NCBI GenBank assembly: GCA_963720465.1 | Contig: OY970393.1 | Location: 672,001-736,000, forward strand | Origin: Methanobacteriota archaeon | Lineage (GTDB): Archaea > Halobacteriota > Bog-38 > Methanoflorentales > Methanoflorentaceae | Direction: 5' to 3' | Length of the DNA: 64,000 bases | In this document: in pieces, positions 1-64,000 of the stretch | Layout of the letters: each line of letters starts with the position of its first letter | Position numbering within the stretch: position 1 is the stretch's first letter | Translations under genes and position numbers: made by a program | The notes under the pieces: model-generated | What the model saw: the letters and a program-made list of their open reading frames with translations, nothing else | The model's database searches: none | What the model was told of the DNA's origin: nothing

Positions 1-201
1 ATGTTGTCAGCCAAACTTTAATATACATCCCGCGTATTTAACATTCGCGAAAACAAATAATGCGTTATTCTCCCTAAGCGCCCGTTTGCCAATGCGGAAA
101 GGTTTAAATTAGGGAAGCCTATATTAAGAGCAGTGAGGTTTTCCTATCGCTAATTGTGAAATCGTAGTTGAACTTTTAGAGTACAGTATCGAAATATACG
201 A

Positions 202-296
202 GGGCTCGTAGCTCAGTTAGGCAGAGCACCTGGCTTTTAACCCAGAATCTAAGGAGAGATACCAGGCGGTCAAGGGTTCAATTCCCTTCGAGCCCG
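202..296 (+). tRNA. tRNA-Lys(UUU) with canonical 37/38 intron (~240-260)
   Basis: Acceptor GGGCTCG/CGAGCCC, anticodon stem CCTGG/CCAGG around CT-TTT-A, ~21-nt insert after position 37, T-arm AAGGG-TTCAATT-CCCTT. Confidence 0.93.
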
Positions 297-442
297 TCTT
301 TTATCACCGACTAAACGACAAACGCAAAAATCCGAAGTAGGCAACTGAACAAATTGAACGACGCTCGGAGAATAGAGATCTGCTTTGCAGAATTTCGAAT
401 CCAGTCATTTTTGTCCCCCTATGATGCAGTTTGGTGGTGCGC

Positions 443-691
443 ATGAAAAACCTGAACGTTCTAAAGCATGAAATGGTACCTGAGCACTTGATTATGTCTG
501 ACGAAGAAGTGCACGAGTTGCTAGCGCGATACAACATCGAGCTCAAGCAACTGCCTAAAATATTGGTAACAGATCCCGCGTGCAAAGAAATTGGAGCGCG
601 AAAAGATAACGTAATAAGAATAACACGCCGGAGTCTGACGGCGGACGAAGCCGTATCCTACCGTCTCGTGATCGACACAAAAATGGGGTGA
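443..691 (+). CDS. rpoH: RNA polymerase subunit H (Rpo5)
   Basis: HEMVPEHLIMS...QLPKILVTDP...IRITRRSLTA motif; ATG 443 after GGTGGTG; first gene of rpo operon. Confidence 0.96.
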   Translation: MKNLNVLKHEMVPEHLIMSDEEVHELLARYNIELKQLPKILVTDPACKEIGARKDNVIRITRRSLTADEAVSYRLVIDTKMG

Positions 692-695
692 GAAT

Positions 696-2261
696 TTGAT
701 AGACAGAGAGGCAATATCTAAAAGCTATTTCACAAGAGACAAGATTGCGCAACATCACATCAACTCTTTTGACGATTTTATCGAGAGAGGGTTACAGAAA
801 ATCATCGATGAACAGGCAGCTATCGATACGGATGTCCCCGGCCTTCTCGTGAAGCTTGGCCGTATTCGGGTTGATACGCCAAAAGTGCGCGAAGCAGACG
901 GCTCGCTCGAGGAGCTTTACCCCACGGAAGCGCGACTTCGAAATATTACGTATGCCGCACCAATCTTTCTTGAAATGACCCTTATACAAGGAGACACCGA
1001 AAAAGAACCTGAGGAAGTCGAAGTTGGACTAATGCCGATAATGGTGGGTTCAAAGGCATGCAACCTCTCCCGACTCTCCGACAGTCAGATGGTCAAGCTG
1101 GGCGAAGATCCAGCGGATCCCGGCGGATACTTCATTGTCAGCGGATCAGAGCGGGTAATAATAACCCTCGAGGATCTCGCACCGAACAAGATCTTTACCG
1201 AGTATGATGAACGCTATGGCGGACGCATAGAGGTCGCTAAAGTTTTTTCACAGCGCAGAGGGTACAAAGCGCTGGTTATGGTAGAAAGGGGACGTGACTC
1301 GATTCTTGAGGTCTCATTCCCCTCAGTTTCCGGGCGAATCAACTACATAATGCTTGTCAGAGCGCTTGGTCTTGTGACTGATCAAGACATTGTCCAATCT
1401 ATATCCGACGATCCAGAAATCATCAAATTCATGTTAGAGAACATCGAGGAGGCCGAAGACTTTCCGCAAGACGCAGAAGAATCGCTTGCACCATACCACC
1501 AGAGAATTCAGGAATCAGCAATGAAGAGACTCGGCGAGAAAGTTGCTGCTGGCCAAGCTACCGAATATCAGGCGAAACGGTCTAATTATGTTGTCGATCG
1601 CTATCTTCTGCCCCATTTAAATGATCCTCTTCTCTCCGAGGAAGATGCCCGACTAGTCAAAGCGCACTTTCTCGGCAGAATGGCGGAAGCCTGCTTCAAA
1701 CTTGCTCTGCACAAGCGCGGAGAAGATGATAAAGACCACTACGCTAACAAGCGTTTGAAGCTCGCTGGCGATCTGATGGAAGATCTCTTTCGTGTGTCGT
1801 TTAGTCGACTTACAAGAGACATTAAGTACCAGCTTGAGCGCGCGGACATGAGAAATCGTGAGCTCAATGTGTTGACTGCGGTGAGGGCAGACGTCCTAAC
1901 AGAGAGGCTCACCCACCCCCTTGCCACTGGGAACTGGGTCGGAGGACGAACGGGCGTGTCGCAGCTCCTTGACCGAACCGACTATATGGCGATGTTATCG
2001 CATTTGAGAAGGGTAATTTCACCGCTGTCTCGAGCGCAGCCTCACTTTGAAGCCCGTGACCTGCACCCGACTCAATGGGGCCGCATCTGTCCGAGTGAGA
2101 CACCAGAAGGCCCGAACTGTGGCCTCGTAAAGAACTTTGCTCAGCAGGTCGAACTTTCAACCGCACTGGAAGACGAAACTGCTGTCCTATCGGCACTAGA
2201 AGAGCTTGGCTATACGCCCATCGGTCACGAAGTCGTGTCGGAGGTTGAAGCTGATGACTGA
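696..2261 (+). CDS. rpoB2: RNA polymerase subunit B'' (Rpo2N)
   Basis: [52 protein letters not shown]. Confidence 0.97.
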
Positions 2262-4071
2262 AGCGAGGATTTACCTTGATGGCGCCCTTAAGGGAACGCA
2301 CAGCAATCCAAGACAATTTGTTGACCAATTTCGAACAAGACGAAGACGCGGAGAGCTTCCGCATCTGATAAATATTGCTTATCACGAAGACACGAATGAA
2401 ATCAACATCAACACGGATTCCGGAAGAGCTCGTAGGCCGCTTATAATTATCGAGAGAGGGGCACCGCTCATTTCCGAAGAGCACATCCAGAAGCTCAAGC
2501 AAGGAGAGTTTTCTTTTGAAGATTTGATAGAAAACGGACTCATTGAGTACATCGATGCCGAAGAGGAGGAGAATATCTACGTTGCTGTCGCGCCTGAAGA
2601 TCTCACTAGTGAACATACACACCTCGAGATCGATCCATCGCTCATTTTGGGGATAGCTACGGGGTTGGTCCCATACCCGGAGCACAATGCATCGCCGCGC
2701 AACACAATGGGGGCGGGTATGGTGAAGCAGTCGTTAGGCGCTTCGTGCGCCAACTGGAAGCTCAGGCCTGACACTCGTTCGCACTATTTACATTATCCGC
2801 AGCTCGGACTCGTAAAAACCAACGCAATGGAAGCGGTAGGCTTTGACGACAGGCTTTCAGGACAGAACTTCGTTGTCGCCGTCCAATCCTACGAGGGCTA
2901 CAACATTGAAGATGCTCTCATTATCAACAAGAACTCGATCGAACGAGGACTCGGCAGAAGCCACTTTTTCCGTACCTACGAAGCGGAAGAACGCCGATAT
3001 CCAGGGGGGCAAGAGGACAAGTTTGAGATACCTGATGCGGAAGTTCGCGGCGCGCGGGGCCCGGAAGTGTATGCAAACCTAGACGAAGACGGTTTCGTCA
3101 ATCCAGAAGCCGAAGTGCAACCCAATGATGTGCTGGTAGGAAAGACTAGCCCGCCAAGATTTCTCGAAGAGCCGACCGAGCTCGGTGGCATCAGCACCCA
3201 AAAAAGACGTGAAACCTCTGTCACGATGCGTTCGAACGAAAGTGGCGTTGTAGACGCAGTCATCATTACGGAAGGTGAGAATGGATCCAGATTAGTCAAA
3301 GTCAGAACTAGGGATCAAAGAGTACCAGAACTAGGAGACAAGTTCGCTTCGAGACACGGCCAGAAAGGTGTAATCGGGCTCATTGTGCCGCAAGAAGACA
3401 TGCCATTTACCGAAGACGGGATCGTTCCTGATCTGATCATCAATCCTCACGCGATCCCATCGCGAATGACCGTCGGCCACGTTTTGGAAATGATAGGCGG
3501 AAAGGTCGGGAGTCTAGAAGGAAGGCGGATAAACGGTACTGCATTTTCTGGCGAACCTGAAGTCACTTTGAGGGGGGCGTTGAAAAGAAACGGCTTCTCG
3601 CATACGGGGAAGGAGGTACTGTACGACGGAATCACGGGCGAAATGCTGGCCGCTGACATGTTTATAGGCTTGATCCTTTACCAAAAGCTACACCACATGG
3701 TGTCAGAAAAACTGCACGCGCGATCCCGTGGACCCGTCCAAGTGCTAACGCATCAACCGACCGAAGGTCGAGCGCGCGAAGGAGGATTACGGTTCGGCGA
3801 GATGGAGCGTGATGTAATGATAGGCCACGGCGCAGCTTTGGCGTTGAAAGAGCGACTCGTCGACGAATCGGACAAAGTTGAAGAGTACGTATGTACTACG
3901 TGCGGGATGATAGCCACCTTTGATAAACGTCGTAACGTAGTCTATTGCCCCAGTTGCGGAGCAGATACCGATATCTACAAAGTTGAAATGAGCTACGCTT
4001 TCAAATTGTTGCTAGATGAGATGAAGGCCCTTGGTATTGCCCCACGCATTGAACTGGAAGACGCGGTCTAA
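2254..4071 (+). CDS. rpoB1: RNA polymerase subunit B' (Rpo2C)
   Basis: [24 protein letters not shown]-terminal Zn finger; start set at ATG 2254 after GGAGG. Confidence 0.97.
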
Positions 4072-4084
4072 TCGGGAGGATCAC

Positions 4085-6742
4085 ATGAGCAGCCCTAAAC
4101 GAATCGGAAAAATCAAATTTGGATTGCTGTCACCAAAAGAATATCGGAAGATGAGTGTAACGAAAGTTATTACTGCGGACACTTATGATGATGATGGTTT
4201 CCCCATTGAAATGGGTCTTATGGATCCTCGGCTAGGAGTTATAGATCCAGGCCTTCGATGCAAGACCTGTGGTCAGCGTGCGGGCGAATGCCCTGGCCAC
4301 TTCGGCCACATCGAACTTGCCGCTCCCGTAGTCCACGTTGGATTTGCAAAGCTTATACGGAAAACACTTAGAGCCACGTGTCGCCGCTGCGGACACCTGT
4401 TGCTCGATGAGATGCAGCAGCACGAATTCCTTCTCAAAATGCACGAACTGAAGGACAAGAATTACTCCACTGAAGAGACCGTCAAAAACGTCATCAAAGA
4501 AGCGCGAAAAGCGATCACGTGCCCCTACTGTGCTGAACAGCAGAAGGAGATAAAGTACGAAAAGCCGACTCGCTACGTTGAGGATAGTCACAAACTGATG
4601 CCGGCAGACATCCGCGATAGATTTGAACGGATACCGGATAGCGACACTGAACTGCTCGGTCTCGACGCAAGTAACGTACGTCCGGAATGGATGATACTAA
4701 CAGTCTTGCCTGTCCCGCCCGTAACGACACGACCTTCTATCACGCTTGAAAACGGACAAAGATCCGAAGATGACCTGACGCACAAGCTCGTAGACATCAT
4801 CAGAATAAACCAGCGATTTCAAGAGAATCGCGAGGCAGGGGCACCACAACTCATTATCGAAGACCTGTGGGAACTCTTGCAATATCACGTCACTACATTC
4901 CTTGATAACGAAGTGTCAGGGGTGCCCCCCGCACGACATCGCAGCGGGAGGCCTTTGAAAACGCTCTCGCAAAGACTTAAAGGCAAAGACGGGCGATTCA
5001 GAGGGAGCCTCTCAGGTAAAAGGGTGAACTTCTCGGCACGAACTGTCATTTCCCCCGACCCCAACCTCAGTGTGAATGAAGTGGGCGTTCCTGAAACTAT
5101 CGCCCGCGAGATGACGGTGCCTATTATTGTGACGCCGCGGAATATTGGCGACTTGCGGGAGTATATTAAGCGCGGCCCGCTCAACCACCCTGGGGCGAAC
5201 TACATAAAACGACCTGACGGGAAACGCGTGAAGGTTACAGACAAGAATGGAGACGAGATCGCTGAGACAGTTGAAAACGCGTGGATCGTCGAAAGACAGC
5301 TGAAGGACGGGGATATTGTCCTTTTCAACAGACAGCCATCACTACACCGAATGAGCATCATGGCTCATAGAGTCAAAGTGATGCCTTTCAAGACTTTTCG
5401 ACTAAACCCGGCCGTATGCCCACCGTACAACGCCGATTTCGACGGAGACGAAATGAACCTGCACGTGCCGCAAACCGAAGAAGCGCGCGCCGAAGCGCGC
5501 ATCCTTATGCAAGTAGAGGAAAACATCCTCTCCCCAAGGTTCGGCGGCCCGATTATTGGCGGGATACACGACCACATTTCCGGGCTCTTTTTGCTTACCC
5601 AAAAAGGTTCTAAATTTACGAAAAGCGAGGTCTACGAGCTTCTCAGGAAGTGCACTGTTGAAAAACCGCTCCCTAAACCTGCAATTCTAGAAGAAGACGT
5701 AGCCTATTACACCGGCAAGCAGGTGTTCAGTCAAATACTCCCAGAGCGGCTGAATCTGACACTAAAAGCCAAGAAATGCGTCATGCACGGAGTATGCCTC
5801 AAAACTGACTGTGAAATAGACGCATACGTGAAGATTGAAGCAGGCAACTTGATTTGCGGCATAATTGATGAAAAATCAATTGGGGCCTTTAGCGGCGCAA
5901 TACTGGATAGCATAATCAGGGAATACCATGATACTGGTTTTACAGAGGCGTCGCGATTTCTGGATAACGCGACTAAACTAGCGATAAGAAGCATCATGAA
6001 GTTCGGGTTCAGCTTCGGAATTGATGACGAAGATGTTTCTCAGCAGGCACAATTGGAAATAGAAGAAATCATAGAAAAAGCGGAAGAGCGCGTCGCGGCA
6101 CTAATAAATGCTTATGAATTCGGAGAGCTTGAATCTATGCCTGGTCGGACGCTCAACGAAACTCTAGAGATGAAAATAATGCAAGAACTCGGTCGCGCAA
6201 GAGATAAGGCAGGAGAAATTGCGGGGAAGAACCTCGGATTTGCAGGCGAGCTAGCACTTGACAATTCGGCTGTCGTGATGGCTGTTTCCGGAGCGCGCGG
6301 GTCAATGTTGAACCTCACGCAGATGGCCGGCAGCGTAGGCCAACAGTCAGTGAGAGGTGAGCGGATCAAACGAGGATACTACGATAGGACGCTGCCTCAT
6401 TTTAAGAAAGGCGATCTTGGCGCTGATGCGCGCGGCTTCGTCAGGTCGAGTTACAAGAGGGGCCTGACGCCGACAGAATTCTTCTTTCACGCTATTGGAG
6501 GAAGAGAAGGACTTGTCGACACGGCTGTTAGGACGTCTCAGTCTGGATACCTCCAAAGACGGCTCATAAACGCGCTCCAAGACTTGGAAGTGGAATATGA
6601 CGGGACAGTGCGATCTGGAGAGAAAGTGGTTCAGTTCATTTACGGGGAAGACGGCATTGACCCCACTAAAAGTGACTATGGGAAATCCGTCAATGTACAG
6701 AAAATCGTACAAAACGTCATTGAAAAACACGGGAGCGGGTGA
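4085..6742 (+). CDS. rpoA1: RNA polymerase subunit A' (Rpo1N)
   Basis: Catalytic [11 protein letters not shown]; [10 protein letters not shown]; ATG 4085 after GGAGG. Confidence 0.98.
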
Positions 6743-7878
6743 ATTCGATGGATCTTCAAGAAGCAATAAGTGGACTGAAATTGCCTTTGAATGTAAGAAA
6801 CGATCTATTTGCAGAGTTAAATAGCTTGCAGCTGTCCGAAAACGAAATCACTGAGATACTTCAAACGACTCAAGACGAGTACGCAAGATCAAAAGTGGAA
6901 CCGTGTGAGGCCGTTGGAACGATCGCAGCCCAGTCAATCGGAGAACCCGGAACGCAAATGACAATGAGGACTTTTCACTACGCAGGGGTAGCTGACATAA
7001 ATGTTACGCTTGGACTTCCGAGGCTCATAGAAATAGTTGACGCTCGAAAAGTACCTGATACACCGATGATGACGATATATCTCGAAGCCGAGAGCGCGAA
7101 TGACCGAGACAAAGCCTTGCAATTTGGCTGGGAGATTGAAGCGACGCGGGTAAGCGACATTGCAGATATCCTTACTGATACTGATGAGATGCAGATCTAT
7201 TTAGAATTTGATGACCGGGTTATGCAACAGCGGCGTGTCGGTTTGGACGCCGTTGTTACTAAACTTCAGGCGCTTCAGGATGTCGATGTTCGCGTTGATG
7301 GATCTAACGTCATATTGAGCCCTTCAGTCAAGCGCTACAGGGCGCTGCTTCAAATCGTAGAAAAAGTTAGGACAATGGTCATTAAAGGCATCGAGGATAT
7401 TAAACGGGTCGTCGTACGAAAAGAACGCGAGGAGTACGTTCTCTACACAGAAGGTTCGTCTTTAAAAAAGGTGATAACGCTGGCGCACATTGACGCGACC
7501 CGAACGAGGACAAATAACATTAACGAGATGGATGAGGTTTTGGGTATCGAAGCAGCCCGGAACTCCATCATCGAAGAGGCAATGAGCACGTTGCGTGAGC
7601 AAGGGCTGACAGTTGATGTTAGGCATATAATGCTTGTGGCAGATATGATGACGGTTGATGGCGAAGTGAAACAGATTGGGCGGCACGGTATTGCAGGAGA
7701 AAAAACGAGTGTGCTGTCGCGAGCTGCTTTTGAAGTCACTGTAAATCATTTGCTCGATGCCGCCGTCCGCGGCGAGACAGACGAACTTGCTGGGGTCACC
7801 GAGAACGTGATTGTGGGCCAACATATTCTACTCGGAACTGGAGACGTTAAGCTAATCGCAAAAACGAGCAAAGCATAA
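6739..7878 (+). CDS. rpoA2: RNA polymerase subunit A'' (Rpo1C)
   Basis: [31 protein letters not shown]. Confidence 0.97.
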
Positions 7879-7892
7879 ATTCTGAGGCAAAA

Positions 7893-8207
7893 ATGGAGCT
7901 AGATATCGCTAAATCCTTAAGAACGGCAATAAGAGACGGAACGGTCACGGTAGGCGCAAAGAATACTCTTAAATCAATCCAGAAAGGCAATGCGCAGTTG
8001 GTTATCTTGGCCTCTAACTGTCCGCAAAGGTTTCGCGATATAATATTAGCAAGCAGTGTCCCTAATGCGAGTCTCGAGGTCAACAGCGTAGAATTGGGAT
8101 CAGTTTGTGGAAAGCCGTTCACGATATCCGCCCTTTCGATCGTAGATCCAGGATCTTCAGACATTATGTCTCTAAGGGAAAAGGAGATAAATAATGACAG
8201 AAGTTAA
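7893..8207 (+). CDS. rpl30e: 50S ribosomal protein L30e
   Basis: L7Ae/L30e signature ELGSVCGKPF; operon position. Confidence 0.95.
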   Translation: MELDIAKSLRTAIRDGTVTVGAKNTLKSIQKGNAQLVILASNCPQRFRDIILASSVPNASLEVNSVELGSVCGKPFTISALSIVDPGSSDIMSLREKEINNDRS

Positions 8208-8625
8208 GCTCACAACAGAAGGGATACGCTACATAGCCTTGTTTGAGAGTTTAACCCAAGCAATCGCCCGTGATTGCTATGTCGACGACGAGAACGATCG
8301 CGTGATATTCGTCGTCAAGAAAGGGGATATGGGCCTCGCGATCGGCAAGAATGGCAACAATATAAACAGAGTGAAAAGATCAATCGGGAAACACATCGAA
8401 ATAGTCGAGTACTCCGACGAAGTCGACGAGTTCGTTGCCAATGCACTTCAACCCGTTTTCGTTAAGAAAGTACAAGTCGTTGTAAAAGAGAACAGGAAAC
8501 TTGCCTACGTTGAAGTCATGTCCAAAGATCGTGGAATAGCGATTGGAAAAAACGGGAGAAACATTCAAAAAGCAAAAGTGCTTGCACAAAGGCACCACGG
8601 CCTAGCAGATGTGATTATTCAGTAA
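8194..8625 (+). CDS. nusA: Archaeal NusA (two KH domains)
   Basis: Two GxxG KH motifs (AIGKNG); position between L30e and S12. Confidence 0.95.
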
Positions 8626-8647
8626 TTCCTTCAATCGAGGAGTCATC

Positions 8648-9076
8648 ATGGGAAAGGGCATCTATTCGGCACGCAAACTGAAAAAAGACCACAAAGCGCT
8701 TCGATGGAGCGACAAAAACTTCAGCCGTCGCGTACTCCATCTGGACGAAAAAGCGAACCCGTTAGAAGGCGCACCGCAAGCACGAGGAATCGTGCTGGAA
8801 AAAGTCGGAGTAGAAGCAAAGCAGCCAAATTCAGCTATACGCAAGTGCGTCAGAATCCAACTGATCAAGAACGGACGACAAGTAACCGCCTTCTGTCCCG
8901 GGGTAGCAGCGACGAATTTCATCGACGAGCACGACGAGGTAACCGTGGAAGGGATTGGCGGCAGAATGGGTGGCTCAATGGGAGATATCCCAGGCGTGCG
9001 GTTTAAGGTCATAAAGGTGAACAACGTTTCTCTTGAAGAAATGGTCCGCGGCAGAAAAGAAAAACCAGTAAGGTAG
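8648..9076 (+). CDS. rps12: 30S ribosomal protein S12 (uS12)
   Basis: [27 protein letters not shown]. Confidence 0.98.
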
Positions 9077-9080
9077 GGAC

Positions 9081-9653
9081 ATGCCAACAGATAACAATAG
9101 CTTACTCTTCGGCAAGTGGGAGATTGCCGACATTCACGTTGAAGACCCAGGTGTAAAGCGCTACGTTCACTTTGATTCACCAGCAATTCACACCGGCGGA
9201 AGACACGCGCACCACCAATTCAACAAGTCAAACTTATCTATCGTCGAGCGGCTAACCAACAAACTCATGCGCGGAGAAGGCAACACGGGAAAGAAAATCA
9301 AGGCGTATGGCACTGTAAAAAAGTCATTCGAAACAATAAACAAGCGTACAAAAGAGAACCCGGTGAAGTTGCTCATCCAAGCCGTCGAAAATGCAGGACC
9401 TCGTGAGGAGACAGTGCGGTTGAGATACGGCGGCATATCGGTCCCAAAAGCTGTCGACACTGCGTCCCAGCGGCGAGTCGACCTAGCGCTTATGTACATC
9501 GCGCAAGGCGCTAAAAAGACTGCATTTAAGAGTAAACGCACCTTTGATGATTGCCTTGCATCTGAGATCATAGCTGCCGCAAAGAATGACGTACGAAGCT
9601 TCTCGATAAGCAAGAAGGAAGAAAAAGAACGAGTGGCTAAGGCAGCGCGATAG
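9081..9653 (+). CDS. rps7: 30S ribosomal protein S7 (uS7)
   Basis: [33 protein letters not shown]. Confidence 0.98.
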
Positions 9654-9675
9654 TGCAGTATTTCCGGCAAAGCAC

Positions 9676-11865
9676 ATGGTAAGCAGACAAAAAATGGTTG
9701 AGCGCGTCACAACGCTCATGGACCGACCCGAAAATATACGCAACATAGGTATTGTAGCGCATATAGATCACGGCAAGACTACGCTTTCTGACAATCTGCT
9801 CGCCGGGGCAGGCATGATTTCAAAGGAGCTGGCTGGCACACAACTGTTCATGGACTTTGACGAAGAAGAACAAGCGAGAGGTATCACAATCAACGCAGCG
9901 AACGTATCGATGGTTCACGAGTTTCTTGGGAACGAGTACTTAATCAACCTCATCGATACGCCGGGGCACGTAGACTTCGGGGGAGACGTCACGCGGGCCA
10001 TGCGAGCGGTTGACGGAGCAGTCGTCGTAGTCGATGCCGTTGAAGGCACGATGCCCCAAACAGAAACAGTTTTGCGCCAAGCGCTAAAGGAAAACGTCAA
10101 ACCAATTCTCTTCATTAACAAAGTCGACAGACTTGTCAACGAGCTCAAATTGGATCCGCAGGCTATGATGGGCAAGTTTGTCAATCTGATCAATCATGTG
10201 AACAAGCTGATAAAGGGGATGAGCGAGGAAAAGTTCAATGAGGGCTGGAAAGTTAAGGTCGATGATGGTTCTGTTGCGTTCGGATCCGCACTGTATAACT
10301 GGGCCTTAAGCGTACCTCAAATGGAAAAAACGCAGATCACATTCAAAGATGTATATGAATACTGTGCAAATGACAAGCAAAAAGATCTTGCAGACCGCAG
10401 CCCGCTTCATGAAATAGTGTTAAATATGGTCATCACGCACCTACCAAATCCGCTGCAAGCGCAAAAGGAACGCGTTCCTGTGATATGGCACGGAGACAAG
10501 AACTCGGATGAGGGCAAAGCGATGTTGAGTTGCGACCAACACGGTCCAGCACAGTTCATGGTTACCGACATATCTATCGACCCTCACGCAGGCGAAGTCG
10601 CGACAGGGCGACTTTTCTCGGGGTCGCTCGAGCGGGGACAAGAGCTTGCAGTTTCGGGCATGCCAAACAAAAATCGAATTCAACAGGTAGGCATATTTAT
10701 GGGCGCAGAGCGGATCGAAGTTGAGCGAATTCCAGCCGGTAACATCGCGGCCGTCACCGGACTGCGAGACGCGATAGTAGGCTCGACCGTTTCTTCTCTA
10801 AAAGGCGTTGCTCCTTTTGAAAGCATTAAGCACGCAAGTGAGCCGGTAGTTACAGTTGCTATCGAAGCGAAGAACATGAGAGACTTGCCCAAGCTCGTTG
10901 AAGTGCTACGACAAGTCTCTAAGGAGGATCCGACGCTGCGGGTGACGATCAATGAAGAGACTGGAGAACATTTGATATCTGGCATGGGCGAACTGCACCT
11001 CGAGATAATTGCCCACAAAATCGAGAGAGATAAAAACGTCCAAATCACCACGTCAGAACCGATTGTGGTATATAGGGAGACAGTTCAAGGCCGCGCGGGA
11101 CCCGTCGAAGGCAAGTCTCCGAACCGCCATAACCGGTTCTACTTCGAAGTGGAAGCGTTACCGCGCGATGTAATTGCTTTACTAAAGGAGGGCGCCGTCA
11201 ACATGAATGCCCCAGAAACTGAACGACGAGCGATCTTAATGGAAGCGGGCCTCGAAAAAGATGAAGCGCGGAACGTCGCCGATGTCTTCGTATCAAACCT
11301 TCTCTTAGACCTGACCAAAGGCATCCAATATCTGCGCGAAACGATGGAACTGATTATAGAGGGATTCGAAGAAGCAATGAAGACCGGGCCATTAACACGA
11401 GAACCCTGTGAGGGCATAAAAGTGAAACTGGTCGATGTCACCTTACACGAAGACGCAGTCCATCGAGGTCCTGCGCAAGTCATACCTGCCGTTAGATCGG
11501 CGATATTCGCGGCCATCCTGATGGCCAAGGACGTGGTACTTGAACCGATGCAGAAGGTTTTTATCAGCGTCCCCCAAAGCCTGATGGGAAGTGCGACACA
11601 ACAAATACAAGCAAGGCGCGGTCAGATATTGGATCTCGATTCCGAAGGCGACACGGTAGTTGTGGTTGGTAAAACCCCAGTCGCCGAAATGTTTGGTTTT
11701 GCTGGAGATTTGCGATCTGCGACAGAAGGACGCGCTATATGGAGCACGGAGTTCCTCGGATTTGAGGTGTTGACACAAAGCTTACAACTAGAGATAGTAA
11801 AAGAGATAAGGCAGAGAAAAGGCCTAAAAGCTGAGCTGCCAAAACCACACGACTTCATAGGCTGA
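9676..11865 (+). CDS. fusA: Elongation factor 2
   Basis: [21 protein letters not shown]; diphthamide site [11 protein letters not shown]. Confidence 0.98.
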
Positions 11866-11883
11866 AAGGAGGAAAGAACAAAA

Positions 11884-13149
11884 ATGGCTGCAAAGCCCCA
11901 TTTAAACTTAGCAATGATAGGTCACGTTGACCACGGCAAGAGCACGTTAGTTGGAAGGCTGCTGTTCGAGACTGGCAATGTAGGTGCGCACATAATTGAG
12001 TCATACAAGAAAGAGGCAGAGGCAAAGGGCAAAGGATCCTTTGAGTTTGCCTGGGTAATGGACTCGCTCAAGGAAGAACGCGAACGCGGCGTCACAATCG
12101 ACATAGCACACCAGCGATTCGATACCGAAAACTACTACTTCACTATCGTCGACTGTCCCGGTCACCGTGACTTCGTAAAGAATATGATCACCGGAGCATC
12201 GCAGGCTGATGCTGCGATATTAGTGGTTGCAGCGCCTGATGGTGTAATGGCTCAAACAAAAGAGCACGTCTTCCTTGCACGCACACTCGGAATCAATCAA
12301 CTGATCATAGCGATCAACAAAATGGATGCTTCAGATTTTAGCGAGAAGCGGTTCAATGAAGTCAAAGACGAAGTAGGAAAGCTACTGAAAACAGTTGGGT
12401 ACAAGGAAGAAGACGTTCAGTATGTCCCAGTTTCGGCGTTTAAAGGCGATAACGTAACCAAACTCAGTGACAACATGTCGTGGTACGGCGGTGAGACGCT
12501 CTTACAGGAGATCAACAAGTTCAAAGTTCCTGAAAAACCGGTCAAGTTACCTCTCAGATTACCCATACAGGACGTATACACGATCTCAGGTATCGGGACG
12601 GTGCCCGTTGGCAGAGTCGAAACGGGCACAATGAAGCGGGGAGACAAGGTAATATTCGAGCCCGCAAATGTCCGAGGGGAAATTAAATCAATAGAAATGC
12701 ATCACGAAGAGATCCCAGAGGCCACTCCAGGAGATAACGTAGGTTTCAACGTCCGGGGAGTTGCTAAGAAGGATATTAAGCGCGGCGATGTCACCGGTCA
12801 TCAAGACACGCCACCAAGTGTCGCGAAGGAATTTACAGCCCAGATCGTCGTTTTGCAGCATCCAAGTGCGATAACTGCGGGCTACACGCCCGTGTTCCAC
12901 GCGCACACTGCGCAGGTGGCATGCACCTTCACGGAAATCAAGGCAAAGCTTGATCCTAGAACCGGTCAAGTAAAACAGTCCAACCCAGACTTCATCAAAA
13001 CAGGCGACGCAGCCATCATACAAGTCCGGCCGACAAAGCCATTGGTGATAGAGAAGGTAAAAGAGATACCGCAATTGGGCCGCTTTGCCATTCGGGACAT
13101 GGGACAAACTATCGCAGCGGGCATGTGCATCGACATAATCCCCCGGTAA
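11884..13149 (+). CDS. tuf: Elongation factor 1-alpha
   Basis: [28 protein letters not shown]. Confidence 0.98.
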
Positions 13150-13163
13150 CGTCACGTGATTGA

Positions 13164-13472
13164 ATGCAAAAAGCAAGAATACGGCTTTCAGGAACGAGCC
13201 CGGAAATGCTTGATCACGTTTGTGAACAAGTTAAGAGCATAGCCGACAGGACGGGAGTCAACCTGTCCGGGCCAGTCCCTCTTCCCACGAAAAGGCTCAA
13301 AGTACCGACACGAAAAAGCCCTGACGGCGAAGGGACGGCCACGTGGGAGCACTGGGAAATGCGCGTCCACAAACGACTTATCGATCTTGATGCTGATGAG
13401 CGCGCGCTTCGGCAACTCATGAGAATACAAGTCCCGAAAGATATCAACATCGAAATAGTACTGGAAGGCTGA
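13164..13472 (+). CDS. rps10: 30S ribosomal protein S10 (uS10)
   Basis: [28 protein letters not shown]. Confidence 0.98.
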
Positions 13473-13545
13473 AGGTCCCGCCCATTCAAGATGATTTTGC
13501 TTGAAAAATGTGCGAGCCGAAGCAATTGTAGCGGACGAGTAGATG

Positions 13546-13653
13546 GCCGAGGTAGCCAAGTGGACTACGGCGCCAGCCTTGAGCGTTCCTCTTAGGTCCA
13601 ACGAGAGCTGGTGAGGCTTCTGCCTCGCAGGGGTTCAAATCCCTTCCTCGGCG
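13546..13653 (+). tRNA. tRNA-Ser(UGA) with 37/38 intron (~13584-13605)
   Basis: Acceptor GCCGAGG/CCTCGGC, anticodon stem CCAGC/GCTGG around CT-TGA-G, long variable arm GAGGC-TTCT-GCCTC, T-loop TTCAAAT; typical position after S10. Confidence 0.92.
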
Positions 13654-13656
13654 CTT

Positions 13657-13935
13657 CTATTTTCTAATGTGTTTCTCCCACGGCTTGATGATGCACAGCT
13701 GTTTGTTTGCTTCATCTATTTCAACGATCGAATAACTTATGCCGCGTCTGTCGAGAAAATCGATGAAAAAGTGCTCGAAGTACGCGGATTTGTCCTCGTT
13801 AAATCTGGTCGCGGCAAAAACAAATGCCATTATATTCTGGCAGAAGCGCGAAGCTAGATAGTAATAGTCGTTATCCGAAATGTGGTATTTGACGGCTGAT
13901 TTTTCTTTTGCTTTCTCACGTCTGAGCAACGCCAT
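13657..13935 (-). CDS. Hypothetical protein
   Basis: 92-aa ORF with ATG start and TATA-like TATATATTTAAG upstream; no motif recognised. Confidence 0.5.
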   Translation of the reverse strand: MALLRREKAKEKSAVKYHISDNDYYYLASRFCQNIMAFVFAATRFNEDKSAYFEHFFIDFLDRRGISYSIVEIDEANKQLCIIKPWEKHIRK

Positions 13936-14228
13936 ACTCTAGCCAGGCACGTTTCTGTACCTACCACCACGTTCTGCGCTTAAATATATATCTTCTCGAC
14001 GGCGCAGAACCAAGCACATGGATGCGAGAATCAGCACGACAACGCAGGGCGGTCATCTCGTCGAACTATCTGAAAAATAAGACGTTGCTCGAAGCGCAAG
14101 AACGTCCAAATCCTCAAAGCTTCTTGGAACGTGGTCATCTTGGAATCTTTAAAACCAACCCACATCAGCATGAGTCGCAAAACCTCTCCAATGGTTATTA
14201 AATACCAACGATTCATATTTTAGTTCAA

Positions 14229-15108
14229 ATGAGCGATAAAATCAGGTTTGTAATACCTAAGGGGAGCTTGGAAGAGCAAACAATCAAGTTCTTGAAGCTA
14301 GCAGATTTAGAAGTCATTCGAAGAAGCCAGAGGGATTATAGCCCAACAATCAAAGATTTCAGAATCAGGTACTGTAAAAGTACTGAGACCTCAAGAAATC
14401 CCCCAATACGTTGCAGCCGGGTACTTTGACCTTGGCATAACGGGACTCGATTGGGTGCGCGAGACCGAAAGTGAGGTCCGAATCATCGCTGAGCTGCCCT
14501 ACAGCAAGACCGGATCGGATAAGGTCAAGATAGTACTCGCAGTCCACGAACGATCAGCAATAAAATCGCCTCTTGATTTAAAGCCAAGCAGCAGGATTTC
14601 GACAGAATATCCGAATCTAGCAAAGCAGTATTTTGAGCAGATAGGGGTCCCCGTTGACATATTTTTGTCATACGGCGCCACCGAAGCTAAGGTCCCAGAT
14701 ATCATGGACGGCATAGTCGAGCTAACCGAAACCGGGGAGACCCTCAAAAGAGGCGGCCTCAAGGAGATCGACGTCATTCTTGAGTCGTCGACCGTGCTGA
14801 TTGCCAACGAGGGAAGCTACGTAGCTAAGCGACGCTCAATAGACGACATTAAAACGCTTATATTGGGCGCCATAGACGCCCAAAACAGGGCTCTAGTCAA
14901 GATGAACGTGCCTGAAAAGAAGCTTGAAGAGATTATAGCAATCTTGCCTACAATGAAAGCCCCCAGCGTCGCGAAGTTATATAACACGGACTACTACGCG
15001 GTAGAATCAGTAGTATCCAAAGAGCAAATCAATGAGCTGATTCCCAAGCTGAAGCAGCACGGAGCGGAAGATATTTTAGAGTTGTCCATCAGCAAGATCG
15101 TAGACTAG
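14229..15108 (+). pseudogene. hisG: ATP phosphoribosyltransferase (long form), frameshifted near 14367
   Basis: N-part IPKGSLEEQT in ORF 14229; another frame continues VKVLRPQEIPQYV...DLGITGLDWV into ORF 14455 (STEYP, GATEAK, ETGETL, C-terminal regulatory domain). Confidence 0.9.
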
Positions 15109-15127
15109 CTGGCTCTATCCAACGAAG

Positions 15128-15973
15128 ATGAACAAGACAACAATTGCGCCCCGGATACAGGTGCGCGCTTGCGCAGTGCTAGTGCTCGTCGCATTAACCC
15201 TGACCGCGAGCTTAGCTGGCTGCGTGACTGAACAGCCAAACAACGGGAGCGCGTCGACAATCAATCCGGTCAACGTCACGCATACCTATTATTACACTTA
15301 CAACGGCACGTCGTATCTCACAGGTATCATCAAAAACGTAGGAACACAGAACCTCGTGGACATAAGCCTTCAAGCTGAAGGATACGCGAACAACACAACG
15401 TACGAGCGAGGCTACGCAAGTCCGGAAACAGGAGTAAATTCAACCGTTCTCCCCGGGGGGACCGCACCGTTTATGATCAAAATGTTGCCAGTGTCGTCTG
15501 GCGGTGCTAGCTCCACCCCCCTTAATCAAACACAAGTTGCATTAGCAAACTTGAAAACAGGAACCTCTGGGCGAAATAGCACCTCGAATAATTCAAAAAC
15601 TCAAACTAGCGCGCAACAAGCCAAAAAATACAATTTACTCTACAGGATACTGCCGCCCGACTATAAGCTCTCTAACGAAAACCCGTATCCGCTGGCGATC
15701 GCGGACTACAAAACGTACGTCCTTAACAAGACAATTAGCGGCGTCAGCGGAGAGGTTTATAACGGGGGAACCGTGAACGTCAACTCCTCGGTTGTAGCGG
15801 TCGCACTCTATGGAAAAGATGGAGATGTTCTAGGTGTTTTTGTTGGCAATACCCAAGGAGAGTTCGCTCCAAAAAAGACGACGGTATTTCAAATCAATAT
15901 ACCGCGCAGTTTTTCAATTTCGTTAGCAGAAGTAGCTAGAACCCAAGTATATGCGTACGAGTTCACTAGTTGA
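15128..15973 (+). CDS. Secreted lipoprotein with FxLYD-like Ig domains
   Basis: Signal peptide with lipobox LAGC; two repeats G.I.N.G...V.A.LY..G; many NxS/T sites. Confidence 0.7.
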   Translation: MNKTTIAPRIQVRACAVLVLVALTLTASLAGCVTEQPNNGSASTINPVNVTHTYYYTYNGTSYLTGIIKNVGTQNLVDISLQAEGYANNTTYERGYASPETGVNSTVLPGGTAPFMIKMLPVSSGGASSTPLNQTQVALANLKTGTSGRNSTSNNSKTQTSAQQAKKYNLLYRILPPDYKLSNENPYPLAIADYKTYVLNKTISGVSGEVYNGGTVNVNSSVVAVALYGKDGDVLGVFVGNTQGEFAPKKTTVFQINIPRSFSISLAEVARTQVYAYEFTS

Positions 15974-15976
15974 CGC

Positions 15977-16321
15977 TCATATCTGGCTAACGAGAACCGC
16001 ATCGTCGACGACCTCGATTCTTAGTTCTCCCTCGTAACGTTCCGTCTTAAAAACCGACTCGCACACACGAATGGGCAAAAAGACTTCTATATTGTCTTCA
16101 TCCATCGTATAAGTTCCGACAACGCCTCCACGGGTTGCTTGTTCTGCTCCTGTAGTTTCGACCAGCTTTATCGTTTCTTCTTTGATGCTGGTAGAAACGC
16201 TCCCGGATGATTTGTTTAGTGGAAATGCGCGCCCTATGCAAAACGTCTCTATGCATTTTGCAGGAATTACTATAGTTGTAGAACCTTTGTCACAGCGATA
16301 GCGCACTTTACCCATCAACAT
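15977..16321 (-). CDS. Hypothetical protein
   Basis: 114-aa ORF with plausible composition. Confidence 0.55.
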   Translation of the reverse strand: MLMGKVRYRCDKGSTTIVIPAKCIETFCIGRAFPLNKSSGSVSTSIKEETIKLVETTGAEQATRGGVVGTYTMDEDNIEVFLPIRVCESVFKTERYEGELRIEVVDDAVLVSQI

Positions 16322-16461
16322 AATGCCTTATGCGACCCCACACGATGACAATACTGCGCTCACATATTTATAGCAATCTCAATGAAAGACAACCAAATGC
16401 GAAAGAATTGAGCCCAAAGTAGGCCCCGACGGGAGCGCCTTCGAATCGGTTGCACCCATCA

Positions 16462-16884
16462 CTAACTAATACGTAAATCCTTGTCAAAGAAGTGAAGTTC
16501 GAATTTTGGGCCAAGTTTCTTACGCGCATCTTCTGTTTTGTGTCTCGTTTTTTCCGGCAAGATCAAAACGATTCGGTCAATGTCCAAGCTCTTCAGCTGA
16601 AGCCATTTCGCAATGAGCTCATCCGTTATCTCCGCCTCGACCTCTACTTCCGAAATTAGAGTGGGTGTATCGCTTGCTAGGAATGGTTTGACACTATAAA
16701 CGTCGTAGGCGAGGAGATCTGGGTACACGTCGTCGATGCTAGCTACGTTTTTGCCCGTTATATTCATGACAACTTTGTATTTTTTAAATATGGTCTCGCC
16801 CGCGTTTTTAACAACTTCGTCGTGAAGGGTCTCTGCTTTCGAAGCGCTCGACTCAGACATGCTTGCCATATTAAGCTCTGTCAC
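16462..16884 (-). CDS. Hypothetical protein, possible restriction-endonuclease-like fold
   Basis: YPDLL...LISEVEVE pattern. Confidence 0.55.
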   Translation of the reverse strand: MTELNMASMSESSASKAETLHDEVVKNAGETIFKKYKVVMNITGKNVASIDDVYPDLLAYDVYSVKPFLASDTPTLISEVEVEAEITDELIAKWLQLKSLDIDRIVLILPEKTRHKTEDARKKLGPKFELHFFDKDLRIS

Positions 16885-17113
16885 TACATACGTTTTTTGG
16901 CATTATTCTCCTTCAAATTCTCCTAATGAAGGCCACCTAATTTTCTCTTTCTCGCTTGACCGACCCGGCAAAGAATGTGCGATGCGCACGTCTCGGCCTA
17001 GCAATTTTCTATCGCGTTTTTTTCATCTAGGATAGCGTAACAAAAAAATTTCACTACATAGGTATTTATCGAAAACTTCGAGAGTTCACTGTGTTCTTCG
17101 CAGAGGTGTCCAA

Positions 17114-17563
17114 ATGCGCATAGACGAAATGAATAAAAAAATACTGTATCTCTTGCAGCAAGATGGAAGGATGACATACAAAGACATCGCCAAAGCGATA
17201 AACAGGTCAGAATCAACAGTACGCGACAGGATATCTATAATGGAAGATGAAGGCGTAATAAAGGGATATTCAGCAATTGTTGACCGAGGAAAAGTAGGAT
17301 TGCATTGTTGTGCCCGCCTCTTTGCAAAGGCCCACTTGGAAGAGCTCGACTCTTTGTCGAAGAAACTAGCAGAATTCGAGAACATTTTTCAAATAGACCA
17401 CGTGAGCGGCGACCACAATTTGCGGTTCACTGTTGCGGCTCACGACTACTCTCAGCTTAAAAGTGTGATCAACACCCAGATAGCAAATCTCCCCCTTGAG
17501 ATAATTCAGATAGATATTATAATGAAATCGCTCAAAGAAGGGGGGCCTCTCAAACTCCAGTAA
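17114..17563 (+). CDS. Lrp/AsnC family transcriptional regulator
   Basis: IDEMNKKILYLLQQDGRMTYKDIAK...VRDRI...EGVIKGY HTH; SD GAGGTG. Confidence 0.93.
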   Translation: MRIDEMNKKILYLLQQDGRMTYKDIAKAINRSESTVRDRISIMEDEGVIKGYSAIVDRGKVGLHCCARLFAKAHLEELDSLSKKLAEFENIFQIDHVSGDHNLRFTVAAHDYSQLKSVINTQIANLPLEIIQIDIIMKSLKEGGPLKLQ

Positions 17564-17682
17564 GAGTGTCGCTCACTCTACTTGCAACGTCGTAGAGGCA
17601 CCGCGCAACTTTTTTTTCTGATGTGGCCCACTAAGGCCTAGCGTGGCAGTATGAATGTATTGCGTTAGACGGAGCTAACCAC

Positions 17683-18513
17683 GTGAAGAAGCACAAGTAC
17701 AAATTGCCAAGAGGCATGCGATACTCCTCACTGGTCGAAAGAGCCCAATTTTACTGCAACGAGTTCGATGCGAAAGCGCTACGTCATTGGCAGCCTTTCC
17801 AAAAAAACACAGTAATCTCGTTCTTGGTTGGCAAGTATACTCAAATCTACCTTAAACAATTTGAGGACATTAGAGACGACGTAGTCGTGATTGATGATTA
17901 CTGCAACCTTCGAGGTATGCGAGAGTACCTCTTGAAATATCTTCCCGAGGGGGTCTACTATGACACGAATCACTATGAAGATCTGGACATATGTAGAGGC
18001 TGCCCAGACTGCTACAATGCCGACAAGTGTCTTCCTTGCAAGCATTACGTCGGACAAGAACTCGTTTTTGATTTGGACCCCGAAAACGTATACTGTCCAG
18101 TCCACGGCGATCTAGATCAGAAGATGAAGGCGCATCAGGGCCGCATGCTGTGTTTAATAGAGTTCAGGATCTTGAGAAAGCAAACAATTTTGATGTATCG
18201 CGAGCTTAAACAAACGTATTCCAAACTGCGTATTGTCTATTCGGGGCGCGGCTTTCACATCCACGTGCTAGACCGTGACACTACATACTTAACGCGTGCA
18301 GAACGAAGTTCATTAGCAAACGCGTATGCCCAAAGGTTCCCAATTGACGAATGGGTCACTGCCGGGAACATCAAACTAATACGACTTCCCTATACTCTGC
18401 ACGGGATGATATCAAGAATCTGCGTCCCAATAGAGCCCAGTGAACTGGAGTTTTTTGACCCAGTCAACTACCAGCCAAGCATACCTCGTTTCTTGACGTT
18501 TGAACGAAACTGA
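17683..18513 (+). CDS. Archaeo-eukaryotic primase small-subunit (PriS-like) protein
   Basis: AEP motifs ELVFDLD (I), YSGRGFHIHV (II), IDEWVT and LIRLPYTLHG (III). Confidence 0.85.
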   Translation: MKKHKYKLPRGMRYSSLVERAQFYCNEFDAKALRHWQPFQKNTVISFLVGKYTQIYLKQFEDIRDDVVVIDDYCNLRGMREYLLKYLPEGVYYDTNHYEDLDICRGCPDCYNADKCLPCKHYVGQELVFDLDPENVYCPVHGDLDQKMKAHQGRMLCLIEFRILRKQTILMYRELKQTYSKLRIVYSGRGFHIHVLDRDTTYLTRAERSSLANAYAQRFPIDEWVTAGNIKLIRLPYTLHGMISRICVPIEPSELEFFDPVNYQPSIPRFLTFERN

Positions 18514-18549
18514 ATAGTCAGGCGACAGCGTATCTTAACAAGTCCAAAG

Positions 18550-18663
18550 TTACTTCTCCCCTTTCACTTCTTCGCCTTTATAATACTCCTTCTTCTTTTC
18601 CGTCTTGCCCTTAACTTCTTTGCCTTTATAGTATTCCTCTTTCTTTTCTTCTTTACCGTTCAT
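18550..18663 (-). CDS. Putative 37-aa charged peptide with tandem KEYYKGxEVKG repeat
   Basis: ATG at 18663; two diverged internal repeats. Confidence 0.35.
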   Translation of the reverse strand: MNGKEEKKEEYYKGKEVKGKTEKKKEYYKGEEVKGEK

Positions 18664-18940
18664 GGGTGCACCGAGTAAACTGACATTTTTCAAGGATAAA
18701 AAGATGACGTCCATTTTGCACCGTTTAGAATCGGAGGGCCTGCTAGAATGCCTGAAAAGCGCTTTCAGCACGTTCTTGGGCTCCCAAAACTGTGGGCTTG
18801 CGAACATCGTCTCATCCAAATCCCAAGAGAAGTGGTCGCTTACGATGCGACACAGAGAATCTGCTGCACTTTCGTGGCGTAGCTGCAAGCAGGCGCTGGA
18901 TGGATCCCCTCTAGCAAAAAAAGAGAATGTGCCAGGCTTA

Positions 18941-19810
18941 TCAGGCACTAGAAAGTTGCAGTTCAAAAGCTGACAGCGCTTGCCTGTAATTATTTTTCCA
19001 TTTTTTTACCTCTTTCTGATCTATGTTTGCGTTCTCTTTGGCTCTTAGACCTAATGCAAAAACGTTCCACACGTCTTCAACGATACGACGAATGTATCCT
19101 ATGTTAGGCCTGGACGCCAGTTCTGTTTGAATCATATCGATCGCACGCTCAAAGGAAGAAGATAATTCGTTGTATCTATCCTCAAAGTCCTCACCGACGA
19201 CACGAGCCAGCAACTTATAGAGACTCTCTAGGTCTCTTTCATCTGGGGCCTCCTTTCTTGCCACGTTCTGCAGTTGATTACGTATCGTGACTAGAGCCTT
19301 GTGCATTTGGCTCGGCGAGTATTCATAAATAACGTCAAGTTTCGTGTATCGCGCCAGGATATCAACGTTTAAAGTAAGCAAAATGGAGTCGCTGAATGAC
19401 GACTCGTAACCGTCGAATATCAATATCGTATCCTTCCATTCGTCAAACGAAGCTATAACTTGCTGAGTTTTTCTTATGCGCGTCACATTAAAGATTCGAG
19501 GGGCGCCGCGCCCATATACGACCGGCCCGGTCTTGTACCAATAATAAGGGAGAAGCAGTTCGAGTCTTCTTTTTTCGCAATCTTTGTGAATTTGAAACAG
19601 AATCCTGTAAAATCGCGATGGCGTCAGTGCGTAATGTGCCTCCTCGCGTTTTGGTGCTGCGCCTTCCAACTTCGCTAGTATCTGTGGAGGGACACACGGC
19701 GCATGTTGGAACTTGTCAATAGTGTGCAGCATGGTGTAAGCCAACAAGGGGTTCTTGCCGACCTCATGGACGTAGTCGAGCTCTCTCACGCCATTAATCT
19801 CTAGCGTCAT
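18941..19810 (-). CDS. Hypothetical protein (N-terminal Panacea/DUF4065-like motif)
   Basis: 289-aa ORF; RFYRILF...LPYYWYKTGPVV. Confidence 0.6.
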   Translation of the reverse strand: MTLEINGVRELDYVHEVGKNPLLAYTMLHTIDKFQHAPCVPPQILAKLEGAAPKREEAHYALTPSRFYRILFQIHKDCEKRRLELLLPYYWYKTGPVVYGRGAPRIFNVTRIRKTQQVIASFDEWKDTILIFDGYESSFSDSILLTLNVDILARYTKLDVIYEYSPSQMHKALVTIRNQLQNVARKEAPDERDLESLYKLLARVVGEDFEDRYNELSSSFERAIDMIQTELASRPNIGYIRRIVEDVWNVFALGLRAKENANIDQKEVKKWKNNYRQALSAFELQLSSA

Positions 19811-20281
19811 GTGCCAAAAAAGTCACTCTTTCCGAATAGGAAGTTGAGTACAAAAAAGTCGTACGGAGCTGCGCGAATCCTCTTGACCTCCTCTTGGTTG
19901 GGATGAAATACACCAATAAGATTGCACTCAAGACTTTAGAGGGAGGAATACGTCTCAATCAAATCTAATATTTGATCTCTCCGAGCAGTCCTCTTCACCA
20001 ATACCACGCTGCAGTCGGCGGGTAGGCACTGAAATCTACGAAGTGCGAAATAGCGCAGACACGAAACGCAGGACGCACGCTGAATCGGCTCTCTGATTTA
20101 TCTTTTAGACCTAAATGGCCAAGACAAAGCTGAATTGATTACGCAAAGGCAATTCGACGCGAGTTACACGAGCTGTTATTCAAGTGAAAAGAGGGTTCTT
20201 CTGCAATATCTGACGAACTGCGCGATACATTATTCTTGGCAGAATACGAGCAAGAACCCCTGAGGCCTGGAGTTTCGGTCG

Positions 20282-20410
20282 TTATTTACGGTCCATTTCG
20301 TAGATTTCTGACTCCTTTGGTAGTATTTCTGTTTGTTTTTTTCTCTTTCTTTCCATTCTCTTCTTCCACTCCTCAGGGGTCGGCTGCTCCTCAGGTTGTG
20401 TGTCATCCAT
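20282..20410 (-). CDS. Putative 42-aa small protein (MDDTQPEEQPTPEEWKKRMERKRKKQ...)
   Basis: Translated by hand; TATA-like GTTTATATC ~20-28 nt upstream. Confidence 0.4.
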   Translation of the reverse strand: MDDTQPEEQPTPEEWKKRMERKRKKQTEILPKESEIYEMDRK

Positions 20411-20566
20411 GATGAAAGGTCAGCGTTTCGATATAAACTGCTTGTCCTCCACAGGTGGAGCCGCAGAGGAGAATATCAGGCGCCACAGCTATTTTTAGCA
20501 TCGAAGCCTTTCTTCGGAAAGCTTAAAGTATTGCCTGCATTTTATTGTTGAACTCGGAGCCAAGCA

Positions 20567-20836
20567 ATGTCGCCAAACGTAAAAGAGAGTGATTCCGGAG
20601 ATGATTTACCGGACCAGGTCGCATCGCAGTTGCGGATGATTGAAGTATCGCACGACCTTACCATTACAAATCTGACAAGCATCGCTAGGATAATCATTTC
20701 AAACGTCAAAAACAAGAGCCAAGCACTGCAGGTCTGCACGGCAATCAATACGTGGATTGCTATTAACGGAATGCAAGGAAACGTAACCGTGCCCGAACCT
20801 TTGGTCAGAAGATATGTTAGAAGAGTAATGTCGTAG
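20567..20836 (+). CDS. Hypothetical protein
   Basis: 89-aa ORF with ATG start. Confidence 0.55.
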   Translation: MSPNVKESDSGDDLPDQVASQLRMIEVSHDLTITNLTSIARIIISNVKNKSQALQVCTAINTWIAINGMQGNVTVPEPLVRRYVRRVMS

Positions 20837-20955
20837 CGAATGTGGCCTCAAGAAAAACTCACATCATCACGTCGACCGACCTATAAACTCAAAGACGCAA
20901 ATTTCTTTGACTAGAGCGAATCCTGGATTACAGAATAACTGTTAACTACCGCACT

Positions 20956-21861
20956 ATGCTTAAGGTACTCTTTCTCGGTACGAGCGGCTCAATGCCAACG
21001 GTCGCTAGAAATCTTCCTTCTATACTGATAAAGCGCGATGGCGAAACCATCCTCTTTGACTGTGGCGAAGGGACGCAACGCCAGATGATGCGTTGCCGTA
21101 CGGGAATCCACCTGTCCTCTGTATTTATAAGTCACTGGCACGCTGATCATTTCCTCGGTTTACCAGGATTGATTCACACTATGTCCTTTCTGGGCCGGAG
21201 CGACAAGCTAAATGTATATGGGCCCCGGTGGGCGGGTATTCCATACTTGCTTGCACTTATTAATCCCCAGTTTCAGGTAGATTTTGTAGAAGTCTCGCCA
21301 GGAGATATGATAGAATTAGGCTCATTCTCTGTGCGCGCCTTCGCTGTTGATCACGGGATAGGCGCATGCGGTTACGTTTTTGAAGAACACGAACGGCCTG
21401 GCAAGTTTGACAGAAGAAAAGCAGAAGAGCTTGGATTGAAGCCTGGACCACTCTATAAGACTCTCCAAAACGGCGAATCAGTGCCTATCGGAGATCATCT
21501 CGTAATGCCAGAACACGTGATCGGACCAAAGCGTCCAGGGAGGAAAATCGTCTACACAGGAGATACACGTCCTTCTGATAAGGTTGTGCAAGCTGCAGAA
21601 AACGCCGACTTACTCATTCACGAAGCAACGCTAGCTGGAGACCTAGACGCATACGCAAATGCGGTCGGCCATTCGACGGCATCCGAAGCAGCTCAAATAG
21701 CGTGCAAAGCGGATGTGGTTAAGCTAATTTTAACTCACATAAGCTCCCGGTACTCAAATGCGGCGCCTTTGTTGGACGAGGCGCAACTCATCTTCCGCAA
21801 CACATGTGTTGCAGAAGATCTGCTTGAAATAGAGGTGCCCTACAGAGATCAACTCGACTGA
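20956..21861 (+). CDS. rnz: Ribonuclease Z
   Basis: FLGTSGSMPT, DCGEGTQRQ, HWHADH, exosite GLKPGP, YTGDT, HEAT, HST, THISSRY. Confidence 0.96.
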   Translation: MLKVLFLGTSGSMPTVARNLPSILIKRDGETILFDCGEGTQRQMMRCRTGIHLSSVFISHWHADHFLGLPGLIHTMSFLGRSDKLNVYGPRWAGIPYLLALINPQFQVDFVEVSPGDMIELGSFSVRAFAVDHGIGACGYVFEEHERPGKFDRRKAEELGLKPGPLYKTLQNGESVPIGDHLVMPEHVIGPKRPGRKIVYTGDTRPSDKVVQAAENADLLIHEATLAGDLDAYANAVGHSTASEAAQIACKADVVKLILTHISSRYSNAAPLLDEAQLIFRNTCVAEDLLEIEVPYRDQLD

Positions 21862-21889
21862 GAGACGATTGATGCAATTGGCGAATACC

Positions 21890-22630
21890 TCAAACGGTAA
21901 TCCGCTGTAAATACTTCAAGCTTCTAACACCTTCTTCGAGTGTCCTCAATTCCAAAACGAAAACACCCTTGTAAAGCCTCAGTCCACGCAATACGCGGCT
22001 CCAGTTGATGTTCCCTAAACCGAGGGCTAAGTGCTCATCGGTTTGACCGTTATTGTCGTGCAGATGAACGTGGTCCACAGGCATTCGCAAGAAGGAATCT
22101 ATTGCGTCAGTCGTGTTTGCGTGGCCAACGTCAAGGGTGAAGCCTAGGCCATCGACACGCATGTCTGCGATTTCACCAGGAAACCGACCGAGCAGAAATT
22201 CCACATTGACCATGTTTTCGACGGTCGCAGTGACGTCATGCTCTCTCGCACACTGCGTGAGCTGGGACAGTGCCTCATTATTCTTGCGCAACGCCCTATC
22301 CGGGCAGAACGCCGCAAGAGGCGATACATAACCGGGGTGGATCACAAAAACGCGTGCATAGTTTGCCACAGCCTCTATCGCCTCCTTGATCTGCCTAAGA
22401 GTTTCACCCCAAATAGGCTTATTGAGGCTCGCTATGTTCAAGTCAGAAAATGGAGCATGAACGCTAATCTCAAGGTCATACGAGAACCTGAGATACTCAA
22501 TCAGAGAGATCGTCTCGTCATCCAACTTCTGCGGCCCCTCGGCGATTACTTCCCAGCCTTGGAAGCCGACATCCTTAAGAACCTCGAGCTGCTCAAGATC
22601 AACTTGGGCAGACGAAAAATAGATCTTCAT
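21890..22630 (-). CDS. Sugar phosphate isomerase/epimerase (AP endonuclease 2 TIM barrel)
   Basis: SVHAPFSDLNIAS, VIHPG, ENM, DVGHA, HVHLHDN...DEHL. Confidence 0.88.
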   Translation of the reverse strand: MKIYFSSAQVDLEQLEVLKDVGFQGWEVIAEGPQKLDDETISLIEYLRFSYDLEISVHAPFSDLNIASLNKPIWGETLRQIKEAIEAVANYARVFVIHPGYVSPLAAFCPDRALRKNNEALSQLTQCAREHDVTATVENMVNVEFLLGRFPGEIADMRVDGLGFTLDVGHANTTDAIDSFLRMPVDHVHLHDNNGQTDEHLALGLGNINWSRVLRGLRLYKGVFVLELRTLEEGVRSLKYLQRITV

Positions 22631-23550
22631 TTGTTGCGCTCGTCGGTGATCTCTTCTATGACCTTGTCAGGCGAAGGCGCTACGACGCGGACGAAGATCG
22701 GGCCAAGCGGATCCTGCCAAAAGTTTACCTTTCCGACCAGCGCCGCTTGCTTGTTTAACGTGAACTCAAAAGAGTCGAATTTCACCCGTTTCATAAGCTC
22801 CACGTATGCCGCGGATCGAATTCGCTGCACTCGCAGAAGGCGGGTAAACGTCTCAAGCGTGTGACTGGTTCCCCTTATCAAGTTGTTGGAGCGCTCCAAT
22901 GCTGCGTCTGGAAATATGTTCCGGATGGCGCATTCGACTTTATCTTGGGCTTCTGTTTCGTGGATTGGCGTTTGCACGCTTATCTCGATACCAGACGCCG
23001 GGATAACCGAAGAGAGTCGTTCAATCACGTCAGCCACAGAAGACTTGAACTGTTCAAGGCTCCCCTCATTCGATATGCGACAGTCAGCCGCGCTCAATGC
23101 TTCTTCGAGGCCCCAAGCTAACTCACGTTGATCTTTTTCTTCAAAGCCTGGAAATTCGGATGTGTCATCGGGGCGGCTTCTGCTCTTAACCCTCTCAAAT
23201 CTAACCTCTGGGCTTGCAGCTACGGCGATGAGTTTAAAATTCGTGTTGAATTCTTTTCTGTAAGCATCCGCCTCTGCGACTCCTCTAAGACCATCTATCA
23301 CGACCTTTTGAGATGAGAGCGCGCGGACTCCGGGAATGCACATTTGGGCTATTGCATCCATCCCATATCGAGCACGCAGTTCGTTTGCGATTGCGCCGAC
23401 GTTTTGTTCACTTAACTCGATTCCGCGCTCGCGCATGTAGGATCGTACCGCATCACCCATAGCGACCACGATAAACCCATGGGCCTGTGCTACAGCCGTT
23501 GCTTCAGATTTGCCCGACCCAGGAAATCCTACAAACCCGATGATTAACAA
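22627..23550 (-). CDS. UPF0200 nucleotide-kinase-like P-loop domain fused to DUF54/UPF0201 domain
   Basis: GFPGSGKS, VIDGLR, RELAWG; C-terminal ETEAQDKVECAI...LNKQAA; start set at TTG 23550. Confidence 0.85.
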   Translation of the reverse strand: MLIIGFVGFPGSGKSEATAVAQAHGFIVVAMGDAVRSYMRERGIELSEQNVGAIANELRARYGMDAIAQMCIPGVRALSSQKVVIDGLRGVAEADAYRKEFNTNFKLIAVAASPEVRFERVKSRSRPDDTSEFPGFEEKDQRELAWGLEEALSAADCRISNEGSLEQFKSSVADVIERLSSVIPASGIEISVQTPIHETEAQDKVECAIRNIFPDAALERSNNLIRGTSHTLETFTRLLRVQRIRSAAYVELMKRVKFDSFEFTLNKQAALVGKVNFWQDPLGPIFVRVVAPSPDKVIEEITDERNK

Positions 23551-23578
23551 ATCGCCCTCTCGAGGAGCGAGCGGTAGC

Positions 23579-24322
23579 TCAACATATGTCCTCGTCGCCT
23601 TTCTCACGCGTTCGAATTCTAAGCGGGCGCCGACATTGAACTGCTAGTTCAACGATCTCGTCGCGCGTTAAGGTGGTCAGATCTCTTCGAAAGCACATTT
23701 CAGCTCTGCCCTGCTGAAGTGCGTAACGAACCCCAAACGAGTTGACCATCTCAGTGATTTCGTTTTGACTAAGCAGCCCTTTGAAAAGCGTGGTTCTCAC
23801 TTCAAAATCCAGAATTTTGTGTGCAGCTAAGGCTGCGCAGCCTATGCCAATTGCCCGCCTAATCTTCTCGACATATGCGTTCGCCTTTCCTATACCGATG
23901 ATTCGCGCATATTTTTCTGGATCGGAGAGAGGCGCTTTAAGATCGATAAAGAGTCCGTCGAGCAACTGAGCGTCGATCAGCGTATCCAAGACCTCTGGAA
24001 ATGTACCATTTGTCTCGATTCCTATCAGAAGGCCTTCTTTTTTTGCCTCTTCAGCTAACGACTGAAGTAAGTTCGGACGCAGCGTCGGTTCGCCGCCAGA
24101 AAAGACTAGTGCGCTTATATAATCTTTATTTCGCTGAATTTCACGTAGCAACCCGTCTACATTAATTGGCAGCACGGCGCCCCAAATCTTGTAGTTTTGG
24201 CAGTAACAACATTTGAAATTGCAGCCACGAAGAAATACTACCATTGAGGCTTTTCCAGGCCAATCAATAGTCGAGAACGGCACTACTATGGACTTATCGA
24301 AATTATCAAGGTTCAGTTGCAC
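23579..24322 (-). CDS. nrdG: Anaerobic ribonucleotide reductase activating enzyme (radical SAM)
   Basis: STIDWPG, FLRGCNFKCCYCQN (CxxxCxxC), SGGEPT, ETNGT. Confidence 0.85.
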   Translation of the reverse strand: MQLNLDNFDKSIVVPFSTIDWPGKASMVVFLRGCNFKCCYCQNYKIWGAVLPINVDGLLREIQRNKDYISALVFSGGEPTLRPNLLQSLAEEAKKEGLLIGIETNGTFPEVLDTLIDAQLLDGLFIDLKAPLSDPEKYARIIGIGKANAYVEKIRRAIGIGCAALAAHKILDFEVRTTLFKGLLSQNEITEMVNSFGVRYALQQGRAEMCFRRDLTTLTRDEIVELAVQCRRPLRIRTREKGDEDIC

Positions 24323-24368
24323 AGAACACCAACTTCAACCAAAATATGCGTAATGTACTTTGTCAATG

Positions 24369-25430
24369 TCAGCCAAATAGTATGCTCGGAGGAGACTCTA
24401 TTCGAATCTTACTTAGAGCGTAGTCGAAATGGTTCGGCCTTACTACAGTTTCATCAATTATCGCTTGGTGCAGCGCAATCTTCAAAACCTTCTCGACTAG
24501 ATCCCTGCCTGAAAAGCCCTGTGTCTTGCCTGCTATTCTTGCAAGATCAACCGTTGCGTGCAGTGTGATTGGGAACGTCTTCGCGAAGTTAACGAGAATC
24601 TGCAGTCGTTCATCTGTGTTAGGGAGGGTGAATTCAATCTCTTCTTCAAATCTACTTCTTACAGAACCGTCAAGCGCACCGTACCGGTTAGTAGCTCCTA
24701 TGGTACAGATCCCTGACCTATCCTCAATTCCGTCCATCTCTGTCAGAAGGGCATTCACTATTTCTAGGACGTCGCCGCGGAGTTCTTGGTAACTTCGGTC
24801 GAGCGCTATTGCGTCAAGCTCGTCGAAAAATAAGATACACGGTGCGAGGTCTTTAGCTCGCGCATAAAGGAGATGTATCCTCGCGGCCCCCTCACCCACG
24901 TGCTCGCCTATCAGCTGAGTTGACTTAACGGTAAGCATCGGCGCATCTGTGAGACCAGATAACGCCTTCGCCATCATTGTTTTTCCAGTTCCAGACGGCC
25001 CAAAGAACAAAATGTTCTTAGGGGCCCACCTGCCAAAGCTTTCAGGGTCTTTCAAGTACTTTTCGATAAGCTTGCATTTCTTTTTTGCCGCGTGTTGTCC
25101 GACGATGTCGTCAAACAAGATGCCTGCAGCCACTTGGGGGATGCTGTTCTCTGTATCTTCCACGACAACTACGGTTGATTTTCCGATCGTCGCGTGCTTA
25201 GGTTCGACGTTGATGATTTCAAACGCAAAATCCGGATACATCCGACGATCAAACAAGTAGTCGCCCTTCTTTACCGAAGCGCCAAACCATTGCTCTTTAG
25301 CGTAATGATCGAATACTCTGGGTTCACTTACCTCTGGGTATTCAAATTCGCTCTTCATCGGATAGCCGGCGGGCTTTAGCACGATGAACTTGGCGGCAAT
25401 CGTGGGGTTCTTAATAGGCGAGGCGTTCAT
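24369..25430 (-). CDS. Archaeal AAA+ ATPase (COG1223/AMA-type)
   Basis: Walker A GPSGTGKT, Walker B FFDELD, SRH ATN...RSRFE; WAPKNILF; start set at ATG 25430. Confidence 0.9.
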   Translation of the reverse strand: MNASPIKNPTIAAKFIVLKPAGYPMKSEFEYPEVSEPRVFDHYAKEQWFGASVKKGDYLFDRRMYPDFAFEIINVEPKHATIGKSTVVVVEDTENSIPQVAAGILFDDIVGQHAAKKKCKLIEKYLKDPESFGRWAPKNILFFGPSGTGKTMMAKALSGLTDAPMLTVKSTQLIGEHVGEGAARIHLLYARAKDLAPCILFFDELDAIALDRSYQELRGDVLEIVNALLTEMDGIEDRSGICTIGATNRYGALDGSVRSRFEEEIEFTLPNTDERLQILVNFAKTFPITLHATVDLARIAGKTQGFSGRDLVEKVLKIALHQAIIDETVVRPNHFDYALSKIRIESPPSILFG

Positions 25431-25479
25431 TTTTTCTCTCTTGAGTGAATTATTATAAAAGTCAAAGATTAAATCATTT

Positions 25480-26049
25480 ATGATGCGCATGCAGAGCGTT
25501 AGAGCATTTATTGCGATTGACCCCGATAACGAGACGCGACAAAGACTTCTCACTATTCAACGCGAGAGCCTAAAGATGCGCGAGTTCTCATCAGTGAAAG
25601 TAGTCGACCCACTCGCGATGCATGTAACCTTAAGCTTCCTCGGAAATATCGCGCCTCCCGAACTCTTAGCTATCCGCGACGCATTGAGGTCGGTTTCGTT
25701 TCACCCGTTTTGTGTGACGCTTAACGGTATCGGCGCCTTTCCGAACACAAGAAGAATGAGAGTAATTCATGTTGGGCTGAGCGATTCTGCAGATCTAAAA
25801 AGATTACACAAGCTTATCGTTGAATCACTGAGAGGAGCAGACACATCGGAGAAAGAATTCGATCCGCACATCACCCTCGGTAGAGTCAAACGGGCTATTC
25901 CATCAGAAATGAAGGACTTGGCTAACCTTATGGCCCCACTCTCATCGCTCTTCGTTGGTCGGCTCAACGTTTCCTCTTTTCTACTAAAACAAAGCACCTT
26001 GACTCCTAACGGCCCCGTATATGATACGCTTGAGGAGTTCAAACTATGA
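25480..26049 (+). CDS. thpR: RNA 2',3'-cyclic phosphodiesterase (2H, LigT family)
   Basis: Two HxT motifs (HVTL, HITL), RAFIAID, STLTPNGPVY. Confidence 0.92.
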   Translation: MMRMQSVRAFIAIDPDNETRQRLLTIQRESLKMREFSSVKVVDPLAMHVTLSFLGNIAPPELLAIRDALRSVSFHPFCVTLNGIGAFPNTRRMRVIHVGLSDSADLKRLHKLIVESLRGADTSEKEFDPHITLGRVKRAIPSEMKDLANLMAPLSSLFVGRLNVSSFLLKQSTLTPNGPVYDTLEEFKL

Positions 26050-27416
26050 AAAACGAGCTAACGCGAGTGCAAATAAACGTGCTAAAAAGAATACGGCCCT
26101 CACGAGGCGAACGTGAGCGTCTGCATGCAGTTACCCAGCAGGTGATTGCAGCAGCACAAAACGCGCTCGCAAGCAGAAATCTAAGAGCGACTGTAGAAGT
26201 AATTGGCTCTGCTGCACGAGATACCTGGATTTTGGGCGATCAAGATATCGACATATTCATCGGATTTGACACCAGCACTTCGCGCGAAGACCTAGAACGC
26301 TACGGATTGGAAATAGGAAAAGAAATTGCGGTCGAAGGCTATGTCATAGGCTTTGCCGAGCATCCTTATGTAAAAGCTCGTTGCGGCGGTTTCGCTATTG
26401 ATGTCGTCCCACACTATCGAATCAAAAATACGCGCCAAATGTTCTCAGCAGTCGATAGGACCCCATTTCATCAGCAATTCGTAGCCGAGCACCTCGACGC
26501 GAGACATGATGAGGTCAGGCTGCTAAAACAATTCTTAAAGGGAGCGGGCATATACGGCGCAGAGTTACGAACCAAAGGATTCTCCGGATACCTCTGTGAG
26601 CTCCTCGTCATCAAATTTGGCTCCTTTGTAAACGTGTTGGAAAGCGTTCAGGATTGGAAAGTGGGGACCTGCATCAGCTTAACTAGCGCACAAGCTCGCA
26701 ACAGTTTCGCCAGCCCGTTGGCGGTCATCGACCCAGTAGACACAAATCGAAACGTAGCCGCTGCGGTCTCGCTAGATAGTTTTTCTATTTTCCTTGATTC
26801 TGCAAGGAGCTTCCTAGAAAGCCCGTGTATTGAGTGTTTTTTCCCCCCGCAGATCCCGCCCCTCGATGTTAGCGCCTTCCGGGCCATTATCAAGAAGCGA
26901 AAAACGACCGTATTTGGCGTGAAGTTTGACTTGCCAGATCTCGTTGACGATATCGCTTACCCGCAGCTCGAGCGAGCTCACAAGGGAATGCTAATCGCGC
27001 TGCAGCAGCACGGCTTTTCGGCGCTGCGAGGCGACATTTATTATTATCGAGGGGAGGCTGTTTTGCTCTTTGAAATGCTAGTTTCGCAACTCCCTGCAGT
27101 GAAAAGACACGAGGGCCCGCCTGTCGACTCAAAGCGGCACGCCAACAAGTTCAAGAAGAAATACGTCAACAACCCTCTCGTGTTGTCAGGACCATACATA
27201 GACGAGGGCCGCTACGTCGTTGAGCTTCGACGCAAGTATCTCACACTCCCCGAATACGTGGAAGCCGAGTTCAAGAACGTGCGCTCGAGCAAAGCAATCT
27301 TAAGCGCGATGGAAAAGGAGTTTCAGATCCTGAAAGACGACGAGCTTCTATACAACGAAAGCATGCGACTTTTTCTAGCGCGCTACTTTGACAAGACGCT
27401 CAGCAATTGCGACTAG
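26046..27416 (+). CDS. cca: CCA-adding enzyme (class I)
   Basis: GSAARDTW...DIDIF, AEHPYV, SAVDRTPFH, GFSGYLCELL. Confidence 0.96.
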   Translation: MKNELTRVQINVLKRIRPSRGERERLHAVTQQVIAAAQNALASRNLRATVEVIGSAARDTWILGDQDIDIFIGFDTSTSREDLERYGLEIGKEIAVEGYVIGFAEHPYVKARCGGFAIDVVPHYRIKNTRQMFSAVDRTPFHQQFVAEHLDARHDEVRLLKQFLKGAGIYGAELRTKGFSGYLCELLVIKFGSFVNVLESVQDWKVGTCISLTSAQARNSFASPLAVIDPVDTNRNVAAAVSLDSFSIFLDSARSFLESPCIECFFPPQIPPLDVSAFRAIIKKRKTTVFGVKFDLPDLVDDIAYPQLERAHKGMLIALQQHGFSALRGDIYYYRGEAVLLFEMLVSQLPAVKRHEGPPVDSKRHANKFKKKYVNNPLVLSGPYIDEGRYVVELRRKYLTLPEYVEAEFKNVRSSKAILSAMEKEFQILKDDELLYNESMRLFLARYFDKTLSNCD

Positions 27417-27418
27417 AA

Positions 27419-28447
27419 TCACAGTTCCCAGTATTTTGATTGCACCTTGATCGCCCTCTCAACCCGATCGTTGATGTGCGTCGATATCCTACTATTGACG
27501 TCGTCTTCTTCCACTTGAGTCGGGAAATCGAATAACGATCCGCATATTGTGAGCGTAGAATCAGCTAGGGCTTGGAGATCATATCCTCCTTCTAGGCAGG
27601 CGATGACCTGTCCCTGCGGGGTTACAGATTTCACCCGTTCAGTCAATCCTCTAAACGCATTCGAGGTTGCAAGCATGCCGCCGATTGGGTCTGCGTAGTG
27701 TATATCCTGTCCAGCCGACACAAAGGTGAGTTCAGGTTCGAACTGTTGTGCTATTGGAATGAAGAGGCGGTCGTATGCGTAGAAGAAACCGTCATCATTC
27801 ACGCCTGGCGGAAGTGGCAGATTCACGGTGAACCCCTCGCCTTCTCCCGATCCTACTTCCTCAAAATCGCCTGTTCCTGGATAAAAAGGCCGTTGGTGCG
27901 TTGACATATACAGCACGCGCGAATCGCCATAGAAGGATGCCTGCGTTCCGTTGCCGTGATGCACATCCCAGTCGATTATTAAGACGCGTTCGATATCTTT
28001 ACTTGAGATGGCGTACTTCGCCGCGCAGGCAACATTATTAAAGATGCAAAACCCCATTGCCTTATTCCAGATCGCGTGATGGCCAGGAGGCCTGACAATC
28101 GCCATCACATTGTGCACGTCCGCCATAACGGCATCAACAGCACAAATGACCCCTCCGACGGCCAGGAGCGATACTTCATAGCTTTTCGAGGAACAATACG
28201 TATCCAAATCGAGCCACCCGCCCCCTGCTTCAGCAAGTCGGCGCACGCTCGCGATATATTGGACGTCATGATTAGCTCGTACTTGGTCGAGAGCCGCTCT
28301 AAACGGTTTAAGTATCTGAATACGTCTCGCCTTTTCATCTTCTCGTATACGTTCCATAATTGCTTCTATTCGGCTTTTGGATTCGATATGATCCCCCGTT
28401 TCGTGGTCTTTGTACGCAGGATCGTAAACGATCGCGCCTGCTGGCAT
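27419..28447 (-). CDS. Histone deacetylase family protein
   Basis: RPPGHHA, GFCIFNN, DWDVHHGNGTQ, LEGGY. Confidence 0.94.
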   Translation of the reverse strand: MPAGAIVYDPAYKDHETGDHIESKSRIEAIMERIREDEKARRIQILKPFRAALDQVRANHDVQYIASVRRLAEAGGGWLDLDTYCSSKSYEVSLLAVGGVICAVDAVMADVHNVMAIVRPPGHHAIWNKAMGFCIFNNVACAAKYAISSKDIERVLIIDWDVHHGNGTQASFYGDSRVLYMSTHQRPFYPGTGDFEEVGSGEGEGFTVNLPLPPGVNDDGFFYAYDRLFIPIAQQFEPELTFVSAGQDIHYADPIGGMLATSNAFRGLTERVKSVTPQGQVIACLEGGYDLQALADSTLTICGSLFDFPTQVEEDDVNSRISTHINDRVERAIKVQSKYWEL

Positions 28448-28569
28448 AATGATGAAAGGGTTTCATAAGCTTATTAACGTTATCTAACGACTGTCGCAGA
28501 AGCTGACGATGCCTGTTATCGGTCCACAGTTAGGTTCATTTACTTGTACACCGCAGTAATGGGTAGAAA

Positions 28570-29358
28570 ATGAGTTCTCTCAAAGTCGAAGATTACATGA
28601 CGCGCGAGGTCGTTACCGTTTCAGTCTCAGACACGGTCAAAGACGTCATAAGTCTTATAAGAAACACAAAACACGACGGGTTTCCGGTGGTCAAAGACCA
28701 CAAGATACTTGGGTACGTCTCATCACTCGACATCTTGTTGTGTGATCCTTCGGTCAAAGTCGCCGATATCATGTCAGTAGATTTAGTCGTTGCTCGTCGT
28801 GACATGGACTTGTTTGATGCCGCGCGGGTGTTGTTTAGATCAGACACCAAGAAACTGCCTGTAATTGACGATGACAGCAATGTAATTGGCATAATATCAA
28901 ACACAGATGTCATTAGATCGCAGATTGAACGGGCCACACCTGACAAGGTGTGGAAGCTTATGCGCACGCTACGAACAATTCACAAAGTCCAAGTAGAAGA
29001 GCACTTCGGCCGAGTGAGGATTATCGACCTAGTCCCAACGCAGTCAAAGATATATGCGGATGAGCTTGAAGGCAGAAGATATGAGCTTCAGAAAGGTCTA
29101 GCTGAACCATTAATCGTAATCCAGAAGCGTAACAAGATCTTGCTGGTAGACGGCCATCACAGGGCAGTCGCAGCCAAGCGTTTAGAGCTGAAAGAGGTCG
29201 ACGCTTACATCATTACGATGGATCGAGACATTTTTTTGGGTATGGAGCGAACGGCAGAGAACGTGGGACTAAAATCGCTGGCAGATATTCAAATCCTGGA
29301 GAGCGGCAGTCACCCTCTCATCGAAATTACTAAACGAAGCGGCTCGCGAAATGTGTGA
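28570..29358 (+). CDS. CBS-pair + ParB/Srx-like domain protein
   Basis: N-terminal CBS pair; PTQS...LVDGHHRA. Confidence 0.88.
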   Translation: MSSLKVEDYMTREVVTVSVSDTVKDVISLIRNTKHDGFPVVKDHKILGYVSSLDILLCDPSVKVADIMSVDLVVARRDMDLFDAARVLFRSDTKKLPVIDDDSNVIGIISNTDVIRSQIERATPDKVWKLMRTLRTIHKVQVEEHFGRVRIIDLVPTQSKIYADELEGRRYELQKGLAEPLIVIQKRNKILLVDGHHRAVAAKRLELKEVDAYIITMDRDIFLGMERTAENVGLKSLADIQILESGSHPLIEITKRSGSRNV

Positions 29359-29361
29359 GCG

Positions 29362-30246
29362 TCACACAAGCATCACAGAATTCAAAATCTCGCGCAGCAC
29401 ATCGGTTCGCGTTATGACTCCCGTCGGAGAACCGTTGTTCGTTACCAGCAGTCGGCCGACGTGATGTGTCTGGAGGAGACGTATGGCCTCATAAACGGGC
29501 CTATCGTCTTCGACCGACAGTAAATTTCCGCTCATGATATCTCCTGCAGAGCCGCGGTTTCCAAATGCAACGGCTTTTCCCAGATCCTTCAACGTGACTA
29601 CTCCTACAAGTTTTTCGCCGCGCTTTACCGGGGCCCCTTGAATATTGTGATCGATTAGGATCCTAGCAACTTCTTCAAGCGGTGCGTCGACATCGATCGT
29701 GACTAAATCGTTCGAAGCATACTCACTCACCGGCGCTTTCGGAAGAGATATCATCTCAGAGACCAAAACAATGAGTTTGTTCTCGGCGTCGTTTCTGCCG
29801 CACACCGTGCCTTTTATGGTTAGGTGATTCACAGGAGTTGGACCGAGCTTAAGAGTGTCGCCAATGGCGAACTCGCGAATGTTTCCCATTACCTTGATCG
29901 CGGCGCTGCACACGTCTGGATGTGCAACTGTCATAAAGTCGATTTCCTCGATCAGGACATCGCTTACTTCAGCGCCATTCTTAATCAAAACAACGTGAGC
30001 TTCTTCCCCCATCGTATCCAGTTCCAGTTCTCGATATGCAGCGCTCGTGGCCTTATATCCACCTTTAGGCCCTGGAACACCTTCTACAAGCTGAAGGGCC
30101 TTTAGCGATTGCATTTGATTTCTTATTGTGCCTGGATTTCGGCCAAGAATCTCGGCTATCTCTTCTCCTCTAATTGAGCGCGGCTTGCCACGATATAAGC
30201 TGACAAGAGTGCTTAAGATCTCTTTTTGCACCGACGTGAGTTCCAT
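29362..30246 (-). CDS. HrcA-like wHTH + CBS domain regulator
   Basis: GEEIAEILGRNPGTIRNQMQSL...GPKGGY; C-terminal CBS pair. Confidence 0.88.
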   Translation of the reverse strand: MELTSVQKEILSTLVSLYRGKPRSIRGEEIAEILGRNPGTIRNQMQSLKALQLVEGVPGPKGGYKATSAAYRELELDTMGEEAHVVLIKNGAEVSDVLIEEIDFMTVAHPDVCSAAIKVMGNIREFAIGDTLKLGPTPVNHLTIKGTVCGRNDAENKLIVLVSEMISLPKAPVSEYASNDLVTIDVDAPLEEVARILIDHNIQGAPVKRGEKLVGVVTLKDLGKAVAFGNRGSAGDIMSGNLLSVEDDRPVYEAIRLLQTHHVGRLLVTNNGSPTGVITRTDVLREILNSVMLV

Positions 30247-30313
30247 AGCTGTAATTAGTATGATTAATTATGAGATATAAGGTTTATTAGCTCGTGATGT
30301 CTAGGAGTACGAA

Positions 30314-31285
30314 ATGTTCAACATTCCGACTGTCCCCACTGCAGAGGAGCTACTGGGCAAAGCATTTCGAAAGAGTGTCAGGGCACGAGCAGGAAAATCG
30401 CCAGGGCGGACGGCAGAAAAGACGATGATTTTGACAGCGTCAAACATCCTTGCGGACAATCTTAGAGCTGTCGTGAGACGATTTCCGAACTTCGATGAGA
30501 TCGGCGCGTTCTACGCAGAGACAATCGACATTGTCGTTGGACTGGATCAGCTTAGGATATCATTGGCTTCAGTCACTTGGGCATCGACAAAAATCCATCA
30601 ACTCTCCAGGGTCGCAATCGGAAAAATTGCTCGGGCGTCAGATGCGAAAGCGGTTAGGAAGCAGACGTTTGGACGAACTGCTTCTATCATGAAAGAGATA
30701 GAGCCAGATCTCGATTTTTTGAATCGCGCCCGAAACACGATCAACGCGCTTCCCGCACTAGAAGATGAGCCAACCATACTAGTGGCGGGATATCCGAATG
30801 TTGGTAAGTCGAGTTTCGTCGCTTTTGTAACTAGCGCCAAACCCGAGATCGCACTTTACCCATTCACCACGAAGGGCATCATCGTCGGACACATACAGTA
30901 CTGCGATCGACGTTATCAGATTGTCGATTTGCCCGGACTGCTCGACCGCCCCGTTTCAAAAAGAAACGTCATAGAGCTTCAGGCGATTTCAGCTCTCAAA
31001 AACCTCGGGGACGCGGTATTGTTCATCGTTGATCCTTCGGGCACCTCTGGATACGAAGTGTCCGATCAACTAAACCTTCTGCGCGAGCTGAAATCTCAAG
31101 TCGGCCTTCCCGTCATAGTCGCAGCAAATAAAATGGATCTCGGGCCGGCAGAACCAGTGAACGAAGCTTTCGGGATCTCAACAATATCCGGTGAAGGAAT
31201 TGCAGCGGTGCTTAAAGCTTCAATTGATCTAGCAAGTCGTGCACACCACGCTCCCTTGACGACGCAGGCCGACGAAACTGCGTGA
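30314..31285 (+). CDS. NOG1-family GTPase
   Basis: GYPNVGKSS, YPFTTK, DLPGLLDR, NKMD. Confidence 0.93.
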   Translation: MFNIPTVPTAEELLGKAFRKSVRARAGKSPGRTAEKTMILTASNILADNLRAVVRRFPNFDEIGAFYAETIDIVVGLDQLRISLASVTWASTKIHQLSRVAIGKIARASDAKAVRKQTFGRTASIMKEIEPDLDFLNRARNTINALPALEDEPTILVAGYPNVGKSSFVAFVTSAKPEIALYPFTTKGIIVGHIQYCDRRYQIVDLPGLLDRPVSKRNVIELQAISALKNLGDAVLFIVDPSGTSGYEVSDQLNLLRELKSQVGLPVIVAANKMDLGPAEPVNEAFGISTISGEGIAAVLKASIDLASRAHHAPLTTQADETA

Positions 31286-31288
31286 AGG

Positions 31289-32212
31289 TTAGAATGGCTT
31301 GACTCCCACGAGATAGCTTGCTAGCAGCAATCCGACGATCGCGCCTGAGTTCAAGAACGGCAAGCCCGCTTGCGGCTTTCCCTTAAGGACAAGCAACATC
31401 AGTCCCACATAACCCGCGAGCGTGCCAATAGCCGCGCCTAAGGCAGGAACATTAATGAACCCAAACGTCGGGGCACTCAAGAAGGTATTTGCAGATATTA
31501 CCAAAACGGTCGGGATTACAGCATCGCCCAGTCCCATAAAAAACGCTTCGCGCTTCTCTAGTTTTTCTTCGCCGGTCGCTTCAGAAGCTTCCTGTGACCA
31601 TTTCACGTGAGAATACCCTCTATTACGGGGGAGAACAAACAGTACCGGCAGGTTTAGATCGACGACACCCTCGGCGAGGCTAACCATATGTTTAGTCTCG
31701 TATACGGAGATAAAGTCGTAGATGGCGAGTGCTATTAGAAGTACCAGCGCAGGTAGGACGGCGAAAGAGATTCCAAATATTGCAGCCGCGCCAGCACCTA
31801 TTAGGATCCCAACGAGATCGATCACGTACCATTCTGGATAATAGAACAGGAAAAAAGCGGTCACGGCTGTTGCCGCGATCGCGATGAGCCACCCACTGTC
31901 AAGATTGAGTAGGACTGACGAATAAACGAAGTAGAGTGTTGAGATGATTACGAGGCCAATAATAACTTGTATCACCCACCGTTTGCCGAGCCTGATGATG
32001 AGGAGCAAAAATGCTGTGAAAACCAAAATAAGCGCAACATAATAGAGCGGATTGAACACGGATTGTGGATTGTTGAACGCTTTGATGTCCGATGCTTGAA
32101 ACGGGTTAGCCAATAGAAGCGCGATAACCTGGATTGCGATGATGAAGAGCACCATGGTAAACGGCGAAATGCGCTTCAGTATATCATTCACGAAAAGAAA
32201 CCCCCAAACCAC
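31289..32212 (-). CDS. Presenilin-family intramembrane aspartyl protease (PSH)
   Basis: Multi-TM; catalytic YD and GLGD; PQAGLPFL; start uncertain. Confidence 0.92.
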   Translation of the reverse strand: MVWGFLFVNDILKRISPFTMVLFIIAIQVIALLLANPFQASDIKAFNNPQSVFNPLYYVALILVFTAFLLLIIRLGKRWVIQVIIGLVIISTLYFVYSSVLLNLDSGWLIAIAATAVTAFFLFYYPEWYVIDLVGILIGAGAAAIFGISFAVLPALVLLIALAIYDFISVYETKHMVSLAEGVVDLNLPVLFVLPRNRGYSHVKWSQEASEATGEEKLEKREAFFMGLGDAVIPTVLVISANTFLSAPTFGFINVPALGAAIGTLAGYVGLMLLVLKGKPQAGLPFLNSGAIVGLLLASYLVGVKPF

Positions 32213-32506
32213 CGACTGCTACAAACTTGATCGCCAAAATCAGCACAATGTGGCCCCACTTCTACCGTGGCCGTATGCGCTTCTGATATATAGAGTTGCG
32301 CGCACCAGGCGTCCTCTTGGCTTTGGAACTCGAGAACGCGATGGAAGGATCCGTGAAGCGCGAGGAGGAAACTAATAAACGTAAGATAGAGACGACTGCT
32401 GCTTAATGTGAGGCGTTATCTTTCACTAGTTGGGTTCGGCAAAGTTTATCCTTACGTAGGTTTAATGTGGCAGTTCGCATAGCAACAAATGCACTGAGTT
32501 GATAAC

Positions 32507-33511
32507 ATGGGGGTTCCAATCGGAGAGCTTCTTCCGCGGACCAAGATAGACCTTGAACATATCGACACTGTCGCCATTGACGCGTACAATGCGATATACC
32601 AGTTCTTAAGCATCATTCGACAGAGGGACGGGACGCCCTTGATGGATAGTACTGGGAGGGTTACCTCTCACCTCTCGGGGCTGTTTTATCGAACCGCCAA
32701 CATCATAGAAGCCGGAGTCCGCCCAGTCTACGTTTTTGACGGCGAACCGCCAGAAATGAAAAAGGACACCGTGATTAGGCGTAGGGAAACGCGCGAGCGT
32801 GCGACGCAAGAATGGGTACAGGCTCGAGCAGAGGGAAGAGCAGACGCTTTTAAATACGCTCAAGCGTCGGCTCGAATTGATAACCAAGTGCTTGAGAGCT
32901 CAGTTGCCTTGCTACGTTACCTAGGGATCCCCGTAGTTCTTGCTCCGAGCGAAGGAGAAGCACAAGCGGCGTATATGACAATCAAAGGAGACGTCTCGTA
33001 CACCGGATCTCAAGACGCGGACGCGCTGCTTTTTGGCACACCTCGGCTAGTCAGAAACCTCACCATAACTGGACGGCGCAAACTGCCGGGCAAGAATGTT
33101 TACGTGAGTATCAGTCCTGAATTGTTCGAGCTCGACGACATTCTCTCCTCTTTGGAGATTACTCGAGAGCAGCTCATTGAGGTCGGCATCCTTGTCGGCA
33201 CTGATTACAACAAAGGCGTAAAAGGGATCGGACCAAAAAAAGCCCTGAGAATGATTAAAAGCTTTGGCATTGCAGAAGCGCTGGATAACCTTGGAGCGAG
33301 CATTGACTATGGCCCTATCAAACAATTCTTCCTCGAGCCTGACGTTACTGACGAATATAGTTTAGCGTGGACCCCGCCAAACGAGCAAGAACTTTTCAGT
33401 TTCCTTTGCGACGAGCACGGTTTTTCGCGAGATAGGGTTGAAAACACGTTAAAGAGGATCGCTACCGCTCACCAGGGTGCAGATCAGAGGTCACTCGCCC
33501 AATGGCTGTGA
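32507..33511 (+). CDS. fen: Flap endonuclease 1
   Basis: YQFLSIIRQRDGTPL, EGEAQAA, GTDYN, C-terminal PIP box QRSLAQWL. Confidence 0.97.
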   Translation: MGVPIGELLPRTKIDLEHIDTVAIDAYNAIYQFLSIIRQRDGTPLMDSTGRVTSHLSGLFYRTANIIEAGVRPVYVFDGEPPEMKKDTVIRRRETRERATQEWVQARAEGRADAFKYAQASARIDNQVLESSVALLRYLGIPVVLAPSEGEAQAAYMTIKGDVSYTGSQDADALLFGTPRLVRNLTITGRRKLPGKNVYVSISPELFELDDILSSLEITREQLIEVGILVGTDYNKGVKGIGPKKALRMIKSFGIAEALDNLGASIDYGPIKQFFLEPDVTDEYSLAWTPPNEQELFSFLCDEHGFSRDRVENTLKRIATAHQGADQRSLAQWL

Positions 33512-33526
33512 AGCTAACCTGTGCGC

Positions 33527-34186
33527 TTAGAAACGGAAGCGATTCGCTCGCCCACTGTCACGCGCTTCACCAAACCCATATTCGCCGACAAGCAAGACGA
33601 AAGCAACGCCCCCGTGCGCTTCCTTAGTTATCTCGTGGTTCTTGCAAACTAAGTATAGTTCTTGGAGCTCTCTTCCCAACGGTATTACCATCCGACCCCC
33701 AGCTGTCAGCTGTGCAAGCAACGGAGGCGGAATGTCCGGAGCCGAACACGTCACAAGAATCCTGTCGAACGGAGCTTTTTCCGCGAACCCCAACGACCCG
33801 TCGCCAGTGTTAACGACCACATTCGAAGGCACACGCTTCCTCGCTTCTTGGGCTAACTGCTCAAATCTTTCAATCGTGTAAACAATTCCGTCTCCCACAA
33901 GCTGCGCTAGCACAGCAGCGTGATAACCCGAACCGGTTCCTACCTCAAGTACATTTGACGACGGCTCAACGCTGAGGAGGTCACACATTATAGCAACCAT
34001 ATGGGGAGCAGAAATCGTCTGCCCGTTTCCAATTGGCAGCGGCTCATCGTCGTATGCATAATTGCGCCAGTTGTGAGGGATATAATCTTCGCGCTTGACC
34101 GTGCTCATCGCGCTTACTACTCGCTCACTTATACCTCGGCGCTTTAAGCTCTGCAGCAGCGATATTCGTTCCGGCTCCAAGGACAT
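33527..34186 (-). CDS. pcm: Protein-L-isoaspartate O-methyltransferase
   Basis: GQTISAPHMV, VLEVGTGSGY, GDGSLG, APFDRI; start set at ATG 34186. Confidence 0.94.
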   Translation of the reverse strand: MSLEPERISLLQSLKRRGISERVVSAMSTVKREDYIPHNWRNYAYDDEPLPIGNGQTISAPHMVAIMCDLLSVEPSSNVLEVGTGSGYHAAVLAQLVGDGIVYTIERFEQLAQEARKRVPSNVVVNTGDGSLGFAEKAPFDRILVTCSAPDIPPPLLAQLTAGGRMVIPLGRELQELYLVCKNHEITKEAHGGVAFVLLVGEYGFGEARDSGRANRFRF

Positions 34187-34193
34187 TGTTTGC

Positions 34194-34835
34194 TTACCGC
34201 CTGAACTCCGACTTGCGAGCTCTGGGGTGGGCTGACCTGTATCGCTCATTTCCCCTCGACCCTTTGACATAGACCCTCCCAACGTCTTTCGCCTTAGCGC
34301 TTTGCCCTGCGCGGTCAAGAACGGGCCCCCCCTTGACCTTAACCCGCGCAATTTTTCCAAGTTGTTCTTCGTGCCCGACGACAAATTCCTTTTCGCCGTC
34401 AAACGGCACTCTATGTGATCTTGTGATACCGCCTGTGTGAACCGCGACCTTAACGACTACCTTATCGATCTTTTGCGCCCAAACCGCTCTAATCGTCTCA
34501 GCCACAGCTTCAGTCGCTCGCACTCCGTCGCTAAGTTCAATGGCAGTGATCCGCACGGCGTCAATTGACCCATTTTCCACGATCATCTCGTCTCGCACGC
34601 GCAATCGCTCAACCACCCCCACCTCAAACCATCGCACGTATGATTGATCGTAATCGCTCACGACGACCTTGAGCCTCACCATCGGGGTGCGATCCGCTGG
34701 TTCAGCTTGATGCGTTACCTGGCACCTCGCGCAGCGAACCACGAGTTTCTTACCGCTGTGCAGGACTTCGTGCAGCACTTTTTTATCTGGCGAGCACGAG
34801 TAGCATTCAAGGTTGATCTCTTGACTCATCGCCAT
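34194..34835 (-). CDS. HVO_0476-like zinc-finger protein
   Basis: CxxC...HEVL...VRCxxC..H; neighbour of pcm as in many euryarchaea. Confidence 0.8.
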   Translation of the reverse strand: MAMSQEINLECYSCSPDKKVLHEVLHSGKKLVVRCARCQVTHQAEPADRTPMVRLKVVVSDYDQSYVRWFEVGVVERLRVRDEMIVENGSIDAVRITAIELSDGVRATEAVAETIRAVWAQKIDKVVVKVAVHTGGITRSHRVPFDGEKEFVVGHEEQLGKIARVKVKGGPVLDRAGQSAKAKDVGRVYVKGSRGNERYRSAHPRARKSEFRR

Positions 34836-34872
34836 CAACCCATACTTGCACAGGGGAGTATAAATACAAGAC

Positions 34873-35295
34873 ATGACAAGCGACACTATCCGAGCCAAGG
34901 GCCATTGCAATATCACAGCGAGGCACAAAACGACCCTTCAAATCACCAAAGACGCACATATCTCAAAAAGGGCAGATTGTGTTGTCGGAGTTTTAGCCGA
35001 CAAAGCTTTAGGCGATCTGACCAGCGAAGTCAAAGCTGCCTTGAAGACCAACGCCGCTAAAGTCCGCCTTGAGATACACGCAGGACACGCGAGCGAAGCT
35101 ATCACAGGTTTCGGAAGCGCTCATTTAGCGCAATCCGATGCGAACGACATGGTTGTCAGAAAGAGTGGGTTCACCTCTGGGCGCACGCTTATGATCGGTG
35201 CAGACAAGGCAGCAGCGGATCTCGATCGCCGGTTTGTCGAAAAGTTGAAAAAGTCTGAGAACATACTTATAATTGTGGAAGTTGATTTTGAATAG
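34873..35295 (+). CDS. DUF371 protein
   Basis: GH.NITARH.TTLQIT.D, DCVVGV.ADK, VVRKS, ADKAAADL. Confidence 0.88.
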   Translation: MTSDTIRAKGHCNITARHKTTLQITKDAHISKRADCVVGVLADKALGDLTSEVKAALKTNAAKVRLEIHAGHASEAITGFGSAHLAQSDANDMVVRKSGFTSGRTLMIGADKAAADLDRRFVEKLKKSENILIIVEVDFE

Positions 35296-35436
35296 CACCA
35301 ATCGAGCGTGCAATTTGGATTTAGTGCAATTTTGCGAATCTTTGCCGATTATCAGCATATAGATAGGTTTAAATAGAAACGTAAAGAACTAGAGAGTGTT
35401 TACTGGTTTTTGTTTACTATTTGCTGAGGACTTAAA

Positions 35437-36072
35437 ATGACTAATGTCGATCACTATAAAGGCACGACTACAATAGGCATAGTCTGCAACGACGGTGTTG
35501 TGCTCGCATCAGAAAGCCGCGTGTCTATGGGCAATTTCATATCCAGCAAAGAAGGCAAGAAGATTTATCAGATTGATAATCTCGTCGGGATGACGATCGC
35601 TGGGGGCGTAGGCGATGCGCAGAGCCTTGTGCGTACCATAACTGTAGAGGCTAAATTATATAAGATGAGACAGGGCAAACCGATGACCGTCGGAGCAATA
35701 GCAACTTTGTTGTCAAACATTCTGAACAGCAACCGTTTCTACCCGTATTTTGTGCAGCTTATGATAGGCGGCTTCGATAAGAACGCCTCGTCGCTGTATT
35801 CTTTGGACGCCGTAGGAGGTCAAATTGAAGAGCGCTTGGCTACAGCGCAGGGATCGGGATCTCCAATAGCTTTCGGCGTCATCGAAGATCGATACAGCGA
35901 AGAGATCTCCGTCGAAGAGGGTGTAGACCTCGCTATTAGAGCGCTTTCGTCCGCAATGAAGAGGGATTCGGCTTCTGGCAACGACATGCGGATCGTGCGG
36001 ATCACTGCAAAGGGATATGCCGAAGTAAACAAGGATGAGATAGACAAAAGAAAAGCCGCTCTAGCAATCTAA
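35437..36072 (+). CDS. psmB: Proteasome beta subunit
   Basis: Propeptide then G/TTTIG, GSGS, RDSASG. Confidence 0.97.
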
Positions 36073-36133
36073 ACAATCTGTTTCTTACCAACTTTTCTTT
36101 TCGTATTTTTTTTGTTTTTCTGGAAGTCGCACA

Positions 36134-38038
36134 ATGCCTGTTGAAGAAGCACTTATTGAGCTGACACAGCGTGTCAAAGAACGATTACCTTCTAACATCA
36201 AGATTACCGAACTTGAGTTTGAAGGGCCTGAAGTCGTGATCTACACTGACGATCCTAGGGCGTTCGCAGACAACGGAGAGATAGTTAAAAAACTCGCCCG
36301 AGAACTGCGTAAACGCATAGTAGTAAGGCCAGATCCCCGCGTTCTGGCAGACCCCGAAAAGTCAATAGAAGAAATAAGCGATATCGTGCCCGAAGAGGCG
36401 GGTATTACAAACCACTATTTTGACTTAGACACCGGTGAGATCGTTATTGAGGCCAAAAAACCGGGACTTGTAATCGGAAGGCACGGCGCCACACTCCGAG
36501 AGATTACAAAGCAAATAGGGTGGACGCCACGAGTGGTGCGAACCCCTCCAATCGAATCGGTTACTGTGAAGGAGATACGCCAGTACTTACGCTCTTTCAG
36601 CGACGAGCGTAAAGAGCTTCTTAAAGCGATGGGCCGAAAGATTCACAGGGAGATCACCTCGAAAGACCAATGGTTACGGGCGACTACTCTTGGCGGATGT
36701 CGTGAAGTCGGTAGAACCTCTTTTGTGCTCTCGACGCCTGAATCGAGGATACTAGTCGACTGCGGTGTTAACGTAGGATCGGAAGATAATGCAACGCCTT
36801 ATCTTTACGCGCCTGAAGTGAGCCCCCTCGACCAGATTGACGCAGTTGTCGTCACGCACGCACACCTCGATCACGCGGGGCTGGTTCCGCTCCTATTCAA
36901 GTACGGATATGAAGGTCCGATATATTGCACGCCGCCAACGCGTGACCTAATGTCGCTTCTACAACTCGACTACATTGATGTGGCTGCCCGCGAAGGCCAT
37001 AGGATCCCCTACGATTCAGCCAAGATACGGGAAGTCATAAAACACTCGATTGCATTGAACTATGGCGGAGTCACCGATATAGCCCCCGACGTACGACTGA
37101 CGTTCCACAATGCAGGACACATCCTAGGGTCATCCATAGCTCACTTTCACGTGGGTGAGGGGCTCTATAACGTCGCTTTCACTGGAGACTTCAAGTACGA
37201 ACAAACTAGGCTGTTTGACGCAGCAGTTAATAGCTTTCCAAGGCTCGAGGCGTTGATAATGGAGGCGACCTACGGAGGACCGCACGACCAAACGCCGTCG
37301 AGACGAGAGGCTGAAAACAAGCTGTACTCCATCATACGCCAAACGCTGTCAAAGGGCGGCAAAGTACTCATACCGGCGTTCGCAGTGGGACGAAGCCAAG
37401 AGGTTATGATCGTTCTCGAAGAGGGGATTCGCAAGAAGGTAATTGACGAAATACCTGTGTACCTCGACGGGATGATCTGGGAGGCGACCGCTATTCATAC
37501 GACGTACCCCGAGTACTTAAACAATGACTTGAGAAACATGATATTTCACGAGGGGATGAATCCGTTTCTCTCAGACAGTTTCGTGCGAGTAGAGCAAAAC
37601 ATGCGCGACGACATTGTGCGGGGAGAGCCGTGTGTAATTCTTGCGACGTCAGGCATGCTCAACAGTGGCCCCGTAATGGAGTATCTGAAAGCGCTTGGAC
37701 CACAGGAGAACAATACCTTAGTCTTTGTAGGGTATCAAGGAGAAGGGACGCTCGGGCGGCGCATACAGAAAGGGTGGAAAGAGCTGCCGATGTCAAACAA
37801 CGGCAAAACTGCGTCCATGCAAATGAATATGAATGTCGAGACGGTTGATGGATTCTCTGGACATTCGGACCGACAACAACTAATTGAGTACGTCAAGCGG
37901 CTAAACCCCCGGCCGGAAAAGATCGTAACAAGCCACGGCGAGGAAAACAAATGCATAGATTTGGCGAGCACCATATACAAGAAATTCAAGATTGAGACCA
38001 GAAGCCCTATGAATCTTGAAACCGTCCGATTTATGTGA
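36134..38038 (+). CDS. fttA: aCPSF1/FttA beta-CASP ribonuclease with KH domains
   Basis: N-terminal KH domains, [20 protein letters not shown]; follows psmB. Confidence 0.95.
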
Positions 38039-38042
38039 CGCG

Positions 38043-38738
38043 TCAAGAAGTGTTATTGGCGCCGCAAGACGTCGCTTGGTAGTAGTCACACAAATCCGTA
38101 AGCGGGCACTTCCAGTGCTGCGGCCCCCGCGCGACGCATATTTCTCTGCCTAATCTAATTAGCGCTATATGGGCGAACTTTCGTTTTGCAGGCGGTATTT
38201 CGCCTTCTAAAGCCATCTTAACTGCACCATAACCTCCTTTTTGCGGAGCCAGCCCGATACGTCGCGACACTCTAAAAACGTGCGTGTCGACGGGGATGAT
38301 TTCAAAATCGCGAGCAAAAAGAAGGACTACATCTGCCGTCTTTGGCCCAACGCCCGAGACTTTCTGGAGCCGTTCTCTAGCAGATTGATAGCTGCCACCG
38401 ATGAAAGACCAGGTATCGCCTTCGTATTTTTCTAGTATTTCACGTGTTACCGCGCGTATGCTTCTCGCTTTCGTCTCGTACAATCCCGCCTGCTTAATTG
38501 CGCGCTCTATGTCTTGAACATCTGCCAAAGAGACGGCCTCAACTGTTTGATATTTGGAAAGAAGACTCCGAAAGGCTGCTCGGGAATTCGCTGAAGAGGT
38601 ATTCTGGGATAAAATCGTCTCTGCGATTAACCAAAAAGGCTCGTTTTGTTCTCGCCAATAATCGTCGTCGAACTTAATGTTGCCGAACAGCGACTCGAGT
38701 CGCTGTATAACAAGCTCTCCTTTCGTGACACTAGCCAT
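38043..38738 (-). CDS. nth: Endonuclease III (HhH-GPD glycosylase)
   Basis: ILSQNT, GVGPKTA HhH, PVDTHV, C-terminal Fe-S-type motif. Confidence 0.9.
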   Translation of the reverse strand: MASVTKGELVIQRLESLFGNIKFDDDYWREQNEPFWLIAETILSQNTSSANSRAAFRSLLSKYQTVEAVSLADVQDIERAIKQAGLYETKARSIRAVTREILEKYEGDTWSFIGGSYQSARERLQKVSGVGPKTADVVLLFARDFEIIPVDTHVFRVSRRIGLAPQKGGYGAVKMALEGEIPPAKRKFAHIALIRLGREICVARGPQHWKCPLTDLCDYYQATSCGANNTS

Positions 38739-38799
38739 GGTTATCTCGGAACATGTTAGCTGAATGCCTTTAAATTACTTCTAAGCATCTATGGGGGCC

Positions 38800-38857
38800 T
38801 GCTAAAGCACTCGCCTTCGTACGGCGGAGGTCGCGGGTTCGAATCCGACCGAGCGCA
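38800..38857 (+). repeat. Degenerate tRNA-Val 3'-half (att-like relic) at core/accessory boundary
   Basis: CGCC-TTCGTAC-GGCGG-AGGTC-GCGGG-TTCGAAT-CCGAC-CGAGCGCA; no D-arm or 5' acceptor strand. Confidence 0.75.
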
Positions 38858-38909
38858 TTGATCTCTTTTTGCGAGGCTGAAGCGGTCGTCGGAAAAAGAA
38901 TTGCACAAA

Positions 38910-39401
38910 TCACGTGTCACGGGCTTCTTTTTCCTCCGAGGCAGGGGAGAATTCACTCTCGCTCATCAACTTCGCGCGATAGCGCTTCTCCGCTTCCTCC
39001 TCTACCTTAAACTGAAGCTCGAGGAAGTCAGTAATGACTTGCCCTGCTTGCGGGTCCCCGCTACAGATGTCAAATATTACCTCGTGTTCTCTCTGGATCT
39101 TTTCCCAGTCCTTAGCTTGCGCCTTTGCCGCTTCCACGAGCGGAAGGATTCCAACGCCCTTTGCCGCGATATATGCCAAAGCTCGGCCCTTAGCCACGTC
39201 TTGACTTTTCGTGGCATTGCGGACAAGAGATACTGCCTCCTCGAAGATTGTGACCACGTCACTCGGTCCTTCAAGGCGAATAGGGCTCAAGATAGGCGCT
39301 GCATTCTCGGCGTCTGCCTGACGCTGCGCTTGGCGCTTCTCCAGCCTGCTAATCTTCGATTCGTGTTGCTTTGTGCTAATCCTCGATCCATATTGGCTCA
39401 T
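38910..39401 (-). CDS. Hypothetical helical protein, mobile-element-like
   Basis: 163 aa; overlaps the stop of the upstream ORF (ATGA); resembles its neighbour. Confidence 0.65.
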   Translation of the reverse strand: MSQYGSRISTKQHESKISRLEKRQAQRQADAENAAPILSPIRLEGPSDVVTIFEEAVSLVRNATKSQDVAKGRALAYIAAKGVGILPLVEAAKAQAKDWEKIQREHEVIFDICSGDPQAGQVITDFLELQFKVEEEAEKRYRAKLMSESEFSPASEEKEARDT

Positions 39402-39703
39402 TTAGATTGCTCCTCGAGCGCGGCTATCCGCTGTCCTTGATTCGTGATCTCAACGACCCGGAGGCCGATTTCCACGGCCCGTAACTTGATTCTCAACTTG
39501 GCCTCAAGGGCCAGCAAAGAGCCATCGGCGTTTCGCGCCTCGGCGACGACCTCGTTGACGAGGCCGCGAAAATCTTCAGCAGTCTCAAGTTGACGCGCGG
39601 TTAGCCGTGTGTCAATACTTTTTTTCGTCAATCCCTGGGCCCGTTGCATCCGCTTGTATGCCTTGTTATATTCGCGACGTCGTTCGGGGTTTGCGTAGGG
39701 CAT
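39398..39703 (-). CDS. Hypothetical helical protein, mobile-element-like
   Basis: MPYANPERRREY...LETAED...QRIAALE; SD GAGGCG. Confidence 0.7.
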   Translation of the reverse strand: MPYANPERRREYNKAYKRMQRAQGLTKKSIDTRLTARQLETAEDFRGLVNEVVAEARNADGSLLALEAKLRIKLRAVEIGLRVVEITNQGQRIAALEEQSK

Positions 39704-40259
39704 TTACTGATCGCCTCGCTCTGTTCTTACTCCTATTCTTTCAAAACACGCTCCTTCCAGACCGAGCCCTTGGACGTCGGTGGATCTCCACAAGGGAGGG
39801 ACAAGTTCGTCGATCGTAACCGACGTGGTATTCTTATGTTGTTGTAGCATGTTAACACCACTCATGGATTCAGCAAAGCGGGTATATATACCCCATGACG
39901 CGAAAACGCCATATTGGGCTCCGTTCATTTTTTTTATAAAAAACTGCTAACCACTGGGTCAACTGCTTCATGCACGCAGCCAAAACGACGTTGCGGGGGC
40001 GGCTTGTTCACCTTTTAAAAAAATGTGGCAATCTTAACCAACGGCCGAGCGGCACACTTTCGGCACGCGCTCAGGAGACATTCATTAGTCGCCGGTCGTT
40101 GATAACAATACTAAATGGCAGCACGATTCTTGGCACAGCATCTTCTGTGCAGAATTTGAAAGAAATTCAAATTAAACAAATAGCAAGGAATAACTAGACT
40201 GCATATTGTTATCAATTTGTCTAATTTACAATGCGCACTGGATCGTTACAGGTCTTCAA

Positions 40260-40796
40260 ATGAAGAAGGAAACTTCACAAGTCGCTGGCGAGCTCATCGA
40301 ACGCCTAGACTCCCACTTAGACGACGAGAGGATAGGCAACCCCTTTTTCCCTGAACGAGGGGTACAGCCTTTCCCACTCACGCCTAGCGGATTCAAGATC
40401 ATCCAACGCCTCGATTCCGACAAAAAAACGGCGTTCGTTGATGGCGGCAATCAAGAGATACTAGGAGCGCCCAACTTTTCTGTCCAACTCAACCGGGTCT
40501 ATTTTGGCGTTTGGAACGGAAACACAAGGATACCCGAAAGGTCCATCCCCAAGCGGGTCGAGTTCTTCGCAGCGACGTTCTCCGACTTTACCGAGGATTT
40601 GAAGAACATGACTATTCCAACGTTGGTCGTACACGGCGATGATGACCAGATAGTACCAATTCAAGCTGCGGCGTTGCGTACTGTTGAAATCGCGCCGCAG
40701 GCGACACTGAAGGTTTATCCGGGCGCACCGCACGGTCTGCCGACTGTCTGCCAAGATCAGTTGAACGCGGATCTGCTTGCCTTCATCAGGGCCTGA
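40260..40796 (+). pseudogene. Chimeric ORF: NurA-like N-terminus fused to non-heme haloperoxidase C-terminus
   Basis: [10 protein letters not shown]...LNRVYF, then DFTEDLK...[11 protein letters not shown]...YPGAPHGL...NADLLAF. Confidence 0.7.
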
Positions 40797-40864
40797 TGAT
40801 ACTCAAGTACAAAGCGCTGAATTTTCACTTTTTTTCATTATTTTAGGAACACACATGCGCGGCG

Positions 40865-41842
40865 CTATCGAGTGTTGTGCGGTGCACCCAGGTAGGGGAA
40901 TTCATGCAGCAGGTCAGTGTGCGGTCCACACTTGTCCGATGTCAACTTGCCATTGTACACGGTCAGAAAGAGGTCTTTCGAATCATCCGTGGGCACGCGC
41001 CCGTTTCCGGGATAAGCCGCGCCCTTCTTGGGGTCGTACGGCAAGACGTCAGGCAACAGGCTTCTGGCCGCTGCCTGCGCCCCTTCTGGGGTGTATCCGC
41101 CGGTATGCTCCAAGACATGCGTGAACATAGCCACGAATCTCTCGTCCTGCGCCGGCTCGCCTTCGAGGTACGCCTCTTTTTCGGCGTCAGTCATGAAGGG
41201 AGTCTGTGTGGGCCGCGCCCCGCGATCGGCTTGCGCCCAGCTACCGTTAACTTGCAAGAGGGACCGGCCCCACAGGTTCACCTTCACTCCGCCGCCAAGG
41301 GCGCTAAGGGGCAGCTCCAAGGCTATGCTGCAAACATCCTTGTCAGCGAACCAGTCCGTCCCTGTGAACTGCATGTTGTTCTGAGCTCCAGCCAGGTCGA
41401 AGAAGAACGGGTCGCTTCGCCAGCCGACAAACATGCGATACGCTCCAGACTCCGTTATCTGCGCCTCGCGACCCATCGAGACGGGCGCTCCCTGAAAGAT
41501 GACTTTTCCCTCCTCGCCTCTGCCGGCGGCCTCGGTCCCCTCCGCGCGACGCACGGTCGCGGTCATTGCATTATTGCCACTGCGGAAGAAGCGCACTCGA
41601 TAAGCGATGTCCGCGACTAGGTCCCCGTTCGTATCGACTCTTAGCTCATAGAGACCCCCCGGCGCGAAAGGTTCAGCGGTTGTTGGTCCAGGTGGATTTA
41701 GCCCAAATGAAGGATGCACGTCCATAATGACAATCGACTTGCTGGCATCATCGGGTTTGGGGAACGCGAAAAGGTCAGTGAGGTCCAAGCGGGCGTCTCC
41801 CCGCGCAAAGCCGAAATTCGGTCCAGAAAAATGGTGTGTCAT
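40865..41842 (-). CDS. DUF4331 family protein
   Basis: M.HHFSG...DLTDLFAF, GWRSDPFFFDL, LLPDVL, PGNGR, FPYLG. Confidence 0.82.
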   Translation of the reverse strand: MTHHFSGPNFGFARGDARLDLTDLFAFPKPDDASKSIVIMDVHPSFGLNPPGPTTAEPFAPGGLYELRVDTNGDLVADIAYRVRFFRSGNNAMTATVRRAEGTEAAGRGEEGKVIFQGAPVSMGREAQITESGAYRMFVGWRSDPFFFDLAGAQNNMQFTGTDWFADKDVCSIALELPLSALGGGVKVNLWGRSLLQVNGSWAQADRGARPTQTPFMTDAEKEAYLEGEPAQDERFVAMFTHVLEHTGGYTPEGAQAAARSLLPDVLPYDPKKGAAYPGNGRVPTDDSKDLFLTVYNGKLTSDKCGPHTDLLHEFPYLGAPHNTR

Positions 41843-42064
41843 TTTCTTAACCCCTTAAGATACTATTTTTTCCTCCGTGGCACGAGAGAGGTGCCCTATG
41901 TCAGCCCGTAGCTCTTGCTCATTCGGCTAAATGCCTTGTCCTGCGTATCCGTGATCCGGGTAGGGATTGAGCACTGTTCGAGTGGTTGCTCTAATTTGAC
42001 AGCGAAGAGAGGGAGAAGACGACGTTTACCGTGATGCGCCTTAGACGGCTGACTGATCTTTGAA

Positions 42065-42260
42065 TTATCCCGCGTTCAGGTTCACGTCTTTCCAGCACTT
42101 CATGTTAACATCATCAAGCGTGCTCCGACATGGGATGTTTGTAATGTGACTAGTCAACGCTGGACACGCCGTGAGTAAGGATGTAGGCTCGATTTGACTG
42201 ATCCCAGCCGATTATATCGCCGTGTAGCTCGGCAAATTTTCTTAGATCTCCGAGAACGAA
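42065..42260 (-). pseudogene. Tyrosine recombinase C-terminal catalytic fragment
   Basis: Hand translation FVLGDLRKFAELHGDIIGWDQSNRAYILTHGVSSVD*SHYKHPMSEH(fs)DVNMKCWKDVNL; LRKF...H...HY pattern; internal stop and frameshift. Confidence 0.72.
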
Positions 42261-42465
42261 AGCACGTGTTCCGTTTACCCCCCCTCATCTCCTAGCTCGT
42301 TATTTCTTTTTTCGATTTGCTTAGATTTTTGGGCCCGTTCACCAGCTGACGCAGAAGTCATAGAGTGACGGCCTTGGAGCTGCCGGTAGGACAGACTAAC
42401 TCGACTGCTAAACTATGCAGACCTGGACTCAGGAGACCATATCCTTCACTTGCTAAGAGTGGGGG

Positions 42466-43107
42466 CTATAATGTCGGGATGCGCTGCGTGAGTTCGGCCC
42501 AGTCGCTGCCGATGGCGTTTTTGATGAGCTCCTTTGTTGAGGCGAAGACAGGCTCAGGCATCATCATTTGATATATGTGTACCATAGTCTCACGATCGTC
42601 CAGTCCCAGCAGCGGAAACAGCCACGCAACCAGTTCCGAGAATCGTTCCTGCGGAACCTTGCTTACCATGATGCCAATAGCCTTCCCTTGCTCGGGTAAG
42701 GAGACTCGTTCCTTGAAAATCCGGTAGTGGGTATCCTCCTTATCCAGGTGGATATCGAGATGAAAACGGAACGCAGCGGTGGCCCGGGCGGTTGCTAACG
42801 GGTCGTGTGAAGCATAGGACCTACTCAACTCGTCAAATGCTGCATCCAAACCACGATGGTCCTTCACATAGGCTTCAGCAACCAACGGGGCGACATCTTC
42901 AAGTCGGGGGAACACAGCCTCCTCTTCGCCGTCTGCGTGCCAGACCAATACTTCGTTGAAGAAGCGGAAACGCTCGACGGTGGCGGCAAGACCCTCCTTT
43001 CCCCGTGCTGCGTCCAGCGCTGCAGCATCGATACGCTCCATGTCATTCCTGAGCGCATTGTGAGAAACCCGTATCACATCGAGTGGTTGAGTCATGATCG
43101 TTGCCAC
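42466..43107 (-). CDS. Hemerythrin/HHE domain protein
   Basis: HNALR, HADGEE, DH, HLDKED. Confidence 0.85.
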   Translation of the reverse strand: MATIMTQPLDVIRVSHNALRNDMERIDAAALDAARGKEGLAATVERFRFFNEVLVWHADGEEEAVFPRLEDVAPLVAEAYVKDHRGLDAAFDELSRSYASHDPLATARATAAFRFHLDIHLDKEDTHYRIFKERVSLPEQGKAIGIMVSKVPQERFSELVAWLFPLLGLDDRETMVHIYQMMMPEPVFASTKELIKNAIGSDWAELTQRIPTL

Positions 43108-43525
43108 GAAGTCCGCTCATAAAAAGCTTGCTCTGCCATTGCAGCGGCTGTTACGCTTTTTACCAGCTAAAGCGATCTTTATCGCTTTTCACAGTCCAAA
43201 GCGAAGCGCGTAGAGCATTCTCAAGTAAGTAGCAAAATATGAGCTGGGCGACCCAAGGAAAAGATTCGGAAATTATGTCCAATGTAAATATAAAGATTCT
43301 TAATCCGTTAATTTCCTGATGTAGATGTAGAGGTTCGTCGAATATGCAGAATACATCGCCTGAGATTCATCAGACAGCGTGCTTATGAATCCGCACTCAG
43401 AAAGTTCAAAAGTGGTCGATGGACAGGCGTAACGCCAATTTTGGTCAGCGCCGCGCTGACGTTATCGACGGAATTTAGAACGAATCGGAACGAAAATCGG
43501 CGCTGACCGCGTAGACGAAAGAAGT

Positions 43526-43744
43526 TCAGCGGCACCAGCAGCACCCGCACGTTCGCCGACCTCCGCTGAGCTCGTAGTCAGTGTACAGCGGGCAGCCCGG
43601 GCAATTACACCCTTGCATCTCTGGGTTTAATTCACTCGAGCTCATGGAGCAAAACACGCCACCCACGAGGCTGTTCTTGATAAACGTGAGACAGCTCTTG
43701 CAGATGCACTTTGCTTTTGTCTCTGCGTTCAAAGGAACTTTCAT
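43526..43744 (-). CDS. DUF2769-like Cys-rich small protein (3' end possibly disrupted)
   Basis: CICKSC..F...FC...GCNCPGCP; SD GGAGGTG before ATG 43744. Confidence 0.7.
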   Translation of the reverse strand: MKVPLNAETKAKCICKSCLTFIKNSLVGGVFCSMSSSELNPEMQGCNCPGCPLYTDYELSGGRRTCGCCWCR

Positions 43745-43814
43745 GTAGGAATCACCTCCGTCACGCTTTTCAAGCACACTGGATGCTATGGCCTAAAAAT
43801 TCTTTCGCATTTGC

Positions 43815-44022
43815 CACGTTTCGGGAGCACCAGAAGGGCTACGAGGCTGAGCCAGAAAAACCCGAAAGATAGGAATACGGTCATCCCGAACGTGTTCTTC
43901 TTCTTCTTCCACTCCACGATCCCTGCAATGACCTGAGCGAGACTCCGTAGAAGATTTCCATCCGAGGATCATCGAACCGAGGGCAAAGTACCCCGCTTGC
44001 TTAAGTTAAGAAGGACTGTCGT
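43815..44022 (-). pseudogene. SatP/GPR1/FUN34/YaaH acetate transporter remnant
   Basis: Broken frames give TTVLLNL..AGYF...MIL...IFYG.LAQVIAGIVEWKK.NTFGMTVFLSFGFFWLSLV. Confidence 0.72.
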
Positions 44023-44295
44023 TATCCCGAGGCCGTGAGCCGAGAACACCGTGGCGGCTCCTCCTTACGGGCAGTGCTGCAAACTGCCGGGGTCGCGACT
44101 ATGGCTTCGGCTCCACTTTTATCCGCATGCGGCCGAACAATTGTCGGGTTGTCCGACGATTTGATCTTGTAGATGTGCACGAATAAACGCGGAAAATGAC
44201 AACCATCTGCTTTACAGGTTGGAAATTTTGACATACTTTCGGCTCGGTTAAGTAGTGGTAACGCCGATTACGCTTTTTGAAGAGATCTGTGACCT

Positions 44296-45171
44296 ATGCC
44301 GGTATTGAGCATAATTTCTTGTGGAATGCTAGAGGACGAGCTGACGCATGTACTTTCTGAAGACAAAGAACTGAATCATCTGATTTTAGTTGATGCAGTA
44401 GAAATTTATGGGCTCGCACGGAAGCTAAGAGCCCAAAATCGGCCGTTTCTTACAGCAGACCTAACTCAGATCCCGAATCTGTTGAAGAAACAGCACGACG
44501 CTACTTCATTTTCGCGCGTTCCTACGACGAGGACACGTATTGCGGACGCCGTGCGTCGACTCCGGCACGGAAGGAGTATGAGCGATGCTGTTGTCGCGAA
44601 CGTTCTCAAAATGGATCTGCACGGAAGTCCTGAACAACTAAAAAAAGAAGTATATAGAAACATCGAAATCATGTCCAGCTTCTCGGATGGGATCCTCGTG
44701 CTATATGGGCTGTGCGAGTCTCTCAGAGACCTCGAACGTGATTTTGCTGAATGCCGGCCCCCACTTTACTTCTTGGCTGATGAGTGTGGAACGAGGGTAG
44801 ACGACTGCATCGCACTAGCGCTTGGAGGGAACCAGTCCTTTTGGCAGACGTCAAGTATCCATAGTAATATCGTATTCTTCTCCACTCCGATGTGGGCATC
44901 GAACTGGCAGAGCCTGAGCGAGCATTCAAAGTTGGACCAAAAACTAACCCAAAGCGTAGAGAAAATGTTGAAACATGCACGTTTCAAATTGAGATTGAAA
45001 GTTGCTAAAGTATATACAGGTCTTCGATATGAGCCTAATTTTGACGAAAATACTCGTGACTATGCACGGCAGAAACAAATAAACGTCATTCAACTGAGGG
45101 GAAATACGGACATTGTGGAGAGATGCTACCAGAAAGCGAAAAGTAGCGTCCGTAAGAGGATAGCTGAATAA
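44296..45171 (+). CDS. DUF1638 domain protein
   Basis: SCGMLEDEL, MDLH..PEQLK, DGILVLYGLC, VDDCIA..LGG, F.TPMW. Confidence 0.8.
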   Translation: MPVLSIISCGMLEDELTHVLSEDKELNHLILVDAVEIYGLARKLRAQNRPFLTADLTQIPNLLKKQHDATSFSRVPTTRTRIADAVRRLRHGRSMSDAVVANVLKMDLHGSPEQLKKEVYRNIEIMSSFSDGILVLYGLCESLRDLERDFAECRPPLYFLADECGTRVDDCIALALGGNQSFWQTSSIHSNIVFFSTPMWASNWQSLSEHSKLDQKLTQSVEKMLKHARFKLRLKVAKVYTGLRYEPNFDENTRDYARQKQINVIQLRGNTDIVERCYQKAKSSVRKRIAE

Positions 45172-45259
45172 AAGAGAGTTTAAGCTTTAACACGGTTTCT
45201 AAAACTCATTGGTCTTGTGTCGTCAGCGCGGCGGTTCTGGGCCATGATTTGGCCCGTTG

Positions 45260-45680
45260 TCAGACTGTTTCCCACAAGCGGTTTTCCTCACCCGGGTCAA
45301 AGATGAAATCCGTTAGTCGAAACGCTTTTCCTCCTTTAATATCGATTACAGTTACGCCACTATTTTTGCCCGCTCGTCCGTCGCGATTTGTAAGTTGAAC
45401 GTCCCAATGTATAGCAGCTGTATTGGTTCTCAAACCAAAGATGCTCTTGACATAGATGTCTTTAATATCGAAGTGAATACTCTGGAATTGGTCGAACCAC
45501 TGCCTGAGCCATCCTTCGATAGCAGCCTTTCCCTTGAAAGTGCCACTTCCCGGTACTTCGCCGGGATAGATTACCGTCGCGTCATCTCGGTAGGATGACA
45601 TAACCTTGGGCAAGTTATGTTGATTCATGGATTCGAAACTTTCTTTTATCGTTTTTTTTGATTATCAATCCTGCAATCAT
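45260..45680 (-). pseudogene. NTF2/SnoaL-like protein, frameshifted in an A8 run
   Basis: SD AGGAG + ATG 45680 (MIAGLIIKK); removing one A from 45652-45659 joins it in frame to ORF 45260-45628 (G..KGKAAIEGW..WF). Confidence 0.75.
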
Positions 45681-46012
45681 TATCTCTCCTTTCAAACTAA
45701 CGGATGACGTTAGTTTTTTGAAACTGGTAAATATTCGCTCTTTTTTAATAAAACTTGCTGTAACGGAGCGGTGTACGTCAACGCAGCGCAATCATCACTT
45801 TCTTGCTACTTTTTGCGAACATTATTGGACCTCGTCGCTATCTGGACCTATGTGAACAACGACTGCACAGAAATCGCAGAGCTGTTGCTGCAGCTAGCGG
45901 ACTACAAAAACGACTTTGCCGACATGGCCGCCGGGCACTGCTTAAAAGTCACACGTTCATAGCGATAGCAACCGCCGTTTTTAACAATTTGAAAAAAAAG
46001 AGATGCAGGTCA

Positions 46013-46321
46013 CTAGGCCTGCATCGCCGCAGCTGCCTTCTTTCCAGCTTCCATCGACTGGTCGACGCTGAGTATGGGGAAAACTTCAAACTCTATGAGC
46101 GGCATCCGCGTGAGCAAGATTGCGAAAATCTCTGATTCGCTTAACTCGCTAATCGCGTAGCCTTCCCGTCCGTTGCTGAACTGCCCCCAGTCAGTATATT
46201 TGCCCGCGCTCAAGTCAGCCTTTATCATTTCGAGAAATCGCGACATGAGCTTCACAACCTCTTGCGGTGTATCGGGGGCTTTCGCGGTGTTTACCCACCA
46301 CTTAATAAAGAATTTGGTCAT
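46013..46321 (-). CDS. Small DUF3303-like (dimeric alpha-beta barrel) protein
   Basis: KFFIKW...DWGQF.NG..GYAI...FEVFPILS; SD GGAGGTGA, ATG 46321. Confidence 0.72.
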   Translation of the reverse strand: MTKFFIKWWVNTAKAPDTPQEVVKLMSRFLEMIKADLSAGKYTDWGQFSNGREGYAISELSESEIFAILLTRMPLIEFEVFPILSVDQSMEAGKKAAAAMQA

Positions 46322-46325
46322 ATCT

Positions 46326-46438
46326 TTCACCTCCTTTCGCGTTGGCGGCGGTGGTAGTGACCGCCGTTTTTTTCTAAAACATGTAAAAAGGCACTCTAAG
46401 GAAATAAATGTTGTTGTTACAGGCGCTTGTCACGGCGA
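46326..46438 (-). promoter_or_regulatory. Conserved upstream leader, copy 1 (TATA-like box, GC hairpin, SD)
   Basis: Aligns over ~110 nt with 47253-47360; hairpin CGGCGGT/ACCGCCG. Confidence 0.7.
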
Positions 46439-46470
46439 TATGCAAACGTGCCGTTTTAGCTTAGAGGCGT

Positions 46471-46502
46471 AAAAAAAGAAAAAGGAAGCGTGAACGCTTC
46501 CT
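46471..46502 (-). terminator. Hairpin + U-tract terminator
   Basis: Minus strand AGGAAGCG-TTCA-CGCTTCCT followed by TTTTCTTTTTTT, just after the 46517 ORF stop. Confidence 0.7.
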
Positions 46503-46516
46503 AGGTTTACCCAGAC

Positions 46517-46849
46517 CTACCGCTTCATCGCTGCCATCTGCTCTGCTTGGGCTTTGAGAACCTGCCGTGCGATTGCCTTTCCTGTCTCGTAGTCTATGAT
46601 TTCGTGCACTTCAAGCAGAATCCACGGGAAGTCCGCGAACGCCGTTATGAACACGTCTTTGACTTCGCCACTGAAAATTGCGTATCCTGAGGTTCCGTTT
46701 GGAAAAAGGCCAAACTCAAGTACGAGGCCACTCTTTATTTTTTTGTCCACCTCTGCGAACACCATCTCAAACCACTGCGTAGCGGCAGCAGGGTCCGTCG
46801 GCCACGGCCCGCTCGGGTTGAATCGCCAAAGGCCCATATACTTCGCCAT
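46517..46849 (-). CDS. Small DUF3303-like protein (paralog of 46013)
   Basis: KYMGLW...EFGLFPNGTSGYAIF...PWILLEVHEII. Confidence 0.72.
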   Translation of the reverse strand: MAKYMGLWRFNPSGPWPTDPAAATQWFEMVFAEVDKKIKSGLVLEFGLFPNGTSGYAIFSGEVKDVFITAFADFPWILLEVHEIIDYETGKAIARQVLKAQAEQMAAMKR

Positions 46850-46933
46850 ATTTTTTACCTCGTTTTATGTTGGCGACTGACAGTCAGCGCCGCCTTTTGA
46901 CGGTTCATTCCGTCATGAGAAAGATACAAGCCA

Positions 46934-47248
46934 TTAGGCCTGCACCAGCACCTGTGCCAATTCTTCCCTTGTTATGCACGGCCACAAGTCCCAATCGTAC
47001 ATATCGAGCACTTTCTTCATCGGCGGTTCCATACAGTATGCCATTAACGCCTCAAAATTTGGAGCATCGTACACGATAACTTGAAAGTGCTTGGGATGCA
47101 CAGTCCACGAACCCACTATTTTGATTCCGTGCTTCTTTGCGAGGTCTTCCATCTGGGGCATGCCTTCGAGCACCGCTTTCCTGTAGTACTCGTTGTGCGC
47201 GGCACATTCTGCTGCACCGTGTCTAATAATCGACAAAAATAACGCCAT
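46934..47248 (-). CDS. Small DUF3303/GYD-like protein
   Basis: FL.I.RH...C..H...KKHGIKIVGSW...H....VYDAPNFE; ATG 47248 after SD. Confidence 0.72.
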   Translation of the reverse strand: MALFLSIIRHGAAECAAHNEYYRKAVLEGMPQMEDLAKKHGIKIVGSWTVHPKHFQVIVYDAPNFEALMAYCMEPPMKKVLDMYDWDLWPCITREELAQVLVQA

Positions 47249-47252
47249 TTCG

Positions 47253-47360
47253 TTCACCTCCTTTCGCGTTGGCGGCGGTAGTTTCCGCCGTTTTTCTAAA
47301 GCGCATAAAAGGGTACTCTAGGGGTATAAGTGTTGGTGTAACAAGCTCTCGTCACGCCGA
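47253..47360 (-). promoter_or_regulatory. Conserved upstream leader, copy 2
   Basis: Homologous to 46326-46438; hairpin CGGCGG/CCGCCG with a different loop. Confidence 0.7.
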
Positions 47361-47599
47361 CCGCCCTCAACGCCGCCGCCTCCACGGCAAGCGTTAATGC
47401 CACTAAGAACTTCACCGTCAAAGCCTATGAGCAGTCTTGAGGTAACTCTCCTTGAGTGCGGCCATTGACCTGTTGAAGTTTGCTTAACGCTCTTAGCGGT
47501 GAATAACGGGCATTTAGAGGCTAATATGGCAATCGGAAAAATGCGATTATGCTATAAAGTCATGTGTTCATGTAAGAAATACCGACCAGGAGGGAGAAC

Positions 47600-47851
47600 A
47601 TGATTCAAAATGGACTAATCTTAACTGGGACCGATGCGGAGATACTGAGCCAGGCACTTTTAGAAATGAAAACAAAAGCCTATGCCGAGTCCGAGACTAG
47701 TCTAGACGATACCCAAGCGCTTACAGCGCTCGTCTCGTGTGCGGAGAAAGGAGGGCAAGAGAAGGAAGAGCATCACCCGTATCGTAACCTCCTAAGCAAG
47801 CGCCTCGTCTTAGGCACTCTTGTCGGCAGGGCTAGCGCGGAAGAAAAATGA
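47600..47851 (+). CDS. Hypothetical protein
   Basis: SD AGGAGG before ATG. Confidence 0.45.
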   Translation: MIQNGLILTGTDAEILSQALLEMKTKAYAESETSLDDTQALTALVSCAEKGGQEKEEHHPYRNLLSKRLVLGTLVGRASAEEK

Positions 47852-48531
47852 TGCGTTGAACCGGCTAGCAGCTTCGATACTATATAGTATAGCCTAGCAT
47901 TTCAGCGAGTGACCGGAAGGCCCCCGTAGCTCTTATTTCATGCTTCAAATTGACAAACCACACGCACCAATAAGCCCGTTCAAGTGTGAACCCGTTTACC
48001 TAATCGTTTACCCCGGTTTCACGGCCCTAAGGACTGCTCACCAAGCAACCCCTCGACCTTCTCTCGCAGCACGTTAGACGTGACAAGTCGAATCCGCCCT
48101 TGACGCCCTTTATAGAGTTTCTTTGAGTTGACGAGTCCCAGCATTGGGGGTTAGCCGTCTGTGCTCAGAAACCTAAAGCTGCATCGGTAATCAGAAGAGA
48201 AAAAGGAATAGTCGAGTTTATACATTCAGAAATAAGCACCAAATTTTTAACATCAAATTATTGCTTCGCTACGATACGATTCCCGTTTTTCGGAAGGGTC
48301 TAAGCCGCAGCACCGTCCGTTATTTTTTCGCCTTTTTTGTGGGTGGAAAATTAACCTAGTTGTGGAAAATGCCGCGATGAATCTTCACAGTGACATAAAA
48401 TAAGCCCGCGGCGCGGACCTTTGAAGGGGGCGCGCACGGGAATAAGATGCGCTTAACTCAAGTAGGATAAGAAAAGTCTCGATATCGAAGGTAGCAAGCC
48501 CGGACGGGCCGCATCACCAGGGCACCGGGGC

Positions 48532-48654
48532 TTACTTCTTGCGTGGCTTCCTCTTTTTGGCGCGCTGCTTCTTCAATAAGAACTCATCGACTGACATAGT
48601 GCCAGTTAGCGGCTTAACGGTTGTCGGTTTCAGCGTATCTTTAGCTTTAGCCAT
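48532..48654 (-). CDS. Putative 40-aa basic peptide (MAKAKDTLKP...KKRKPRKK)
   Basis: Hand translation; GC hairpin immediately downstream. Confidence 0.4.
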   Translation of the reverse strand: MAKAKDTLKPTTVKPLTGTMSVDEFLLKKQRAKKRKPRKK

Positions 48655-48834
48655 TGAAAAAGGGGTTTCTATGCTACCCTTCTTTTTTCCGGAAATGCTG
48701 CCTCGGCACAATTCAGCGCCTCATTGACTGCTTCATCCTGGGTTACTAGTTGCTCACGCTGACCAATCAGGTTTGCGACATACTTCTTGAAACGGTCGCG
48801 CGTTCGTTTGCGTCTGCTCGTTTCTTAAGCCAAT

Positions 48835-49077
48835 TCAGCTTACGACGTTTTGCATAGCTAGTTTAACGAGCGCGACCAGCAGTGCTATAGGCGTGCCTAT
48901 TGGAATCTGTGTAGGGTTAAGCTTGCTTTGCCAGAACTTGTAAATGGCTGCGATTATGAAGCCCACACCGCCTTGATTGGCTGAGTTACTCGCTTGACGG
49001 GCCGATACGACGGACGTTAGGGACATCGTGCTCACGAGGACTGCACACAAAACCAGCGCAACTAGTGTCTTTCGCAT
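48835..49077 (-). CDS. Small secreted/membrane protein
   Basis: Signal peptide MRKTLVALVLCAVLV; SD GAGGAGG. Confidence 0.6.
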   Translation of the reverse strand: MRKTLVALVLCAVLVSTMSLTSVVSARQASNSANQGGVGFIIAAIYKFWQSKLNPTQIPIGTPIALLVALVKLAMQNVVS

Positions 49078-49199
49078 TGCGTTTCAACCTCCTCATTAGT
49101 TCGGTGATGCAAGACGTGGACGATGGCTTAATGGTTCCCATTTGGCTGCGCGGTGATGTGCTGCGATGCACGGCCTATGTATAAACGACTGACCCGCGG

Positions 49200-49352
49200 C
49201 TATTCTTTATACGCCATTTCGAGAAGCGCCCTCACTACGTCCTCTTGGGTCTGGACTTTCCCCCTCTTGGCGCTCAATGTGGCGCGGTACTCTTCGAAAT
49301 CAGCATGCGTCTTCTTGCTTACGCTTATGGTAGCTCGGTCGCCGCGTTTCAT
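49200..49352 (-). CDS. Ribbon-helix-helix (CopG-like) protein, 50 aa
   Basis: Hand translation MKRGDRATISVSKKTHADFEEYRATLSAKRGKVQTQEDVVRALLEMAYKE; beta-helix-helix pattern. Confidence 0.7.
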   Translation of the reverse strand: MKRGDRATISVSKKTHADFEEYRATLSAKRGKVQTQEDVVRALLEMAYKE

Positions 49353-49675
49353 CTAAGGTTCATACAATTCATAATTGACAAATAGTTTGCTGGTTTCTAG
49401 CATAGCGGAGATGAATCAAAATGGTAACCAGCACATCATCTGATTTCAGCCAACTACCCGTCTTGCAGGAAATCTACCAAGGTACAATCAGGGCGCACCA
49501 CGCAAAGGCGGGATACGACTACCCGACAATCCGCCTTCCGTTCACGTTCTCAGGGCTTATAGGGCTGCCGACGTGCATCTACCAAAGCGTTCACGAAGGG
49601 GCGCTTGCGTTCCTTGTCGTTATCTCATCGGGTTCTCGACGCGGACGCGACAACTCAGTTTCAAACGCTGACCAA

Positions 49676-49721
49676 CGCCTTCACACGGCGGAGGTCGGGA
49701 GTTCAAATCTCCCCGGGCCCA
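49676..49721 (+). repeat. Intact 3' half of tRNA-Val(CAC) (att core)
   Basis: CGCC-TTCACAC-GGCG-GAGGTC-GGGAG-TTCAAAT-CTCCC-CGGGCCC-A; upstream is coding sequence, not a D-arm. Confidence 0.88.
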
Positions 49722-49769
49722 TCTTATTTTACCAATCGGACGCGGTAATGATGGCGGACGACGAAGAAG

Positions 49770-49803
49770 AAAAGTTGCCAACTTCCAAAAAGTTGCCAAC
49801 TTC
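49770..49803 (+). repeat. 18-nt-period tandem duplication AAAAGTTGCCAACTTC x2
   Basis: Direct read; in frame (KLPTS x2). Confidence 0.85.
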
Positions 49804-50948
49804 TGAAGGCGGCGAAGAAACAAGGCAGAAGGAAAACCCGAAACAGTCATCGTCGATTATGGCGGCGGGATTATCGTTCATCACAGACTGCCCGACGGGA
49901 GTCTCGATGTAGGCCATGAATTTGACGATGCCGAGCTGGTTCCAGACGGAGCCATTCCCGATGAAGACGAGCGGTGCATAAAGACGGTCGACATTGACAC
50001 GTTAATAGCCATTCAAGATATTTTAGAGGCAGATAAAAAACCAATTTTCGGCGATGAGGGCGATGCAAAACCGCGTGCGAGCGGCACTTCAGGCGAGTTC
50101 ATACTTCACTTCTTTCAATCTGAACTGACCAATTTCGTGGCGGGTCGAAAAGTTGGCCTCGCTAAAAAGTCTACGGACTGGATTGACCGGGCATCAAACT
50201 TGCTGTGGGAATCGACAAAAGGCGAGGTATCGAGCCGCACGCTAACAGCACTGCGTGAACAAGTTCTTGCTAAATACAAATCTGCAGATTCACATTCTAA
50301 AGTCCTCAACTTCGCTGTTAGCTTTCTAAAGTTTTTGGCGAAAACAAAAATGGAGCCGCGATACGCATCCTTCGACGCATACTTGGAAATGCCCAAAGCG
50401 GTGAAAGAGCGGAAAAGCATAACGAGCCGAATCGTCACGAAAGACGACATCGAAAACATTCAGATATATCAAACAGGCTGAAAATAAGGGAAAAATTGAC
50501 TCTAAACGGTCAGCTCAGTATTCAGCTTTTATCACTTTGGCGCATTCACCGGTCAGCAGTTTAGCGGAGTGAAAAACAGATCGGCGCGCGGGCGCCGTCG
50601 ACCCCTTCCACTTTAAGCAGCACTCTTTCCGTCAACAAATCGTAGTTTCATTTTTCTTGCGATAGTAATCTGCCCGCTTCTGTTCATTGCCACAAACAAG
50701 CATTTCAGGAAGAAGTTTACGACACAAATACTGCCCTTCTGCTCGCACGGCACGAGCCTCTTTCCGGCATCGAAGCCCGTGAAGGCCAACGTGTCTTCGA
50801 TATCTTCGCACGCCTTCTGGCTCTTATTTCAAGTATGGAATCGTGCGCCACTCTTTGTTGACGATGAGGAGCCAGCATCATCCTAATCAGTCAAGAGGAG
50901 GCGACCGACACTCATATATATTTAAACGTTCCTCTAGCGTGACTACGT

Positions 50949-51512
50949 ATGAGCATACTCGACTGGATCATTATCGCGATCATTATCGTTATTATCATCA
51001 TTGTCCTCCTCTGGGCAGTGCGGAGCTACAATCGGTTTGTAAGGCTCAAAAAAGCGTCTGAAACAACCCTCGCCCAGACCCAGGTCGCCATGAAAAAGCG
51101 GCTCGACCTGATAGGCGAGCTAGTCGACGTGGTCAAGAGCTACGCGCAGTTCGAAAAGGACACCCTCACCAAGGTCACGGAAATGCGCGCGAGCGTCGGG
51201 AACGCAGCGCCAAGCGACCTCAACAAGGTCGAAGCCGAGACCCGACCGATGTTAGGCAATTTGTTTGCTGTTGCCGAGAACTACCCTGACCTCAAAACCT
51301 CGACGGAGGTTACGAACCTTATGGGAGCGGTGCGCACGAACGAGGACGACATCGCCCGCCAGCGCTACACGTTCAACAACATCGCTCAAGAGTTCAACAC
51401 CAGGCGCGAAACTATCCCGTCGAGCCTCATCGGCCGGTTGATGCATCTCGCGCCGATCGATTATCTCAAATTCGAAGAAGCGATCGAAACCCCGCCGACC
51501 ACAACATTCTAG
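50949..51512 (+). CDS. lemA: LemA family protein
   Basis: N-terminal TM, YNRFV, KKRLDLI..LV..VKSYA.FEK.TL, AVAENYPDLK. Confidence 0.93.
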   Translation: MSILDWIIIAIIIVIIIIVLLWAVRSYNRFVRLKKASETTLAQTQVAMKKRLDLIGELVDVVKSYAQFEKDTLTKVTEMRASVGNAAPSDLNKVEAETRPMLGNLFAVAENYPDLKTSTEVTNLMGAVRTNEDDIARQRYTFNNIAQEFNTRRETIPSSLIGRLMHLAPIDYLKFEEAIETPPTTTF

Positions 51513-51521
51513 GAGGGTTCC

Positions 51522-53342
51522 ATGAGCGAAACGCGGCAACTCGCCACTATCGTCGGGATAGGCCTTGTCCTTGCCATTATAGCGCTCATTATCGTTAGTG
51601 TAGCGGGCCCCGCCACCGCCGGGAGCCTGTCCGTGAGCAACTATGACGCGACACTGACGGCGAACGGAACGCTCACCGAGAAGATCACGTACAACGTCGC
51701 GGCCAGCGACACTTACCGCTCACTCAACCGCTGGTGGGAGGCGCCGGTTACGAACAACAGCTCGCAGCCGTACATCCGGCTGACGTCCATCGCGCCGGCG
51801 GCCGGCACGGAAGCGTACCTCGTGAACGCCAGCGGCCACGTTACTGTATGGGCGAACGATTACAATGCGTTATCTGCGATTGAGAGCAATGCCAATAACA
51901 ATGAGGCGGGAATGTACAACGGGAACTACTACGACGCCGGCCTGTACACGGGCACCTACACGTGGGTCGTCCACCCGCCGCTCGAGTACGACGCTGCGGC
52001 AAACCTGACGCACCTCGACCTGCTCCTTGCTGGCGACTCACACGTCACGTACGATAACGTCAGAATCACGATTCCCGCAAACAACATCACGTGGGTGTAC
52101 GCATACCCGCCTACGCTTTACACCGAAAAGGTCAACGACACATACGTCATTACCGGCAGTTTAGCAGCAAACGAAAACCTCGCAGTCGAGGAGCTCGGAA
52201 CACCCGCCGCGTTCAGCCAGCTTAACGGCTTTCAGACGAATGTGTCCAACGTGCAGGGACTGACAGCGGCCGCGGCGTCCCAATATGACTCCGTCTATTC
52301 CTTGGCAAACATCCTCAACGAACTGGGCAGAATTGCGGTCATCGCAGTCCCGCTCCTATTAGTCGCGCTCTACGTGGGCTTCAGTCGGGAAAAGTCGTTT
52401 ACCGTGCCCGACTACCTGAGCACGATGCCGGAAATGACGCTCAAGCCGTGGCAGGTAAACCTCCTATTCAAGGCTGATCCGCTCGATTTCGACAAGGACG
52501 GGTACTACGCCACGCTCCTCGAGCTGCACCGGCGCAAGGTCATTGAAATCTCGGGAGAAGGCGCAAACATAAAAATCCGGATCCTCTCCCGTGACGTCTC
52601 AGATCCATACGAGCAGCGTGTACTCGCGTTTATTGATGCGATCTCTGCAGATGGCTTCCTTGACTCCGAATATATCACAAGCGTTCAGCAGCAGGCGTTG
52701 ACCGACGAGAGCGCTAAAAATACCGCCGCCTCGTGGAGGAAATCGATCAACGAGGTGACAAATACAGTCGATCCGTCAATCGCGCGTGACTACGTCACCT
52801 CAGGCAAACGCAGGTTTCGGCTTCCGTTGCTGATCAGTGGCGCGCTCGGCGTCTTTTCGATCCTTTTTTACGTTTCTTACCCGGACGTGCAGTACATCTT
52901 AGGCGCAGCCGCGATCTTCTGGATCGTCGTCTTCGTACAGTTCCTCGTCGCGCGCTTTGCCCCGTCAACGCTCTTCGGGCGCTGGAAAGGCGATCATTAC
53001 AAGGAGAAGCTCGAGTGGGATTCGTTCAACCACTTCCTCAAGGACATGGCGAAAATTGGCAAGTCCCCGCCCAAGGACGTGTCGATATGGGGCGACTGGC
53101 TCATCTACGGAACCGCGCTGGGCGATGGCCAAGCGGTGGAAGAGGCGATGCAGAAGTTTAACGTCAAGCTGGTAGATGCTGGAATGCCGGACAGGATGTG
53201 GAGTATGAACACGGCAATGGACACGACATTCTATACTATGATGACCTTTGGCGGCGACTCCGGCGGCGACTCCGGCGGCGGCTCCAGCGACGACTTCGGC
53301 GGCGACAGCGGCTTCGGCGGCGGCGGAGCGGGGGGATGGTAA
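51522..53342 (+). CDS. DUF2207 membrane protein
   Basis: Follows lemA; ectodomain, TMs, W..F..FL, W..WLIYGTALG, Gly-rich GGGGAGGW tail. Confidence 0.88.
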   Translation: MSETRQLATIVGIGLVLAIIALIIVSVAGPATAGSLSVSNYDATLTANGTLTEKITYNVAASDTYRSLNRWWEAPVTNNSSQPYIRLTSIAPAAGTEAYLVNASGHVTVWANDYNALSAIESNANNNEAGMYNGNYYDAGLYTGTYTWVVHPPLEYDAAANLTHLDLLLAGDSHVTYDNVRITIPANNITWVYAYPPTLYTEKVNDTYVITGSLAANENLAVEELGTPAAFSQLNGFQTNVSNVQGLTAAAASQYDSVYSLANILNELGRIAVIAVPLLLVALYVGFSREKSFTVPDYLSTMPEMTLKPWQVNLLFKADPLDFDKDGYYATLLELHRRKVIEISGEGANIKIRILSRDVSDPYEQRVLAFIDAISADGFLDSEYITSVQQQALTDESAKNTAASWRKSINEVTNTVDPSIARDYVTSGKRRFRLPLLISGALGVFSILFYVSYPDVQYILGAAAIFWIVVFVQFLVARFAPSTLFGRWKGDHYKEKLEWDSFNHFLKDMAKIGKSPPKDVSIWGDWLIYGTALGDGQAVEEAMQKFNVKLVDAGMPDRMWSMNTAMDTTFYTMMTFGGDSGGDSGGGSSDDFGGDSGFGGGGAGGW

Positions 53343-53495
53343 GCCCATTGAGCGGCGTGTTATGGGAGTCATCGCCCGTTTCAGACGGAGGTCACATCAA
53401 GCGCCCTGTTAGAGCAGTGGCTGCTCATTTAGATAAAACGGCGATTATTGTAGTAGGTCTGTACTCGCTATATACGAATTATTCCCTTTGTTAGG

Positions 53496-53756
53496 TCAGA
53501 ACGTTGGTTGCGATCTGTATTTCACCGATAACGCTGTTATTAGTGCCCACGCCCCCGCATCGATAACGCCGCCAAGTACCGCTAACGGTAGACTGAGTGT
53601 CGCGTACACGCAAGTTAACACGACGAGAAAAGAGCACGTTGTCGCGCTGGAGAGCAGGTTCATACCTGTCTTTTCCCTATGCATGTCGCGTATTTGAGGG
53701 ATAAGAAGGAACCCGAAGACAAGGCTACAGAGGAGGATTACCGTGTCCTGCCACAT
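53496..53756 (-). CDS. Small 3-TM protein (PQ-loop/SemiSWEET-like)
   Basis: LIPQI motif after first TM; SD AGGAG. Confidence 0.6.
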   Translation of the reverse strand: MWQDTVILLCSLVFGFLLIPQIRDMHREKTGMNLLSSATTCSFLVVLTCVYATLSLPLAVLGGVIDAGAWALITALSVKYRSQPTF

Positions 53757-54074
53757 CGTTGTTATTTATCTCCTATTGCCATAAGCGCGGGTTTATTAAC
53801 ACGTTAAGGATTAAGGCCGCTATGCGTGAATCCTCTTTTTTCTCCTCTTTGCTTTCGTATTGCTTCGGTTGGGTTTAGCTTCTGAATCGGGTTTTTCGTC
53901 ATCCTTGTTACTTTTTCAAGATAAGCGGTTGGTTGTGGTCTTAACGAGTGCTAATCGAGACAGGACCAAGCAGCCGCACACTTATAGACTTGATATGTGG
54001 CGATGTTCGACAGAGATCCGGAGAAGTTCGCTTAAGCCCTGGATCGCGCCAGACTACCGAACTGCCAGCCGCGC

Positions 54075-54395
54075 TTAGAAAGTAACGATTTTGTCGCACT
54101 CCTTCACTATTTCGTACAAATCTGCAAGCGTTGACATTGGACACGTTTCCGAACTCGTGGATTGGCGGATTTTGAGGCAGGTGCCACAGGCAAATATAGC
54201 GCCGCCACCCTCAACGAAAGAGCGAATCTGCTCCGTGACCTTGAACGTGTCAGTATCAAGGGTTTCACTCTCTACACCTTTACCACTGAGGAATGCCTTC
54301 ACCTCGTCACCCGCTTTCAAGGCGTAGTTTCCGAACCGGAAGGCGTTCCATACGGTCTCTGGATCATTTGAATAGACGATCAATCCTAGTTTCAC
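54075..54395 (-). CDS. DsrE family protein
   Basis: NDPETVWNAFRFGN...FLSGKGVE...ACGTCL...CPMST; start GTG 54395 overlapping upstream stop. Confidence 0.88.
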   Translation of the reverse strand: MKLGLIVYSNDPETVWNAFRFGNYALKAGDEVKAFLSGKGVESETLDTDTFKVTEQIRSFVEGGGAIFACGTCLKIRQSTSSETCPMSTLADLYEIVKECDKIVTF

Positions 54396-55039
54396 GTTTT
54401 TTCCTCCCTGTATCCAGTAATGAGCGCAAACCCCCCCTGCCCGTGCCCCTCTTTGACCGGATCGACGGCGGTCATCTCTTCGGTAAACGCGAAGAGCGTT
54501 TGACACGTTCGTATAGCGCTGAATCCCACCGTTTGCAGCCACGCGATCACCTGCGTTACTGAATGAAAGTGGGCGTATCGATAGAACACGCCCTTCTGCT
54601 TTCGCCGTTCATAGGACTCCCCGAGAGGGGTCTCGCGGTCAATCATCCCGATTACGATGCGCCCTCCGGGTACAAGAACTCTGTTCGCTTCTCGAAGGGC
54701 CTGCTCTGGGTCGTCGGTAAAACAAAGCGTGGTAACCATCACGACAAAATCAAACGACTCATCGTCGAACGGGAGCTCTTCTGCGCTCGCCTCGTAGACG
54801 TCTATGCCTCGTTGCCGAGCTATCGATGCCATAGCGTGCGCCGGTTCCACCCCGACTTTGATGCCAACTCGAGAAGCAACGCGTCCTGTCCCGACGCCTA
54901 CATCCAACCCTTTGCCACCCCGCGGGAGAAGGCTTCGCATTGCTACCACTTCTGACTCGTAGGCATAGGCGTGAGTCTCAAACCACCGATCGTATTCACG
55001 AGCGTGCTTCTCAAAGACGCGGATGTTATAATCTGACAT
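54392..55039 (-). CDS. Class I SAM-dependent methyltransferase
   Basis: LDVGVGTG, AEELPF...SFD, RVLVPGG. Confidence 0.92.
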   Translation of the reverse strand: MSDYNIRVFEKHAREYDRWFETHAYAYESEVVAMRSLLPRGGKGLDVGVGTGRVASRVGIKVGVEPAHAMASIARQRGIDVYEASAEELPFDDESFDFVVMVTTLCFTDDPEQALREANRVLVPGGRIVIGMIDRETPLGESYERRKQKGVFYRYAHFHSVTQVIAWLQTVGFSAIRTCQTLFAFTEEMTAVDPVKEGHGQGGFALITGYREEKT

Positions 55040-55110
55040 AAGCTATATGTCTGTGTACTAATGCGAAGATTAAATTATAACGCACCAGGCGCTCCCTCTA
55101 GCGTGTAACC

Positions 55111-55347
55111 ATGGAAATCGACATCAACATCGTAGCTCACGATCTCCTGTGGAGGCGTATGTCTATTGGAAGAAAGCAGGAATACGTCAAGAGTTGGGGC
55201 GCTTTAAAGGACGAGATAATTGAGAAGGAGATGGCACGACTTATTGACGACGGGTATGCCGTTCAGCACGACAACGTTCTCGAATTAACGTCAGAGGGCA
55301 ACGGCCTCTACAAAAGAATGACGAGCCGGTGCCCCAAGACGGAGTAG
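55111..55347 (+). CDS. Hypothetical protein (wHTH-like end LELTSEG)
   Basis: 78-aa ORF. Confidence 0.5.
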   Translation: MEIDINIVAHDLLWRRMSIGRKQEYVKSWGALKDEIIEKEMARLIDDGYAVQHDNVLELTSEGNGLYKRMTSRCPKTE

Positions 55348-55352
55348 CGCAA

Positions 55353-55637
55353 ATGAAAGCGTACGACGTGAAGACGTTGCGCCCGTGCCGAAGCGGCGGA
55401 ATAATTGTAGAGGGACATTTCAGCAATGAATTTGCCATGCACGAGTTATGTTCATTATTACACGGTGTAGCAAAGTGCTCGGAAAAATTAGGGGTCGCAC
55501 GGTTTTCCCACGAAGGGTGTGACATTACTATCTACAGAACTGGGCGAGTTGACGTGCACGGGGTTACTTCTGAAGAAGAGGCAATTGAATTTATCAACGA
55601 CATAAAACTCATTGTCGAAGATGCTTTTGTCGATTAG
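55353..55637 (+). CDS. Hypothetical protein (TBP-like beta-sheet pattern)
   Basis: RPCRSG...ITIYRTGRVDVHG..SEEEA. Confidence 0.6.
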   Translation: MKAYDVKTLRPCRSGGIIVEGHFSNEFAMHELCSLLHGVAKCSEKLGVARFSHEGCDITIYRTGRVDVHGVTSEEEAIEFINDIKLIVEDAFVD

Positions 55638-55648
55638 TTCTCTCTAGA

Positions 55649-55935
55649 CTAGATCAGCTTTTCAATGATTTCAACCGCATCCCGGACAAACGCCGGACAT
55701 AGTGCCATGACGACTTTGTTCTTTTTTGCCTCAGCAACTTGTTGCGGGTCTGCCAGGTTGTATCCAAGCAGTCCTGTGCATTTCACTGAGCCATTACGCA
55801 GCTTAAATTGCCTGAGAAATTCGCCGACTACCGCATAGGTCTTTTCTTTTGCAGCTTTGTCTTTCGCCGTGATCCTGCCGTATCGCAGCCCGATGACCAT
55901 AATCGCGCCTGAGACAGCGCCGCAGATGTCATCTG
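55649..55935 (-). pseudogene. C-GCAxxG-C-C redox protein, 5'-truncated
   Basis: ICGAVSGAIMVIGL...F...NGSVKC..LLG...CP.FV; N-terminal half missing. Confidence 0.78.
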
Positions 55936-56309
55936 GTGTAGGTTATTCCAGCACCAAACCCCTGCGAGATCCGAAGAGCCAGAAGAGCCAGATCCGGATC
56001 GAGCCCGAAGTCCTGTGCAAAGACCGAAAGCACAGCCTGTGAACAGCTGAAACCGTGCTGAAAAAGAGTGACCGCCTCATCTGCTTTCGACATATGCAGC
56101 AATCATGCAAGGACAGCAATAATGATTCCGCTCGCGCTAGAACCACAGCGTTGCTCGCTAACGATCCCTAAAGCCGTTGCCAATGCCCTCCCCAAACCTC
56201 ACAGCAGAATGGCACATCAGGGCAGAGGATATTTCTGAATTTGCACGCCGAGCGAGGTAAAAGAGTGGACAATCACCTCATGTCGACTCTTTTATTGGCA
56301 ATACCTTGA

Positions 56310-56984
56310 CTAGATCATCCCCGAGCCAAAGTTACTGCCCATGTGCTCCTGCATTTCCTGCTGCATGTCGGTGCGTGTGTTCGCGTTCGGCCCGTAGCCC
56401 ATGTACGGCCCCATGCCATAGCCATTTCCGCTAAGCCTGTGCATATCGTTCCACATGTCCCGCCACATGTTTTGCTGGTACGGTGCTTGCCCGACAGCAC
56501 CGCCGGTGATGACCATGCAGTAGTAAGGCATGAGCGGTGAGCTGCCATATTCCACGGCCGCCCCTCTCTTGGCACTCGCGTTAAACCCTGACCACGCCGA
56601 CGCATTCTGCTGCACTGCAGCGTACCCTTGCCCCATAAACAATGTTCTCATCGAAACGAACTGTGCTTGCGCCATTGATGCATTATTGCACGCTTGGACG
56701 CTCACGGTGTAGGTGCCGTTGCTATCGCTCACCGTACCGTTGTACACTGCAATCCCTGCTTGTGGACTGGGTTGCAGTGAAAACGGCGTTACCACCGTGA
56801 AGTTTAGCTGTTGCATCGTGGTCGCGAGGTACTGAGCGATGGCTTGGTCTTGTGCAGCCGAGGTTGTCGTGCTGGTGCTTGGAGTCGCCGTAGGGGAAGA
56901 CGTCGTAGGGCTCGTGCAGCCCGCAGCGAGAACAGCTGCGAGCATCACTAGCGCTAACGCGCCTGCCACAAACGATTTTTTCAT
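56310..56984 (-). CDS. Secreted lipoprotein with Met/Gly-rich C-terminus
   Basis: Lipobox AAGC, Thr/Ser linker, MWRDMW...GYGMGPYMG tail. Confidence 0.75.
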   Translation of the reverse strand: MKKSFVAGALALVMLAAVLAAGCTSPTTSSPTATPSTSTTTSAAQDQAIAQYLATTMQQLNFTVVTPFSLQPSPQAGIAVYNGTVSDSNGTYTVSVQACNNASMAQAQFVSMRTLFMGQGYAAVQQNASAWSGFNASAKRGAAVEYGSSPLMPYYCMVITGGAVGQAPYQQNMWRDMWNDMHRLSGNGYGMGPYMGYGPNANTRTDMQQEMQEHMGSNFGSGMI

Positions 56985-57298
56985 TGTAAAACCTCGTAGT
57001 TACTCATAATGATGCCGGTAATGTATAGCTCGGAGCTTTAAGCATTGGGTGTATCATGCACCGCGCTGGAGCTGAGTATGGCTTGAAACCGCAGGAATAT
57101 TGTTTCGTATCGAATAGGGAAGCGTATGCCACGTCCGGCATTGAGGTTTAAGCGTGAACAGCCAAACTCCCTTTGCGAAACGCTTTGCGTACTCATTTGT
57201 GCTTGGTCGCAGAAGGCTAATCATAACGATTAAGGTGCAGCGACGACTTTGCACGTGTTATGCTAGCCACTGAACATTACCGATGCTACGATGTTACG

Positions 57299-57562
57299 AT
57301 GCCAAACCACGAGCTGTTGGAAGTCCATCACTCCAAAATCTCGCTTCACCACGCAAAAGCAGATTATACCTACCCAACGATACGATTACCACATACATTC
57401 TCAGCGCTTGCAGGACTATCGACGCAAATCTTTCAAACTGTGCACAAAGGAGCGCTTGTCTTTCTTGTGGTCGTGTCATCTGCAAACGTTTCCAGAAACA
57501 CTTTCGAGCGATCTAAAAACAGCGGTGCTTGCGCTAAAGCCTCCGTCTTCACACGGCGTTAA
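57299..57562 (+). CDS. AbrB-like integrase N-fragment homolog, copy 2, ending in a tRNA-Val anticodon arm
   Basis: HHAKADYTYPTIRLP..FS.LAGL.T.IFQ.VH.GAL.FLVV, close homolog of 49421; last codons overlap CGTC-TTCACAC-GGCG (57544-57558). Confidence 0.75.
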   Translation: MPNHELLEVHHSKISLHHAKADYTYPTIRLPHTFSALAGLSTQIFQTVHKGALVFLVVVSSANVSRNTFERSKNSGACAKASVFTRR

Positions 57563-58367
57563 TTTAGACGATAAAAACTCTCCGGAATTCCCTGCTGAGG
57601 CTCACTGTTAAGGGCTTTCACCTTCGTGGCGATCTGTCCCGTGCCTTTCAGCATCCTGAAGCGTTGCAGACCCTCCACGACAATGTGATTCTCCCAGAAA
57701 AGGAGCTCGCGCTTAAGTCTTGATATTGTCAACAAGAAATCTCATTATATGAGAGACTACCTTCCCTGACTGTCCTCACAGATTTCGAGCCCAGAGATCG
57801 CAAGCTTTTCCGCGTCGTATGCGCACATCACCTGCTGCAACGCGTCAATGATCAGGCGAAGAGGCGGGGGTGCCCTCTTCTGCGATCGGGGGGCTATGCG
57901 GCCCTGCTACAATCGATGCGACCATTACTGCAAGGTCTGGGCAAGCTGCTCTTTCAACTCAACGGCAAGCGTTCGTAAATACGATCCTTCGAGCCGTTCG
58001 GCTCTGGCGAGGCAAGCTGCACGCCGCTCCGTAGATTACCACGTACCTTAGTTGGGCGTCTCGCCGAGAGCGTCCCACCATCTCTATCAGCTTTCCAGCG
58101 GTACTGTGTGAATGTAGGCAGCAAAGAGGTTGTAGAGCGCTTGTTTCTTGTCGCTTGTAACGGTCTCGGAATATATTGCTTGCACAAGGCTTGAATTTGC
58201 ACTTCAGGTGATATTTGAAATGCAAGAACGTGTTGAAAGGAAAAGGAAAGAGGTGAAGAGGATACCGAACACCCCTTCACAATCCCCACAAGGCCAGTAT
58301 CGCTCTGATCAGTGCTGCATCGCCAGTAACCGCCTATGCTGCCTTCTTCATTACAATGCGTTACGGC

Positions 58368-58772
58368 TTAGAGTATGTGTAGCCCAAGGGAAAAGACACC
58401 TGGGGATTCGAGCAGACTCGGATTGAGCGTACCCGTGAGGACTAGACAATCGCCCTTACTGGGAACGCCAGAGGCGATGAACGTAGCACCAGTGCTACCG
58501 GACCGGGCGTATTGCAGCAAGTATGTCGTGCCGGGTTTCATCCCGTGGTCATAGCAGACGCACACGAAGTGACCGTTATAGTTGTCAACGATTATTATGC
58601 CGCCAACTTTGCCATCTGGAGCGATAACGGTGAAAATGGAAATGGGCGATTTGCTCACCTGCACTCCTTTGGGGGCAACCGGCACAGCACCCGCAGGGAT
58701 CGCACCAATGCTGGTTACCAGCAGCAGGCACGCGAGGCTTGCCAGTACTACAGCTCTCATATTAATTCTCAT
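58368..58772 (-). CDS. Secreted hypothetical protein
   Basis: Signal peptide; SD GAGGTGA. Confidence 0.65.
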   Translation of the reverse strand: MRINMRAVVLASLACLLLVTSIGAIPAGAVPVAPKGVQVSKSPISIFTVIAPDGKVGGIIIVDNYNGHFVCVCYDHGMKPGTTYLLQYARSGSTGATFIASGVPSKGDCLVLTGTLNPSLLESPGVFSLGLHIL

Positions 58773-58898
58773 AACTTCACCTCGATTCGGGTTTTTAAAA
58801 CCGATTAGCGTAGGCTATCATAAGATAAAAAATTGCCCTTTTTGACACGCTTTGTGAGAGTGCCCGACGCGCGAGATTCAGCGTAAATCGCAACGGTT

Positions 58899-59153
58899 AT
58901 GCGCACACGGGAGATAATGCAGCGCATGCAATCGATCTGCACGCATAAGATAAGCATCCAAAGCTCAAAGCCATCTCATGCCTGCCCCATTGTCAGGCAC
59001 CCACCTGAGTTTGGCGAACTGGCGGGAACACGCGCAGAGATCTATCAAACAAGCTATGACGATGGGATTGCTTTTTTAGTGAAGATCATCGATCGTTCTA
59101 AAAAGAAGCTCAGCAAGGGCTCCAATTTCGAAAAGGAGCCTTCACACTGCTGA
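58899..59153 (+). CDS. AbrB-like integrase N-fragment homolog, copy 3 (diverged)
   Basis: HKISIQSSK...PIVR.P.EF..LAG..AEIYQT...G.AFLV.I; runs into a tRNA half. Confidence 0.65.
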   Translation: MRTREIMQRMQSICTHKISIQSSKPSHACPIVRHPPEFGELAGTRAEIYQTSYDDGIAFLVKIIDRSKKKLSKGSNFEKEPSHC

Positions 59154-59182
59154 GGTCGCCGATTCGAATCCGGCCGAGCCCA
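59137..59182 (+). repeat. Diverged 3' half of tRNA-Val(CAC) (att core)
   Basis: AGCC-TTCACAC-TGCT-GAGGTC-GCCGA-TTCGAAT-CCGGC-CGAGCCC-A. Confidence 0.82.
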
Positions 59183-59488
59183 TCGTTCTTTTGTCAATCG
59201 GAAACATTTAAGCCGTTTACTAGGCATTTGTCCAGTACGAGAATAATGGCAAAAAAGAAGCACAAGAAGGACAAAAAGTCGCACAACCCATCCTTTGCGT
59301 GTTCGAGAAAACGTGACTCGATCCTTAGACGGCACTACGTAGGCTTGTCGCGTCAACGTGACAGGTGCTTTTCAGCACTATTGTCGAAAAAAGCAAAGAA
59401 AATCAGAAGAACTATGCACATTGAGGGCGTGTCTGCAACCGAGTGCTGCCGTTAGCTATCGGAATTCTTAAAGAACATAAGATTTGCA

Positions 59489-60283
59489 ATGCAAAAAAGT
59501 AGCGTCGTGATAATAGCCGTTATAGCGCTCATAGCAGGCGCTACAACAGCGTATGCATTCACCTCAGGCCTTCAATCTCAGACGCTGCATGGCAGCTCGC
59601 AACAGGGCGTGCTCTTTCAAGCGTCGACATATAGCGCCCTACAAGCAGGCGACTATAATGGAAATGTGACTCTTAAAGATTTACGAGCCCACGGCGATTT
59701 TGGCTTGGGCACCTTTGACGCCCTCGACGGCGAGATGATCCTCTTGAACGGCACATTCTATCAGATCAAATCGGACGGCAGTGTCTCTGTCGCCAACGAT
59801 TCGATGAAGACTCCTTTTGCAGACGTGACGTCATTCGAGCCTACTAGTCAAATGGTACTCGCCCCCAATAGCCCCTTGAACTATTCTGAGCTGCAGTTGT
59901 ACTTAGACGGTCAACTGCCCACGAAAAACATCTTCTACGCGGTAAAAATAACAGCAGAATGTTCCTATCTCGAAGTTCGGAGCCCGCCGAAACAGGCTAT
60001 GCCGTATCTGCCGCTTTCCGAGGCGTTAAAAAACGAGTCGATCTTTGAACTGCACAACGTCACAGGAACATTTGTGGGCTTTTTCTCTCCGCAGTACGCA
60101 AACGGAACCTGCGTTCCCGGTTGGCACTTTCATTTTCTCACCGCTGATGATGAACATGGCGGGCACGTATTAGACGCGACACTTCAAAATGCAACGATAC
60201 AAATAGATGACTTGACGACGCTCTCTGTAGCGCTCCCCGACACAACCTCCTTTTACGCGCTGAATCTGACGAGCAACGCCTGA
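59489..60283 (+). CDS. budA: Alpha-acetolactate decarboxylase with N-terminal signal peptide
   Basis: LFQAST..AL..G.Y.G, HGDFGLGTF..LDGEMI, TPFA, GWHFHF...GGHVLD. Confidence 0.9.
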   Translation: MQKSSVVIIAVIALIAGATTAYAFTSGLQSQTLHGSSQQGVLFQASTYSALQAGDYNGNVTLKDLRAHGDFGLGTFDALDGEMILLNGTFYQIKSDGSVSVANDSMKTPFADVTSFEPTSQMVLAPNSPLNYSELQLYLDGQLPTKNIFYAVKITAECSYLEVRSPPKQAMPYLPLSEALKNESIFELHNVTGTFVGFFSPQYANGTCVPGWHFHFLTADDEHGGHVLDATLQNATIQIDDLTTLSVALPDTTSFYALNLTSNA

Positions 60284-60560
60284 TTGAACGAAACGGAAAG
60301 CTGGGTCTGTCTCACGGCTTATTAGCGTAGTGTGCCCAGCAAGATTATGTTGCCAACGGAGTTAGATTATGAGGTCAACGTTGCCCCATACTGCATATGT
60401 CCTCCACGTGCTCTGGCAGCGGATGCCGATAATTCGTCCGCGCTACCCCCCGTCCCAGTGCGTGAGAAGATAGGCGCGGTGCGACTCATTCCGCCCGATG
60501 AGGTCACCGTGATGCTCGGCAATTTCTCGTAGATCTGCTGTGACAAAGTAGCGGCGCGCT

Positions 60561-61634
60561 CTAATTGACCGAAACGCTCAGGTTGTACTGCTGTGCCGCC
60601 TTTCGTAGCACGATGTCCTGTAACCCGCCCACAGTCGGAATACCAACGAGCTTGCCCTTTAGATCTGCGATTGAACGTATACCTCCGTTAGGTTTCACAA
60701 CGATCGCCGATCCGCCGTGATTAACCTCTGATATGATTTGGATCTTCGCATTGTCGTTTACCCGTGCTTCTATCGTAGGGACTGCGCCTACGTACCCCGC
60801 GTCAAGCGCACCCGTTTTGAGGTCTTTCATCATGGCCACGCCGTTGGGATACTCTTTGAAGTGAACCGTTAATCCGCAGGCGCTGTAATATCCCTGGTTC
60901 TGAGCAACAATACTTGCGAGCCTTGTGCTGTCTGCGGTTAAGAATCCAACGTTGATAGTGGAGTTTACGACCGGTGGTTTCCAGTTCGGGTCTCTCGAAA
61001 GGTTATCATTCACCTCTTTCGAGTAATTCTGTATGACGAAGCTGTTAAAGAACTGACTTTCGTTTGCATACCCTAGATCCGTAACGCTTTTGTTTAGGTA
61101 TGACGCGTTGTTTAGCTCATTGTAGCAGTCCCTGATTGAGTTAGGATTATTATCACCGACGTATTGTACGTTCTTCAAGGAATCATTCGCTGCCTGCAAT
61201 GAGACGCCTGAATCGTTAGCTATGTACTGCACGACCGTGTCGTGGTTGTTCGGATCGTTTATGAAGTCTGTTCCTTTGACGTGAGCCCAAATCAGGCATA
61301 ACAGCACATTTCGATTGAGCTTCTGCAAAGAGCTGTTTGGTATGGCGATCACGTCACCAACGTGTTGCGGCCAAATCGCATCCGAATTTGCGAGGATAAC
61401 ACCCGTTCCGTTGAGTTGTGCCTGCGAGACGATGGGCTCCCAAGCGACAAAGGCATCAATCTTCCCTGCCTCTAATTGATTTGACATATCTTTCACATTC
61501 AAGACGGTTTCATGCACGGCCCCGCTAACCGAGGCCGTTTGATTCGAGGCTGTTTGGCTTGTGCATCCTGCGGTTAGCACTGCCGTGGCGAGGGATACAA
61601 TAACAAGAACCATTAACTGCTGCTTTCGCGTCAT
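60561..61634 (-). CDS. SsuA/NMT1-type ABC substrate-binding lipoprotein, circularly permuted
   Basis: Lipobox TAGC; IDAFVAWEP half precedes INVGFL...DLKGKLVGIP...QDIVLR half. Confidence 0.85.
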   Translation of the reverse strand: MTRKQQLMVLVIVSLATAVLTAGCTSQTASNQTASVSGAVHETVLNVKDMSNQLEAGKIDAFVAWEPIVSQAQLNGTGVILANSDAIWPQHVGDVIAIPNSSLQKLNRNVLLCLIWAHVKGTDFINDPNNHDTVVQYIANDSGVSLQAANDSLKNVQYVGDNNPNSIRDCYNELNNASYLNKSVTDLGYANESQFFNSFVIQNYSKEVNDNLSRDPNWKPPVVNSTINVGFLTADSTRLASIVAQNQGYYSACGLTVHFKEYPNGVAMMKDLKTGALDAGYVGAVPTIEARVNDNAKIQIISEVNHGGSAIVVKPNGGIRSIADLKGKLVGIPTVGGLQDIVLRKAAQQYNLSVSVN

Positions 61635-61993
61635 TATATCCTCCTTCTTGAATCAACTTTGATACACGTTTTTCAGGCGTGCGTAACGGCGCTTGGGTCA
61701 TTCGACTTAAGAAAGCATAAACTTGTACTATCTGATCTCACAAAGGCGAATCGCTAACCTACAAGTGAGATGCGATTAAGAGCGTCCACCAGATAAAGTT
61801 CCTTTTCATGGCCTCATACAATCGTCCGCGCCGCTATTTACTAAATTAAATAGCCTACCTATTCGTCTATAAATGATAAATGTTGCAGCATTTGAGCGCG
61901 TTTCTAGGGAAGGGAGCGGCAAACGCCCCTTATTTTGAATTCCTGTGATGCTTGCAGTGCCGTGAAGGTTTCCGACTTATGGAAGCCCCATGA

Positions 61994-62150
61994 TTATTTC
62001 AAGTCCTTCTGCTTCTGGGAACGTTTTAAGGTCTCTACGTTTACCGTTCCGAAGCCGCCGAGCATTAACAGGGCTTTTGCCATTGCCTCGTCGCTGGAGG
62101 CCTCAGCAATTACATCCCTATCGTACCTTCCGAAGGTAAAGTAGATGGGT
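61994..62150 (-). pseudogene. GYD-domain 3' fragment, duplicate of 63266-63559
   Basis: YFTFGRYD...AEA..DEAM.KALLMLGGFGTV.VETLK; nucleotide similarity to ~63285-63440. Confidence 0.8.
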
Positions 62151-62217
62151 CTGAGTAGTCCAATTGCTAAGAACACACAGCACAATATTTTTTTAAGTCG
62201 AACCCCCACCATTAACT

Positions 62218-63049
62218 GTGATCTGCGAAATAGGCGATCTTAACATTTATTATGAGACTCGCGGAGAAGGCACTCCGCTGCTTGCGATCCACGGGTATTA
62301 CGTTGATCAACCACGTTATGACTGGCTGCCTCGAACCGATCTTTTCACGTCGCCCGGGATGGAAGCGCATTTACATCGACTTACCGGGCATGGGCCGCAC
62401 CCGTGCTCCCAGTTGGTTGCACAGCGCAGATCAGATGCTAGACGCAATCGTCAAGTTCTGTGAAAACATTCTTCCTGAGGGCCAGTTCCTAGTCGCAGGT
62501 GAATCTTACGGAGGTTATCTTGCCCGAGGCTTTGTCCGTTCCCTACCCGAGCGTCTCAGCGGAGTTCTTCTCATCTGCCCCGTTATTATAGCCGATCGAA
62601 ACCGGCGCGACCTCCCTCCTCGGCAGGTGTTCGCCAAGGATGAACCTTATTTGGCGAGTGTCGCATCGAGTGAGCAAAAGGATTGGCTTGAGCGCGCGCT
62701 AGCGGTGCAAGACAAGCGGCGATGGGAGCGTTTTACTCAGGACACCATAGGAATGAACGCGAAAGATGAGGCGTTTATCAAGCGATTTGAAACCTCCCCC
62801 GGTTATAGCTTTTCCTTTGATGTGGATCAGCTACGGCATCCATTCGACCGACCTGCACTCATCCTTGTTGGCCGCCAAGACGCGTTTGTCGGGTATCGTG
62901 ACTCGCTGAAACTGGTTGCGAATTATTCCCGAGGGACTTTCGCGGTGCTTGATAGGGCCGGGCACGGCTTGGAAGTCGAACAAGAAACTGTATTTAACTG
63001 TTTAGTCAATGAGTTGCTCGACCGGGTGGAAGAAGCCCAGCGCTCCTGA
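62218..63049 (+). pseudogene. Alpha/beta hydrolase, frameshifted near 62310
   Basis: IYYETRGEGTPLLAIHGY in the first frame; YIDLPGMG, GESYGG, GRQD, AGH in the second. Confidence 0.85.
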
Positions 63050-63265
63050 GATGCGTTAGCGATCTGTGCAAAAATAGAGATATCTACTAAGATATCGTGT
63101 TCTGTTCAGAGAGACTGGAGATATGCATGGGGCGGGTTGGAAGATTGGAGTGATAGCTTCGTAGAGGATATCTTCTTCGCAACAGACGGCAGATCAGCCA
63201 CCTAATTGATGTGCTTATTGAGAAGTTCGGGTGAATCAAGAGAGACGCTCAGCGATGTGCGAGAA

Positions 63266-63559
63266 TTAAGGAAGCTCCTTGATTATCTCTAACCCTTCTT
63301 TTTCCGGAAACGCCTTTAAGGTCTCTACGCTCACCGTTCCGAAGCCACCGAGCATGAGCAGCGCTTTTCCCATTGCCTCGTCACCGGGAGCTTCAGCAAT
63401 CACTACTTTGTCGTACCTTCCGAAGGTAAAGTAGAGGGCTTTCAGCTCTCCGTTAACAGACGTTAATATGTTACGAAGGCGTTCAATTCGTTGGGCATCG
63501 TCCTTTATCTGCTGTATTCCCGCTTGTGTCCATTTCATAAGCATAATGTAGCTAGGCAT
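63266..63559 (-). CDS. GYD domain protein
   Basis: Y..LMKWT..G...IKD...R...GE...YFTFGRYD...EAP...TLKAF. Confidence 0.88.
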   Translation of the reverse strand: MPSYIMLMKWTQAGIQQIKDDAQRIERLRNILTSVNGELKALYFTFGRYDKVVIAEAPGDEAMGKALLMLGGFGTVSVETLKAFPEKEGLEIIKELP

Positions 63560-63839
63560 AGTTGTGTTACCTCCTTTTCGTTACAAGGTGGCAAAAGGCG
63601 CCATCTATTTAAAGCCATATATTGCTTGGCACTTTTTGTAATAAAACTGGCAGGAAGTAAGTACTCACAATCCTGGGGTGACTGCCAGAACATAGTTACA
63701 ATAGGGGATAAGCGTCACGATGCAGCTATGGTTAGCAGGTTTTGCTCCTTACGGCTGCCGGTTTGTGTTGAGACCAATCCACGCTGGCCTCGCAATGCAT
63801 ATAGACGACACACGCTCACAAAATCAAGGAATTTCTGAC

Positions 63840-63951
63840 TCTCTACCATCTTCTCTCGCGTACAGCCAGCATAGTGTGTCGCCGTAGCAAATTGCATCGC
63901 ATCTGGAACTCGTTTGTCCGTGTGCTCGTCAATAGCTTCTGGCCGTGGCAA
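63840..63951 (-). pseudogene. Possible PIN/VapC C-terminal remnant
   Basis: RVPDAMQFATA...GC resembles the PIN 'DA+++AtA' motif. Confidence 0.4.
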
Positions 63952-64000
63952 ACGTCTGTCGCTCCCCGCAAATCACAACAATTAAGTGTCGGTATCCATT

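Follow-up and report, generated by a model that had tools for sequence, protein, structure and literature searches.

This locus raises the question of why parts of one tRNA gene recur in the same orientation next to homologous small reading frames within a 64,000-nucleotide stretch of archaeal DNA (the whole stretch analysed, here called the window). It is very probable that these units are int(N)-att junctions, left where mobile elements of a lineage-specific family integrated site-specifically. The evidence supports the conserved domain of the reading frames (N-dom) as the N-terminal domain of a tyrosine integrase that is divergent and has the attachment site inside its gene, and this integrase family is previously undescribed and very abundant in an uncultured archaeal lineage.

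The tRNA-Val(CAC) 3' parts were compared by blastn with the intact host gene, which lies on the opposite strand at genome c191891-191964, 480 kb from the window. A preliminary description of this DNA had claimed four 3' halves; three were recovered, and the fourth consists of 12 exact bases (57547-57558):

38811..38857, + strand: att1, decayed tRNA-Val(CAC) 3' part at the left border of the island, with no N-dom before it
49676..49721, + strand: att2, tRNA-Val(CAC) 3' part whose T-stem is foreign and fully paired (GGGAG/CTCCC), with acceptor strand CGGGCCCA
57544..57558, + strand: att3, 12-15-nt remnant CTTCACACGGCG fused to unrelated DNA
59137..59182, + strand: att4, tRNA-Val(CAC) 3' part with 3 mismatches in 45 against the host gene

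The first site matches tRNA positions 28-71 with 90.9% identity (38811-38854), has CGT in place of the anticodon and a broken T-stem, and has no ORF ahead of it but is abutted by the core genes FttA and endonuclease III; it is an old scar common to two other, related species, in which it also lies upstream of endonuclease III. att2 is 100% identical to positions 29-50 (49676-49697), and its T-arm diverges after position 50 with all five pairs kept. The GCCGA/CCGGC stem, which had been taken as a compensated change, instead differs from the host tRNA by one A-C mismatch. The suggestion that the att2 arm came from a different source is supported, the variant having 3-4 mismatches in 45 against real tRNA-Val(CAC) genes of other archaea and being absent from all 23 other genomes of the class. 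att4 is 93.3% identical to positions 30-74 (59138-59182). The score of the att3 remnant (12) falls within the null range (median 11, 95th percentile 14, 99th percentile 17) obtained from 600 random 300-nt windows, and the remnant is counted as an att site only because it lies 74 nt past an N-dom, in register with the full att sites; its junction recurs at genome 736285, at 1286526 and in one relative. Rfam found no tRNA in 38000-60000 at E ≤ 1, in agreement with the earlier statement that no intact tRNA-Val is present, and a 92-nt tRNA-Leu(CAA) called by ARAGORN at 49630-49721 was for that reason rejected as spurious.

Such parts might have arisen as ordinary pseudogenes of tRNAs, or as a MITE/SINE-like repeat derived from tRNA, and lie beside multicopy ORFs by coincidence, a reading that is favoured by the decayed or very short halves at 38811 and 57544 and by an array without an intact tRNA, but is hardly credible against the genome-wide distribution. 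The use of 44 tRNA queries returned 19 partial copies (Val 11, Asp 5, His 3; no others), which stem from 5 of the 44 tRNA genes, exactly those flanked by N-dom or by int(C), the integrase's C-terminal portion. They begin at a constant point (tRNA positions 28-38) and reach the 3' end, no halves of other tRNAs without N-dom or integrase neighbours were seen, and a 21.9-kb element described below is bounded by exact direct repeats. The integrase family targets tRNA-Val, tRNA-Asp and tRNA-His, in both orientations, with a second N-dom class that reads antisense to the tRNA; the tRNA-Val-specific family first envisaged was too narrow.

Three of the sites have homologous ORFs ahead of them, as had been noted, and these have in common a core of ~52 residues (HMM E 1.4e-25, 5e-28 and 9.7e-25 in the order given):

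49421..49912, + strand: chimeric junction ORF, 163 aa, in which the N-dom core (49466-49621) and a linker precede att2; the next integrase then begins (MADDEEEKLPTS...), up to a frameshift
57260..57562, + strand: N-dom ORF, 100 aa, core 57317-57472, with TAA directly past the att3 remnant
58899..59153, + strand: decayed N-dom ORF, 84 aa, core 58929-59081, with a stop inside att4

The frame of the first ORF runs through its tRNA half, and truncated integrase pieces lie 3' of the halves ending at 49721 and 59182. The integrase pieces and neighbouring features are as follows:

42153..42263, - strand: solitary C-terminal piece of an integrase (HMM positions 482-518 of 545)
49772..49801, + strand: near-palindrome AAGTTGCCAACT, present twice, 18 nt apart, within the 5' region of the integrase
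50050..50542, + strand: truncated integrase (HMM 221-384 of 545) that retains its core-binding domain and the first part of its catalytic domain
57780..58249, - strand: gene from a repeated family of element genes (about 10 copies, ~75% DNA identity)
59183..59296, + strand: integrase start with a 63-nt spacer, a conserved ATG (59246) and the first codons MAKKKHKKDKK...
60458..60550, - strand: solitary C-terminal piece of an integrase (HMM 482-512)

The cargo genes LemA and DUF2207 follow the truncated integrase at 50050..50542, and the integrase that begins at 59246 decays past its first codons, host-type genes coming next. Several copies of the repeated family at 57780..58249, whose product has no Pfam match, lie near other N-dom loci. 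Solitary integrase 3' fragments number 36, and most of those examined are followed by a same-strand ORF.

The evidence that N-dom and integrase belong to one gene upholds the proposal that each ORF and tRNA half form an int(N)-att junction. A 21.9-kb element carries tRNA-His at one end (genome 2276581-2276654) and a 44+13-nt direct repeat at the other (2298517-2298560), the repeat consisting of a 44-nt tRNA-His 3' part and 13 more bases identical at both ends. In the integrated state N-dom and int(C) lie at its opposite ends, 21 kb apart, and in-silico excision restores a single 509-codon frame, in which the N-dom motif falls at residue 58, att at roughly 157-171 and the catalytic HG motif at 475. 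In the other genus of the family, an unbroken 450-aa ORF (L082, 966-2315) holds N-dom and a complete integrase, its att being shrunk to 16 nt plus AGCCCA, and in a further relative (L028) one frame, broken by a single TGA, spans N-dom, a complete tRNA-Asp (74/74 identical) and the integrase. Among 17 junctions of relatives in which an integrase-model match follows N-dom, 14 are in phase and 3 are out of phase, and in 10 of the 17 the match extends past att and spacer (7 in phase, 3 not), counts that are not independent because copies within genomes and across species are related. In nine copies of the 63-nt spacer between att and ATG, the in-phase frame has no stop in 189 codons, against 7 and 13 stops in 180 for the two remaining frames.

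An improbable alternative is that N-dom is a small gene of its own just upstream of attP, with a regulator or directionality factor as its product, and that a classical unsplit integrase starts at the conserved ATG past att, in which case integration would merely part two neighbours. This ATG, 63 nt past att, is kept in 9 of 9 copies of one subfamily and could serve as an independent start codon. In addition, N-dom ORFs end at TAA right past the 12-nt remnant at three loci of the genome and in one relative, N-dom occurs alone in 203 database proteins (55-175 aa), and a search for longer proteins (514 aa or more) returned four, all of them tRNA-adjacent int(C) without N-dom. Two separate genes are nevertheless hard to reconcile with the 450-aa ORF, the excision frame, the shared frame of N-dom, tRNA-Asp and integrase, the predominance of in-phase junctions despite N-dom-to-att distances that vary from 40 to 80 nt, and a spacer that is stop-free in the in-phase frame only; short N-dom proteins are also what gene callers should report from split genes. 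The reading as one split gene is further supported by tRNA-Val(TAC) (c1560128-1560201), directly next to which an int(C) without N-dom lies in a 508-codon frame open from within the tRNA. An unbroken full-length gene of the tRNA-Val class with N-dom, functional att and integrase was not found, and the excised circles that the preliminary description had advised looking for did not appear, with no free or circular form among viral contigs, plasmids and phages.

By its predicted fold, int(C) has a tyrosine-recombinase catalytic domain. In Foldseek its AF2 model (pLDDT 71.7) matches lambda Int, the best structural match, as well as Cre, Tn1549 Int and XerH (E 3e-4 to 3e-3, probability 0.99-1.00). 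It also matches the PHROG family phrog_1 'integrase' (1.1e-7), and the Pfam tyrosine-recombinase model PF00589 is marginal (27.0 bits vs the cut-off of 27.1). In alignment A3, R162, K194, R254 and H277 are invariant and Y287 is at least 90% conserved, residues to which we would assign catalytic roles.

The N-terminal part had been likened to a swapped-hairpin AbrB/SpoVT domain, and N-dom could on that basis be a family of AbrB/MazE-type antitoxins or transcription factors whose expansion was independent of any integrase. The pattern 'YPxIRLP..f..LaG' and the beta-(loop)-alpha-beta-beta order of the N-dom monomer model (pLDDT 80.6; a monomer cannot reveal a swapped dimer) do resemble AbrB-type domains, and hhalign pairs the IRLP segment with its counterpart in the PF04014 proteins of this genome, but with a probability of 2%. 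The likeness found no statistical support elsewhere: N-dom has no Pfam or NCBIfam match, none of the 7 PF04014 loci of the genome is an N-dom locus, and Foldseek with the N-dom model gave a best E of 2.6 and no AbrB-type chain among the 50 ranks listed. No toxin partner was seen, and the fusion to an integrase is direct in the excision frame and the L082 ORF, which leaves such an independent expansion very improbable.

The split-gene reading would account for the window as follows. The integrase gene begins with the ~60-residue N-dom, which a short linker connects to attP; past attP come an acidic linker, variable in length, and the core-binding and catalytic domains. attP copies a whole tRNA gene or its 3' part and is translated within the protein. 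Recombination with the chromosomal tRNA splits this gene in two, and in the class found in the window, with N-dom in the tRNA sense, int(C) comes to lie beside the rebuilt tRNA and N-dom with att at the far border. Repeat insertions into one tRNA give N-dom-att-int(C) chimeras, which in the window have later decayed through frameshifts, truncations and cargo turnover. As for the growth of the island by repeated insertion originally proposed, the head of the array lacks an intact tRNA and its first att is an old scar. The observations above show the architecture of the gene, its split, the tRNA targets, the copy numbers and the tyrosine-recombinase fold; we infer an order of insertions in the island and an integrase that is active now or was so formerly.

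Among known systems, SSV-type (type I, 'suicidal') integrases include those of SSV1, pTN3 and pT26-2 (PMC8371274; Badel et al., 2020, PMC7253208). As these sources describe them, they likewise carry attP within the integrase reading frame, split into int(N) and int(C), use a 40-60-bp tRNA 3' part as att, translate it in different frames in different members, and have a tyrosine-recombinase fold in the catalytic part. The same arrangement was found here: attP lies in the integrase ORF, int(N) and int(C) lie at opposite element ends, the direct repeats bounding the tRNA-His element are part of the tRNA gene, and the frame of the translated att differs between members. The signature of suicidal integrases is PF16795 (Phage_integr_3) (PMC8371274), and kinship of the N-dom family with SSV1, pTN3 and pT26-2 integrases was not supported by profile search: P0105 and P0126 have no PF16795 match at E ≤ 0.1 and L082 has none at E ≤ 1, and genome-wide two sub-threshold matches occur, both at other loci. 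The network of PMC7253208 draws the SSV/pTN3/pT26-2 sequence family at a BlastP similarity to Int-pT26-2 above 25% over 60% of the length. In contrast to the SSV type as described there, the N-dom family has a new conserved N-terminal domain and, past att, an acidic linker that can reach ~200 residues, its att lies in either orientation to the gene (a whole tRNA gene in one subfamily), and tandem or chimeric N-att-int junctions are common, whereas tandem integration of suicidal-integrase elements is stated never to have been observed (Badel et al., 2020, PMC7253208). Suicidal integrases are described from hyperthermophiles plus a few Methanosarcinales, with one Pfam signature and one origin (PMC8371274, PMC7253208), unlike the N-dom hosts, an uncultured Halobacteriota lineage from sediment and peat metagenomes. 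Tandem arrays are reported for pNOB8-type (type II) integrases (PMC8371274), which likewise belong to tRNA-targeting integrative elements of archaea, but keep their gene intact after integration, whereas N-dom and int(C) of the tRNA-His element are parted. Lambda-type integrases likewise have three parts (small N-terminal, core-binding and catalytic domains) and paired short repeats near att; the lambda attP lies outside the gene, however, and the N-dom model matches no solved fold. By analogy with the lambda-type N-terminal arm-binding domain, N-dom may bind arm sites, for which the AAGTTGCCAACT pair is a candidate, and more generally would bind DNA or mediate assembly.

All 24 genomes of the class contain N-dom, with 1 to 43 matches each, and none was found in 12 genomes from other families of the phylum. 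The 2.3-Mb genome of the window has about 32 N-dom loci, and a tRNA or tRNA part lies within 300 nt downstream at 16 of 32, scoring above the 99th percentile of the null. The N-dom family combines a known gene-splitting logic with four differences (no PF16795 signature, a new N-terminal domain, presence in all 24 class genomes and many chimeric tandem junctions), and it can now be tested whether suicidal splitting has more than one origin, how the elements are maintained and leave again, and how far they shape small archaeal genomes. A bolder combined reading, rather doubtful as a whole, is that a self-splitting integrase was invented a second time, independently and outside the PF16795 clade, in a mesophilic uncultured archaeal class, with dozens of copies per 2-Mb genome, tolerated tandem arrays, paired palindromes beside att read by a new N-terminal domain, and solitary 3' fragments left as traces of cassette-like gene capture tied to the integrase gene end. 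For annotation, about 200 'hypothetical' proteins (55-175 aa) in public databases can be taken as integrase N-terminal fragments. The islands bounded by scars contain ordinary metabolic genes.

The small open reading frames (ORFs) at 49421, 57260, and 58899 are homologous, as had been proposed for them, and have in common a core of ~52 residues (HMM E 1e-25 to 5e-28), which is read as the N-terminal domain (N-dom) of a divergent tyrosine integrase; Pfam and NCBIfam recognize none of the three. The four tRNA-Val 3' halves of the preliminary description were recovered, by comparison with the host tRNA-Val(CAC) gene, as three clear halves and one 12-nt remnant (att1 to att4):

38811-38857: att1, 90.9% identity to the host tRNA-Val(CAC), with the anticodon mutated and the T-stem broken
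49676-49721: att2, same as the host tRNA-Val(CAC) through the anticodon arm, then with a differing, fully paired T-stem
57547-57558: att3 remnant, 12 nt, CTTCACACGGCG
59137-59182: att4, 3/45 mismatches to the host tRNA-Val(CAC)

On its own the att3 remnant does not reach significance (null of 600 random 300-nt windows: median 11, 95th percentile 14); what makes it count is its spacing from the preceding N-dom, which is as expected, and the recurrence of the same junction elsewhere. The source genome is a single contig of 2.31 Mb (51.7% G+C), of which the window forms bases 672001-736000, and the real host tRNA-Val(CAC) lies at genome c191891-191964, on the opposite strand and 480 kb from the window array, with no element sequence found downstream of it. 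An Rfam search agreed that no intact tRNA is present in 38000-60000, returning nothing beyond two sub-threshold chance matches, and a 'tRNA-Leu' called by ARAGORN at 49630-49721 is thus unsupported. Genome-wide, ARAGORN gave 37 tRNAs without intron search and 52 with introns allowed, several of the latter being implausible (introns of 577-1242 nt) and some lying at N-dom/att loci (e.g., genome 747219 and 2112483). This observation concerns window 202-296 as well as the whole genome, and tRNA halves can seed false tRNA calls.

An HMM of the core finds ~32 N-dom loci in the source genome. A tRNA or tRNA part scoring above the 99th percentile of the null follows within 300 nt at 16 of the 32, while three have a 12-nt remnant and 13 have nothing. 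Partial tRNA copies in this genome number 19 (44 tRNA queries) and derive from Val (11), Asp (5), and His (3), with no others. Two N-dom classes can be distinguished. Class 1 (LLEIHRSKISLHH...) stands upstream of the halves in the same sense as the tRNA, which is the arrangement of all three window copies ahead of their halves; class 2 (MQHIGKSKI... / KKIFTTKISLQSS...) is antisense to the tRNA and occurs directly 3' of intact tRNA-Val(GAC), tRNA-Asp, and tRNA-His genes. Protein matches were obtained in all 18 genomes searched from this family and in none of 12 from other families of the phylum, and alignment matches in 24/24 genomes of the taxonomic class (1-43 per genome), which represent one family and two genera. 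In a collection of 5.8 billion proteins there are 203 relatives, 55-175 aa long; every one is unnamed or 'hypothetical', none has a Pfam domain, and the only organism label among them is 'Halobacteriota archaeon'. The junction 'CACACGGCG|TTAATTTAG...' was observed at window 57558/57559, at genome 736285 and 1286526, and at locus L051 of another species; at these three diverged own-genome loci and at L051, the N-dom ORF stops at a TAA after the 12-nt att remnant, apparently a conserved 'solo N-dom' arrangement.

Downstream of att, a conserved TTTTnCCAATCGGA-like stretch is followed by a long frame encoding an acidic linker and a module of ~310 residues. The tyrosine recombinase model PF00589 matches this module marginally (27.0 bits, cut-off 27.1, E 4.5e-6), PHROG phrog_1 'integrase' matches it at 1.1e-7, and its AF2 model (pLDDT 71.7) resembles lambda Int, Cre, Tn1549 Int, and XerH (probability 0.99-1.00). 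A complete back piece of the integrase gene, int(C), lies directly 3' of tRNA-Val(TAC) elsewhere in the source genome, and the window holds incomplete pieces:

50050-50542: truncated integrase copy downstream of att2
59246 onward: first codons only of an integrase, downstream of att4
42153-42263(-): solitary integrase C-terminal fragment
60458-60550(-): solitary integrase C-terminal fragment

The 5' region of the integrase also contains paired near-palindromes, AAGTTGC(A)CAACT, 18-21 nt apart and ~50-110 nt past att (window 49772-49801, genome c1560003-1560036, and many further loci), which translate as KLPTS/KLHN repeats. The genome has five matches against 1.6 expected, four of the five at the two own-genome loci, and on sequence grounds the pairs are candidate binding sites.

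One subfamily has a conserved ATG 63 nt past att, so the central question is whether N-dom and integrase are one gene or two. They very probably constitute one gene split at att, and the earlier reading of each ORF and tRNA half as an int(N)-att junction, int(N) being the front piece, is supported and extended by several lines of evidence. For a 21.9-kb element with tRNA-His at one border and the 44+13-nt direct repeat of it at the other, joining the two ends in silico yields a single 509-codon frame with N-dom, att, and the catalytic motif. In a genome of the other genus (G032), locus L082 966-2315 is an unbroken ORF of 450 aa that encodes both N-dom and the entire integrase, without the long acidic linker; its att consists of 16 nt of tRNA-Val, 17 unrelated nt, and AGCCCA, with the T-arm lost. 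This reduced att may be the reason why the gene stays unsplit, and the fusion could represent a copy that has been disarmed or domesticated. Similarly, N-dom, a complete tRNA-Asp gene, and integrase share one frame at locus L028, interrupted by one TGA. In phase and stop counts that are not independent, since the N-dom/att copies are mutually related, N-dom is in phase with the downstream integrase-model match at 14/17 loci of relatives (N-dom-to-att distance 40 to 80 nt), the matches reaching the integrase proper (n = 10) are 7 in phase and 3 out, and the 63-nt spacer (nine copies) has 0 stops in 189 codons in the in-phase frame against 7 and 13 in 180 in the others. Spacer substitutions by codon position (220/203/254) show a small third-position excess, which indicates a weakly constrained linker. 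Evidence counter to one gene comes from the three own-genome N-dom ORFs that stop directly past the remnant. In addition, no unbroken gene of the tRNA-Val class with its att complete was recovered, and a search for longer proteins with the integrase-related P0103 returned four, all of them int(C) over-extended into tRNA and none with N-dom. A complete class-A element of G011 (loci L013 and L068), considered for a further excision comparison, has an intact tRNA at neither end.

The N-dom family works like the suicidal (SSV-type) integrases, whose attP lies inside the gene. In the parts of two papers that treat them, suicidal integrases (SSV, pTN3-like, and pT26-2-like) have PF16795, apparently stem from a single event, and are hosted by Sulfolobales, Thermococcales, and Archaeoglobales with five cases in Methanosarcinales; tandem integration of their elements is there described as never observed, and an intact reconstituted gene would, according to the authors, excise itself (PMC8371274, PMC7253208). 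In contrast, PF16795 does not match the ~310-residue module, and the N-dom family has a new N-terminal domain and long linker, and uses att in both orientations. Its numerous chimeric tandem junctions are almost all broken, which fits the self-excision argument. Some of the five Methanosarcinales cases may be related to the N-dom family. Full-text literature search returned no paper that connects suicidal or SSV-type integrases to MAGs of Halobacteriota or to lineages from peat, and the Methanosarcinales list of PMC7253208 could bear on novelty; the family is of real interest to specialists in archaeal mobile elements and is not categorically new.

Core genes, FttA and endonuclease III, adjoin att1. 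G010 and G011 (loci L077 and L079) have the att1 scar (window 38739-38857) ahead of endonuclease III as well, with ~60 nt of N-dom-to-att linker kept but no N-dom, whereas G006, G008, and G018 lack it. Because three species of the genus have the scar at the same place, the border of the island is older than their divergence, and the array head is an ancient and eroded junction rather than a tRNA gene. An integrase-mediated inversion that would have carried tRNA-Val(CAC) to 191.9 kb was also considered, and att1 proved instead to be this old scar. The genes that separate the att sites are ordinary accessory ones (hydrolase, DUF4331, hemerythrin, DUF1638, SnoaL, LemA, DUF2207, methyltransferase, and DsrE-like), together with a single representative of a repeated element-gene family. 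The N-att-int order is consistent with the suggested growth of the island by repeated insertion, the order of events being still inferential. Searches for free forms gave 62 pattern matches and no confirmed one in viral contigs (one N-dom as query) and no tblastn match in plasmids and phages (integrase-related P0105). Contigs of four sequencing runs compared with 39301-59300 (≥90% likeness) contained joints such as 49586>59172, 49533>57535, and 57368>59152; their sides are short (22-27 letters) and connect repeated N-dom/att pieces, and they are read as cross-matches of relatives' junctions rather than as excision.

The att2 T-arm was found in 0/23 other genomes of the taxonomic class, and its exact 35-nt match in no public species genome. 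A degenerate T-arm pattern matched at least 119 stretches in many archaea, and among the 80 of these examined are three tRNA-Val(CAC) genes 3-4/45 positions from att2. Because other archaea hold real tRNA-Val(CAC) genes with the att2 T-stem, it is plausible that att2 is an element-borne att from another host. One contig end in sequencing run X19 has 'GGTTATGACGT' directly ahead of 49676, which hints weakly that a whole tRNA-Val carrying the att2 3' part exists elsewhere.

An AbrB-like fold, previously suggested for N-dom, is unsupported. The predicted structure (pLDDT 80.6) is beta-(loop)-alpha-beta-beta, with a best Foldseek E of 2.6; the AbrB-type model PF04014 finds seven loci in the source genome, none of them an N-dom locus, and hhalign of N-dom against those proteins gives a probability of 2% over 19 columns, the resemblance being a local motif only. 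The best ESM Atlas score with N-dom was 0.78, under the lead level; PDB sequence searches gave E 0.69 at best with the N-dom profile (Emg1, an 18-residue stretch) and no match with P0105. A complex prediction for two N-dom copies (median 0.39, mark 0.42) weighs neither way.

At L003 661-1827(-) in G006, an N-att-int chimera is in frame with tandem lectin-like repeats (PF26607/DUF346 type) in a 388-aa ORF, probably an accidental fusion; these C-terminal repeats dominated a protein search with this ORF, from which P0103 and P0105 were the only useful relatives. The genome has 52 integrase-related loci, and 36 of them consist of a solitary C-terminal fragment comprising the final ~25-100 codons; the 5' edge of these fragments varies, and their homology stops at the stop codon. 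Their highest densities are at genome 2294190-2312034(-) and at 331-385 kb, and in one array six of nine are followed by a same-strand ORF within 2-160 nt; either promoter retention or cassette-like capture could account for this.

Follow-up and report, generated by a model that had tools for sequence, protein, structure and literature searches.

A decayed tyrosine recombinase gene with a tRNA-Val half in its reading frame: a probable tandem-insertion junction in an uncultured archaeon

Results

Gene order at the locus

The window, a stretch of 64,000 nucleotides of contig OY970393.1 from an uncultured archaeon, contains the remains of an integrase gene on the forward strand (Table 1). The first reading frame (49421..49912) starts with ATG and encodes 163 aa, reading ...NADQRLHTAEVGSSNLPGPILFYQSDAVMMADDEEEK..., with a conserved N-terminal domain (the N domain), the 3' part of a tRNA-Val(CAC) gene and an acidic linker in this order. 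Translation confirms the proposal of a first-pass annotation that this frame reads through the tRNA half into the linker. A second frame (ETVIVDYGGG...KDDIENI) is open from 49807 to 50478, with a stop codon at 50479-50481, and the pieces RYIKQAE..QYSAFI and FGAFTGQ are also found in the translated locus. The gene is spread over several frames by three frameshifts. The first consists of two extra bases relative to the in-frame homologues in alignment A4, and coincides with a shift that the annotation had placed near 49810-49830 to join the frame open from 49807; the two further shifts that it had postulated were located by translation and tblastn at ~50457-50463 and ~50533-50536.

Intact homologues were aligned onto the locus with tblastn, a check suggested by the annotation. 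Protein P0095 (335 aa) matches with 81% identity over 187 aa, and P0118 with 78%. The similarity stops at box I (FGAFTGQ), at 50556-50558; here the homologues carry the box I arginine, so the similarity indeed ends where the catalytic arginine would be. Contigs of four public runs reproduce positions 49300-50700 base for base, an agreement that is not independent support, since all four belong to one study that may be the source of the window DNA. The locus is a pseudogene without present function.

Table 1. Features of the integrase locus and its surroundings (window coordinates).
Position	Strand	Feature	Evidence or remark
38811..38856	+	left-most tRNA-Val half of the array, immediately behind the core genes FttA and endonuclease III	nhmmer E 3e-9
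49200..49352	-	small divergent gene, 50 aa; part of the int(N) end module	tblastn
49421..49675	+	int(N): ATG start, N domain (49460-49636), low-complexity spacer	N-domain HMM E 5.7e-33
49676..49721 (start 49675/49676; 46-47 nt)	+	att: tRNA-Val(CAC) 3' part	nhmmer; in the ORF frame RLHTAEVGSSNLPGP
49722..49753	+	T-rich 11-nt spacer, conserved CAATCGG, internal ATG ATG (49748-49753)	DNA-level conservation
49770-49785 and 49788-49803	+	two exact 16-nt direct repeats AAAAGTTGCCAACTTC	each with inverted repeat AAGTTG-C-CAACTT
49804..49839	+	frameshift 1	alignment A4 with L151, L155, L156, L139; tblastn P0101 and P0109 switch frame
49840..50127	+	acidic linker, D+E 24%	composition; homologous to linkers of P0101, P0109, P0017
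50128..50456	+	core-binding domain of tyrosine recombinase	C-HMM positions 40-226, E 6.3e-63
50457..50558	+	start of catalytic domain, frameshifts 2 and 3, box I FGAFTGQ (50536-50556), break point	tblastn; L124/L128 alignments
50559..64000	.	first 13.4 kb of the 17,690-bp interrupting block	Pfam
58920..59182	+	second junction of this type	divergent N domain 58920-59096, tRNA-Val half 59138-59182, start of linker

The N domain and its end module

The N domain is widespread, with ~30 paralogues in this genome and copies in all 17 other genomes of the genus and in 21 of 23 of the family. Searches of Pfam and PHROGs with it returned no match. An AbrB/SpoVT-like fold, an idea from the sequence pattern, is not supported, as Foldseek gave no PDB match (best E 0.6) and VIA-align Z scores were at most 2.7. 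The AF2 model of the domain alone has a pLDDT of 77; in the whole-protein model the domain is effectively unpredicted (pLDDT 30-40).

The small divergent gene beside it has a single, weak Pfam match (DUF2274, E 0.017). Matches with 77-89% identity (tblastn) occur in L006/L047, L028/L048, L119, L017/L075, L008/L056 and L009, in each case just upstream of the same N-domain subtype and in divergent orientation. The N-end module that includes this gene recurs in other genomes before different downstream DNA. The frame in which N-domain ORFs pass through att varies.

The tRNA-Val half

The half within the reading frame was detected against the 3' parts of the three tRNA-Val genes of this genome (nhmmer, E 8e-13). 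It consists of the anticodon arm (CGCC/TTCACAC/GGCG), a T arm that pairs perfectly (GGGAG/TTCAAAT/CTCCC) and the acceptor strand CGGGCCC-A. A 29-nt tRNA pattern has one match in the window, with none expected from 100 shuffles. The half is identical to the genome's own tRNA-Val(CAC) over only 22 nt (49676-49697), and differs in the T arm and acceptor. The annotation had called it perfect, which holds for the pairing of the T arm but not for its relation to the host gene: by sequence comparison it is structurally well formed, yet no copy of the host tRNA-Val(CAC), with a T arm and acceptor that are foreign. The foreign T arm, searched with up to one mismatch, is found in none of 23 other genomes of the class and is absent from the closest int(C) relatives. 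A single 434-nt contig of run X2 matches 49680-49722 with four differences and has unrelated flanks.

ARAGORN calls a tRNA-Leu(caa) gene at 49630-49721. This is a miscall: the Rfam tRNA model has no match at E≤1 over 40000-64000, the DNA is tRNA-like only from the anticodon arm to the 3' end, and the 5' part of the call has no D arm.

Spacer, palindromes and linker

The T-run and CAATCGG that follow the tRNA end are conserved at the DNA level in related loci. The spacer length of 11 nt, which keeps the frame through att in phase with the linker, is the same in the closest intact relatives (L124-L127). Among 15 distinct linkers translated from DNA, 12 have M or V at the position of the internal start.

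The two copies of AAAAGTTGCCAACTTC encode KLPTS twice. They are its only matches in the window, and none of 100 shuffles reaches two. Paired GTTG-N(1-2)-CAAC palindromes are also seen at other loci, and at least one KLPTS-type peptide motif is present in 77 of 120 homologues, with at least two in 46. In the closest lineage, L124-L127 (= P0095), the linker is frameshifted too, yet the 335-aa ORF is kept intact.

Recombinase domains

The core-binding domain in the window shares 94% amino-acid identity with L124-L127. Pfam and PHROGs searches with the window pieces gave nothing useful, PF00589 included. The fold was assessed on an intact homologue (L022) rather than on the window copy. The AF2 model of L022 has pLDDT >90 over most of residues 140-400. 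Its best Foldseek match in the PDB is lambda Int (1z1b, E 2.5e-4), followed by XerA, Tn1549 Int, IntI and Cre (probability 1.0); all 16 PDB matches listed with E≤0.001 are tyrosine recombinases, aligned over 270-350 columns. The region equivalent to the core-binding part of the window is predicted to fold as the N-terminal domain of tyrosine recombinases.

In alignment A1 (25 sequences) R360, K392 and H397 are invariant and R452, H475 and Y485 nearly so; we take these columns to have the corresponding catalytic roles from their motif context (TGQR, DKxRM, HYxPL, LRKF, LTHG, HY). PF00589 matches 10 of the 25 family members at E≤0.1 (best E 8.6e-8), and among the proteins scanned singly only P0069 passes its curated cut-off (32.6 vs 27.1 bits). 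The family consists of tyrosine recombinases, as established on L022 and alignment A1. The window copy breaks at the codon of the box I arginine, and the 3' piece that was displaced contains DKIRMENYVPLHP. A scan of viral contigs with the core-binding part returned no relative, and a protein atlas search gave no usable match.

Fused and split forms of the family

Members of the integrase family were detected in just one class of uncultured peat archaea, the hosts being known from peat, fen and sediment metagenomes. One locus, L022 (1435..2787; = L115), contains an intact fused ORF of 450 aa that extends from the N domain through the catalytic tyrosine region, with 16 nt from the anticodon arm of tRNA-Val and a C-HMM match to positions 97-406 (E 2e-153). 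This single ORF across the tRNA part shows that N domain and recombinase can form one protein. It is the only intact fused gene among ~100 N-domain loci examined. A protein search yielded no full-length fused protein among 218 candidates of 180-2000 aa, and the N-domain motif is present in none of the best 120 int(C) homologues. The longest match, P0017, fuses into unrelated sequence; with P0017 as query against representative proteins, all 150 matches listed fall on the unrelated C-terminal repeat (residues 290-387).

In L035-L039, chosen for length, the N domain, the half and linker sequence are joined in ORFs of 286-390 codons. Of 17 testable loci in a sample selected by N domain and composed of loci related to one another, 14 have an N-domain ORF that crosses att and enters the linker in frame. 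In a sample selected by core-binding domain, none of three junctions with a Val half (L130, L139, L146) is in frame. The count of 14 of 17 is only moderate support, because random pairing would already give an in-frame share of ~0.4, by our own estimate from the observed frame frequencies, and because the loci are interrelated. Between ~19 and 26 of 50 loci with an N domain followed by a half are N::att::C junctions.

The family splits at att, as shown by tRNA-Val::int(C) at one element end and int(N)::tRNA half at the other. Of 54 metagenomic loci, 15 have int(C) immediately behind a complete tRNA-Val. In this genome (c1560186-1558663), tRNA-Val(TAC) is followed by int(C), and a frame of 508 codons is open between a point within the tRNA and the integrase end; its int(N)::half counterpart is found 26.5 kb away (c1533763-1533589), followed by an older int(C) relic. 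Four int(C) copies of this genome are intact across the whole core-binding and catalytic part. Left-over tRNA-Val halves serve as integration targets: the closest intact int(C), those of L124-L127, are located at a half that is left empty in this genome (1991321-1991367). The idea that 3'-terminal integrase fragments generally lie behind tRNA halves was rejected, since a T-loop motif lies in the preceding 260 nt for just 1 of 62.

The array of halves and the interrupting block

Halves of tRNA-Val are located at 38811, 49676 and 59138 of the window and at genome position 747751, all on the + strand. A half at the same place as the left-most is present in three relatives (L042, L043, L045), where the DNA beyond it differs, and 17 of 18 genomes in the genus share the FttA-endonuclease III stretch.

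Alignments with L124 and L128 place a break in the integrase gene at 50557/50558, where 17,690 bp separate it from its continuation at genome position 740248, 4.2 kb beyond the end of the window; ~40-45 nt of the gene are lost. Its 3' third corresponds to genome 740248-740645, outside the window. Of the inactivation by indels and deletion that had been suggested, the indels stand, but the 3' part was displaced by the interruption rather than deleted. The 13.4 kb of the block inside the window encode LemA, DUF2207, a methyltransferase, a DsrE-like protein, acetolactate decarboxylase and others, together with further integrase relics. Among 18 genomes of the genus, only 3 contain the LemA-DUF2207 DNA. 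The two ends of the 17.7-kb block showed no terminal repeats, and a 95% paralogue of the right edge is located at 1283609-1284256. Between the halves the DNA is a mosaic, with an integrase fragment on the opposite strand (c42266-42153) and the 17.7-kb block inside the gene.

Discussion

Origin of the junction

We consider it probable that the locus is a dead tandem-insertion junction, where int(N) and int(C) were rejoined through att into a gene of the attP type. An element of this family that integrates into a tRNA-Val gene or a left-over half has its own gene cut at att; when two elements lie in tandem, int(N) of the left one would be joined through att to int(C) of the right one, re-creating the full-length gene. 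The locus belongs to a co-oriented array that starts at a conserved half beside core genes, from which we infer the joint of two tandem elements. The N lineage reads att in a rare frame, the same as in L130 and L174, and the C lineage has the matching 11-nt spacer. Since the two parts fit in frame, the integrases of both elements were probably of one type. A rebuilt gene of this sort, if live, would excise the elements, and the persisting copy would be one killed by the three frameshifts and by the 17.7-kb block at the box I arginine. The splitting of the family at att and the fused ORF of L022 support what the first-pass annotation had deduced, an unsplit attP-like or tandem-junction integrase with an acidic linker between att and the core-binding domain. 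Consistent with this, the small ORF and the recombinase are not obligatorily separated by a stop, and strong integrase homologues exist for 50137-50556. No long repeats are common to the two supposed elements, neither of which contains recognisable replication or virion genes, and their proposed limits are putative.

The same order would arise if two genes were present, the N-domain ORF encoding a small protein of its own, with a DNA-binding or regulatory role, and overlapping att with its 3' tail, and the integrase starting at ATG 49748. Integration would then part two intact genes, the integrase would not be "suicidal", and the window would preserve the unintegrated order, later decayed. The internal start fits this reading, with M or V in 12 of 15 linkers and in most called homologues, and with a promoter-like T-rich stretch ~20-25 nt upstream of the ATG, a distance that we take to be the spacing of an archaeal TATA box. 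The lack of the N domain in all 120 int(C) homologues, the intact 335-aa ORF that L124-L127 keep despite a frameshifted linker, the four int(C) copies of this genome intact over the core-binding and catalytic part, and the variable frame of att among N-domain ORFs agree with it as well. However, L022 joins the N domain and the catalytic tyrosine region in one intact ORF, 14 of 17 loci are in frame, ORFs of 286-390 codons cross att, and 3 of 15 linkers lack the internal M; frame variation with compensating indels is, moreover, known for integrases with att in the ORF, as described in excerpts of PMC7253208. We regard two separate genes as unlikely. Doubtful to a similar or somewhat greater degree is a gene that was never split, that is, a single element whose whole attP-form gene arrived by another route (homologous or illegitimate recombination, or another integrase) and then decayed. 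This would account for N and C parts that are compatible in a rare frame, for a rearranged region with the 17.7-kb block in the gene and a 95% paralogue of its right edge (1283609-1284256), and for integrase fragments on both strands, and L022 is an example of an intact fused copy that resides in a chromosome. Against it speak the co-oriented array that begins at a conserved target half, the recurrence of the same N-end module before unrelated downstream DNA elsewhere, and the position of the closest int(C) relatives at a bare half without an N part. An artefact, either a real tRNA-Leu gene with chance ORFs or a mis-assembly, is highly improbable: the ARAGORN call at 49630-49721 would favour it, but that call finds no Rfam match at E≤1 and has no D arm in its 5' part, both flanks have strong protein homologues, and the contigs of the four runs, although possibly not independent, agree base for base.

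The never-split and tandem readings predict an identical sequence at the joint and are hard to tell apart there.

The tandem-insertion reading could be extended to a broader one, which we put forward tentatively and think rather unlikely: that the site within the gene is a built-in switch and not suicide. Both pieces of the split gene would remain usable after integration, one as an N-domain protein that ends in the tRNA half, the other as a recombinase that lacks the N domain and is translated from the conserved internal start, downstream of the T-rich stretch. In the linker, the N domain would bind the paired GTTG-N-CAAC palindromes, as arm or operator sites. The full-length enzyme would be restored by a second, tandem insertion and would drive excision, so that genomes would keep only dead junctions like that of the window. 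With left-over halves as reusable landing pads, accretion islands would grow to tens of kilobases, and this traffic would generate, as a by-product, the numerous integrase fragments of the 3' end.

Comparison with known systems

How elements whose integrases cut their own gene leave the chromosome is a puzzle. The lineage studied here supplies many joints with a rebuilt gene, mostly dead and one intact, a state that was predicted and, in excerpts of PMC7253208, is reported never to have been seen. The family makes it testable whether the N part is needed for integration, excision or control, whether the C part acts alone, and whether rebuilt genes trigger excision. The locus further illustrates how large variable islands of abundant uncultured peat archaea arise from left-over tRNA halves. 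Our literature search found no paper on the integrases of this archaeal lineage.

The nearest parallel is the SSV-type integrases (SSV1/SSV2, pTN3, pT26-2), with which the window family shares an att inside the ORF and splitting on integration. In the available parts of PMC8371274 and PMC7253208, SSV-type integrases are characterised by an att of ~45 nt, a tRNA 3' part, inside the int ORF and by integration that leaves int(N) and int(C) at the element ends; among relatives, att is read in alternate frames with indels at its borders, and N and C parts form hybrids. The SSV, pTN3-like and pT26-2-like families are marked by the Pfam domain Phage_integr_3 (PF16795), according to excerpts of PMC8371274. 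By contrast, PF16795 matches none of 25 members of the window family at E≤0.1, and is absent too from five proteins scanned singly. The N domain of the window family has no Pfam, PHROGs or fold match, and an acidic linker of 100-200 aa with paired palindromes lies between att and the core-binding domain. Its hosts are uncultured archaea of peat, fen and sediment, not hyperthermophiles. The PDB includes the catalytic domain of the SSV1 integrase; the A1 profile has no match at E≤1 among all PDB sequences. Badel et al. (2020) predicted a reconstituted gene at tandem insertions and, as far as excerpts of PMC7253208 state, never observed tandem insertions in 73 integrases, whereas N::att::C junctions are frequent in the window family.

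Integrases of the lambda type resemble the window family in their three-part layout, with an extra N-terminal, a core-binding and a catalytic domain, and in the fold match to lambda Int (1z1b); by analogy, the repeats beside the core could serve as candidate arm sites. In lambda, however, attP lies outside int and the gene is whole after integration, and for the N domain of the window family no fold similarity to any solved structure was found. Classical tandem arrays at tRNA genes, archaeal and bacterial, are alike in that co-oriented tRNA 3' halves mark successive insertions and a left-over half can be the newest target. Unlike in those arrays, att inside the ORF means that each internal joint re-creates the integrase gene, which is not the case for classical integrases. 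By its sequences, the window family has an organisation like that of the SSV type but appears distinct, with an extra N-terminal domain and palindromes beside att.

Reading frame and tRNA half at the locus

The source genome of the window (672001-736000) is a single archaeal contig of 2.31 Mb. Translation of the window bears out the open reading frame at the 5' end of the broken integrase gene. It runs from an N-terminal domain through a tRNA-like stretch, translated as RLHTAEVGSSNLPGP, to the continuation LFYQSDAVMMADDEEEKLPTSKKLPTS. A second open frame was likewise confirmed, as were the two further frame changes that lead from it to FGAFTGQ. The interval 49300-50700 is reproduced without difference in contigs of four public runs at 12-25x depth (all from one study, which may be the source of the window DNA); the frameshifts are therefore not slips of a single assembly.

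Features of the locus and its surroundings (window coordinates unless marked genome; c, minus strand)
Feature	Position	Remark
Small divergent gene, 50 aa	c49352-49200	part of the N-end module of the locus
First ORF, 163 aa	49421..49912
N part	49460-49636	separate conserved domain; invariant H, Y-P, G and L-A-F positions
tRNA-Val(CAC) 3' part	49675/6-49721	anticodon stem to discriminator base
Two exact 16-nt repeats	49770 and 49788	palindromes inside them
Second open frame	49807-50478
FGAFTGQ	50536-50556	
Displaced 3' piece	genome 740248-740645	own stop and frameshift
Co-oriented tRNA-Val halves, 4 of 11	38811, 49676, 59138; genome 747751	

The tRNA-like stretch matches a profile built from the tRNA-Val 3' parts of the genome (E 8e-13). 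The first-pass annotation had called this half perfect, which is true of the pairing of its T arm and acceptor but not of its identity to the host tRNA-Val(CAC). Only the 22 bases of the anticodon arm (49676-49697) are identical, and the T arm and acceptor differ from those of the host, yet are perfectly paired. An ARAGORN call of a tRNA-Leu at 49630-49721 is spurious, since Rfam gave no tRNA match at E<=1. A 434-nt contig of the same community (run X2, record 3) matches the foreign-type half at 49680-49722 with four differences and unrelated flanks; it may carry a tRNA-Val of another organism, near the donor of the foreign T arm.

Interruption of the gene and its displaced 3' piece

The catalytic part, initially taken to be deleted, is instead separated from the rest of the gene and lies 4.2 kb past the window end. 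Alignments of two relatives' loci (L124 and L128) to the genome end at window 50557/50558 and resume at the displaced piece on the same strand, with 84% and 96% identity, the L128 alignment running on in step for another 0.9 kb of element backbone. A block of 17,690 bp therefore interrupts the gene, with a loss of about 40-45 nt at the joint. Terminal repeats were looked for at both ends of this block and none was found, and its right edge (genome 739600-740247) has a 95% paralogue at 1283609-1284256; the block thus resembles a rearrangement more than a clean insertion. The duplicated 648-nt stretch is part of a 389-aa minus-strand ORF, and one copy runs precisely up to the joint with the displaced piece, which suggests exchange between islands.

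Some 45 short fragments from the 3' end of the integrase were also observed, each comprising the last 20-110 aa with the natural stop kept and unrelated DNA downstream. They occur in the window (c42266-42153, c60562-60458) and elsewhere in the genome (e.g. 330-335.4, 364.8-387, 1538.9-1560 and 2292-2313 kb) as co-oriented arrays with 0.7-3 kb spacing, beside intact genes for int(C), the part of the integrase after the tRNA-Val half (att). The fragments far outnumber the ~12 mid-gene copies, and a subset begins near one position, just ahead of GDLRKF; a tRNA-like T loop lies upstream of just 1 of 62. One idea is that the gene holds a second site of recombination.

The recombinase family and its linker

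The middle and 3' parts of the locus have 435 homologous proteins at E<=1e-3 (7,999 scored); the best 120 of these are 290-513 aa long, and some are named 'integrase' at source. The closest among the matches listed, P0095 (the gene L124 878..1885), is 81% identical to the locus over 187 aa, the shifted stretch counted in, with similarity stopping at its TGQR, the box I arginine. PF00589 is weakly matched in 10 of the 25 members of the family alignment. A structure model of an intact relative, L022, is confident across the core-binding and catalytic domains, and the structures it matches best are lambda Int, XerA, Tn1549 Int, IntI and Cre. By homology and model, the family is one of tyrosine recombinases.

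Behind the tRNA end, the linker consists, in order, of a T-run, a conserved CAATCGG, an ATG or GTG (12 of 15 distinct linkers) and two copies of the palindrome GTTG-N(1-2)-CAAC, 18-23 nt apart. The encoded peptide variants KLPTS, KLHNS and KLCNF all retain the palindrome, and some are reverse complements of each other as read off codons, the DNA being shown for some of the loci only. These features suggest a role at the DNA level.

The N domain

The N domain is present in ~30 copies in this genome. It also occurs in 17 of 17 other genomes from the genus and in 21 of 23 from the family, and was found in none of 17 genomes that represent 12 other families of the phylum. A scan of 185,579 species genomes gave 121 confirmed relatives; the best 80 loci are nearly all from MAGs of peat, bog and fen labelled Methanomicrobia, Halobacteriota, Euryarchaeota or Methanobacteriota archaeon (e.g. 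isolates bog_38 and fen_3), with a few contigs from bins under other labels. The domain has no match in Pfam or PHROGs, and structural comparison gave no convincing one.

A probable single gene that splits at att

Several observations count for a split upon integration. In this genome, tRNA-Val(TAC) (c1560128-1560201) is followed by a 508-codon open frame that starts inside the tRNA, crosses an acidic linker and reaches the end of an intact recombinase. An N domain with a tRNA-Val(TAC) half lies 26.5 kb from it, at c1533763-1533589, with an older int(C) relic behind. A full tRNA-Val stands directly ahead of int(C) in 15 of 54 loci of a metagenome sample picked by the core-binding domain, and the N-domain motif occurs in none of the best 120 int(C) proteins.

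A single gene before the split is indicated by L022, from a complete genome of the sister genus, where one intact 450-aa ORF (L022:1435-2787 (+), same place as L115) fuses N domain, short linker and full recombinase. Of its internal att, 16 nt from the anticodon arm of tRNA-Val plus ..AGCCCA are left; the T arm is missing, and both acidic linker and palindromes are absent; this copy may no longer be able to split itself. Five loci from five genomes, picked for long frames, have ORFs of 286-390 codons that include the N domain, cross the half and extend into the linker. In a sample of 77 loci selected by the N domain only, a Val half lies within 300 nt of 50 N domains, linker-type DNA follows ~19-26 of these 50 halves, and 14 of 17 testable N::half::linker joints are in frame. 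Three points stand against the single gene: the Val-half junctions of the core-binding-selected sample (L130, L139 and L146) are all out of frame; by our estimate, chance pairing at the observed frame frequencies would give ~0.4 in frame; and no more than one intact fused gene was seen. The alternative of an independently produced Int(C) is kept alive by L124-L127, whose 335-aa ORF is intact despite a linker frameshift of another kind than that in the window. We hold with high confidence to the initial proposal that the locus is a decayed, unsplit-form integrase gene with att inside its ORF.

The frame through att varies by lineage (..SPSHGGGRRFESGRAH.., ..AFTRRRSPVRIRPSP.., ..RLHTAEVAGSNPAEP..), and the T-run behind the tRNA end varies by single bases, matching the att frame of each lineage; variation of the same kind is described for pT26-2-type integrases (PMC7253208). 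In the metagenomic junction L146:2288-3867, one frame carries an intact int(C) all the way from the tRNA half to its end (C-HMM 3-406). The N domain upstream lies in a different frame, which meets a stop immediately ahead of the half; this is an out-of-frame joint next to a live-looking int(C). The ATG within tRNA-Val (..GGTTATGACGTCGCC..; in this genome e.g. the gene at c191891-191964) lies in phase with int(C) in 22 of the 120 best homologues, whose called proteins start MTSP(L/S)HGG..RAH. This share is below the chance-phase expectation, and such starts are therefore probably a gene-calling by-product.

An array of halves and a possible tandem joint

This genome carries eleven tRNA-Val halves that are not part of a tRNA gene, and four of these are co-oriented. 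The first of the four, at 38811, is directly behind the core genes for FttA and endonuclease III, a pair shared by 17 of 18 genomes in the genus; three relatives carry a half at the same place, with different DNA behind it. Behind the locus lies accessory DNA (LemA, DUF2207 and others) that occurs in 3 of 18 genomes. Left-over halves serve as live targets: the closest intact int(C), in L124-L127, occupies a half that stands empty here at 1991321-1991367.

The N-end module with its 50-aa gene recurs at six other places (77-89% identity), where it precedes chromosomal flank or other linker types. The att frame used by the N lineage of the locus is a rare one, shared with L130 and L174, and the matching 11-nt spacer of the C lineage is present in the window and in L124-L127; given these two features, the N and C partners seem to be the two parts of one type of integrase. 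The array, its conserved first half, the variable DNA, the use of left-over halves and the recurring N-end module fit a joint of two elements in tandem, with int(N), the part before att, from the left element and int(C) from the right. A tandem joint of like elements is the case of Fig. 8A in Badel et al. 2020 (PMC7253208), where it is called never observed. We favour this fuller reading of the locus with moderate confidence.

Several ARAGORN 'tRNAs' with introns of 488-1148 nt appear to be artefacts, among them genome 747219-747795, which ends on the integrase-linked half 747751-747795. The window also contains a 131-nt direct repeat (62025-62155 and 63315-63445; 83% identity, 1290 nt apart) and three copies of a 48-nt motif (46308-46355, 46836-46883, 47235-47282) that mark the 5' ends of small ORFs on the minus strand; the motif looks like a start region common to a small family of paralogous genes.

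Comparison with known integrases

The family is organised as an SSV-type, self-splitting integrase. Because PF16795, given for the SSV, pTN3-like and pT26-2-like families in a review (PMC8371274), matches none of the 25 family members, and a family profile search of solved structures by sequence found none, it would lie by sequence outside the described families. The locus itself is a fossil. Compared with SSV-type integrases, the family adds a new N domain and a long acidic linker with paired palindromes, its hosts come from peat and sediment metagenomes, and N::att::C joints are frequent.
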